DNA from: Syncephalis fuscata S228
Lineage: Eukaryota > Fungi > Zoopagomycota
Length of the DNA: 64,000 bases
Reading direction: 5' to 3'
Assembly (NCBI GenBank): GCA_025786725.1
Contig: JAHLTZ010000038.1
Location: 62,001 to 126,000, forward strand
The notes below the pieces were generated by a model that searched no databases, was not told the origin of the DNA, and worked only from the letters and a program-made list of their open reading frames with translations. Below are positions 1 through 64,000 of the stretch, piece by piece (position 1 is the stretch's first letter; every line of letters starts with the position of its first letter). The translations under genes and the position numbers were made by a program.

Positions 1-312
1 AACGAACAATCTACAATAAAGGCAGGGTGATTACTTGGGGTGCCTTTCTAGATATAACAAAAGTTATGACGATGTACTACTGTAAACAACAACGACTATG
101 AACTGAAATAGACAAAGGTAGCAAGCACGAGAATGAGTAGGAGGATAAGTGGAAGAGGAAGAGAAGAGGGAAAGGGCAATGGTTGAAACACGTGTGCAAG
201 GCCAAATACCAAAAGCATTAATACTAATGACAATAATATGTTAGTGGAAATCTATTGGAGGCTTATTATCTGTATGTGCCATCATCACTATGAGCAATTA
301 AAGATGTTAGGA

Positions 313-333
313 TGTGTGTGTGTGTGTGTGTGT
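313..333. repeat. (TG)10 microsatellite
   Basis: Perfect TG dinucleotide run seen directly. Confidence 0.9.
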
Positions 334-739
334 ATACTATCATTAAACGACGTGCTTAAAAGACACCGTCTCAAGAATAACCAGTATTAAAGGAAAAAGC
401 CAATATTTTATACATCAATCAATAGCGTCTTTGTATTAATTAGTAACAATACAATAAATAGAATATGAATTAATAAATTACAATATAACTGAAAAGTATG
501 AAATAATGTTTATTTGCAGTATTATTCTTATGGTCATAGGTGTTGTTTTAATGGTAAATGAATTCATTGACTTTTTACTCATTTCGTTAATAGTGGGAAA
601 CACATAAAATATTTATCATTTGGTGTATTTCTGTAGTAGTAGTAGTAGTTTACATGAAGATTAAAAATAATAAAAGATGATTTGGATTGATTGAATCGTT
701 CAGTATTGTTAATAGATGAAAGAAGAATAGTTGTTGTCG

Positions 740-3700
740 TTAAACAGTACTAATTAAAAAGTTAAATTCGCTATCGGGTGAAGCTACAGGTCGGTCGACC
801 TTTGAAGAAGCCATATTAGAACCTAATGATGGATGGATGACTTATTAATACATCCATTCACACACACACACACATCTATTTATATAGATTATTCTATTTA
901 CCTGTAGCGGTGATGACTTGGGGATTGCCCAAGGTTTGGTTGAGGTGCTCGATCCATTGACGCCAGAAATTGGGGTCTCCGCTTGGAAGTAGAAAGAGCG
1001 ATCCACTTTATCCATTATAACAAATGCATTCGCTATTTGATCGGAGGGCACCTCAAGTACACTCGCTGCTTCAAGATCAATATGGCCCTTGTAATACAGT
1101 TGGCCACCATCCTTTTCCTTAGCGAATACCAATAAATCGTTAAATAGGAAACAGACCCGCTGTTTTGTCTTGTCGGTCAACATCATCATTTGTGACAAGT
1201 TGCCTTGATAGATTAGTTGGCGGGTGGGTGTGGCCAGTGGCATGGTTAAACCCTTGAGCGATGCCTGCACCTGTCTAACCTCTTCACCTTGTCGAACAGT
1301 GCGGGCCCTGTAAATAGAAGCGAGTGGATGATGGGTTAGTGTGGTAAACTTAATAGCCGTCACATAACTTACAGTTTAGCCGATTCCGATTTGATTTGAC
1401 GGATTTGCTTTACACATTTCATAAAACCGTGATATTCTGGATCTTCATACGAATACAGTTCCAGTATCTTTTGTAGAAATGTGTGGTAGTGGGTAATATG
1501 TTCAAGTGGATTGCTTAACAAGGCACGAATGTTAATATGCTCTACTTGTTCGGCACACTCCTATTAAATACACATCCATTAATACCATTATGACATACTA
1601 TAACAATTAGCTTACTTCTAATGTACGGCGGAATAGTTGGTTGCTTGAATAGAGTTCGTCAAAGGTGGCCATCATATCTGGATACTGCTTCATATAATGA
1701 AGATAGAATCTAAATCCTGGCATCTATTTTAAATAATGAGCTACTGCCATCTATAATAGATTATGGATGTAACTACTTACATGGTTGTTAAAGGCGTTAT
1801 AAGCATTTTCTAACGTGCCAGTCTGTGCGTGTTCTTTAATACTAAATAGTATTAATATTAGTAAAACAGTCTTGTTATTTCTATACTACATACGCTCGTT
1901 CCAAGTCACGCAGAAACATTTTGTGGAATTGAATGGTTTTAATGGCACATGCAAAAATGCAATCCAATTTCTCTTCAGTGAACACCTCGGTCGATGTCTG
2001 TTCTACTTGTTGTTGTAGTACTTTGCGTAATGGATCGGCAAATGCACCTTTAAGTAAAACAAGACCTCTTAAATGCTTTTGCTCACACCGAATTAAATTA
2101 AAGACAGCCTTTCTACGATCCGTCTCTAACTGTTCCATTTCTACGAGTAATTATTAGACATTAGTTACAGTTTGTACAACTAACTAACTAGCTAACTAAT
2201 TAGCTAATTATTTACCTTCATCATCGAGCCATTCACTTTCGTCGTAATCATCGTCGCCGTTAATGTTTTGATTGAACATGCTCACTCTTACAGCTGGTTG
2301 ATTGACCATATTTACTGATGAGCCATCCAGATTGAGCGATGGCGGTGACAATAAGCCATTGTTTTGGCTCACTTGGTTTCTCTAATCTTCTTTACTAGAT
2401 AGTCGCGTCGTAATTGGGCGGCTTCTGACGGCAATAGTATAGTTTGGTAGTCACGTACATCCAAACCAGATCCTTGGACCGACCAGCGAGCCTTGTTAAA
2501 GCGCTGTTTACTATTAGATCTCATTATACGCTCATAATTGCTAATCTCGGCCAATGGATCCGGTCTAATCGGTGCATTATCGCTAAAATCTACAGGTGCC
2601 GATTCAGAGCGTTCACGCATATAACCTATATATTAGTTAGTTAGTTAATTAATTAATTACTAATTACACTAGATTTAATAACTTACAGTCGCTATTATTG
2701 TTGTTGTATCTAGTATTGCTCTCTGGGTGTTGTCTATTTTTTCTACCAGAGAATATTCTTTTGAGTACTGATTTCTTTTTAAATACAATACCGTTGCCAT
2801 CAGGAAATGCATCAGGCTGTACTATAATCGGTTTTAATCCAGCCGAGTCAGACTGATCCTTCTTCAAAGCAAACATATCAGATAGTTTATTCACTGTACT
2901 ATCTGGCTGATGTCCACGATGATCTGATACCATAGTAGACATTTCCTTGGTTGTAGAGACAGATTTACTACGGCCACGGCCAACTTGATTTAACAATTCA
3001 GACTTGTCACCGCTAGTGGCATCATCTTTTGATTTGCCACTATTTGGCGGCGAGTTGCTCTTTTGCCGCTTGACAAGTGTTTTAGTACTCCAAGTAATAA
3101 ATTTTGGACTTAATGACAACTTTGTCTTTTCGTTTTATTGTTGGGCGTGTCGAGTTGTTCAGTAATGGGGCCAAGTAGTTCTTTTGCTTTATTCGGTGTA
3201 GTTAGATCGTAACTAGTTACCGGACGGGCATGTATCGATCGACTGGATCGAAGTCTTGCCGTAACCGGTACCAATGGCGGTGGTGATGGCAATGATGACC
3301 ACAGTAACATTTCTTCACTTTCACGTTGACTATTTAATTCAACGCTACTTTGTGGTCGCACACCACTGCTATTAGTGTTATTGCTGCCACCCATACTATT
3401 GATGCTATTAATGAGATCATCATCATCGGTTAATAGATCAACATTAATGTTAAGAAACCACTTATTATCTGGCTCTAAAAATGAATCCAGTAGCTCATTG
3501 CTAATTCTAGCTGGACGTTTTCAGCTGATTCATCAGTAATGTCAGATAATCTATGGCTCTTTCCGACTGCTTATTCTTTTGCTTATTGCTATTATTAACC
3601 AGTAACGATAAGCGGTAATTAGCTTTAACGACTCGTTGGAATTCGTTGGTTCAATCTCTTCCCAAAACGATAGTAGTTCTTTAGTCATTTCACTTAATTC

Positions 3701-4026
3701 GCCATGAGGTGTTAGCGGTGTCATGGGTAGCATATCGGTCGGATGACTGGATGGTTGGTCATCAGACGCGGAATGTACACTACTCGGCGATAAACAAGGT
3801 GATGGCGGTGGCGGTGATGGCAGTTGCGTATCCGCATCAGTTGTTGGTGCAACAGGCGCACCTGTATACACCTCGGATAGATGCGAGGCTTTACGCGCCA
3901 TCTCGTTCGCTACCATAGAATGGATATTTTTAAACGCATTAATTGGCTAGGCTCTTTGCTCATTGGTACAGACTCTGGCGAAGCCGTAAATGCGTCAACG
4001 GGGATCATTGGATTAAAGGACGTCAT
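740..4026 (-). CDS. Rho guanine nucleotide exchange factor (DH-PH), multi-exon, with several apparent -1 frameshifts
   Basis: DH start RRKAVFNLIRCEQKHLRGLVLLKGAFADPL; DH helix LLSNPLEHITHYHTFLQKIL; PH domain RQLIYQGNL...RVCFLFNDLLVFAK...FYFQAET followed by WRQWIEHL after a 1-nt shift. Last exon GSNMASSKV...STV* ends at 740. The long S/P-rich N-terminus and the start at 4026 are inferred across frameshifts. Confidence 0.8.
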
Positions 4027-4483
4027 AGCGCACCAATACTAATAAAATGGCACTGCTTATTATTATTATTATTACTATTGCGGGTATTATTACGGGTATT
4101 AATCTTGTTGCTGTGGTTGTTACTACTAGAAGGGTGGTTATATAGGTCGACGTCGCAATAGCCAACGGTAATACACTAGGATTAAAGACAGATATGAACA
4201 ACTAGATTTACAAAAGGAAACCGAGAAAATTGGAAAACACAGTAGTGAACAGAGGGCATTGATGCAGAAGAGACGCATGATACCACGCATTTTTGGAAGA
4301 TGTCAAGGGCGCATGGTACACACACAGCACGGCCATATGTTCAAGTTACCACATGAATCTATTGTTGTGTACTACACGTGCTCAATTGTCTACTTAAGCT
4401 AATAACGCAAATCGTTCACTTTAATAAACAGGTCACATTGTAGCCATATTGGTGTGATGGCCTAGTTATTTATGGCAATTTAT

Positions 4484-7842
<3,359 letters not shown>

Positions 7843-8350
7843 ATTGGTATAGTAGTAGTAGTGTTGTTGTTGTTGTTGTTGTTGAGATGGTTAGTGTTAA
7901 TGCAGCAATAATACGAAGGAATACAAGTTACTCTGGATGTGTATCCACATGAATATGATTGGCAATAGTGCAGTAGCAGCAACAATAGCCACATCATCAT
8001 TACTATAATTATCGTGGTAATTTGCTGATCAATAACGATTGGCGTAATCCTTTAATCCATAATGATTCAATAACTTTAATGATTCGGATTCAACCGGATC
8101 CAGATATCGGAAAAAATTTGCACAATCTCCGTGTTTATCGTCATTATTTAAATTCGCACTCAAACTAGTGGGCCTTACATACTAAATACTGTGTGTGTGC
8201 GGGTGTGTACCAGTTAGCAAACGAGTAGAAAAGTACTTGCACGCGCCTGTCTCGTTCCGTAACGGCCCGCCGCTTCTTCTTCTTCTTCTTCTTCTACTTT
8301 TTACAGTTCAGCATACGATCACCAGCGTAGCTGTAGTACTGCTATTAGCC
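7843..8350. promoter_or_regulatory. Short bidirectional promoter region between SEC18 and the phosphate carrier
   Basis: Head-to-head start codons about 500 bp apart; ATTGG (CCAAT box) near 7958 and 8038; (CTT)n leader before the PIC2 ATG. Confidence 0.55.
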
Positions 8351-9555
8351 ATGTCTTTGTACCCATCTAAGGATGCGCTGAAGGCGCTGTCACCGACCGG
8401 CTTCGTGGCTGCATCACCCGTAGAAAAAAAAGCCACGCCATTTGTTGCGGCTTCTGCCATCGAGATGTACTCGCCAGCTTTCTACTACACCTGCGCTGTT
8501 GGTGGTGCTATGGCCTGCGGTCTTACGCACACCTTTGTTACACCGCTTGATCTTGTAAAATGCCGTCGCCAGGTATGTAGCAATCTGCGTAGCTGTATAA
8601 TCAATAAACTGTGTATATGTCTTTTGTTTATGCTAACAATATATGCCATGTGACTAATACACTTTATTTTCTGTTCTAATTAGGTCAACCCAACCTTGTA
8701 CTCGGGTATTTTTGACGGCTGGAGAAAGATCGGCTCGGCTGAAGGTATCAGCGGTCTATACACTGGCTGGGCTCCAACCTTGATCGGTTACTCGATGCAG
8801 GGTGCCTGCAAGTACGGTTTCTACGAACTTTTCAAGAAGAAGTTCACCGACTTGGCCGGTGAGGAGAACGGCTACAAATACCGTACTGCTCTATACCTCG
8901 GTGCCTCCGCTTCCGCCGAATTGATTGCCGATGTCGCTCTATGCCCAATGGAAGCATTGAAGGTGCGCATGCAAACTTCAACCACTCCATTTGCCTCCAG
9001 TGCCGTCGCTGGCTTCCAAAAGATTGTTGCTACCGAAGGTGCCAACGGTTTGTTCAAGGGTCTAGCTCCATTGTGGATGCGTCAAATTCCATACACCATG
9101 ATGAAGTTTGCCTCGTTCGAAAGCATTGTTGAAGCCATCTACAAGAACTTCTTGTCACGCCCCAAGGATGAATACAACAAAGGACAACAGCTCGGTGTCT
9201 CTTTCTTGGCTGGTTACGCTGCCGGTGTTCTCTGCGCCATTGTTTCTCACCCAGCCGATACACTCGTCTCCAAGTTGAACAACGTCTCAAAGGCCGAAGG
9301 CGAATCCACCGGTGCCTTGTCCATGCGTATCATGCGCGATCTCGGCTTCAGCGGTATCTGGCGCGGTCTAGATGCCCGTATTGTGATGATCGGTACACTT
9401 ACCGCTTTGCAATGGGGTATCTACGACTCCTACAAGGTCTACGCTGGATTGTAAGTACCATTATAGAATAATATGACTATTAGCATTTACTAACACGATA
9501 TATGCTATATGTTAGGCCAACCACTGGCTCTGCTGCCCCCAAGAAGGAGGAATAA
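8351..9555 (+). CDS. PIC2: Mitochondrial phosphate carrier (PIC2/SLC25A3 type), 3 exons
   Basis: Carrier signature repeats [20 protein letters not shown] and [10 protein letters not shown]; [14 protein letters not shown]; [10 protein letters not shown]; last exon [13 protein letters not shown]. Strongly C-ending codons. Confidence 0.93.
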
Positions 9556-9852
9556 CTCTGTCTTTACTGCTAATAGTCCCCCTATCTAATCATTGGATGA
9601 TTTTATACGATATACATGTCGCCATCTGGCTATGCATGTATGCGTGTCGTTGCTTTTGTTTAGAGAAAATGAAATTTTTCAAATCAACAGCCTATTTATT
9701 AGTGCATATGATGTTGCAATGCTTATAAATCATCCATGTTTGGTAAAAATAAAAGAGAGTAATAGTGATAGTAATAGAGAAAGAGCTTATAAAGAAAAAC
9801 AGTAATAATATTGCGTTAAGAAAGTAGATTGGAACTGAATAAATCCGTTGTG

Positions 9853-11838
9853 TTAGTTGGCTAGCTTACGACTATCTTGTACTAAGCCAGCAACTAAAGG
9901 ACGTGGATCAATAACTGACGGAATCGGAATGGACATGGCCTCAAAACCATCGGCAATACGACACGTCCAGTTGTTCATATACTCCTTAAAGCTTATTATA
10001 TAGGCACGTAGACGTTGTATAAATTCCGGTAGCCTAGCCAGTGCCTTTTCACGTTCGAGCCGTTGCTGTAGTAGTCGTTCTGCCGCCAAACGTTCCTGGT
10101 AGATGTTGCGGAAACGTTCCACGGCTTCGAGTGACTCAGAGAAACGGGCCAGTGTGTTCATTAAGGTAACAAGCTCGTAATGGCTTAGTAGATCGTGTCG
10201 AGTATGAGCATTGAAGCTATCGTCGTTATAAGAGAATAAAATCTTTAAAGCAGTACCAATGCCTGATGTTTGAATCTTGCCCCAAAGACGGCACTTTTCA
10301 CATCCAACACAGTCCATAATACGAGAGATATTGCGGAAATGATGCTTAAACTCATCCTTTAGCCGTAGTGTACCGGCATTGTTAAACAGTGTATTCTCAT
10401 CAAATGTACTTGGACACGACATGGTCGTTTGTACCACTTGATTCATTAATCGCTATATAATTTATAATTATTCCAGGTTAGATTTACAACATTAGACTAA
10501 TAGCCATTCACCTTAATCTTTGAATCTTCATAAGCATCACTGGCACCAAAACGATAGTTTTCTAAAAAGGGTGCCATTTTTGTGACGGCTCTTAGCAGTA
10601 AAACGTAGTTGAAATAGACGTTTTGTAATCGCTCTGGATGTTTGCCAATACGTGTAATAAAGCAGTCGAGATTATGTTCCCATTGATTAGTTTCATGATT
10701 GAAATGCTCGTCACAAATATGAATTGAAATTGAAGCGTGTAATCCTATTTAAAACAGCCATGAATAATAAATACTAATTAACCAATTGCTTATTAATAAT
10801 TACCGGATAGAATACGATAAAATATACGCTTTTCCGTGCATACTTCAACAGAACCTTGGTCCTGATCACTGCCAAGTGCTTTCAGCAAGGGTGGCAGCTG
10901 ATCAGACTTTTTCGGCGACGTGGCAAATGGCTCTTCAGGAATGCCTACATCTTTTACCATTCCAAAACAATTTTCTTCGTAAATGGCACTCCAAATACGC
11001 CATGATCCTTCGCCAGTGTATCCGGTAAATCGCTCAGGATTTTTTGTTAAATCCACGAAGCTTCCCTCTATATTATAAAAAAGTCAATTATATTTAATTT
11101 ATAAATAACTAAAATTAATTAACTAACTACCTGATGACATTTCATCTTCTAGTACACAAAAATCTTTATCAGGTATCGTGTAACGTTTAAATGGTAATAA
11201 ATTCTAATATTCATTATTATAAATTGTTAATATTTACTAACCAATTGTATCAACACTTACATTGGCTGGTGTAAATTCATTCATATCAACAACAGATTTA
11301 GACCATCTTTCTGGCATATTTTTCTAATATTATCATTAATAGTAATTAATTAGCAGATTTATTAATACACTAAATTTAAAATACTATATGCTTACCTCCA
11401 CTTTAACTGCACAGCTACGTAAATTGCACTTATCGTCCTTGTCCCAGAATGAACATCCTTTATTCAAATCCATCTATTTCACAGTTGTTATCTATTAGTA
11501 ATACAGTCTGATTATAACATTAATAAACATCTACCTTAACATATTTAAAGAACGGCGTACGCGTGAGTTCATAGAGTGTAGGGGCCAGTTTATTTGTAAT
11601 ACCCTCGACTGTTTCATAGTCACAGCAAGTCTCGCTAATTCGACCAGAAGGCTATATATATATACGCGTGAATATAACCAATAGTATACAGACAAACAAC
11701 TTACACTACAATATTCTCGTCCAGATTTCTCCATCACTTGTTCAAGGAATTCTTCTGGAGGTGCAAAAAAAGCACCAGTTAAGCGAATAGTCCCATCAGG
11801 GCGACAACGCCAACCAATAGCTTTGAATGCCGCATCAT
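9853..11838 (-). CDS. ERO1: ER oxidoreductin Ero1, multi-exon
   Basis: DLTKNPERFTGY; EKRIFYRILSG; FRNISRIMDCVGCEKCRLWGKIQ (CxxCxxC). Signal peptide MMRHSKLLVGVVALMGLFA(L)TGA joins the mature frame if one T is restored near 11781. Confidence 0.95.
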
Positions 11839-12504
11839 GCAAAGTTCAAATCAAATAGTAAAAGCACTATCAAATGCGCTGTCGTAGCAGAATGCACAGC
11901 ACTCGGGTATATACCAACGACAAGAGATGCAAACGAGATAAAAGCTTGGAAACTGTAAGCGAATGAATGGGTAAGTGAGTGAGTGAGTGAGTGAGTGAGT
12001 GTTTGAAGAAGAAGAAACAAGTATTATGATGATAATTCAAGTAAAACTAATAAACAATGATGCATTGTTTAATCATGATTGGTCTAGACGCTGATAAAAC
12101 TCTTTATTTAGCTTGAAGTATCGGCATGGTCGGCATTATTTTGATTCCCATATCGAGTCCTCAAAGCAAAATCGTTCCAATTGAAGCCAATGCCGTTATG
12201 CATAACAAAACACAATTATAATGTTTTCATTTGATTCTTTGGAATTCATGAGGCCAGCCATTGTTGTTGTTGTCCACGTTTAGAAGAATTGATTGCTTAG
12301 TAATAGAATCTATGTGATTGCGACTCCATGTTGCTCCGCAATCGTTGTTGTTGCATTAATATACATGCTATGTACCATTTCATTTTTAACTTTTAATTTT
12401 AATACTTGTTAATTAAGTTAAATAGACTGTATCATCATATAAAACATTATGTCATTTAACATTATTATACAATTTAATTTAAGCTATTATCCATTTATTA
12501 TCAT

Positions 12505-13358
12505 TTGTGGTTAAAATGACTATATTTACTGATATTCAATCTACTGAACATGATAATGGGTGGTGAATGACGTCAGGGTCAAAATACTCGTCATCATAGA
12601 TTTATTATCCAATATGCATATACCCGGTACACATATATCCTTAGTCGTTATATTATTCCAATTCTATTCCATACTACTATATATCATATAATGATATACT
12701 AGACACATTCTACTGTTTATGTGTTTCAATACACTCCACTCATTCCCTCATTGCATTATATGCACTGTAACTTCAACATCGTTTTATACTTTCTTACCAT
12801 ACATTTATCATTTTATATATCATTCTATACTCGCATAGTCTTCCTCTACCCAAAACTACTTTTATTTTTGTTTTAGCTTTATTATTAATAAATTTGACTA
12901 ATGTCGGTCTCTGCTCATGCATATATGCTCATTAGCTCGAACATTGCTAATCTCGTTCAATATTGCATATTCATTATAACGTTTATCATTTTATTATATA
13001 TTGGCCATACGCTGTCTATAACCGTTGTCGGTATGGTTCCAGCTTTTTTATTAATAAAATTGACATATTGCACTTAGTTTGTTCACTGAGTTATATTAGT
13101 AGAACAAACAACATGAGTGTGAACGAAGTTATGTTTTATTAAGATTATTTATAAATAAACTAGATCATGCTAACTAGTTATGGTTTAATGTTAATCAAGC
13201 AAAGTGATGGGTATATATAGCAATAACGCATACTGTGGTGATATATGCATACTATATAATTAATCTACTATGATGAGTATTTGATAATCAATGTCACTCA
13301 CCATCCAGCATCATGTTCAATAGGCTGGTTGTTATTAAAAATAGTCATTTGACCACCA
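12505..13358. mobile_element. Non-autonomous inverted-repeat element (MITE/Mutator-like), copy 1
   Basis: About 115 bp imperfect terminal inverted arms (tggtggtcaaatgacta...ctattgaacatg...aatactcatc...tatgcatata) around a ~620 bp non-coding core. The core recurs nearly identically, in inverted orientation, at 22.7-23.35 kb and 35.0-35.64 kb. Confidence 0.85.
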
Positions 13359-14685
13359 GATCATGTTAAATGTTAATAAATAAGACAGTAATAAATAAAT
13401 CATTGGCACTATTATTAAAATAGTTGGTGTAGATGCAGTATTGAATGTAGCTACTTGTAATCTAGCCATTCAAATATCAATGACTTTAATTAAATATATG
13501 TACTAGTATTTTAGTTTTAATAAACAGAATAAGCACAACATTAGACAAACTAGTAATGGATTCACAGTGTTATGTCGATTCGGCAAACACCTCATACGCT
13601 TTTTATTAAATCTACCATTTCAATGTAATATATGTATAGTACCCACCACCTCCCTCTTTATTACCACCACTTCAATCAAACCAAAGCATTTAGCAGATGC
13701 GCAATAGCAATGCCAGTTAGTGTTGGGTAATATAAACCAGATATGTCCCATTTAGAATCCAGCCCAAACAATAGTACCAACGACAGTATACAGTATTGTT
13801 GTCGATGCTTGTGCCAACGAATTCTATAGTTGGTATTGTAAGTTGCATGCAAAATATTTGTGCCCGATAACAAATGCAGTTCAGATATACTTGTTGATCC
13901 GGCACCAATGGTTGAATAGCTATAATAAAAGTGCGTTAGTATTGTTTAGTAGTAATAAGCACCTACATCTAGTTGATTGTTCCTTGCGTATAGTTTATAG
14001 TGTACATGAGTGTAGTTGTTTGTGTATTGTTGTTATTTGTTATACAAATAAACTAGAAATGTTGTTAAAAGTTGTTAAACAAGATAGCAACTAGTACAGA
14101 AACTATGCGTCCACCTGGAGTACTGACAATACTACGACTTAATCGTAAATAACATTTGTCAGAAGCACATAGCTTTTACTAGCCACCATCAAGATGGCGA
14201 TGCTGCTTAATAAATGTCATAATGTTACGTGGCTATAAGCAGCATAAACTACTGGTTCACCCAATTGTAGCTGATGTATAAAGCCAGACGCATATAAATA
14301 CTACATCATATTATGACTAAACAACATGTTGTCATATACTGATGCACTATGAAAAGATTACAGTATAACAACTAGTCTACGCTACGATGTAATCAACCGT
14401 AGAGATGTAATTATTTCGGTCGCTAGTCCAGTCAGTAGCATCGTCATAATTTTTCCAAACGGTAGTTAAAATTAATACATGTCGACTAGTGCCATACTGC
14501 AGTCGTTTAACAGCACCACAAGTAAACAGTATGATACATGTTCACCTATATAGCATCGCATATCTCATCAATCTAGTGTGTGATGACAGTGTTCAGCAAG
14601 TTGAACAATACCAACACACCTCCAGCGCGCGTTACAAACAGTGAGCACTAACATATGGCCACCCATCACAGGTCGCCGCATCCAT

Positions 14686-14857
14686 ATGAGGGAAACACAG
14701 CAATAACTGACTTGCTAATACTGTTGCTGCGCGCTCTAGCCTTTACAGGAGGGAGCATAGAGCAGTATTAAGCTAATACTGTGCGCCTAGCGTCCCCATG
14801 AGAGAGCGTGCAGCAATACCGACTTATGTCCTATCACTGCACGCTCCAGCATCCCAC
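14686..14857. repeat. Three tandem 51-61 bp hairpin units
   Basis: Units start with atgaggg/aggaggg/atgagag and end with ctagc or ccagc. Stems: cagcaata/tgttgctg, cagtatta/taatactg (perfect), gagcgtgcag/ctgcacgctc (perfect). Confidence 0.7.
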
Positions 14858-16064
14858 ATATCTCCGCACTACACTAGTATACAGCCGCCTATTACGGGCA
14901 GCCATATAATTGTTGAGCCAGTATAATACAGCAGTCTGCAAATACTGTATTGCACATTCAACACAGCTCACAAGTAAGAACACAGTATATCGTGATCAAC
15001 CAACAAGGGGACCCACACCACTGGATGTAACTACTAGATTTAATGCTAACCATTAACAAACGGTTTACAGCACTTAACAACTAGAAACAGGAGAAGGCGA
15101 GATAATGAGCAAAAGTAAGCTCAACACAACCTTATAAACTTACTTAAAACATATCTACCAATTAGAATGGACAATATTGGTAAATAGTGTGGTAGCTGCT
15201 CATTGGCGTATTGCACTGACTGAACCTTCTAATGTCAGATACCATCTTATCAGTATATTGGATTATAATCCCTTCCTTATTTCCATATTTGCTCACTTTT
15301 TGCCTTCCATTTGCCGGTCATTTCCGCGCATAATCAGCATATCTACACTGGCTAGTTGAATCAATTGGCCAATGCAACTGAAACATAGCCAAATGCAACC
15401 ATTCTTAATCAGTTGTACCACTATAATAGCGGCTCTTTCCGATGCTATCAATATTTTCAGGGTCTAGCGGGTATTTTTGCTTTCCCCAACATTCTTGCCA
15501 TTCCGCACACAATTAAATCAGTCGATCCACACAATTTATTACTGTATTAGTTAAATAAAAATGACTACTTTTCTTTAGAAATATGGTCTATAACATAATT
15601 CACCGATTGAGTTTCAATGCACTAAATAGAAATAAAATACACGTTGTTCATATTACATTACAAAGTCCGTTAAAGCTATGAAGTAAAAACAGGAATAAAC
15701 ACGTAACCATATCGACTGCAAAGGCCAACATGAAAACCAGTATAATGTGGCACATGCATGCTTGGCCAAGTGACTATATAAATACCGATATGCACAATAG
15801 TTTGCCATACAACTTAGGACTGAGCTATAGCATCAGTAAGCAGAACATACTACAAGTATAATGCTATTAATTGTAAAATAAAGTATACTATCGTTATATT
15901 ACCTTCAATACTGCTGATATTGTGTTATTGTGTGTCTTTAAATTTATAATGACGCAATAAACATAACTGTTTTGCTTTGCTTTCTGCTACCACTTTACTT
16001 TGAGTTTTACTTTCACTTTGGAATATCATCCGTTTTGACATTCATATTGAACACTTTTATCACT

Positions 16065-18532
16065 ATGACTTTTCCAAACTCAAAGCAAACATTTGCCTCT
16101 ACATCTACTCCTACGCTGGGCACAATTCTTCATGTCCCAACCACTGCTGTTGTTGAACAGCCTCTCAATCTTTTAAGTAATGAAGATTTGATTTATTACA
16201 ACGTTCCAGACTTTTGGAACACTTTATCTAACGAGCATCGTGCTGCCATAGTTGCATGGATAGAAATTTGTGAAGCTGAATCCAAAGGTATGTTAAACAA
16301 TACTGAATAACTATTTAGCTAATTGATATTGTTTAGAGTGTATTTTACTAAAAATAGACGCTATATCGTTGGAGCAGACGAAAGCTGGTAATGTATAAAG
16401 ACTATATGAAACAGTAAACTAACTGTATGCACGTGTTATACAGCAACTACTCTTTAGCCGCAAAGTTTATGCCGAAGCACTGCTTCAAACTCTTAGTAGT
16501 AAGTACAATATATACTTTACTAAACCGATATTAAGTATGAGCCATCATAGGAGGATGAAACTGTTACGTGCACGGTAAGAAAATAGTCATTTAACATTTT
16601 TAATGCTAATAAATTACTTAGAATATTGGATTACCACTTTTAACGGGTTAGTTTGAATAGTTATCAACAGTTAAACTGCTAACATTTATTTAGTTAATGA
16701 AACTGAGTTGCTTGTCGGCGAGGCAACAGTAGTAACCGATGATTGCGTTATCCATATACCTGGCAATGAAAGTAAGCAACAACTAATTATTATTATTATT
16801 TCTAATCATAATTGGTAGTAATGTTTAATATTTATTTTATTAAACGTTATACCCCTATCCAAGTAGAAGACAGCTTGGAGTATGAGCAGGTAAGTTTATA
16901 AATACATTTCATATTATTGCTGTACTAACTTTATTGACACTATAGAAGATCAACACGCGATTTATGCTCATTGACAAGATCCTTGGCGAGTAAGTAACTA
17001 AACTTAACAAATTAATTAACTAACCAACTATTTATAATAGGGGATCTTTCGGCAAGGTCCACCTGGGATTTGACCGCAGCACAGGGCGGCGTGCTGCAGT
17101 CAAAGTATCACCAGCAGAGGACAACATTAGCAGCTTCATCCATGAAGTCTGCGTACTAAGCGAGGTGTGTGGCCACCCTCGCATAGTAGGATTTATCGAT
17201 GGCGAGATCACCGCCGCAAACACGTACTTAATTCTCGAGTACGCGTCGGGTGGTGATCTAATCGATTACATTTGTCTTCATGAGACACTTCCAGAGATGG
17301 AAGCAAAAAATATCTTCAAACAGCTGCTTGAAGGCATTCAAGTAAGTAATACTATAAAACTTTAATTAAAATACTAACATTTTATTAGCACCTTCACAGC
17401 AAAGATATCATCCATTGCGGTAAGTAGCTGATCTATTAATCAATATAATCACTAATCACTATTATTGTTGCTATTACTATTTAGATATCAAAGTAGGTCA
17501 TTTATCTAATATTTATAACCATTGCTAACATTTAAACAGCCTGACAACATATTGCTGTTAGATGGTCAGAGTGCTCCCAAAGTCGTTTTTTCAGACTTTG
17601 GAATGGCGCGCGTTCTTCCCCCTTCATCCGCTGTGACCACCGTCTATGGCACAGTGTCCTATATGGCACCTGAAGTGCTATTAGGATCTGAAGGGCGGGA
17701 GAAAATGCTTTCCATCGTCGAAACGATTTGCTGGCCCGCGAATCGTTTCCCTTCAACATTGCTGAATGCTGAAGGGTATGGAAAGCCTGCTGATATGTGG
17801 AGCCTGGGGGTAACGCTTCACGTAATGCTATTTGGTAAGTACAAACAAGAATAAAAATAATATACTAACTATTCTATACTATTGATTAGGCGATTGGCCC
17901 TATGCCTTTACGGACAGCAAATCTGTGTATTTAAAAAGCATGCTACAGAATTTGCCGACATTTGGCCGAGGAAGAAAAGATAGACCAAGCGAAAAAGGTA
18001 AGCTGAATACTTTTTTATTAACAATAGCTAATATATTGCAGCCATTGAGTTGATGGAAGGATTGCTTGATCTCGATGTTAAGACGCGGTTTACTGCTGAA
18101 AACGCGTTGAAATGTACCTGGTTTAACGATGAGCCAGTAGTTGCAACTACACCTGTAGCAGTAATGGCAACATCAACAACAACAACACCATCGTCATCAT
18201 CATCAACAACAACACCATCGTCATCATCATCAACAACAACACCATCGTCATCATCATCAACAACAACACCATCGTCATCATCATCAACAACAACACCATC
18301 GTCATCATCATCAACAACAACACCATCGTCATCATCATCAACAACAACACCATCGTCATCATCATCAGTGACAACAACAGCAGTACCAACAGTAGCGGCA
18401 CTGGTGCATAAGCCTTTACGACGACGACGACGCAAGTTAAAGCGTCAGTGCTACTCAAAATACAAGACGCAAGGTGTAACCAAACGGATACTTCCTTTCC
18501 GCAAGTGTCGTCTTCACAAAAAGGCATATTAA
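16065..18532 (+). CDS. FHA-like domain Ser/Thr protein kinase (CAMK group, Chk2/Dun1/Mek1-like architecture), paralog 1
   Basis: LGEGSFGKV, AAVK, HPRIV, LILEYASGGDL, HCDIKPDNILL (split over an 8-nt exon), DFG, GTVSYMAPE, DMWSLGV, RFTAENAL. N-terminal small exons resemble FHA (RYIVG...C, VNET). Basic C-terminal NLS-like RRRRRKLKR. Confidence 0.88.
18179..18367 (+). repeat. 27-bp coding minisatellite, 7 copies, encoding TTTPSSSSS
   Basis: Seven perfect copies of ACAACAACACCATCGTCATCATCATCA in the kinase C-terminal tail. Confidence 0.95.
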
Positions 18533-18729
18533 TTAAAAGGTAAAAGCTCAACAACAATCATACAAATCGCAATACTAACTATCTATATACTCAGCTGTTC
18601 CATTTCATTCGTTCATTATTTGCCTATATGTTATCAATAAATATCGCAATTACTCTTTATTTAGTATATAAACCATCGTTCTATCTTCTATAATGCGGCG
18701 ATAATTGGTATGTTTATTTTAATGATTTT

Positions 18730-20790
18730 TGGTGTCAAATGACTATTATTTTAATACATTCGCTATTATACTGAATCTATGTTCTATAATAAGAATAGTT
18801 CTAGGGGTAAATGACTTTATTCTCAATGCATTTATTCTTTACTATTAGTCTGTTCTATGATGTATCGACACATTGGGTAGATTGACTTATTATTTACACT
18901 CCATTTATTAATGAATTAAACTCGGCTGTTTATAAATATTGACTGACAGGCTCACATCTCACAATCTACGTCACCACATTTCCCTTTCTCTTTCTTTACA
19001 CTTGACAGCATATATCCATTACATATACTTGTACACTCATATATGCTAACTAGATAGTGTTAGTAGTTGACTGACTACTAGTTATGTACAAACACTATTT
19101 ACATTACTTCTTGCAGCACTGTTTTGTAATCTGACCTTTTTGCTAATCACTTTCATCGCTTTGATAATTAATGCTGGCACCTTTATTAGCATAGTAAGCA
19201 CATTTCTGGCTTGTTTTATGCTATGTTAAGCATATGCTATGTTTTGCTATAGATTGCCACTACAGGTCATCTGGCAACAGCTTTACTATTTCAACAGTGG
19301 CAGTGTGATCTACTACTGTCGAGCCAGCACAAGCCGCTGCCAGTACAATCTGTGGCGGCATTCTCTAGCAAAAACAGTGTATACAGTGATTCTGGCAGCA
19401 TATAGCCAGCACAGTCTTCAGGTACAGCTGCCTTATGCATACACCACCAATATTAGTATATCGAACCGCTAGTATAGTTGCTAAGTAAGTCTTCAGCGCC
19501 AGTGCAACAATGCAAGTTGCTACTGTTGCTATTACTGTATGTGCATAGCTGTCAATACGATGACTGTGGTGACTATATGCGCTGTTACTTCTCTACCAAG
19601 TTCCTTCTCTGTTTGATTCCACTGCCTGAACATTCTCGCTCAACACTGCTTCTTTCTAAACATCGGCGTTTTCAAATGCAACAACTAATGCGTCTAACAC
19701 GTTAACTTGTAGACTGTAGTATATTTAACAAATGTTGCTATTTGATCATTGTCGCTAACGGCTACAGGCTCTGTAATCTATGAACAGACATTGGTGTATA
19801 TGCTGTCGTTTGATTGCAGCGTCTTCCATAGCATCTGCTTAGTATGTAGTCAGCGGTGCTTGTACAGTGCTTTATTTACATTCTAATTATTGCACTAATT
19901 GTCCTGAGCCGGTACTGTAACTGGTGTCAATGTTTATGACGGTTGCGTTTGACAGTCTCTGACTATGTCTATCAGTCTACATCTGAAGCATTTACCGTTT
20001 CTTTGAAGCTACAGGTAAGCATTGTTATGTTTTATTAAATATGTTTATTGTGCGGACAAAGACGGTGTAGCACAAATAGCCATGTACGCTTTTATAATCG
20101 GCTGTTTACTATGGTAAGACAACTGGCGCTGCTATAATAAATATTTGCTTATTTTTACTTCAAACTACTTACCATTTAATCAACTGTTATTTTACATAGA
20201 TATTTAGGTATGCAGTGTTAGTGTTGCTGTTTGCATTCATGCACTGTGTTTTTTTCAAAAATACTAGCTTTTAAAAAGATCAAAGCTTCTTTCCTTACCG
20301 TTTATAATATGGAATATATAGATTCAAATGAATGGTCAAATAAAGTGTAAAATAATGCAATAAAGGTATAGTATGCGTATTGCACAAGCAATCAAGTAAA
20401 ATATACAAACAATACGGCGAGTAACAAATAAACGAGTTTTATCAATAAGACATGATGAGTATAGTTTAGAATAGAATGAATGGATAAAATAATAGTGAAG
20501 ATATACATAGACGATTAAGTACGATGATTGAAACTATAGCAATAAAGCTAGCGCAATAAAACACCTGTGTAAATAGGTTGTGCTCATTATATGATCAATC
20601 AATATACAATATAATAAATACAGCATAGGAATGATATGGGTGGATAGAAGGCATATGCATACTAAATACTAAATCTATAATGACGAGTATTTTAATGGCT
20701 AATGCCACTCATTGCCCAGTTCCATTTTCATTAGTATAAATATATAGTTAAACTGTTAGAGTGCTATTGCGTGTAGTCATGTAAACTCAA
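18730..20790. mobile_element. Older ~2 kb member of the same inverted-repeat family with a different internal sequence
   Basis: Left: ggtgtcaaatgacta (18731) plus two degenerate tandem tips at 18804 and 18875. Right: reversed arm 20650-20790 (tatgcatact...aatctataatgacgagtattt...tagtcatgtaaactcaa). The sub-terminal region matches 30060-30290 in reverse. Confidence 0.6.
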
Positions 20791-21257
20791 TTGTATTAAA
20801 TTGATTTATTCAGATTGATGTTAAATGGTAAAATATTTATAAAAAGGGCCGTATTTTTAATACCTACAATCAAGGTAGATACAGTAGCATAATGAAAATC
20901 AACATAGCAACACGGTAATTATAACATGATATAGTAGTAAAGCAGCTTATACGGTAATTGATGCAGTAGCTATTAATAGTGTTGTTGTCAATATTAAGAT
21001 ATAAACGTCATATCAAATAGTCGGCATACATATACATATGCATCTAATGACACACAATAGTAATAATACTGGCATTTGTCAGTAACAGATACGAGCATAG
21101 CAACTGCTGTTTAGTAGTCTTGCAGCGTTGTCGGTAGCAGCCAGCTGACATTACTGGCAATCTATGCTAATACGCACCAACAAGATAGACATATTGGCTG
21201 CTATAGTAGCAGTTATATAGTTAAAGTAATATTATGTAATACATTTGTAAATTTATT

Positions 21258-22427
21258 CTATAAAGTATCTGGTGGTAGTGTACAGGCTGGTGGATGGCCA
21301 TTAATCACTGTAATGTCGCCTCGGATCGACTTTTTTACGATAGTTGGTGTAGGTGGTGGAGGGAACTGTATTATAGTAGTAACAATGGTAAACAGTAATT
21401 ATATATGTATCGTTAGTATGTTTATTTAAATACATTGTTATTACTTACGGTGCGTCCCGGTTGATTAAAGTGAATTGCTGCCCAAGTTGGATGTTCACGT
21501 TCCAATTGCATAATCTTATCTTCTAATACTTTAAGCCGTTCGTAAATATCAATTGGTACAGATGTAGCTAATATTCAATATATGTAATATCATTCATTAG
21601 TATTATAACAATATACTCATTAATTAACTAGTTACCATATTGAACATTTAAATGCTGTTCGATATTACGGAGTCGTTCATCTACACCAGTATTGCCAACA
21701 ATAGGTTTTGACCACGGAGATGATGTTGTCGAAGTGCTGCTCGCTTTGTTCAACAAAGATGAACCAGCGACAAGTCGCGATAGTGGCTCTCCTCCATTAT
21801 CGACAACATCCAGTTTCATTTGTATAGTGCGGTTTAATTCTGTTGGATTAGTGCGTGCACTATACTCTGTATTATCTATGAATTTACAATTGCAGCTATT
21901 ATTAATATTATAATTCGTTGATAGATAAAGGTATTTGCGTAATTACACACCTTTATCTATGCTAATGGATAAGCTGCAAACTCGGTACAATTACTTTTGT
22001 CAATGTCGGCTCTTTTACGTTGCATCAATCCAAGAATGCGCTTCTCCACCTGATTAATCAATGGTATTAATACTTGGAATAATAAAATATATTATGTAAC
22101 TTACCTGTGATTTAGATTGACGAATTTGTACTTGATCTGCATCTTGTTCGGCATACTTTTTTAATACTACTGTTTCTACAATTACGCTATTAGTTTATAT
22201 TGCTATGTGGTTGCAATAATAGCGGTGTTAGATAACCGACTATCCAGCTACTTTACCGGTTAACTGTTCGTCATTCTCTGTAGACACAGAAAGTGTACGC
22301 TTTCGTACAGACGATGGTTTACCGCTTGGCCGTACTTGTCTGGCTTGTTTCTCGCTCTTTCCCCCTTGTTGCGCCTTCTCTTCCTCTTCTTCCTTTGTAA
22401 TCAGTATGGATTCTTCGTTATCGACAT
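21258..22427 (-). CDS. MBIP-like protein (MAP3K12-binding inhibitory protein family)
   Basis: VEKRILGLMQRKRADIDKSNCTEF(C), SART, GVDERLRNIEQHL and VPIDIYERLKVLEDKIMQLE match the MBIP family pattern. Two -1 shifts (about 22423 and 21978) must be corrected; the exon 1/2 junction is uncertain. Confidence 0.78.
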
Positions 22428-22620
22428 TGTATGATGTGTTTAAAAAAGAATGGTTTGGGAATGTTAAAAATGTGTGTAAAAACTACTATGCCAATTTATA
22501 CCGATATTTATGTAAGCTGTTTTACATTGAACTCCATACTTTTTCAGAAATAAGATATAGAACTCAAATTTCACTTCAATCGAATTTAATGTAAGCAATT
22601 CATTAATAGTTTAATGCAAT

Positions 22621-23591
22621 TTGGTGTTAAATAATTATTTTTAATAACAACCAGCCTATGAACATGATGCTGGATGGTGAGCGACATTGATTATCAAATA
22701 CTCATCATAGTAGATTAATTATATAGTATGCATATATCACCACAGTATGCGTTATTGCTATATATACCCATCACTTTGCTTGATTAACATTAAACCATAA
22801 CTAGTTAGCATGATCTAGTTTATTTATAAATAATCTTAATAAAACATAATTTCGTTCACGCTCATGTTGTTTGTTCTACTAATATAACTCAGTGAACAAA
22901 CTAAGTGCAATATGTCAATTTTATTAATAAAAAAGTTGGAACCATACCGACAACGGTTATAGACAGCGTATGGCCAATATATAATAAAATGATAAACGTT
23001 ATAATGAATATGCAATATTGAACGAGATTAGCAATGTTCAAGCTAATGAGCATATATGCATGAGCAGAGGACCGACATTAGTCGAATTTATTAATAATAA
23101 AGCTAAAACAAAAATAAAAGTAGTTTTGGGTAGAGGAAGACTATGCGAGTATAGAATGATATATAAAATGATAAATGTATGGTAAGAAAGTATAAAACGA
23201 TGTTGAAGTTACAGTGCATATAATGCAATGAGGGGAATGAGTGGAGTGTATTGAAACACATAAACATAGAATGGTCTAGTATATCATTATATGATATATA
23301 GTAGTATGGAATAGAATTGGAATAATATAAGACTAAGGATATATGTGTACCGGGTATATGCATATTGGATAATAAATCTATAATGATGAGTATTTAATAA
23401 TCAATGTCACTCACCACCCATCATCATGTTCAATAGATTGGTGTTATTAAATGTTAGTCATTTGACCACCAAGCAACAATAAATGTGATGATGTAATGAT
23501 TAAATAAAACTCGCCACTTGTCCCATGTTCAATAGATTAATGTGCAGTTCAATTGCGCGAATGTTATTAAATTTGATTATTCGATCACCAA
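22621..23591. mobile_element. Inverted-repeat element copy 2 (inverted relative to copy 1) with an extra ~120 bp outer arm module on the right
   Basis: Core is the reverse complement of 12623-13240. Arms at 22621-22736 and 23356-23472; extra module at 23473-23591. Confidence 0.88.
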
Positions 23592-23710
23592 GATTATGAT
23601 TAAATTATTGATAAAAAACAGTTATATATTAGTATTAAATTAAGCATAGCATATTATGTGATTAATATATTTTATTTAACTTAATCAATAAATAACAAGG
23701 TCCATAAGCT

Positions 23711-25034
23711 CTAAAATACATCTTCATTTTCATTACCACTATTGCTGGATGAATCATCGCCGGTAGAATCTTCATCATCACTACTATCAGGCAAAGCTCT
23801 TATGACATCGCCACTGATGCACGCCAAAGCATAAGTGTGTCCTTTAGCGTTTTCAAGTAGCTGTGAAGCATCAACACTAAACGCTACAACAGCATCGCCA
23901 CCCAATGCTGCCGCGTATGCCTTCACTGAAGCATGAACTTCGGCTAGAAAGAGCCGTGTAAAACTACCAATGCCCAATGCACCCGTGTCGTAGCCAGCAT
24001 GCGACTCTTTAACAAAATGGAGAGCAACCCGGCCCAAATGTTCGATACGAGGCAACGGTAGAACACGCAACGGCGTTAATAGAATACTTCGTGGTGGTCG
24101 AGCTGATCGCCACGAGTTTAAAGCAGTCGTTACTGTTGCAGCCGTCAGTTCCGATTGCTGTGTTATACTGGGTGCTTTTCTAATCGTTGCCGCAGTTATT
24201 GTCGTTGAGCGTACTTGTTCAACTGGCCGATGTAACGCAAGGCTTGACAACAAGGCTAATGATCGATTTGATGGTGATGATTTTACGCTTACTAACGATT
24301 GTGCCATCTCTTCGTCCATTGTGAATAGATTGATGCGGTGCCTTGATTATTGCCAGCCAATTGGTTTGTACCTCTTACTGGTTCACTTAATGTTCGTTGA
24401 CTAAGTAGTGGACCGGCAATGCTGGCCAATTCTTCAGCTGCACATTTCTCATCATCTGGTAGTTGTGTCCATGGATCGACAGCTGCTGCTTGTGATGCCG
24501 GCCATATAACATGTCCATCCTCATCTCGGCTCAAATAAGATGCCGATGACCGTTGATACCGTCCTTTAGCGCCTATCGAGACTTCATCCCCGCCAGATAG
24601 AGTTGCTTCAACAGGTTGCAATACCGAGGCAATTAATTGGACTTGTACTTCGTAGGCGTGTGGTAATTGTACCATTAGTTGTATACCGCCCAATAAACAC
24701 GGTTCAAGCGTTAGTAGTCTGACCCGTAGCTCTTCATAAAGCTGTCGAATAATATTTGAAAACTGCCGATTAGGATGGTGGTCCATACTTGTAATGGCAC
24801 TCTGCTTAACAACGTGTACCAATTGAACCATTTGATAAGGCCGATCCCTAGGCGGATGTGCTAATTCACACGACAGTTTAAATGTGTCGCCAAATACTGG
24901 ATCTAGCAATACAGCCAGTAAATCTTCATCAGTGTCATCATCAATATGAACGACGGCATGGCGTCGACGAGCCTCTGCATCTAATTCATCTTCACTATCG
25001 GAACTAGATGAACTAGATGATTCTGATTCTATAA

Positions 25035-25067
<33 letters not shown>

Positions 25068-27543
25068 TTTTATTGTTATTATTGGATGGTGATGCTGATG
25101 CCAATACAGGATGAGACCATGGTGAAGAACGATATGCAATAGGTATTGCATCCATATTTGTTGTTGTTATTATTATTGCATTATTACTACTATTATCTAA
25201 TTGCTGCTGTTGCTTTTTCATTTGAAAAGCATGATCTAACGTAGCACGATTTTGTTCACTTAAAATCATAATACGGCGTTGTAATTCAAGTAAACTAATA
25301 AAATATATTAGCTATAATCCATACATCATATTCACATCAATCTTACTTGCGATCCTCCTCGTCTAATACTTCCAAATTACGAGCAATTCTTAAAGCCGGC
25401 GGTGTAGGTAGTGCTGTCAAATAATAAGCCATACCTGTAGCTACTGCTACAATTAACGAATCGCCAATGGCCAGTTCAATACGTAGACCGAATATTGCAT
25501 TCATGCCTTGAATGCGTAGCTTATAAACAAGTTGGCGATGAATGTCATATTCTATAAATGGCATGGCTTCACTAATAATGGTTGCATTTGATTCGCCTTC
25601 TTTGCGTTTCTTAGCCCGACATAAATGTGCCTGTACAAAACATCCCTCGCCTACAATATCCAATTCTGATGGCCGTTCCACTGTTGTCAATAGTATTTCT
25701 GGTACAAATCGTTTACGACAACAGCCACACTTGACATAATTCATAGTAAATGGCGATTCAGATCGATGATAAGGCAAGTGAAGCATACGACAGCCTAGTT
25801 AATTGTCAGCTGATATATTCATTGATTACTAACAACTATTTACCAGATGGCCGTTTAATACGACGTGCTTTATGAGATGGCATTGACCGTGATGCCCATG
25901 GCGCTTTATCATGCGATCCTGATGATGACATCATAGTTGAATTGGGCTCATAGGATGATTTACGTGCATGCAAAACGCCAGAATTACTGTTTATAGCGCC
26001 AGATCCGTTACCGCCGCCACTACTGCCTCTTCTTTCATTATTGCCCATAAAACTATGCGATATTGGTGAAGTAAGCTGTCCTAACATTGACCCGCCTGAG
26101 CCTAGCTCAATGATAGCCGCTGTACCGGTTACCGATAATACACATAAATCATCGTGAATGGCCGTCATTTCTGCGTATCCAATAACACTGCTACAGCCAA
26201 GTGTCCGTGCATGACCACGTATTTCTTCACGTAACTCATTCCACCACGCTTCTCTAATCGTCGGATTACCCGAATCGATCAGTTTAACTGATTTGGCCGT
26301 TACTAAACCACCCAGACGAATAATAGCACCGGGTGGAAATGTATCAACAGCAAATAGTTCTTGATCTGTTGTACGGAAAGCATAAGGTGCCAAACTGTGA
26401 TGATCCGATAATATAGAATTAGCCCGTCGATGGCGTAGTCTAGGTCGACTTGGGCCAGCTGGCGATGTAGGAAACTGGCGAGAAAAAAGTGCATTGCCGC
26501 CACTACCGCCATTCATAAGCATTTCACTATCACGACTACTCATTGAGTGCATTGAATTGACTGGACTATGTGGCTGGGATTGACCAGATGGCAGCTTTTT
26601 CATCGATGCAGTTGGTAGTTGTAGCTGCAGTGACTGGCCCGTATTTGCATCTTTGACCATAGACATTGATGGACGTGAAACAGATCCTCCATGGCTATGG
26701 CTATGCTGTTTCTCCAATGATGTTGGCGCCGATGCTGTCTCCAGTCCCAATCGCACTGCACAGCCTACTGCGCGTGCCATAATAATCCCTTCCTCCTGCT
26801 CCAGATCAAACCAATGCCGGTAGCCAGTCACAGCATTGCCACCTAAATCTAACACTTTAACACCCAGGGCACGTCTTAACCGTCCACTCAATCGAAATAA
26901 CAATCGTTGTCGTGCTTCATTAGAGGCGCGAGGTGTTCTAAAGTTGTCGCTCCAGTGATATTCAGGATCGCGTTCCGACTCGATAGCATCGACAAATCCT
27001 AGAGCCACCACTGTTGATCGGCCAAGCGGTGGCAACTGTGCTCCCGACAAGAATGCAACACCAGCCGATGAATCGTTGAACGGATTAGCATCACCAAAGA
27101 ATTGTAGCCGCACTTGGATATGCAACTCTCCCCGGGTGCCGCGTAGTGTATCATAAATGGAAACCAGCCAGATAACTGTCCAACCAGCTCCTTTGACAAT
27201 AAAGGATTCAAATCTAACATGACAACGCCAATCTATAACCTTTATGTTAAACAATGCTTGTATCTAGATATATAATAATACTGACCTCATCATTAGCCGT
27301 AATGGCATCGTAGTCAAGTACACGTAATTCTAACGGCTCGTCTTGTAAATCAGCGTCATCGCTGACTTCATAACGAAAATCTTCATTCCAGACGGGCGAC
27401 AGCGTCTTTCGCGCAATGTCTGTACGCTGCGGCTCGAATTCCGCATACCGAATCTCGACGTAAGCATCTGTCAGCTCGGATTTGCGGTCCATGACCGGTA
27501 AATCTCGTGCGGCAAGCACCTTAACCTTGAGAATACACGGCAT
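23711..27543 (-). CDS. C2 domain-containing protein 5 (C2CD5/KIAA0528-like)
   Basis: N-terminal C2 domain (ARDLPVMDRKSELTDAYVE...PVWNEDFRYEV..DEPL); SGWFP(I)YDTLRGTRGE; LGGNAVTGY; REAWWNELREEIRGHARTLGC; PFIEYDIHRQL; ALGGDAVVAF. Two -1 shifts (about 27159 and 24320). Confidence 0.9.
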
Positions 27544-27889
27544 TATTTATAATAAAAATATGATGCTTGAGAGAAAAATAACTTAATCGATATTATTTGT
27601 ATTCTATTGTTTATTTAGGTCAATAAATTATCTTAAATAGACTGTATTATTTTACTATTACACCAATAATATAATCAGTTACATCATTTACTTGATTTGC
27701 ATTATTATATTTGTATATTATTTTTTATTAATTTAAATATAATTTTTGTTTTGCAATTACTAATATAATACAGTTAGCTACGCCCAAGCTAGGTCTAAAT
27801 GAACAACGGTTTATACAATGTATAATCAATATATAATAAAATAACGTATATTAGAACGATATACATTGGTAAATCATAAATAACTATGA

Positions 27890-28086
27890 GGCTACAGTGT
27901 GTGTAATGCAATGAGTGAAGTAAATCAAGTGTATTGGAGTATATACTAAACAGAACGTGTCTAATGTATCATATAATGATATATGTATACTGAATAAAAG
28001 CGTCCATCTAGTTTTATAGATTATATCTTGAATAATAGTTACGTCATTTAGTTTCATAATTATGTTTTGAATAAAAGTTACATTTG
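27890..28086. repeat. Diverged fragment of the element core followed by 2.5 tandem 38-39 bp units
   Basis: 27890-27985 resembles 35485-35580 (tacagtg..taatgcaatgagtg..gtgtatt..gtgtcta..atatca). Tandem units start with tgaataa(a/t)ag at 27991, 28029 and 28068. Confidence 0.6.
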
Positions 28087-28127
28087 TTAAGCAGAAAAAT
28101 AGTCAGGTACTTATTCTCTTAATCATC

Positions 28128-29813
28128 ATGGACACCACAGAATTGCACTGTTCAACGTGTCGGAGTGATTTTGCGTCAAAGGAAGACTTCTGGAGACACA
28201 GCTGTCGTGAGCATGTAGAGACAATCAATGTGTAAAAAACGAAGGTATGCATTGCATTTTATGCTGTATAAATCAATTTAACTAAATATATTTTATGATA
28301 GAACTTTTTTGTCTGTAAAAAACAAAATAATGTTTTAAATGCTTATTTGCAAATTGTACTAGCAATTACACTTTACTGACACGTTTAAAAAACATGTCAA
28401 TCAAAAGCATGACCCTGGTTTCAGCTATTTGCACGATGAAAATGACAAGGCCCATGTTGAAGTTGAGCGTTCATACGAGGATGGTTATACGCCGACAAAT
28501 TTTGAAGACACTGATGAGAATGCATTCTTGCTTAACGTAAAAAAGCAAAATATTCAGGAGGAGTTATACTCCACACATACTCCTACCGCGCCACCAGCGG
28601 ATGAACCGCTCCATACGACGATGAAGTTCTTGCTGCATGTGACGCTCTTCAAGCGTTCTCAAAAAACCAAAAGCAGACAAAAATGTGGCCTGTATTGGCA
28701 GGTTGCATCCTCTGTCACTCGCAACTGGAATGGGCACACCTTTCACGTGCTGGCAGGTGCGGAAACTGTCTTACAAATCGTCTCTGCTCAGCCGCAAGGG
28801 AGATTTAGCGCATCATTCGCTACACCGCTACCACTAGATGCCAGCCTTAATGATAGCAAGATAACAAAAAGTTGGCTGTGTTATTGCCTAAAAAATGGAC
28901 TGTTTGGCGAAATGTTGAAGCAGCGTGACATTATTGAAATGAGTCGCGAAATAGCTAAACATTTACAAAAGAACTGGCTGCTTTGACCTCAAATGCGCTA
29001 TGTGACAGCGCAGCTATTCAGCAATGCCATACTTATTGAAAATACGCAAATCTTACTGATCAACTGTGTGAAAGTATATGACGCTTAAATTCGACTGATT
29101 TACAATACGATTATTACCGCAATCGCCATCTTTCCCAAATAATTTCGGCGCTAATTATAAAGGTTTTAAAGTTGTAATCACTAAATGTGGTCATTCAGAA
29201 AGCTGCTGATTGAAACACATTTATCCAATATTCATGTGACATCAAATGTTTTATTAAAAAATGATCAGCAAAAGATACAGGCTGGACCCAATACAAATGG
29301 TGTTAATTTAAATAACCTGTGGATCTACCTGGACCCTGAGTGTATTAAAAATTAAATCGTCTTTACGAAGGAGACAAAAAGTGTTGTTGCATTGATAGCC
29401 GTGATACCATAGCACAGCTGCGCCAAACCCAGTCGAAATTTCATTGCCTTTCAACGTATGCACTTTGCCGTGCAAGCTCATCAACAACCGATACCAATAC
29501 TTGCCGCCCTTTTACGATTTAAACATTGGCATACCATAAAAGTTGCCAAATAACGGAGTCAATAACAAATTCATAGTTGTTTCAAATAATTGCTTTAGCC
29601 ATCATTAAAGATGGATGAGATGCCAAACTTTTAAGATCTGAAGTACAAAGCATTGTAGATCAGTGCAAAGAAAACAATGCCTCAGACTGATGAAGCTCGT
29701 TAGTAAACTATTCGACGACCAAAATCAATTTCGATCATCGGAAACAGCAAGCTGAATACTTGTTTACAAAATTTGACAAATATTCTTACAGCAAATTTAA
29801 ATCATGTAAATAA
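28128..29813 (+). pseudogene. Decayed gene for a C2H2 zinc-finger protein with a long C-terminal region of unknown family
   Basis: CSTCRSDFASKEDFWRHSCREH; second finger CLFANC...KHVNQKH; intron gtatgc...atag. In-frame stops (TAA 28233, TGA 28984) have coding-like sequence continuing afterwards, plus several frameshifts. Confidence 0.65.
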
Positions 29814-29960
29814 GACAGTAAAGCATGGGCTGTCTATTATATTTCAAAACAATTAATATAGCAACACTACACAGTTGACAGCAATATAAATTGTCTGTTT
29901 AGTTATGTAATTTGTTTTAAATTCATTATATTGATAATAAACAATTTATTAATAACTTTG

Positions 29961-30300
29961 TGATTTAGTGATCAAATGCTATATTGATTATTCACGCATT
30001 TAAACTAAACATCCGCTCTATTGAACATGATGATGATAGTGGGTGACATCAATCATCAACTATTCATCGCCATATATCTTCTATCCATCCATATCATTTT
30101 ATTATATTAGATGCACTCTATTTGTTGTATACTTGACACACTTTATTCGCTTCACTCGTTGATCTATATACATTATAGATTTATTATCACTATTTGTATC
30201 TTTTTTAATGTATACTGTTTTATTGCATATCAATCATGCGCTATTCATAACTGTTGTTTGTTTGCCGCCAACTTTATTTGTTACAGAACTCAGTTTATTT
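29961..30300 (+). repeat. Solo arm of the inverted-repeat family (subfamily shared with 20.4-20.8 kb)
   Basis: tgatttagtgatcaaatgcta...ctctattgaacatgatgatg...gtgacatcaatcatcaa; cttctatccatccatatcatt is the reverse complement of about 20630-20650. Confidence 0.7.
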
Positions 30301-32684
30301 TGTTCATGACGCATAAGTGTATACACAATAACTACATTACTGCTCATGTTCTTCTCACTGCCCATTACTGCTAATGTATCATAATGACATATAATGGTTT
30401 ATTACCATAATATAGATAACAAACAACAACATGATGTTTGTGCATTACAGGTAGTGTATACCGTATATCGTAGAATAGCCATAAAGTGTTTTATAGTTAA
30501 TTAAACACTAAAAACAATTGTAGACACAATGTAATAAAACAGTCGACATCATTGTCTTATCACTATTCTAATTACATCATATAAACTTGGCAAATATAAA
30601 GTATTTTAACGGCACTTGGATGAATTGTATTAGTATACATGTATATTCCATTAAGGTTTGTTATAACTACCAATTGAAACTTGATTCCAATTAGTTGGTT
30701 TGTATACTGTAGAATAACCAGTGCTGATTTAAAATAAAACTGTAATTGGCATTACTAAACGAATAGAGCTGCCTAGTATGTTATGTATGTCATTTTAACC
30801 TATAACATATTCACGCTTAATCGGTTGAATCCTGTAACACGAATGCTATTCGTCAGTTTATCACATTGTAAAGATACTGCTAATAATGATGTTATTCAAT
30901 ATGAGCAATAGCAATAATGATTATTTGTATCACGGATGTAAAGAATGGTGTTTAAATAAAAGCATGGCTGTTGAATATTACACAAGTAGTTATTTATACG
31001 GAAGAATAACTGCATAGTACATTGGTCTTAGACGGTTTCAGGTGAGTCATGTTTTATTGCAAAAATTCGTAATCGTCACAATATAAGCCGGCCTTGCTGC
31101 TTTTGAACCAAGCATTATGTTTTTATCTCCTCTTGCTATTCTTTGTCGCTCGATATGACCTACGCCCCTTTCTCTTACCGCTGTTTGTTGCTCGATATGC
31201 TTATCATTTTTTAAATGTCCGATAATTACAAGACCGCAGCAACTTACTGTTTTATATGCTTAAGTTTAGTAAATGAGCGTGTGAGGAGCAATGCGGTTGT
31301 GTTCTTTGGCTATGTGAGCACCATTAGATATATAGTAAACTAGACACTATATGATTTGGCAGCATGCATTCCAACATGCTGTATACGGTGTTAGACTGCA
31401 CATAGCCAATAGGCCTTCTGTTCAGTGATATGGCGTTTGCTGTGTGTTTGTTTGTGGTAATTGCATTGCTAAGTATTTGGTGTATGGGCAGTAAAGATCT
31501 TTAGATATCGCCTATAACTAAATTGACTTGGATGTGGTGGTAGGATTAGTTGCTGTTTATATAACAGTCACTAGCTTGACCCTGTACGAACGTACATAGT
31601 GTTGCATATGGATAACGTATGCGATAGAGCCAGTGCGGTTGTGCGGGATGAGAGTAGTGGTTTGTGCGGCTGGTTGAATAGTCTACCGCCGTAGTCCGGG
31701 CTGAGCTTCTGCTTGTGACGGTACAGTGATATTACGGTTTGGTGCTATGACCAACAGTTATTTCGGATGCTTAGCAATGTGATTATGCGGCAAGCATAAT
31801 TGCTATAGTTTATTTACATGATCGTTTGCTAATGTCACTTTTAATAGATATAGATTCCAGGCATGGTTATATTCAGCAAGCATAGAATTGCAATACATCG
31901 TTTAGTCACTATTCTGCACCATTATCATTATACATGTGTATTTTTATGAATAAATAAAGTTATTTTGCAAAAAGTGGGCAAATATGCAAAATGGCTAGTA
32001 CCTGAAAATAAACTCGGGCATGGTAGCACAATGGAAAAAAGATTATACGTTAAAGTTTGCAAATGCACCTTAAAATAATTGAACAACATGCAAGGGCTGT
32101 GCAGCTCATGTAACAGTTTGATAATTAAATGCAACGAATGACAAAGAAATAAATAAGCATGCAGGAAATAAAGTGGTGTAATACTACTGATTAGCATATA
32201 ATTTACGCAATGTTGCGCGTATCGCTTGCTATGTTAACCAGATACTCAATATCAATTTAGTGAGTCATCCATCCGGAACAGCAATTGTGTAAAGAAAGTA
32301 AGACCAGTTTCACCTATACAAAATCGTCATTATGGCAGCAGCATGTTATGTGTATTGCTGTCGCGGCGACTTTAACGCCATTAATATTACAGCGCCGATT
32401 AATTGATTAGTTCACAACAATCGGACCTTTAATAAATAAAATAAAGTATGTTTAGTCTTGCTGGCAACTTAACGCGTTTGTATGCAGTTTTAGTGTATAT
32501 TATTCATAAATAGATCAATAGCAATACTCGCTGTATTCCGATAGACATCTGTAACTGTGTAACTAGTGCATTGTGAAAAGAGCAAACTAGCCAGCAGTCG
32601 TATGTGACCTTCCTTTTTATTCGCGGCTGCTGCGTATTTTCATTGTTGCATAGCAGATTCATATTGAAGCTATTGCCATTGAAT

Positions 32685-34630
32685 ATGCCATCGAATACAA
32701 ATAGCTACCGTTTTTTTGAACACCATGACGTCGTGCTCTACATGCGGCGTTTTATGGATGATAAAGAGGTAGTCCTCCTTGCAAGTACTTGTCGTCTTCT
32801 GTATCAGACGATGGCCAATCGTCCCGACTATTGGAAGCGACAGTACAGACGAACGTTTTCATTAGGCGATCCAAGGGAACAAGAGTGGATCAAATGGTAC
32901 AATTGGAATATGAATGCCATACCAAACTCTACTCCTTCATCGTCTACCTCTAGTCTTGAGCCTGCGTCATGGTTTCAAGCCTACCAGCGACGCCAACAGG
33001 TTGATCGCAACCTAATGGCAGGCCAATTCGAAAGAAGAAACTGCCAACTACCGGTCGATAAATGTGATCAACTGAAATTGGTTGATTTAAATCCTTGGCA
33101 TGTGCTAGTACAAGACAAAGAAGCATCGAAAATATGGTCTATTCAGCATGGCTGTTTTGGCGAAGATGATGAACACAGCAACGAAGAACTGGCCTGCAAT
33201 GAGCTGACCATTCCTTTGTCGCCATTTATATCTACCGGCCAATTCCGAATCATGAATCCCCATGGAACACAGCGGTTTGTTGTGGCCAATGTTTTCATAG
33301 ACACATATGAAGATTTAGCTTCTATTTACGCGTGCAATCCAATAAGTAAGTATTAATAATAATTTAATTAGAATACTAAATATTTATTAATGTTATTACA
33401 ATAGTGAGTATTGATGAAATAGAAGCACCACACATAAAAAAAACTGAACTAAAATATTCAACTGTTTTGAATGAACGCTTTCCTATTGCTTCGTCGACTG
33501 AATCTTCGGAAAAACGAGAAAGCTGGACGCGGAGGGCCGTTTTAGTATGGTCTGTTACTGACTGCTCATTCCCGAAAGTTATTCAACTTCAACACGAACA
33601 TGAATATCAGCAACAAGGAGAAAAACTAGGCTTTGTCGACATTTATAACGAATGGATCCTGTTTCGCACCATCAATATAGAAGAAAATTATCATCGATTC
33701 GATTTATTCGACCTAAATGGCAGTCGATGGGTACGAGGTCCAGCAGTGGACAATAACATTTCACGCGCCTGCATTCAGTTTGCTTCTCTCGACCAATGCC
33801 AGTTTTTAACATGCTCAATAATGCCCGATCTTGTAGAAGATGACACTGCTTCTACGGTCGCTGAAATTCAATATTCCGAAACTATTGACAGTGACCATGA
33901 AAGAGCGTACATTCGATGGAAGCTTTTTAATACTCAGAAAGGCCAATTGCAGCGCAAAGCAATATCATTGGGTCAAATCGCCATTCGTCATTATCCAGAC
34001 GCCACGATCAAGGTTGAAATGTATACAAATAAGGCATGTTTAATCATTGTAAGTAGTCACCATCCAAAATATGCCACTTTACTATTATTGCTCGTATTCG
34101 GAAAGTCTGTATCGGACGATGTGCCAGAGTCAATATTCGAGTCTAGTAATTACTGCCAATCACTGCCAATTGATAACTCTGAACAAGGCCGTTTGGAATG
34201 GCATCGGTATATAGATACCAACAATATTACCAAACTATTCAGCAAAAAATTGATTATTGTCGATGCTGGTAGAAATTATAATGTATTGGATGCTTGCAAT
34301 GGAAATATGCTGCTTTTAATTTTTTATCCATTCCACGAAAGACTTGCGCCTTTCCTTGGGCCTTTATGTGCCATGGTCGGCAACAAGATAGAGAAAATTT
34401 GGTTTACTGATATGAAAACCCGCCAGTATTACGAAGCACCGCCATGCCTTACTGGCAGACGAGTTCGTGACGCCAGTGCTACAACTCGAGGTCTTGTTAG
34501 AGTAGAAACTAGCAACTTTCCAGGTTTTGAAATAGAGCCTGAATGGTCGAACTATCATATATCAAGTGCCGTCTTTGGTCGAATTGCCAAGGAAGAAGGC
34601 AATGTTGTCTACAAAGCTTATATGTTATAA
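32685..34630 (+). CDS. F-box-like protein with a divergent C-terminal region (2 exons)
   Basis: N-terminal HDVVLYMRRFMDDKEVVLLASTCRLLYQ..YWKRQY and post-F-box WFQAYQRRQQVDRNLMAG pattern. A single intron at 33346-33404 joins the two ORFs in frame. Confidence 0.72.
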
Positions 34631-34776
34631 AGAGCTTTAATTGCAAACTCTTATTGTAAATAAAATTTGTATTACATCTATTGAATATCCAAATTGAATA
34701 GTCCATTAAGTATGCAAAAGTAATACCATAATAATAATGATATTTTTATTAGCAGTTTATTGGACACTTAGTGTAA

Positions 34777-35754
34777 TTGGGGCAAATGAATAAACTTGAT
34801 AACACTCGCGTAATTGAACTACACATTTAATCTATTGAACATGGAGACAAGTGGCAAGTTTTATTTAATCGTCACATCATCACATTTATTGTTTGCTTGG
34901 TGGTTAAATGACTAACATTTAATAACATTCAACCTATTGAACATGGTGGTGGATGGTGAGTGACATCAGTTATCAAATACTCGTCATAGTAGATTTATTA
35001 TCCAGTATGCATATATCACCACAGTATGCGTTATTGCTATATATACCCATCACTTTGCTTGATTGACATTAAACCATAACTAGTTAGCATGATCTAGTTT
35101 ATTTATAAATAATCTTAATAAAACATAACTTCGTTCACACTCATGTTGTTTGTTCTACTAATATAACTCAGTGAACAAACTAAGTGCAATATGTCAATTT
35201 TATTAATAAAAAGTTGGAACCATACCGACAACGGTTATAGACAGCGTATGGCCAATATATAATAAAATGATAAACGTTATAATGAATATGCAATATTGAA
35301 CGAGATTAGCAATGTTCAAGCTAATGAGCATATATGCATGAGCAGAGGACCGACATTAGACGAATTTATTAATAACAAAGCTAAAACAAAAATAAAAGTA
35401 GTTTTGGGTAGAGGAAGACTATGCGAGTATAGAATGATATATAAAATGATAAATGTATGGAAAGAAAGTATAAAACGATGTTGAAGTTACAGTGCATATA
35501 ATGCAATGAGTGGAATGAGTGGAGTGTATTAGAACACATAAACAGTAGAATGTGTCTAGTATATCATTATATGATATATAGTAGTATGGAATAGAATTGG
35601 AATAATATAACGACTAAGGATATATGTGTACCGGGTATATGCATATTGGATAATAAATCTATGATGATGAGTATTTTGGACCCTGATGTGAATTACTCCT
35701 AGTTTCATGTTCAATAGATTGGTTGTTATTAAATGTTAGTCACTTGACCACCAA
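34777..35754. mobile_element. Inverted-repeat element copy 3 (same core orientation as copy 2) with the extra outer module on the left
   Basis: Extra module 34777-34896, arms 34897-35015 and 35637-35754, core near-identical to copies 1 and 2. Confidence 0.88.
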
Positions 35755-36449
35755 AAAAACAATAAGTTTTAATAAAATGTCATAAAAATATTATATTATA
35801 TTAATAAAAATACGGGCCATGGCAAAAAGAAAAGCTGTTTAAATTCCAGTTTACATATACATCTTTAGCATAAGTAAATAAAGTCGAAATAATATCGAGT
35901 AGAGTGCATAATTTACGTTGACTCAAGTTTCCAGCAGTGATCATATTAGATTGCTGAACAATTATTAATATGTTGATTTTTACGGCCTATGCATGTTAGT
36001 ACAGTATGCATAAGCACAATTTTAGCAGACATTCATCAATGTATGTTGTTCCGTATTAGCAAGTGTTCAGTAAAAAACAATGATATTTACCTTTATAATG
36101 GTCACTACGTCGTTTTGTTGCTAAATTTAAATAAATACCTATAGCATTCAACGTCCACATACAATCATAGCAAAACAACTGCACCAGGAACGGCTTACTT
36201 GATGTATGTTGATGACCTAGACTCCCACCCATCAGTGCTGGTCTATATGGTCTTCAGCTATCATAATCACGATGCGCTGTGGCTGCTGTTTTGTCGTTGC
36301 TTATAACACAAGCAATATCAGAAAACTACTCAACCAAACGACATACATGATTAGATAAACAGAAACGAACAACCAATAGCACTGACCACTTACCCACGTC
36401 TAGGCCATCTACATACAAACAAGAAATCTAGAATACAACAATGACAGCG

Positions 36450-37619
36450 CAATAGCACACTGTTACAACACAAAACAGCCAACACAGCTGCACCACCATT
36501 CTAGACAGTTAAAGACAACAGCTTAGATAGTAAAAACATTATAACACTTTAAACCAAAGCTGTGCCAATAAATGTACTTTAACCGTTAAAAACAATGATG
36601 CCACTATGATGGCTGTCTAGCATTGCCCGCAAACAAGGAGTGCTGATATACATAATGCTCACCTGAGCGTATACATACAAACACCACCATACAATACACA
36701 GTGGTCTACAACATAGATCAAAATGCTTTAGCATCGTGCTGTCGATCTTCGCACTGTGGTTGATTCGACCATTTTACTTGCTTTAAACAAGTTAAATATG
36801 CCAAGCAGCTGTATATTGTATGGCTTCACAAGCAAGCAGTTTACAGTGCGCCATATAAATATTTGAATAATACTTAACATTACAGTCTACGAATGTATAA
36901 AATAACGGAATATGGTTAATAGCTAAAGAATAAATGTAAAATCAAAAAAAATAAGATTACAAATATTAACAGAGTATACGCATTTATCAATATACATTAT
37001 TTAGTATTAGTAACTAATCAATATCATGCATTAGTATTTACCTTTACAATGACCATTATGTTGTTTTGCTGATGAATTTAAATAAACATCTAATAACATG
37101 CAACAGTCCAAATACAAACATGATGAAGCGGCAACGGCAAACAGACAACTTAAAATACAATAGCACACTGTTACAACACAAAACAGCCAACACAGCTGCA
37201 CCACCATTCTAGACAGTTAAAGACAACAGCTTAGATAGTAAAAACATTATAACACTTTAAACCAAAGCTGTGCCAATAAATGTACTTTAACCGTTAAAAA
37301 CAATGATGCCACTATGATGGCTGTCTAGCATTGCCCGCAAACAAGGAGTGCTGATATACATAATGCTCACCTGAGCGTATACATACAAACACCACCATAC
37401 AATACACAGTGGTCTACAGCATAGATCAAAATGCTTTAGCATCGTGCTGTCGATCAGTTCACTGGGACTGGTTTGACTATTCCATTTGCTTTATACAAGT
37501 TAAATATGCCAAGCAGTTGTATAGTGTATGGCTTCACAAGCAAGCAGTTTACAGTGCGCCATATAAATATTTGAATAATACTTAGCATTACAGTCTACGA
37601 ATGTATAAAATAACGGAAT
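36450..37619. repeat. 462-bp direct repeat pair (36450-36911 and 37158-37619; period 708 bp)
   Basis: The first ~300 bp are essentially identical, with a cluster of mismatches near 36748-36775. More diverged similarity also lies upstream (36083-36170 versus 37035-37125). Confidence 0.92.
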
Positions 37620-39084
37620 GTGTTTAGTAATTAGTTAAAGAATAGTGTAGAAATAGAAGGCGTAGTTGAGGTTGTGGATTCAGTGAGTAATGCAAGTGCT
37701 TTATATAGGCCATTGTATGTATTAGTGTGAAAGCAGGCATGTAATACCATCCAATGAATTGAATCCATCGGCCACAATGAGACAGACAAAAAAGCGGAAT
37801 AAACCGGCTTAAAGAAGGGAATGCTGTGTGATATCGTGTAGCGTACATGGCTAACTCACTAAGAAAGCACGTCATTATAAGACAGAGTGCCACTTTATCC
37901 AATTGAACCGTGCGATGGTTCGGCGAAACAAAAAATGTTCGAATGCGGATGTAGAGCTTACTGGAAAATTGCTCAGTGTGTGTGGACAGGCAATGCCGAT
38001 ACGAGTTGCCTATCATGGTAGTACAATCGCGGAACTAACTGAATCAGGGTAGCTGCTTTTGAATCGGGGTAACACCTTTTTTTAATGAGCGTGCATATAC
38101 TAGTGCCAGCAAATATACAAGCTAACTAGAAAGATTAGCACACTGTGTGTATTGTGTATTAAAATTTAAAAACAATTATGCTATTTATAACATCATCAGT
38201 TGATGAATATGCATGATCAACTTAAAATTAATTAATACCTGACATATTAACCGGTATTTAGTAACCTTAAATAAAACCAAACACTTTGTTTTTCATAAAC
38301 CAAATTTCTGGGGTTTTTTCAAAGTTGCGTTCCTGAGTGCGTGTAACCGTCCATTTACGGACAGTTTCATCCAGATGACGACTTTCTTTGTCAAAAAGCC
38401 GAACTGTTTAAATCGGAGTTTAAATTGCACTAATGTTGCAACATTGTCCATATTCATGACCGCTTTATCGTACACCACCAATAGTATATGTTTATATAAC
38501 TTCATATAAGCATTCTGCCACATTGTGGCTACAAAATGAGCCTAATAAACACTATTTAATATTCAAATGGGCTGTTGTCTCGTATTGCTTATATCTGCAA
38601 CATTTCATAAAATTGTTTGGTATTCAAACTCTAATGCAAATAATTCATCATTGGTGCGCAGATGATAGTTAGAATGTTGAGACCGGAAGTGGGTAAATTG
38701 CGCTAGTGTATGTGCGCGCACTGTTCGTATCCTAATTGGTCGATGGCGTTATCGCGAACAAAACCGCAAGTCCAGCTATCAGTAGCTTGGTGGTGTATGT
38801 TTCATATACTAGCCAATTAAAATTTTAAAATACATTAGTGCTTTTAATCAGAGTTACGCGAATATTGCTCTCGCAAATATGCCATGAGTCACAGGCAGCG
38901 TTTGCCAGCGTAGCGATATTATCAAAAATAAAGCGTGTGCGTCAGTTGAAATCATATAATACTGTATACGCATTTTCATCTTTGCAAAGACATTGTACTT
39001 GCTTTATCATAGTGTACTTACATTCTGCCTTTATCTTGCAGTATTTGAACAATCTTTGAATATCTAAAATCACACATAAACACT

Positions 39085-41811
39085 ATGGATAGCTTAGCAA
39101 ATCCATTTCTTTCTACAGCCGCTACTTCAGATGCGGCTAGTTCTTTTTCATCCTCATCCTCGCCAGCATCATCATTTTTTTTATCCGAGTTAAACGTAGT
39201 TGAACCAACTACACATTCTACTGCTGAAGATGATTCCAATAAGTTATCTTCGGCAGTTCAAGTGACAAACACGGCTCGTATACCTGCTCTTGCTTTGCCG
39301 TTTGCCACATCAAACGATGCTGTAGAAGGCATACATGAGAAGCTTCCTGCGGCATGGTCGCAATTGAGCGAAGCAGAGCGTTTAGAGGTAGTGGGCTGGG
39401 TAGAAACATTTGACAAAGATAGAACAGGTAAGTGGATATATTGCCAATGAATAATTTAAAATAATCATTTATTCAAAGAGTATTTGTTAAAAAAAGACGA
39501 GATATGCATCCTTGGGCAAAACACGGCAAAGTAAGTTGTACGATGTGTGGTAGTAGTGTTTATTGTTATAATACTGTGGCACATTGCTGCATAAGAGATG
39601 TGGAGACACTAAATAATTGATTATTTAGTCTACACATGATATCAATGAATCATATTGTATAAATTTATTAATATAATTTTTGTGCTATTTAGCAAATGTG
39701 ACAAACAAAAGGAATATCAAAACGGGTGGTTTTCGGTATTTATAGTAAGTATCACGCAAATTTGTGCTAAAATGGCAGTAATAACAATGATAATGTATAT
39801 TTAGATTAATGATCTTCTAATGATCTCAGTAAGTATTCATCATAATAGTTAATAATAATGCTAATTGTGTAATTAGAATTTCATGACCAAGGATATACTG
39901 GTTAAATAGCAATTATTAAAATTATTAAAATGCTAATTATATATTCAGTAAATGGTGTTGCTGTTTCACCCAACATCACATGCACCATTGAGAATAAAAG
40001 TTTTATAAATCCTGTTGGATTTAACGGTAAGTTTCATCAACATATAGTAATCAAACTAATCAGCAATAGCAGTATGCTACATTGCATACAAAGTTGAAAG
40101 TTTAACGCTAAGAACCGACGATCAAAGCCATGATTTCGACGTCGTAAGTCATTAATATTACAGTAACGCTAATTATAACAACTAACACAATTATAGGTCA
40201 TTAACAGTCGATATGCCGTCACAACTCAGCAGCTTGGCGCGTAAGTATTTATTATTTAAATTATATTGTTTCTAACTCCAATTTAGTGGCGGCTTTGGCG
40301 AGGTTTATTACGGCGAGACGCGCTGTAATAAAATGCCTATTGCTGCCAAAATATCTAAAAAGCAGAAGGCCAAAGGCGCAGCAAATAATGGTCATTTCAA
40401 TATCTTTGATGAAGAAAAAGATATGATCATTGCAGCACAAGAACATTCAAGTATTATCAAACTAGTTGGTGCACACAACACAGAATTGCACAGCTATTTG
40501 ATACTTGAATATTTAAATGGTGGCAACTTGTTCAATTATTGCACGTGCCATGGCCCATTACCCGAACAAGAGGCCAAATACATATTTCAACAAATATTAA
40601 ATGGTGTTAAAGTAAGCAATAATTTTAATTAATAATCGTTACTAACGTCGAACTAGCATCTTCACGATAGAAACATTGTACATTTGGGTAAGTTAAAAAC
40701 AGTGTTTATTTACATAATTAACAAATTTATTATTGCTATTGCTACTATTGCTACTATTTAGATATTAAGGTAATTAACTAAATAAGGCTTAAATTTATTA
40801 TCTTTGATTCTAACCATATGCTAGCTGGAGAATATCTTACTCCGACAACATGCCAAATATCCGTCTATCGTTATTACAGATTTTGGTTTGGCGCGCAAAC
40901 TTGTCTCAAAAAATCCAACGATTAATGGCATATGTGGTACTATTGGATATATGGCACCGGACGCTATTCTTCGGTCCAAGAATAGCAACAATAATGAAAT
41001 TATACTGCAAAATAAGCGCAGTTTAAAGAATATACTATGTGGATCACAATTTACTGAGCAAGGATACGGCAAGGATGCAGACCAATGGAGCCTTGGTGTT
41101 ACATTACATGCTCTTCTGTCAAGTAAGTATTTGTAAATTGATAAGCTTGTTAATTTATTGTTTTAATTTAGATACGATGCCATATACATATGATACCAAA
41201 AACAAGTATGGAAGCTACATTATCAATGTCTTAAATAGCCCATTGGTATTTGGTGATCTTTGGAAGAGTGTATCCAAAGAAGGTAAGTATATTTTAAAAC
41301 AATGCTACAAATGAGCTAATTTTAATTTTTATAGCACGCAATTTAGTTCGCGGTCTTCTAGCCATTGATCGCAATTCACGCTTGACAGTGGAACAGGCCT
41401 TAGAGAGTGCTTGGTTTACAGAACCTTTAAAAGAATCCAGCAATCCAAAATCAATTCAAGAGACATTGGATAAAAAAGAAGAAGAAAAAGTAAAGAACGT
41501 TGAGAATGTAGATGCAAATGAAAATACAGAAGCTGAACAACAAGAAGAAGTGGCAGTAGAAAAGGAAGAGCCCGTTGAAAAGGAAGAAGAAATAGCAATA
41601 AACAGTGTCGAAGAATCAGGCAAAAATTCAATTGCATCAAACGTGGAAAGTGCAGCTCAAGACCATCTTGCTGTTCCTGTAAATCAACATGGTATTAAAC
41701 GTGCGCGTTCGTCAGATGCAAGTAGCGATCAACCTCTGTTAAAAAATAACAAAAATTGTAAGTACTTAACAGAATTATTTGCTTCGTGTACTTACTGAAC
41801 AATTGTTAGAA
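39085..41811 (+). CDS. FHA-like domain Ser/Thr protein kinase, paralog 2
   Basis: LGAGGFGEV, IAAK, LILEYLNGGNL, HLDIKLENILL (8-nt exon), DFG, GTIGYMAPD, DQWSLGV, RLTVEQAL. Intron positions largely match paralog 1. Acidic tail; stop codon T|AA split by a final intron (alternative end 41798). Confidence 0.88.
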
Positions 41812-42105
41812 ATCACTCTGCAAACTATTTGTTCTATTTGTTAGTTTTATTAATAAATATCAAATTTTAGTACAGCACAATAGTTTTATATATAAATAAT
41901 ACAGTAATGATATGTGCTATACCAATATTCACTGACGCATACTATTATGTTAAATAAAGGTCGCTATTACAATATAAATACTGTTTATTGTAAAGAATTA
42001 TGTTATTATATATTGTTACTCGAGCTTAAAAACTAAACATAATATCAGTGGCTTATTTAGATGATTGTTTTATTATTATTATAACATTTTATTAACTATT
42101 TAATA

Positions 42106-42505
42106 TGATTTGGGGTCAAATGACTAAATTTAATAACATTCGCGCAATTGAACTGCACATCAATCTATTGAACATGGGGACAAGTGGTGAGTTTGATTTA
42201 ATCATCACATTATTACATTATTGTGATTTGGTGGTCAAATGACTAACATTTAATAACATTCAACCTATTGAACATGAAACTAGGAGTAATTCACATCAGG
42301 GTCCAAAATACTCATCATCATAGATTTATTATCCAATATGCATATACCCGGTACACATATATCCTTAGTCATTATATTATTCCAATTCTATTCCATACTA
42401 CTATATATCATATAATGATATACTAGACGCATTCTATTGTTTATGTGTTCCAACACACTTTACTCAGTCCACTCATTACGTTATATGCACTATAACATGA
42501 ACATT
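42106..42505 (+). mobile_element. Inverted-repeat element copy 4, partial: extra module, arm and ~160 bp of core
   Basis: tggggtcaaatgacta (42111) and ttggtggtcaaatgacta (42228). The arm variant aaactaggagtaattcacatcagggtcc is identical to the right arm of copy 3. The core diverges after about 42500. Confidence 0.82.
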
Positions 42506-43061
42506 GCCATCTATGCACTTCACTTTGTTATTCTGTTCTATTATATACCACTTATATTCTAGCAGCTATGCTTTATTAATAAAAGCCATACACTTGCTAT
42601 TGGCTGCATTCGCCACAAACTACAAACTACTTTAATTCATCTGCTCATTACAGACATATATACACAATAACCGTTTCATTAATATTCACTTTATTTTTAT
42701 TGCTTGTTATTACTAATATATTAAAACAATATAGACCAGGTCAGTAATTAACTGAAATGGCATACCATTTTGGAATAAAAACCATCATTATAATATTAAT
42801 ACTGTTCAGTTAAGTAATATGTGTATTGTTTATTATAAAAGAAATACTGAAGGCTGGTATAATTACGCGAATATAAAGAACAAATATAAATTTAATAATA
42901 GGATGTGGTATTACTAGTTGTGGTGCAATGCAACTGCCCGTGTCAATAGCATAATAGTAACCAGCTGATAGTCATAATTATATATCGCCATAATAGACTG
43001 TAGATTCATTATTTTCCAGTTTTGTATCTACGTCATTTTCCTTTCTATTGACACTAGCACC

Positions 43062-44391
43062 ATGTCGGTCGACACCACCACAGCCTCCGAGACATCTACC
43101 AAGAGCACAGAATGCGTACTAGAAGCAAACAAACATGTTAAATTTATTCAAGAATTAGACACGGTAACTATAGACGATGAAGGCCAACTAACTAACTAAC
43201 ATACATATAAATCTAAATTATTTAGAAAAAAGACGATCTCTTTTATTGGCTAAGCGAGCATCTACGTGTTAACGGCGTCTATTGGGGCCTCACTGCATTG
43301 GAATTACTTGGTCAGCCTGAAGCACTTGATAAAAACGATGTTATTGCCTATATTCTAAGCTGCCAACAGCCGTCAGGTAAGTAGTCACTGAAGAAAGAAG
43401 ACACAGTATTTACGACGCTATTTTTATTACATGTCTAGGTGGATTTGGCGGTCATTTAGGCCATGATGCGCATTTATCCTGTACACTAAGCGCGGTTCAA
43501 GTACTTGTCATGCTCGATGCGTTAGATCGAGTGGATTGTGACAAAATTGCTCAGTGTAATTATACCGCATAAAGTTAAATGGAATGCCACACTATTAACA
43601 TTCGCAAATAAACAGATGTAGCCAATCTACAAGATACCACGACTGGGTCATTCACCGGCGATGAATGGGGCGAAATAGATACGCGATTCTCCTTCTCAGC
43701 CGTGGCATGTCTATCGCTGCTTCGTAAAATGGACGCTATAGATCTAGATAAAGCAACCGAGTTTGTACTTGCTTGTCAAAATCCTGATGGTGGATTTGGC
43801 AGTGTGCCAGGCGCAGAATCGCATGCTGGTCAAAGTAAATTAACAAATAGCATAATTTAGAATAGTGTTGTACTAATGGATTGTTTAGTCTTTTGCTGTG
43901 TGGGATTCTTATCGATGGTTGATAAGCTCAACCATGTAGATGTTGAAACACTCGGCTGGTGGCTATGTGAACGCCAGCTTGGCAATGGTGGTCTTAATGG
44001 CCGTCCTGAAAAGAAAGAAGATGTACGCATAGCATATTTATTAGATGTGCTTATATTTATTATATGTATAGGTATGCTATTCGTGGTGGGTCTTATCTTC
44101 GTTAAGCGTTATTAAAAAGTTGGACTGGATTGATCGTGATAAATTAATCGCTTTTATACTGCGCTGTCAAGATGAAGAGTCTGGTGGATTTGCCGATAGA
44201 GAAGGACATTATCCAGACGTATTTCACACATTATTTGGCATTGCTGGTAAGTCATTCATAATAAGCAAAATAACCGACTAATCACTATTTGTATAGGATT
44301 ATCATTATTAGGCTATGGCGATCTAAATCCAGTTGATCCTGTATACTGTATGCCATTATCACTTATTAAACGACTTGGATTACATAAATAA
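43062..44391 (+). CDS. BET2: Rab geranylgeranyltransferase (type II) beta subunit
   Basis: [90 protein letters not shown]. Confidence 0.97.
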
Positions 44392-44466
44392 TATTCATTA
44401 AATCAGTTAAACTACATTAATTCATATTTGTTGTTCAATAGTGTTATATTATTATTGTTACTGTTG

Positions 44467-46574
44467 TTAGACAAGATCATCATCATCATCGTTGGGTGGA
44501 GCACGCGGAAGAAATTCCGCATCAGGAGCAATACAATGAAAGATAGTACGGGCCTCTTTAACTGCATCATCAAAATCAAGTTCGGCACTTGGATCACCAC
44601 AGATATGAACACCTTGTGGGAGTCGAGTGGTTAGTGTCTCTGTTGCGGTTTGGCGTATTTGTTCTTTATATTGTGCAATATACATTGCTCGTGGTTTTAA
44701 TTCATTATCTAACATTATGATGTGTAATAACAGTTCATTAACAATGCAGTCTATTTTACGTATATCAATTGTACCTGATTGATCACTGTCCGGCAAACGG
44801 AATAGCTGCTTTTTACATAGATCCAGATCTTGTTGTGTTGTTTCGCTAGTCATAGTCCATATGTACAATATCCCTAGTGTTATAAATGATTAGCAGTCCA
44901 TAGCTGTAGTAATAACTATATACAACTTACAATAGCCCGATGGACAGGCCTGGGTATCCGAGTCAAGTTGCAAGGCAGCCACTGCGCGTTTATTACCCAA
45001 TGCTGAATTGGCTGGGAATGTAAATATAGATATTTTTTTTGACTCGATCATGGCTGGTGCATCAAGAATACAGATAATACGTGTCATGGTGGTGGCCATC
45101 TGACTCGTATCCATACTGTGCTGTACACTATTTCAGCGTTATAGCAATAAATGATTAGTTTAAATGTCAATTGAATTGTATACAGAACATACTCGTAAAT
45201 GTCTTCCAATTAGTGGGGAGATAATCAATAGCAGTGACTAGTGTATTAAATGTAATCTGTTGTCCATTCACTAAATGTGCTCCACTGATATGTTCACCAT
45301 TCTCTTCGCTATTAATATTGAATTGGGTAACATTCTGTCCAAGCATATAAGTACCGCCAAATACCGCACATACACTATACGAGGTACAACATTAATAAGC
45401 TAGCCATACTTGCCATTCACGTTTAACTTACCGACAGAAAGCTTGAATGATTTCACTGCCACCATAAACAGGACACAAAAAGGTGGATGCACCAAAACGA
45501 CCATAAGAGCGTAAATAGTCGCGTGTATAAGTGATACCCACATTGGCCCTTACTACAAAGCATTATATGGATATACTATGGTTAAAGCATTTACTAGACG
45601 TACCTGAATCAGCAAGCGGTGGTTTAAGCGTAACTGCATGTTCTACTGCCGCTGCAAGCCGATCATCAAGTTTAAAGTTTTCTTTTAGCCATTCACTATA
45701 CAATTGATGTTTATCGCCTGTATCGTTCTAGAGTTAATATATAATAATATCATGAATGACAATGTACCTTGAAGTATTTCTTCGTTGCCTTCATAGGCTG
45801 CTGCAAACATTAAAAACTTCATTAGTTTCCGCTTCTCAATTAGTGATAATGTATTGCTAGAAAATACGGCTTCTTTAGAACTTGGAATCTAGTTTATAGT
45901 GTTAAATATACTATAATTGCTATTAAATGGATAGCTTACCAGTTCTAACGAACTAGTAAATAGATAAATGGCATCTGTTAAACGGAAATCCAAATATTTG
46001 CCAATATCTGAGCTTATCAACAGATCTACTAATTCTCCATTAGATGCTAGTAATTTGGGTGCCAATTCCAAATTAAATCGTCGTGAATTGCTAATAAGCT
46101 GATCCATATTGGTTGTATCTAGCTTTGGAGCTGATTCATCCATTGATGCATCGTTATCGTTTGATGGCCATTCCAAGACTTGGGCTGTTACTTTGGCATA
46201 CCGCTGTATATTGGTCTTGTTAAATGTAGGCGCCAATGATGAATCTGTCGCTTGAGTAGATAGCGTATTGGCTACAATTGTAACAAAATTAATAACACTA
46301 GCAACTATTTAACCACGACTAGCTATACAAACCTTGTCTTTCCTCTAGCCATGTTTGTAAGTCTTTGTAGTTAAAGGCGGCCCAATTGCCACCGTAATAG
46401 TCATTGGCATCAAGGTGAAGAACCGACTTGCCGGCTTGTGCCAATGCGCTTTACTAGTTATTAGCACTTACGAGTAGCTGTGTTATCCATAGTCGCTTAC
46501 GCTGCTACAATAGATTCCACTAGGCCAGTGCCCAGCAAGAGCACATCGTATTGAGTCTTGTCCAGTTGATACAT
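44467..46574 (-). CDS. MRS6: Rab escort protein (REP/CHM; Rab GGTase component A)
   Basis: YDVLLLGTGLVESIVAA, VLHLDANDYYGG, RRFNLELAPKLL, FLCPVYGGSEIIQAFCR..AVFGG; REP-type tail LDFDDAVKEARTIF..EFLPRAP. Confidence 0.92.
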
Positions 46575-46840
46575 GTTTTTATAGACACCAAGTGTAATTA
46601 CAATAGTAGTAAAAGGAGTATGAATCTAGAAAGCGACGACGTCAACTATACTGCGGCACTAACTGTGATGATGTACCACGTGACACACTACTGAACAAAA
46701 TGTACATTTTACTACAATATAATGGATTATGTAGATTTGAGCACTAAATAGTTTATTTACTTCGATATTTATGTATGTGTATAATAGAGTTTAAATTAAT
46801 TAAAAGCATTTGATAAGTAGCAAATTATTTTACATCACTT

Positions 46841-48298
46841 TTAGGCATCATTATCATCATTATCTTGTTCATCGGTTGCCGTCTGGCTAATTATATCTTC
46901 AATTGGTGGGTGCTGATCTGACGGTGTAAATGGATGAAATGTAAATATAATACCCGCTGGATCCAGTACATTTGTTCTTCTGTTTCTGTTGGAATTTGGT
47001 CTAGATAATGCCTGAGATTGTACACCTACGTAGGATGATTCTGAAGGTGATAGTTCACTATTAAATGGATTGGAGTACATTGCACTACCACTTGCTGCAT
47101 CACATCTGGTGACATCTGCACCTAGATAGTCGTCGCCCGAGCCCATACCTTTGCTGAAAACACGAGTAGATTGTAATCCCGCATTATTATACGAGTATAA
47201 ATTTGTTTTGGCCAGCTCTTTGTCTATACTATCAATATGGCCAATACGGGGAGGCATGGGAAGGGTGCTGGTGACGCTGTAATATTCCGGCGACGATTCC
47301 TGATAAGAACTGTCGCGTTTTACATAGGCCCGCGTATTCTGTTCTAGTGTGTAGAATATCAATCCCATATACGATGGAAATGCTATACCGTAGCCACCTA
47401 TATACACTATTAAACCAAACCATATGTATTTAAAAAAAAGTGGCGTAAATGCAGACGCAGTAATAGCCATACCGCAGCCAGTGATCAACGAGCATAGAAG
47501 AATTGTAAAAACTCGTAAAAATCGCCTTGCTGCCTTTATTTCGTCGCCATCAACAATGGCTGATTCGTTATGGCGATGAAGATGTGCCCGAATAACTCTA
47601 CTAAACTTGTAGCAATAATAAATTGAAATCATAGTTAAAGCGAAAAGTGATGTAGCCAGCGATAGTGATAACAGAACATTGCCCAAATCATGATAGCGAA
47701 GATGCCCATAATCGCGTAGCCATCCAAACCAAACGTTGGTCGCCATAACAAAAACGAATTGAAATACATAAAAGACTATGGAAGTCCAATAGATGCAACA
47801 GGCCGATGGAACATAAATTAGCATATCGCTATGACTTGAATGGCTACTATTGTCAAACCAATTGTGCATCGAATGATTGCTAAATTCCTTTGGTATATGG
47901 CTAATAATACCGCTGGCCAACATGGCAATCGCCACAACGTAAGTGTAGAGTGCAAGGGCATTGAATACACCCCGCACTATCCAACTAGGTGGCCAATCGA
48001 ACAAGGTGATCATATACTTTATCAAGTGGAAGATATTGGCAACACAGCAAGCTATGGAGAATGCCTCCATATAGTTGGGTAGCCAGTAGCCGTCAACCAT
48101 ACGGAATATGGATATAGGGAAGCCAAGATTTTTACGCGCTGTAAATACATAAATACCGTAAATGGTTACAATAGCAGTGGTGGTACAGCATCCAATAAGA
48201 CTGTAGAATGTCACGGTACTGCCGTTACAATCATAAGTATTCATGTAAATGTCGCATGCCTTTACCACTTCATTTTGGTCGCTATCTAATAACTTCAT
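46841..48298 (-). CDS. Intronless seven-transmembrane protein (GPCR-like topology), family unknown
   Basis: Long ORF with seven ~22-aa hydrophobic segments and a Ser-rich hydrophilic C-terminal tail; first in-frame ATG at 48298. Confidence 0.75.
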   Translation of the reverse strand: MKLLDSDQNEVVKACDIYMNTYDCNGSTVTFYSLIGCCTTTAIVTIYGIYVFTARKNLGFPISIFRMVDGYWLPNYMEAFSIACCVANIFHLIKYMITLFDWPPSWIVRGVFNALALYTYVVAIAMLASGIISHIPKEFSNHSMHNWFDNSSHSSHSDMLIYVPSACCIYWTSIVFYVFQFVFVMATNVWFGWLRDYGHLRYHDLGNVLLSLSLATSLFALTMISIYYCYKFSRVIRAHLHRHNESAIVDGDEIKAARRFLRVFTILLCSLITGCGMAITASAFTPLFFKYIWFGLIVYIGGYGIAFPSYMGLIFYTLEQNTRAYVKRDSSYQESSPEYYSVTSTLPMPPRIGHIDSIDKELAKTNLYSYNNAGLQSTRVFSKGMGSGDDYLGADVTRCDAASGSAMYSNPFNSELSPSESSYVGVQSQALSRPNSNRNRRTNVLDPAGIIFTFHPFTPSDQHPPIEDIISQTATDEQDNDDNDA

Positions 48299-49072
48299 CG
48301 TTGAGTGGGCCGACTGCACTGACAGTCGTGTAAATGAACAACGAAATACATACACATAAAATAATAACAATAATGGATGGGGCGATATATTCGCTACACA
48401 GGTTCACTACCTGTAAAAATTAAACAACAACAACAACAATAAAATGATACAAAAGCTAAACAGGCCGACGTTGTAGGCAGACAGCCATTTTGGTTAAACG
48501 ATAGGCGAAACTTGTCGCGCCACTTACCCGGGCCGTAATCATGTGGAGGGGAGCAACAATGCAACAAGTATGCTGCATATCATACACTGCAGAATTATAA
48601 TCAATGACCATTGCTCAGGCAATATGTATCATAACCAGTTTACGACTATTTTATCTTCCAACACGTGCACATTTTCAAAGCAATATATTTCTATATGTTT
48701 CTATCAAAGCTATTCCGCATATATGAATATTCTATTTTTGTCATATATTAATGCCGATATCCGGTATTGTTGCTAATTAACTGATTAGCTTTCTTTTATG
48801 CCATCTAATAGACTTTAAACTATTAATTATTATAAATATACAAAATACCTGATATCATGTAATTATTATGAATTATATTATAAATAAATGATTGATATCA
48901 TGGATAATACTAATATTTATTGAATATTATTCTGCTGAAATAACAAAATAACAACAACGATACAAAAGAAACAGTGTAAAGCTTTAAAACAAAAAGAAAT
49001 AACAAATCCCCTTACTAGACACACACACACACACACACACAAACACATATATAAGTCAGCTCAATTTGCAAA

Positions 49073-50529
49073 TTAAAACATTTCGTTGGCTATTTCACCA
49101 TCTTGTTCCATGGCCAATGGATCGATACCTTCTGGCTCGGTGGGTACAAGCGATGTAACAAACGTTGTTAAGGCCCGTTCTATTTGTCCCCATCTTGATG
49201 CCGGTAGTACTGGTGTATCTGTCGTTGTTGTTTCCGAGTCTGTTGTAGTATGGGTCGCATCAGCTCGATTTGCTTGTTGTTGCTCTGCTGCATCGTTCTG
49301 TCTTGCCGACGGCAATAATTGGCGGCAATGAGACCACCATTCTTGTAGAAAGTTTAGTCGGTCTGTTTGATAAAGAAAGATTACAAGTGCGATAAAATGA
49401 ACCATAAACATTTGGCCGATATCGGCATTCTGAGAAAAGATGTAGGAGAAAAAGGCCAACTTGACTAGTAACCAGAAATGTGCTACACGCTCATTCTGCT
49501 GTCGTTCCTCGGCCTCTTGGTCCCGTTGCAACTGTTCTGCCTCTCGTTCACGGCGTCGGGCCTCGGCCTCGGCCTCTACCTCATTTTCGATACGTTGCCG
49601 TTCATTTGCCGTTATTAAAGGTGTTGCTATCGATGATGATGAACTTGTTTCTCTCACATTAGGTACATGGTGCATGCTGTATGAACGATTGACAAGCAGT
49701 GTTGGCTTGACCATAATCTGTCCCAGTGTAGTGGATGACGATGATGATGTCCATGCGTCTATATTATTCAATTCATGCTGTTGGCTATTTATCGTCATAG
49801 TTTCCCTGTTCTCTTGTAACAATGATTGCGATACCATTGTTTGAACAAGAGAATTTACATTCAAATTGGGATTTGGTACATTTGGAGTAGAATTAGATAC
49901 TTGCAATAGATAACGAACACCGAATAACGTGACTGTATGATAAGTATGCTGAGAGGTTGTTGCAGCAATTCTATCATCGTTAACAGCCAAGTCACCTGTT
50001 GTACCAACGGCTGCTTGTGTAGTTTGCGTATCATTACTGTTATTATTTACTGCACTTGTGCATGCAGTCGAGGTGGTCATAGCTGCACTGCCATGTCCTC
50101 GCCGCCGCATGGTTGAAGTGTGCTCGACACGCTGTTCTATAATAGGCCGTTTACCTAATGCTGTCGACGATAATGACGTACTACGGTCGACAGGTCGTTT
50201 GGATACCATATGAAATGTCTGCAACATACTTGTGTCCTAAGCACCAATGCATGCGTAATCAGTACATGCTCTATGCACTGTACAAGATAGCTTACCTTTA
50301 ATATGGCCGCCAGCGGCTGTTCATCGGTTAGAATACGTCCTTGGTAGATAAGATGCAAATCGGTAGACCGTAAAGGTTTAACCATAGCGGTACTTGCTAG
50401 TTCCTCTTTGAGTTGCAAGATATGGCTATCGTGCTGCACCGATACTTGAAAGTCATCGGGCAAGTCTAGTACGGGTGAGCGGATACGCACCGTCAGAAGA
50501 GCAGCTGGATCGCTATGAGTGTCGTTCAT
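49073..50529 (-). CDS. HERP/Usa1-like ERAD membrane protein with an N-terminal ubiquitin-like domain (2 exons)
   Basis: UBL (ILQLKEEL..LHLIYQGRILTD..TFHMV); hydrophobic hairpin FWLLVKLAFFSYIFS..IALVIFLYQ; C-terminal LTTFVTSLVP motif typical of HERP-family proteins. Confidence 0.78.
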
Positions 50530-52111
50530 CGTCAACGATTCGACCAATGTATGCAGCAAAGTCCGTGAAGAAAAAGTAGTCACTGAGTGATCAAGCTGAA
50601 GCAGGTGAGTAGAGATATAAAGGTAACTGAACGGATACTAACGAGAGTGAAGCAACGAGAAAAGATAAGCGTAGGATCAGATGAGTAGTGTGAAAAAGAA
50701 TAGTATTGATAGTAGTAGAAGTAGTAGCTATGCTATAGTAACAGTTGGGAAAGGAGATGGATATACGCTGTTTGATCATAACTAAATTAGCCTTTACCAT
50801 ACAAATCCACCAACCAACAATCGCCAGGTATAATTGTTTTGGGCTAATATGAAACCAGTTTCAATCCGAATTTGGCTAATTCTAATTGATTTAGGATTAG
50901 TAAAACGTGTCTAAAAATAGTTGCACTCTGCACAAGAAAGTTCTTATTACTGCAAAATGTCATTCGGCCTATTAAACATTTTTGGCCTATATTTACGCCT
51001 TTCTGGGCATTGTTCTTGTTGGCGCGGTTGTTCAAGGAAGTGGATTCAAGTGTGTCGCCTGCGCTGGCATAACATATGCCTTGTAAGTGTTTCATCAGTC
51101 ACTTTCTTATCCCATTTTCTAAACAACGCCACTATAATTACACGAATAAAAGTGTGGAGTTTTAAACAAATAGCTATCGCTTCGGATATTAGACTAGCCG
51201 AATATGGCTGGCCTCGTTCTATATTCGAGCGCACTATTCTCTGTGACGCCTTTTGCCACCCGCCTGCGACATTTTAGCCATTGGCCCTTCCATTGCCAAC
51301 ATTTCCTCCGATTTCCAAATAGAATAATATTCGCTCAAATGGACATCTTATTACACATCCGTCACTATTCGTTAGTATGATGAATTGATTAACCGACCCA
51401 CCCCATTACCATACACACACTTTCACACACACTAATGCAGAATAAAAGAATAAATCGACCGTTCTAAATAGCGTGCATAACATCATTTGTCATCTATTAA
51501 TGACACACGCTGCTTATCCAAAGGCCGGCCAACCGTGCCGACAGCACAAGATCTATTTTGACGTAATCGCCAAGAATCAAGCCTGCCCATTTGCTGACAA
51601 AGGTTGCTATTTTTTACCATCACAAACGGCGAATCAAGCTCACCCGACAAGCCGAGCCGGTATCGGAAAAGTATCTTCTGCCGTGTGTGCCGTGTCGACC
51701 GGTTGCTGCAGCAGAGAGAAAGTGTGTTGGAGAGTCCATGAAGTGTGTGACAAGTCTTGCGTCCTTTTTTGGCTAGGTTCAATTTTGGCCGGGATCTCCG
51801 AAGAATGAGCAATTTTTAGACCAATCAATACGGCGTCAGAATGAGAAAACGAGGCCTTTCCCCGTGATGGCACTGATATGTGTAATTCATTCCAAACGAA
51901 ATTACCGCTCTTGGCATCAAAATAACGACGGTTTCGATATATAAACGACTGTGTTTGCGTCAAATTGGTTAGCATCGCCATTAGCATTATTTCTTTAAAA
52001 TCAAGCTTCTTTTTATTTTATTTCATTCAAACCTTAACTTCTTTTTTGCCTTCTGCCTGATTGATACGAGTCATTGTCAGTGTACGCCATTTATCTACGT
52101 CTACCACATCT

Positions 52112-53047
52112 ATGAGCTCGTTTACTCTTACTCCTTCTTCTTCTTCTTCTTCTTCTTGTGCTAGCGATTGTCTACCACTTCCTTCATCGATGCATCATTA
52201 TTACGCCATGCCTTCGCCACCACTAGCACCAGTGCATCATTCGTTGAATGGGCCGGCTGATATGAGTGCACGTAGCGTTCGTCTACCCTCTATCACTGAA
52301 GCGCTTGGCGATTTGTTACGCCCTTCAGTTCACAATGAGCCGCACCAACAACAGCACTACCATTCAATGACCATTGATACTGATCAAAACAAGTATCATA
52401 GCCATGAACGGGCACTTACTCCATCCAGTCCCGAAATGCACATGCCTTACCACCACCAACAGCCGCATGCTAGCCCTTCGGCGCTATTATTGACTCATGC
52501 ATCACCGCTTAAATTTGGACAGACCGAAAATAGCCTATCACCACTATCTGACCGTATTTGTCCACCTACCCCACCACCACCTGTACTCGCTTCGGCCACG
52601 CCAATGGCCAAGACTAATTATAGCCATGGTACAGTCTCACCCATGTTGCCTTCAGTCACATTGACAGCGCCAAATTCGCTGTCCGTGCCATTGCCATCCT
52701 CCCCCAATGGCCATGGTCACACCGTCGATAACATGACGTTGTATGATGAAGATGACCATGACCAACATGCCAATAGCGGCGTTACCTTTGTTGCCAATTC
52801 AGGAGTGGCTCACAAGAAGCGTCCACGTCGCCGTCCAAATGAAATTGAGCGTCTATACACCTGTGTTCATTCGGGCTGCACCAAGGCTTATGGCACACTG
52901 AATCATCTCAATGCTCATGTAGCAATGCAACGACATGGTGCCAAGCGACTTCCTAGTGAATTTGAAGCCATTCGCAAACATCATCGTGCCGTCAAGCTAC
53001 ACCAGCTACAGCAGCGTACTATTATGCAATCTGCACACTCTTCCTAA
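52112..53047 (+). CDS. Con7-type single C2H2 zinc-finger transcription factor
   Basis: KRPRRRPNEIERLYTCVHSGCTKAYGTLNHLNAHVAMQRHGAKRLPSEF matches the fungal Con7 finger; LPSI motif and P/S/H-rich N-terminus. Confidence 0.85.
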   Translation: MSSFTLTPSSSSSSSCASDCLPLPSSMHHYYAMPSPPLAPVHHSLNGPADMSARSVRLPSITEALGDLLRPSVHNEPHQQQHYHSMTIDTDQNKYHSHERALTPSSPEMHMPYHHQQPHASPSALLLTHASPLKFGQTENSLSPLSDRICPPTPPPPVLASATPMAKTNYSHGTVSPMLPSVTLTAPNSLSVPLPSSPNGHGHTVDNMTLYDEDDHDQHANSGVTFVANSGVAHKKRPRRRPNEIERLYTCVHSGCTKAYGTLNHLNAHVAMQRHGAKRLPSEFEAIRKHHRAVKLHQLQQRTIMQSAHSS

Positions 53048-53619
53048 TGTTATCCTACTATTCTGTTATTTTGTTTTGAATCGTATCAACTGACTCTGTC
53101 TTTGACACGATCTTGTATTCTACCTGCATATTAGCTAGCAGTATTTATAATAGCTATCACGTATAGTTACCATCTTGGCAGTTGCGATGATTGTACTATC
53201 ATTAGTGAAACTAAAATAAAATCTAAATTGTCGCTTAATCATTTAGCCTGTTCTAAAGTTTGTTCTGTACAGTATGTTTGAAATAACACGTGTGTCTGTT
53301 CTACACTATCGGCCAATATTGACAGATGGGCCGATAACTATTTTTATCATCGGTCCGTGACAACATTGACTTTCTTGTTTAGTAATAATATATTGATAGC
53401 TAATTAATGATAGTCAATACACAACTACACACCCACACACACACTGTATGAGTGATAAAGACAATTAGCTGTGACGTAAGTGTTTATTGGACATTCACTC
53501 AAACTGCGATACTGATGTGATGATGACGATATTATTTACTCCTTATCTTTCAATCATACAGAGCGTGTTCTTTTCAACTAGCTACCCTCTATACAGTCTG
53601 TTGCATTCGTTATTCTATC

Positions 53620-56600
53620 ATGTCTGCCGCCGTCAATGCCGTCGGTTCCGAACACCAAGCTTGTGATGGCACGGGTGGCACTCGTGTTGGAGATACGAGA
53701 TTACTTGTCGTATCCAACCGACTACCTATTACGATTAAACAAACAGAAAACCAAGAATGGACCTTTGCCATGAGCTCAGGTGGTCTAGTCTCGGCACTAA
53801 GTGGCGTTAAGAAGCTAATGTCGTTTACGTGGATTGGCTGGCCAGGTCAGTAGTCATAGCCAATAGATCATTATATGCTGCGTAACTAAGCAAATGCATA
53901 TATAGGCTTGGATATTAAAGAAGAGGAACGCGAAAAGGTACAGAGCCAGCTTATGGCGGAGCACTCGTGCGTGCCCGTATTTCTCGACGACGAACTAGCC
54001 GATGCTCATTATAACGGCTTCTCTAACAGGTAATGATTTTTGCTACTGTCATTGTGGCCGTTGCTGTTCAGTTAGCATATAGCCTAATCTAACACGATTT
54101 TATTTAGCATTTTATGGCCACTTTTCCATTATCACCCAGGAGAGATCTCGTTTGACGAAGCACATTGGGACGCGTACCAAGAGGCCAATGCCCGGTTTGC
54201 CGATGCCATTGCCGAGACGGTACAAGACGGCGATCTAGTTTGGGTGCAAGACTACCATCTTATGCTACTGCCCCGTATGTTGCGTCAGCGTATATGCGCA
54301 ACTAAACCGAATGTACGCATTGGTTGGTTTTTGCATACACCGTTCCCCTCTTCAGAGATCTATCGCATCTTACCTGTTCGTAAAGAAGTGCTACTTGGTG
54401 TACTCGATGCCGATCTATTGGGCTTCCATACGTATGATTATGCACGCCATTTCCTTAGTTCATGTACACGTATTCTTGGTTTATCAACACTGCCAAACGG
54501 TGTTGAATATGAAGGCCGTACAGTCCATATTGGCACTTTCCCAATTGGTATTGATCCGGAAAAGTTTGAAGAGGTAAATACTAAGCTTTATTAATGCATC
54601 TTCTGTTTTGTTAACAGCTTTAATTAGGGACTGACCAAGCCATCGGTTGTTGAGCGTATTACACGGTTAAAAGAAAAGTTTGCCGGCGTTAAACTCATTG
54701 TTGGCGTTGATCGACTCGACTATATCAAGGGAGTGCCACAGAAGATGCACGCCTTTGAAGTATTCCTCGAAGAACATCCAGAATGGCGTGGTAAAGTTGT
54801 TCTGGTACAAGTGGCTGTGCCCTCTCGACAAGATGTTGAAGAGTACCAGAATCTACGTATGATTGTCAATGAGCTAGTGGGTCGTATTAATGGACGATTT
54901 GGTAAGCTATTGGCAGTATAAAAAACTAGCATTATTTACTAGATTGTAGGTACAATTGAGTTTACACCTATTCATTATATGCACCAATCGGTCAGCTTTG
55001 AAGAATTGGTGGCCCTCTATGCCGTCTCGGACGTTTGTCTTGTTTCATCAACTCGAGACGGTATGAATCTGGTAGGCATACAGTCAATATTGCTACTATT
55101 ATGCTTAATTTAATGCTATACAGGTTTCATACGAATATATCGCCAGTCAACCTGATAGACATGGTGTATTGATTCTAAGTGAGTTTGCCGGCGCTGCCCA
55201 GTCATTAAATGGTAATTAATACAAAAGCATTTTAAATAATAGCATTAATGGATGTATGCCATTCTACTAGGATCGGTTATTGTTAATCCATGGGATACAG
55301 AAGATTTGGCTAATGCCATTCACACGGCAGTTACTATGCCTGATGAATTACGTAAATCAAATCATGAAAAACTATTCCGATATGTAACCAAGTATACGGC
55401 AGCATATTGGGGTAATTCATTCGTTAATGAGTTACGTATGATTATCAGCGATGATGCACAACAGCAACAGCGTCGACTTGCCCACCTTACAGCAGATCAT
55501 GTCATTGATCTATATCAGAAATCTACAAAGAGACGTGTAAGTAACACTAATATTGATATATAATATTATGCCAATATTATTAATAATGGTTCATTAGGTT
55601 ATTCTACTGGATTATGATGGTACATTAACAGCTGTACATCGATTACCTGATTTCGGTAATTAGCCTTATATAATCTAATGTATTTAATAACTAATAGTAA
55701 CCAATCTAGCAAAACCATCGGCAACTGTACTGGATAATCTTACACGACTTGCTGCCTTGCCCAATACTTACGTCTACATTCTATCTGGTCGCGGTCGACA
55801 ACATCTTGACAGTTGGTTCGAAAAGACCGGTGTTGGTCTATTAGCCGAACATGGCTGTTTCTATAAACACCCACCATCATTTGCCGAACAGTATCGTGAA
55901 CATCGCCAACAAGCACTACAATCCAACAACAATGATAACAACCATCATGTAAATGGATCGCCAAATAGTAATGCTTCAAGTAGTGCCAATACCGGCAACG
56001 ATGCCGATAACAATTATCGTATGGGTAAAGACTTGGGCGATGGCTGGTACTGTCTTGTCGATTCATCCGACAAGAGTTGGCGTGATACTATCGGCCCATT
56101 GTTCCGCCACTACACAGAACGTACACCTGGCTCGTTTATTGAAGAGAAGGAAATCAACATTACTTGGCATTATCGCAATGCCGATCCTGAATTCGGTGCC
56201 TGGCAAGCCAGTGAATTGCAAGTCAATCTCGAGAAGATTCTAAGTCATATGGCACTCTCGGTAAGTAATACAGCCTAAATTTACACACTAGCCATCGATC
56301 CAATTACTTATCGCTATTTAATTAGATTATTATGGGCAATAAGACGCTTGAACTAAGACCATCGGCTGCTGATAAAGCAACCGGTGCGCGTACCATTTTA
56401 AAGGACCTTGGTCTAAGCGAGGATGACATTGACTTTTGTCTATGTATCGGTGATGGTAAAACAGATGAGCCAGTATTTACAGCCATTAATCACTCAGATC
56501 TACCGGGAGCCATTAGCTGTACTGTTGGACGTAAACAAACAGAAGCCAACTTTTACTTGTCAGGTGTTGATCAAGTACAAACCATACTGCGCCAGTTAGC

Positions 56601-56637
56601 GTTGTCATCGGCATCGTCATCAACAACTAGTCAATAG
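53620..56637 (+). CDS. TPS1: Trehalose-6-phosphate synthase with a C-terminal HAD trehalose-phosphatase domain
   Basis: LLVVSNRLP, SSGGLVSAL, HYNGFSNSILWPLFHYH, QDYHL, VDRLDYIKGVPQK, RDGMNLVSYEY; TPP motifs LLDYDGTL, LSGR, AEHG and IGDGKTDE. Confidence 0.95.
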
Positions 56638-56949
56638 TTACAATTGTTAATGATCATGACAGTAATATTAGTAATATTAGTAGTGGTAGCAGTAGTAGTA
56701 GCAGTAATGCAAATAAATAATTGTGGAATCTATATTATTACTATTTAACTATACTAATCTATTCTAATCCAATCTAATTACAATAATGACATTTAATAAC
56801 AACTTAACAAAACAATAGATCTATATACACAAATATCCTATTATATACGATCAACTCATCAGCAATCATAATACCATTTAGATTAAATTAAAACGACAAT
56901 TCTTTATCCAAATGCACACATACACGCACAAATGTATAGAATGTACTTC

Positions 56950-57579
56950 TTAAAAATAACTATTTTCAGGTGGTTGCGGCAACTTGGCATTATGATGGTT
57001 TGCCATATCTCTAAAAGAAATATATACATACAATAAATACATTAATCCTATTTATATCTATTAAAGTGCATGACTTACTGTCGAAGACTGACCAATATCG
57101 TTTCAAGTGTATAATCACGCTTCCAATGCTTTAGACACGCAACCTTTGACGGTTCAACATGGCCGGTCTCCTTATTGACACACGGCAAATTGATACGAGA
57201 AGTAAACGAGATAACTGGTGGTTCATCGGGATAATTGGGTCCGCAGTGTATTGTTAGACTATAGATACGATTTTCATGTACCGTCTACAACCAGCCATAC
57301 TAAATTAATACAATCAATAGTAAAATGGCCCTACGACTTACTCGACCCGGTCCAAGAATGGTTCCATTCCACGCCGACATCATTATATCATCAGAGTCTG
57401 CCAATCCATAACTGCAAGACCCATCACCTATGCCTTTCTCGCCTTTCTCGAGTTCTTCCAACAAACGAAAGTTACGTGGCACTAATCATCATAAGTGGTT
57501 CCAATAACATAATAAATACGGATGAGTTTATGGCACAACAACAGCGTCAATATTGGTTCATTCACTTACCAACTGCCAT
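56950..57579 (-). CDS. MMS2: Ubiquitin-conjugating enzyme variant (UEV) Mms2
   Basis: MAV|[50 protein letters not shown]. Confidence 0.96.
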
Positions 57580-57917
57580 TGTAGAATACGATAGCAAGGA
57601 TAGATGCTGTGTGCAAGTTATGTTCAGTGATAGCAATCAATGAATGTAACTGCTAATAACAAACGCTATAATAGACACAGGAATAGAAGCGTATAGCAAT
57701 AGTATTGCCGTTGTTGGTGGAGTATAGAAGAAAGAAGAGAGAAGAAAGAAATGACGTGCATCTCAATAGATCAACATCCACACACATCCACATCCACACA
57801 CAATAGACAATAGATTATTAGATCAGTTAATTCATTTGTAACATAATTAGTATACATTATAGACATCGATGCCACCATTACTATCATTATTATTATTATG
57901 GTGTTATACCTATTTAC

Positions 57918-59526
57918 TTATTCTGATGAAGTGATATTGTCATGCTGATTAGCAATGACAGATCGATTGAAAATGATACTTTTTAATGCTTCTGTCAGAA
58001 TACCGTGTGATGTCTCAACAGTAATACGGGAACTGTGTCATTATGATGCATTACTATTGATATCATTATTGTTATTGTTGTTTACTTACCAGTCATGAAC
58101 AATGGCCGATAATGGACCAGTGCTTGATTTTGATCCATCGTCGGTTGATTCGTAAATTTGTTTTGGTTTTGAGCGCATACGCTGTGAACTTGGTCGATCA
58201 CCGAAATCATATCCACCAGAAATGCCCTGGCTTCCTCCGGCACCACCACCGGCCATTGAGGAACGGCCACGTCGATCAACTTTGGCGGCACTTTGTTCCA
58301 GCTTCTCTGCCAGATCCGCCATCATGCGTGTCGTGTAATCGTAGTTCTACACAGTGTTGATTAAATGAGATGGTTACAACTATGCTCTAAACTACTTACA
58401 GCAATTAAAGGTGATTGTGATAGTGTATGGGTCCAATATTTATTCCACAACTGTTCCAACAACTTGGTATCCAACGATGATTTGAAGTATGATACTTCCA
58501 ATGGATAGTATCTAATTAATAGTGATGATGATGATTATAGATGTACAACAGCTACCATTTGATATAACTTACCGATTACAATGCACACCAAAATCATCAA
58601 TTTTATTAAGTGGAATACTTTGATATTCATCACGTGTGGCTGATGGTGGTTTATAATCCTACAAATAGCCATTAGTAAATAGTATGATTATAGATTAGAT
58701 AGCTTTTATTTACCTTGGGATAGGTACGGAAAGCACCAATATCTACACGGCCGGCTGACATTGTACGTTTTGGATCAATCTAGTAAATAGTCAAATAACA
58801 TTAACCACTAGTTTATTATAATAACAATGTCACTAGCAATAACTTACCACAATGGCTACAAATGGCTCTTGGTATTGCTGATTAAGCATTTGTGTGTCTA
58901 CATCGATACCTGATAGCCAACAGCCATAACCAGGATGGCTGTGATACCAACCAAGAACATTCTCGAGTCGACCAACCTAGTTGTTGTTAGTCTAATAGCC
59001 ACTCGCAATATTCTACAACAACTGCGGGTACTTACTTGTTGAATGGTTGTTGTGTAGGATACCATGTACTCGTAGCCTTCTGCCTGGGCATTGACACGCG
59101 TCTCAGTTCCTTCAACTGGTAGGGCAAAGGCGTCCATTACAATCATCGTGTCGCCTAGAATCTTGCCTTGCATTAAGCCCATCACTTCGATGTTGCCACC
59201 GGAACGAGCATGCATCACCTAATGTAGTCGCTAAGTGTGGCACACATCGTATTGTAAAACTGCCTCTAGCTTACCATTTTAACAAGCGCAATGGCAGAAA
59301 TCTTTACTTTGGTAAAATGATTGGGACTAATCATCAGTATAAGGCCGTTAATAACGTTGGAATGCAGCACTATCTAGATAATGGCTTACTTGCGGGTCCA
59401 TGGACGATCGTTAAGTGCTGCTTGGTGTTCACGATTGTCGTAGCGATAAATGTCGTCTTGCTGTGGGTCAACGGTGACAATGTTATTTTCGCTTTCAAAC
59501 TGCTTTAAGGCATTGCTGGCGTCCAT
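57918..59526 (-). CDS. CSN5: COP9 signalosome subunit 5 (JAMM deneddylase)
   Basis: [46 protein letters not shown] motif [37 protein letters not shown]. Confidence 0.97.
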
Positions 59527-62500
59527 CGTGGATAGTTTGCAATAAGATAGAACGTACAAGGTTTAACAAAGACGATGGAGTGAGCTATAACGGAAAGGAT
59601 TGTCGAACAACTTACAGTAGTAGTATGACGCAGCCATTGTACTTTGACTCCTATATTTTTATTTACCCATTTCACCGCCTTTTCTTTAGACACAATTAAA
59701 TAATTATCTGTCACTATTACATGTATAATATTACATTCAACATTAATTAATTCATGTGTAATTATCAGTACAATAATATAATCGATTAGTTATCTTTATT
59801 ATTGCTTTAATATATATATTGTCCTTTATTTAGTCAGATTGGCTATAGGGGAAATGACTATTTAATAAACGACTTTATAATAATTATATTAATCTTGATC
59901 TTACATCATAAATATGCCTAAAATACAATAGTAGAATATTAGAAAATAGAAGAGACCATTTAAATGCAACAATTCATTCTGTATGTAGATATAACAAAGA
60001 ACAACAATGATCAACCTCAAATATTTCAAAGAAATTAAATAGTATGTTACATTCTTTATTTAAATGTTTAAAATAACAGCTACTAATACAATGCTCTGTT
60101 GCATTTAATTCTACTTTATGGAAATGATAATGTTATTACATTTATTAATATTTATTATAAATCATGAATTAAACATAAATTAATTTAATCGACTTATTAT
60201 GATTCAATTGGGTATAACAGTTTATTAAACTAAAGTAGAGGGTCAAACATAATTATGCTAATGCAATTATTTAACGATCAACACCAGCAATTTTTTGCTT
60301 GCTTTTGTTTAATATACTATATTTTTGGTATTTATGTATTTAAAGCACATATACTGTAAATCAGTTCTTATGCTTTAGTTAATTAGGTGGAAATAAAATG
60401 CAACTATGCTCATTATGGTTCATGTGCGTATTAAATGGCTATAGTTATCAATCATTTATGCATTAATAAATAGCTATATTGAACAATATAAGATGTTAGT
60501 TAGTTAGGTTATAAATAAGTGACAGTTATACTTGTAGGTATTCGAATAAAAATTAAAGCTGTCCACGATAAATAAAAGTTTTAATCATTTTAGTTGCAGT
60601 AATTGTAAACATGTCAGCTCACTTACAAATTACGTTTAGTTTAAATTTTGAACCACTAGCTATTAATTCAAATTAGCATAATGTTATTTATTATCAAATG
60701 TCAAAATGCATAAAAATTTATTTTGTTATTACATTGAATTCATGCCTCATGTTTTGGCAGTTAATAGATATTAAATCAGATGCATGCTTTACCAACAATG
60801 CATGGAATATCTCCATAAATTGTGCACAGACATAGCTCATTGTAGTGTATATCAGTGAGTAATATCCTTATCACTTGAAGGACATGCACCATGAACTTAT
60901 GCCAACCATTGGCTTGTATAAAAATAACTAACTAAAGCGATGGTATGGGGATGTTGCTTGCCTTAGGCCGTTGATCGACCACGTGGCTATGCATGGTGAC
61001 CGTCTATCGATATATTTTGTTTTTCTTCTATCGGTTCAACGTCCATTTTTGTAAAAAAACTGGTTTTTCTTTTTTTAAACAAGTAAACGAAAGCTTTTGC
61101 TACGCGCTGCTTCCTCCAGTTATCGTCTTGACGGCAAAATGGATTATTTCATACTCCGCTACATTGATAGTGCACGAGAAAAGGAGAAGAAGACAAGTTG
61201 GCAGCCATCTACCAATCATGGCAAGCCTAAGGGCACCAATCAATTGGACATCTGCAACTCAACTTGAGCAACAAACAAGCAAGCAAGCGTTTAATGCGTT
61301 GTCCACAAAAACCATAGGCATTACTATCACTTTGCATCACAGCTGCTGTCGATGATGATTGCGGCTATGACATTCATATTGTACACACACACACACACAC
61401 ACATGCATCCCCATAAAGCCGCACAAACCATTGAGCAGCAGTCTTGTCTCGTGGATTGGATGGTCACCGCATAAAGACGTGGCGCATGTGTTCTAAGGGT
61501 TTGTCCAATGCAGTGACTCCATGGCTGCTTAAAGAACCGTGTACAACGCTTGTGCCATGCCCGAGACCACCAAACTGCTTGAATGGCGCGACAAATGGGC
61601 CCGAGCCATATCTCTATGCGTGTGCGCGTGACATCTGTCCTCCTGCTTCATTGTTTCGTCGTCGGCATCGCTATCTGTGTATAGCCTATGCGCGCGCATA
61701 TGCAAATGTATGTGTGTCACCAATCCTAGGCCATTGGTTCTGAATTTGTACGCAGTAGGATCGTCGCTACCTCCGTAGACTCGACCTCTGCGAATGGTAG
61801 CGTTATTACTGCACTGCATAGGTGGGGCGGCGCGTGCGCGATCTAATGTGACTGAACAGCAAAGTATTTTATTTTTTGGACACATGGAAAAGATAAACGC
61901 AAATAAAGATATTCGTACTCAGATTGTCACGTTGTAAACAAAAAAGAGACGGCCAAAAGCTTATTGAGAGCTGCATCGTTATAGCAGATGTAGCAATATG
62001 CGTGTAAACTGCTATTTTGGTCGTACCATGACGCTCATTTCGCTCTATTTGTCATTTAGAATGATGTTGTGCTATTACAATTCTGTCCATAGCAGCAGCA
62101 AAAGCAGCAGAAGCAGCAGCATTTGATAGAATGCATGACATACATTTGCTTGTCTACGTTCAATCCAATCATCGTTATGCAGTGTACTCGCCTAAACAAA
62201 CGTGGCAAAAAGGAGAGGACGACAAAGCAAAGGCAACGTGGGACCAGTGATTTGCCAGCTTTACAGGATATGCTTCATTATTACTATCACATGGACTAGA
62301 GAAGCAGTCACACCCAGCTATTGTCAATGAATTCCCATCCAAGTATTATGTAGCGATGGTGGTGGTGGTGGTGGCGTTAGACCGGAATCGGAACGCGCAG
62401 CAATGACCACGGCGGCAATATGCGCGCGCGTCAATGGCTGCCTACTCATAATGATGCAGCCTCTACACAAAGGTAGAAACTCGAAATAGCAACGGATCGC

Positions 62501-64000
62501 TGCACTCCGAAGCGTCGAAGGCAACGGCGTCATTGACCCAAGCCGTGTCCACGACAATAAAAATGCCACACGCTAGTATAGCAAGCCCCTCAAGTATTCG
62601 TTGCTCACTCACCTCTTTGGCTTCTTTATATCCCCCTCAAGTTACTGATACATCAACGCTTTCATCTACCCCACCACTTACCATCCCTTTATCGGTCTTT
62701 TACATTGCTGTTATTTTGGGACTTACGTCGATTGTCTACACGGTTTTTTTACTGAGATTAGTGCACTTTATTTTACTCAAGCTCAACTACGTCGTCTATA
62801 CTATCACACCACCACACACTACACTGCTCAATAGATTTACCCACGGATATACGACGCTACCACGCTGGTTACTAGAATCCGTTCTGCTGTTTTTTTATTT
62901 AGAACAAGTTATTTTTGGTATTTCAGTACCGTTCGTCTATATCTCTATCTCTATCTATTGGCCAACATCTTAAGGAAAAAGCCAGCGCCAGCCGCTGTAT
63001 ATATATAGTTTACTCTTTGTTTGACCGAATACAATTGGACCCGACCGGTTGTCAGATACACGATTTGTATTCATTTTTGCCGCTCGTCCGAGTCTAGATT
63101 GTTATAATCGCTATTAGTAGCCACACTTTTACATAGTATTGATTTTATTTGCTCATTTTTGCATCCAAAACCACAAAAACACTCTGTCAATTACAAGTTT
63201 TCCGGTATTCTTTTTCTCTGGTAAGTAGTCATGCCGGATGGTTGGTTATCATCCATATCGTTGCTTGGTATCATGAGGTGAATAGTGCACATGTTGGTAG
63301 AATGGATGAGTGCCCAGACGCACACGTCCACTTCACTCCTGTCATGCCATGTCATGTTATCTTATTGCGTTAGAGCATGATTTTATCTGATGACTAAATG
63401 GCCGCCCACACGCTGGTTGATAGACTGTATTCACGTGCATGCCATGGTCAGCATTGCGGACATTGCTGATGCTGTTACTGCTTTGATGTCACTCGCCCTG
63501 TAGCATGACACTCATCACTTGTCCCATGCGTAAAAATACATCCATGAATACCCACACTATACACCCACACCTCCATCCACACATTACATAGATAGACAGA
63601 TAGACAGACAGGCATTACACACATGCATAGTGTAAAATGCTGCTAGATCTAAAACATTGAAATAGAAGTAAAGGGTCTTGTCTGTCTATCCATCTAATTC
63701 ATCTTCATTCTCATTCTTATACACATCTATACACTACTACACTACTACACTATTAGTATTGTTGCTACTGCTATTCTTCTACTACACTCCTCCTACTCTA
63801 TTACAATTCTGATACTCTCTTGCCTTACTGGCGTTTCTGCTTAACCATCTACCTGTTGGTTTCTTTTTGTCCACTTCACTGGTTTGAAAGCAAGCTATTT
63901 GCCATCTATCTACAGTGATATTCTTTTAGTTTTGTCATTACTGACTATTGTAGATTATATTCTATTCTTTAGCCAAATCTACATATTTTGAATCGTTTAT

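Follow-up and report, generated by a model that had tools for sequence, protein, structure and literature searches.

The repeat arms that punctuate both accessory islands of this Syncephalis fuscata S228 DNA are the inverted ends, often tandemly doubled, of an abundant non-coding repeat of foldback/MITE-like type. We give a probability of roughly 60% to the reading that this family settles past the 3' ends of genes and that recombination at its arms reshuffles the arms and bounds duplications of gene blocks. The window (the whole stretch of 64,000 nucleotides that was analysed) contains the following features.

12230–12500: outer module beside element A, of lower copy number, common to about 10 loci.
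12505–13358, − strand: element A, full (~855 bp), reversed relative to C and 94% identical to it over 860 nt; arms at 12505–12625 (+) and 13239–13358 (−), arm-model E 4e-26 and 3e-30.
13241–15281, no strand assigned: Y, a multi-copy unit upstream of kinase 1, starting exactly at the tail of the right arm of A.
17174–18532, + strand: kinase 1, exons of the kinase domain and a last ORF with its stop at 18532; Pkinase E 9e-16.
18728–20786, + strand: element W, a ~2.06-kb mosaic member with outward tips; one or more degenerate arms from 18728 (+), E 0.0045, and an arm at 20653–20786 (−), E 2e-14.
22598–23600, + strand: element B, which takes up the space between two convergent genes; arms at 22620–22739 (+), 23352–23472 (−) and 23475–23591 (−).
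27803–27999, + strand: degenerate remnant of a core, upstream of the C2H2 pseudogene, 73–83% identical to the core of C.
28372–29678, + strand: zinc-finger-family pseudogene with a C2H2 finger and an AAG-like fold, many stops, 42% identical to intact copies.
29966–30087, + strand: solo arm (E 8e-12), ~150 bp past the pseudogene end, with unit Z directly after.
30100–31971: Z, a multi-copy unit, 96–98% identical at 6 loci.
32604–34630, + strand: 'F-box' gene (a name without Pfam confirmation), two large ORFs, stop 34630.
34779–35755, + strand: element C, core ~620 bp, with strong self-foldback; arms at 34779–34898 (+), 34897–35018 (+) and 35633–35755 (−).
35736–37900, − strand: X, a multi-copy spliced transcript, apparently non-coding, head-to-head with kinase 2.
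38101–41811, + strand: kinase 2 region, kinase domain 40444–41465.
42109–42504, + strand: element D, truncated; arms at 42109–42216 (+) and 42227–42349 (+), followed by reversed core (155 bp).

The nhmmer arm model found 13 arms in the window (8 on the + and 5 on the − strand), all within 12505–42349, and no arm at E<=0.01 in the rest of the window. The six arms listed in an earlier note on this DNA were every one recovered where it had placed them (18728–18818, 29966–30087, 34779–34898 and 42109–42216 on +, 13358–13239 and 35755–35633 on −), the one at 18728–18818 being a weak match (E 0.0045), and seven more were added (12505+, 20786−, 22620+, 23472−, 23591−, 34897+ and 42227+). Its observation that arms are nearly absent from the flanking conserved blocks also holds, as none lies beyond that range and the DNA to the right of 42504 is single-copy (42505–46000). 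This position is the right edge of the repeat-built island, where the match to some 35 of 40 family members breaks off (42503–42507). Of the stops it gave, 18532 and 34630 are indeed ORF ends, whereas the last ORF of kinase 2 stops at 41798 rather than 41811; the names kinase, ERO1 and C2CD5 were confirmed, whereas MBIP, like 'F-box', was not confirmed by Pfam.

The arms are 119–132 nt long and pair as inverted ends, each complete element enclosing a conserved core, with the tips outward and its two ends 80–88% complementary. Complete elements measure 855–1000 bp, W being larger, and A, B and C are mutually 94% identical over 855–870 nt. Element C is predicted to form a stable hairpin (single-strand DNA fold of −120.6 kcal/mol vs −70.6 for shuffles, z −11.7). 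According to the arm model, + and − arms stand at both element ends in 24 loci, with patterns that differ by locus (+,+,−; +,−,−; +,+,−,−) and many ends carrying two or three tandem arms. The open frames in the elements are short and AT-rich only (109–113 aa; 52 aa), and a search of Rfam with the element gave no family match. The 11-nt tip GGTCAAATGAC, allowing at most one mismatch, occurs 7 times in the window vs 1.0 expected (at least 7 in 0 of 100 shuffles) and is the best-conserved block of the arm among 84 anchored copies; conservation extends to ~38 bp outside the tip, so that the true terminus of the element is uncertain.

The family is dispersed throughout the 29.4-Mb genome on many contigs, at about 1000 candidate places. 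A strict 24-base arm pattern matched 340 times in the genome vs 0 in the control; all 40 scored genome matches, taken from 1006 first-look candidates, were full-length and 81–95% identical, and a further family search gave 414 first-look candidates. Read depth in the DNA run is ~600 over arms vs ~6 over unique DNA. W itself has dispersed copies at 12 or more loci (85–93% identical). Flanks differ among copies and include ACOX, MFS and ORFs without known identity; this genome comparison rests on about 60 loci that were read.

The elements are intergenic, and most lie 0–300 bp after the 3' end of a gene, be it a core or a lineage-specific one. Distances from stop to tip are 120 bp for the core gene C2CD5 (stop 23711, tip 23591), 163 bp for ACOX, and 199, 149, 196, ~150, ~300 and 131–185 bp elsewhere, and a + strand ORF stops at 22592–22594, only 2–4 nt short of element B. 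In a set of 24 independent loci, the element was faced by the tail of the nearest ORF (at least 90 aa) 24 times and by its head 11 times, a count of ORFs rather than gene models that is biased by short first exons. Thus the arm that follows each accessory gene is really present, as the earlier note had reported, but it is nothing special to these genes, and its caveat that arms also abut conserved genes is borne out for core genes. Every gene-adjoining arm belongs to an inverted-repeat element with tips outward or to a truncated one, so that a gene on the left always meets a '+' arm and a gene on the right a '−' arm. The constant arm orientation beside genes, once taken as a sign of gene capture, is therefore uninformative, because it follows from the geometry of the elements.

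With regard to mobility, no target-site duplication stood out among 17 independent copies at offsets 0–160 and lengths 2–10, though these copies are old (81–86% identity) and decay is possible. No transposase or recombinase was seen among the ORFs scanned, in agreement with the earlier statement that the window has none, and a genome search gave no hAT. Arm-bounded copies encoding a transposase had been suggested as something to look for; arm pairs 2–8 kb apart gave no autonomous partner and hold host genes. The fold of the C2H2 'pseudogene' family is DNA-glycosylase-like and not that of a transposase. MULE genes are present, and the one MULE element read (in L060) has unrelated 206-bp ends without a match to the arm model. 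Transposition of the family is therefore assumed here, since neither a target-site duplication nor an autonomous partner was found. The Pack-type geometry proposed earlier does not apply: each accessory gene (both kinases, the C2H2 pseudogene, 'F-box') is found between elements, tip to tip, and not inside outward ends.

Both accessory islands are patchworks of multi-copy units with elements between them, namely pairs of an RNA gene and a kinase, the 'F-box' block, the units Z, Y and W and the zinc-finger pseudogene. Sequence comparison places arms at the boundaries of gene units that duplicate. The block 13400–20681 is 93–95% identical to C306:702888–710056 and the kinase-1 block occurs at 7 or more loci, while pieces such as 13400–14718 and 14790–15930 are repeated at 15 or more; the 'F-box' block (31955–34770) is found at 5 loci (90–99% identical). 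Y matches 14 loci from query position 41/42 to 900 at 92–94%, with a sharp shared start at the arm tail. That the arms double as the tail-first end of Y, in 14 copies and with a sharp boundary, counts against a simple MITE model.

The unit X matches 30 or more loci, and kinase 2 together with X 20 or more. In the RNA-like run X1, contigs reach very high depth at 35743–37712, with introns on the minus strand at 35986–36089 and 36923–37041, and no ORF longer than 58 aa occurs at 35.8–37.6 kb. The 3' end of X is at or inside the tip of the right arm of C; one contig spans 35736–35913, and the X transcript contig terminates 19 nt inside this arm. By analogy with X, Y is probably an RNA gene, head-to-head with kinase 1. 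The two kinases are paralogous by tblastx. W is 89–90% identical behind kinase paralogs that are themselves only 74% identical. More generally, elements behind kinase paralogs are 83–90% identical vs 69–74% for the genes; this greater similarity requires either conversion or targeted insertion.

The 6.1-kb block 35772–41908, made up of X and kinase 2, recurs at C320 with 96.7% identity and in other surroundings. Its high identity stops where the flanking repeat modules start; these modules are 75–77% identical between C320 and the window, the arms beside the block are only 75–84% alike, and the outer flanks are unrelated. Elements are mosaic as well, since the core of A is 98–99% identical to those of B and C, its left arm is of a third type, and its right arm with the adjoining Y sequence is 92–94% identical to 14 other loci. 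Moreover, C190 and C199 are 97.5% identical and differ by exactly one arm unit, and a 2.4-kb segment between inverted repeats of at least 2 kb is inverted in C26 vs C99.

The cassette-like organisation proposed earlier is thus supported in part, by multi-copy blocks whose copies end at the elements, by arm junctions that correspond in position among old paralogs, and by the mosaic arms, their variable number and the inverted segment. These features are most probably due to recombination at the arms. Ectopic homologous recombination and gene conversion would use the many dispersed, hairpin-prone arms as substrates and could in this way reshuffle arms, alter their number, invert segments and set the limits of gene-block duplications. 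The place of the elements just past 3' ends may come from a preference for, or a tolerance of, insertion there, and the arm is possibly used as a transcript end.

This last point leads to a different explanation, that an arm stood behind the ancestral gene of each family, was kept as a transcript end (terminator or polyadenylation region) and was copied passively with the gene. It agrees with arm junctions that are positionally homologous in old paralogs (only 66–69% identical), and with the solo arm that stands at an equal relative position in three C2H2 paralogs (35–42% identical in protein). Some stop codons lie 0–30 bp from the element, an RNA contig ends inside the tip, and the arm within the Y unit is 92–94% identical, like the rest of Y. 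However, arm and gene are uncoupled elsewhere: the arm is 83.5% identical where the gene end is 95–97%, and 80% where the gene is 66%, and overall arm identity is 70–84% whether the adjoining gene end is ~65% or ~95% identical. Hundreds of copies are not beside these gene families, and contigs cannot reveal real 3' ends. We regard passive copying as unlikely.

Somewhat less likely again is site-specific recombination, in which a recombinase with its gene elsewhere would cross over at the tip RGTCA-AA-TGACY. Blocks between tips that point inward would thereby be cut out and re-inserted, or flipped, at other arms, in the manner of integron or FLP/FRT systems. The recent 6.1-kb copy does cover just the DNA between two flanking elements while the adjoining arms are far less alike; an inversion lies between inverted arm modules, the one-arm-unit deletion extends from tip to tip, the tip is the best-conserved part of the arm, and no target-site duplication was found. 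On the other hand, no recombinase was seen in the ORFs scanned, and exchange points have no fixed position at the site. The high-identity edges are off the tip by 17–23 bp on one side and ~200 bp on the other, and the inner ends of large inverted duplications are at −70, −38, −14 and +38 relative to tips, so that the scatter is −70 to +38 with ~200 bp once. Homologous recombination among ~1000 copies accounts for the same facts. The extended form, a eukaryotic cassette system whose recombinase moves and flips units of an RNA gene and a kinase, or of zinc-finger genes, at this site and so drives family expansion without target-site duplication, is improbable to a further degree.

The least probable explanation is a composite or Pack-like transposon, in which two flanking elements mobilise a gene block via their outermost tips and spread kinase genes: a complete element stands on each side of the RNA-kinase block at C134, one inverted relative to the other, the window has a complete left element (C), and left contexts differ (ACOX vs the 'F-box' gene) with homology stopping ~14–38 bp outside the outer tip, but the flanking modules at C320 and D in the window are half elements without outer arms, outer homology limits vary (core positions 184, 241, 289–298 and ~463), no target-site duplication was found, and the outer flanks at C134 are inverted duplicates of each other that may be an assembly artefact.

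A repeat family that undergoes recombination at its arms, as we prefer, shares features with several known systems. Like MITEs, the elements are short (0.87–2 kb), non-coding and AT-rich with inverted ends and hundreds of dispersed copies, lie intergenically beside genes, and form subfamilies with common ends and different interiors. Unlike in MITEs, the ends have an unusual length (~120 bp) and are frequently doubled in tandem, some cores are conserved much more strongly than the ends (98–99% vs ~80%), and neither a target-site duplication nor an autonomous element with the same ends was found. FB-type foldback elements of animals and plants likewise have long inverted ends of tandem sub-repeats, whose number varies between ends and copies, a strong hairpin potential, and an association with inversions and other rearrangements; here, however, the sub-repeat is long (~120 bp) with only 1–3 per end, the 620-bp core is conserved, and no 9-bp target duplication of the kind usual for FB elements is seen. 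With Pack-MULEs and other Pack-type cargo transposons the family has in common long inverted ends near duplicated genes and gene copies expanded beside the same repeat. On the other hand, the genes are outside the elements with the tips toward the gene, whole intron-containing genes rather than fragments are copied, there is no 9–10-bp duplication, and the MULE that was read has unrelated ends.

Finally, the family may be compared with repeat-bounded segmental duplication (NAHR, for example Alu-mediated, or bacterial IS26-type translocatable units). In contrast to those cases, the repeat here is of foldback type and its fungal host genome is compact, and neither crossover points nor circular intermediates were seen. 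In common with them, block copies end in one dispersed repeat family, repeats are chimeric, and inversions occur between inverted copies. In this early-diverging fungus, a foldback family of ~1000 copies just past gene ends is visibly reshuffled and bounds the copies of expanding gene families, the pairs of an RNA gene and a kinase; its genome might also show repeats used as transcript ends. If the arms are truly sites of block copying and flipping, they would provide a tractable case of repeat-driven gene-family expansion.

The simplest account of the arms is the accumulation of a foldback/MITE-like family together with ectopic recombination. By self-comparison of the window, we found a unit of about 870 bp, which consists of an arm, a core of about 620 bp and an inverted arm. 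Its three full copies (A, B and C) are 94% identical overall and 98-99% identical in their cores, and the fold-back of C is stronger than that of shuffled sequence (z -11.7). All six arms listed in the earlier note are present, and a profile made from 70 arm copies from loci outside the window matched 13 arms at E<=0.01, all within 12505-42349, with none at this cut-off in the rest of the AT-rich window (31-44% G+C). The elements and arms are as follows.

12505-13358, reversed: element A, full copy
22621-23482: element B, full copy
34897-35765: element C, full copy
42109-42504: element D, shortened copy
18728 (weak arm) and 20786: the two ends of element W, a 2.06-kb mosaic member
34779, 42109 and 23475-23591: extra tandem arms outside the inner arms
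12505, 18728 (weak), 22620, 29966, 34779, 34897, 42109 and 42227, plus strand: arms matched by the profile
13358, 20786, 23472, 23591 and 35755, minus strand: arms matched by the profile

Each arm in the window is thus part of an element with its tips outward or of a truncated one. The tip GGTCAAATGAC occurs seven times in the window with up to one mismatch, against 1.0 expected. Among 84 tip-anchored arms, conservation climbs steeply at TTTGGTGGTCAAATGACTA and peaks there, and the spaced palindrome proposed for the tip was recovered as the half-sites RGTCA and TGACY flanking AA. The tip may not be the true terminus of the element, because weak conservation continues for about 38 bp beyond it, in sequence that looks like the last part of an incomplete arm unit.

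The family is dispersed throughout the assembly searched (29.4 Mb, 371 contigs). With C as the query, 1006 first-look candidates were obtained; the 40 that were scored lie on many contigs, and all are full-length, with identities of 81-95%. When up to two mismatches were allowed, a 24-base arm pattern gave 340 genome matches against none for the reversed control, and the summed depth in low-depth DNA runs was about 600 for arms against about 6 for unique DNA. The mosaic W is likewise dispersed, at 12 loci or more. About 60 loci were examined, many of which are near-duplicates of one another; the flanks are unrelated between copies and include ordinary genes such as those for an acyl-CoA oxidase and an MFS transporter. 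Rfam gave no match anywhere in the window, and our literature search retrieved no MITE or foldback family described for Syncephalis fuscata or its group. At the ends of C304 (the contig of the window, which spans C304:62001-126000) and on small contigs, arms are very dense, with 5-8 per 7-10 kb; this points to compartments rich in repeats that perhaps lie close to chromosome ends. Such arm-dense stretches are:

C304:1-10000 (L054)
C304:180000-187396 (L055)
C26:10001-20000 (L053)

The earlier note took the same-orientation arms behind the accessory genes as a possible sign of gene capture; the orientation turned out to be uninformative, since any inverted-repeat element shows a '+' end leftward and a '-' end rightward. 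The four accessory genes are all encoded on the plus strand, and therefore a '+' arm comes first downstream and a '-' arm lies upstream. The same geometry holds for core genes. The outer tip of B lies 120 bp behind C2CD5 (minus strand, stop 23711), and on its other side a plus-strand ORF (22235-22594) has its stop at 22592-22594, 2-4 nt from the left outer edge of B, so that the 3' UTR and end signals of this gene would have to lie inside B. At another locus, the stop of the acyl-CoA oxidase gene is 163 bp ahead of an arm. The spacing from stop to tip clusters at 120-300 bp across unrelated genes. We scored the nearest ORFs of at least 90 aa at 24 independent loci: 24 had the 3' end toward the element and 11 the 5' end, and with a minimum of 120 aa the numbers were 17 and 2. 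These counts are biased by short first exons, and ORFs are poor stand-ins for gene models. A real tendency of the elements toward gene 3' ends is likely, but the evidence is only suggestive. Moreover, the transcript contig of X (an RNA unit head-to-head with kinase 2), assembled on the minus strand from run X1, which we infer to be RNA, stops at 35736, 19 nt inside the right arm of C.

The DNA between the elements is itself present in many copies. Three multi-copy units are located in the window as follows.

13241-15281: unit Y, at least 14 copies with 92-94% identity, every copy beginning exactly at the arm tail
30100-31971: unit Z, 96-98% identical at six loci
35736-37900, minus strand: unit X, spliced, very deep in run X1, at 30 or more loci

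Over 6147 bp, the block of X and kinase 2 (35772-41908) matches C320 at 96.7% identity, and likewise C74; its identity to C134 is 65-90%. The arm/core modules that flank it on C320 are merely 75-77% identical to those of the window, and the outer flanks are unrelated. The order X then kinase is kept at no fewer than 20 loci; elements or arms adjoin X on C304, C234, C1, C134 and C320, and lie about 50-210 bp from the kinase 3' end on C304, C320, C74, C134, C130, C370, C197, C199 and C190. X consists of two tandem units with one intron each (35986-36089 and 36923-37041, minus strand), 36450-36749 being 99% identical to 37158-37457, and no ORF longer than 58 aa was found between 35.8 and 37.6 kb. 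X also occurs in tandem arrays on C7, C329 and C335.

A counterpart of the kinase-1 block with W (13400-20681) lies at C306:702888-710056, with 93-95% identity, and relatives of the block with 73-76% identity occur in five or more further places. The last ORF of kinase 1 contains a coding tandem repeat at 18114-18406 with a 9-nt step and a 27-nt super-period, whose copies are 94-98% identical. The 'F-box' block is found at five loci with 90-99% identity; this name, like MBIP and BET2, was given in the earlier note and was unconfirmed by domain scans of ORFs. Between Z and the 'F-box' block, the window lacks about 204-212 bp that are present in other copies, and more than 25 loci contain, with about 70% identity, a piece of about 500 bp from inside Z (30986-31480). 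Copies of Y on C224 and C357 recur every ~8 kb in alternating orientation. The island has a sharp edge: at 42503-42507 the match to D breaks off in nearly all family members, and the DNA beyond it (42505-46000) is single-copy.

The arms have their own history apart from the adjacent genes. Arm identity is 70-84% both beside gene ends of about 65% identity and beside those of about 95%, and the copies of W behind kinase paralogs of only 74% identity are 89-90% identical. The junction of kinase 3' UTR and arm keeps a homologous position in lineages whose gene identity is merely 66-69%, and so does the junction of gene end and arm in three C2H2 paralogs. Element A is a chimera, with a core 98-99% identical to B and C, a right arm that, with the adjoining Y, matches 14 other loci at 92-94% identity, all starting exactly at the arm tail, and a left arm with an outer module of a third type. 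Two 97.5%-identical copies differ by exactly one arm unit, a tip-to-tip deletion. A 2.4-kb segment with an intact C2H2 gene is inverted between C26 and C99 (positions 1-10000 of each, L033 and L037), the remainder being 98.7-99.1% identical, and is flanked by inverted repeats at least 2 kb long that hold arm modules; the two orientations reflect either an inversion polymorphism or alternative assemblies. Inverted duplications of 1.5-2.2 kb, 99.2-99.96% identical and composed of locus-specific flank and an arm module, occur at four loci around a central segment; they could be genuine palindromes or assembler error at inverted repeats. Three of them, which surround unique centres of 4.5-6.5 kb and include the 3' part of an acyl-CoA oxidase gene, are:

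L031, 1-2170 and 7830-9998
L032, 112-2314 and 6799-9001
L035, 231-1883 and 8347-10000

At the four loci, the inner ends of the duplications are no more than 70 bp from a tip, at varying positions. A dedicated site-specific recombination system acting at the arms would place breakpoints near them, as is seen, but the visible breakpoints have no single fixed nucleotide; this scatter makes such a system less likely. Under accumulation with ectopic recombination, the family would have built up just past gene ends, and about one thousand similar hairpin-prone arms would now be substrates for ectopic recombination and gene conversion. Recombination at the arms could have scrambled them, altered their number and inverted the intervening DNA, and may also have set the limits of segmental gene-block copies.

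Composite transposition of gene blocks is less likely, given that C320 and D carry half elements, that the outer limits vary and that target duplications are missing. No distinct target-site duplication was found in 17 independent copies at offsets of 0-160 and lengths of 2-10, and there were no presence/absence joints among the low-depth contigs of one organism. Large inverted duplications that end exactly at tips would be a mark of alternative transposition; this reading was rejected, since the ends scatter, and the duplications are possibly assembly artefacts. Arm pairs 2-8 kb apart hold host genes and no transposases in their interiors, and hAT was absent from the genome domain search. Four good MULE domain matches were found in the genome; the one MULE-type element read has ends unrelated to the arms and was discarded as their partner:

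L060, 3411-5822 (C90): MULE-type element of 2.4 kb with 206-bp inverted ends, 93% identical

A '+' arm lies 131-185 bp past the stop in all three paralogs of a C2H2 gene, which was therefore examined as a candidate transposase. An intact gene of about 520 aa is found on C26 and related contigs and another on C35:

28372-29678 of the window: 'C2H2 pseudogene', with many stops, 42% identical to the intact copies
L039:1504-3066 and L044:1291-2781: intact copies

The initial hints were arms on both sides in the three paralogs, five near-identical contigs, and inverted repeats around the Parasitella homologue. The 'five copies' proved to be one collinear locus type (98-99% identical), the repeat in Parasitella arose from a first exon present twice, and no flanking repeats were found in three other species. 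We rejected the candidate by its fold, which is AAG glycosylase-like and not RNase-H-like: in a confident predicted model (pLDDT 82), the central domain resembles the alkyladenine DNA glycosylase fold (Z 9.0, 158 residues) and a Pur_DNA_glyco cluster (TM 0.63). Pfam found no domain other than zinc fingers and left the last 400 residues uncovered, and a Protein Atlas search gave no usable match. The family is large (1380 clusters in a profile search), with named homologues from Mucorales. From the model, it appears as an uncharacterised family of about 520-570 aa with N-terminal C2H2 finger(s), a Pur_DNA_glyco-fold centre and a C-terminal helical bundle.

The cassette-like or Pack-transposon-like organisation suggested previously thus survives in part. 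The DNA between the arms is indeed multi-copy, whereas Pack-type geometry, a transposase and a target-site duplication were not found. In Pack-type capture the gene lies within the element's ends; here the genes lie between elements, tip to tip.
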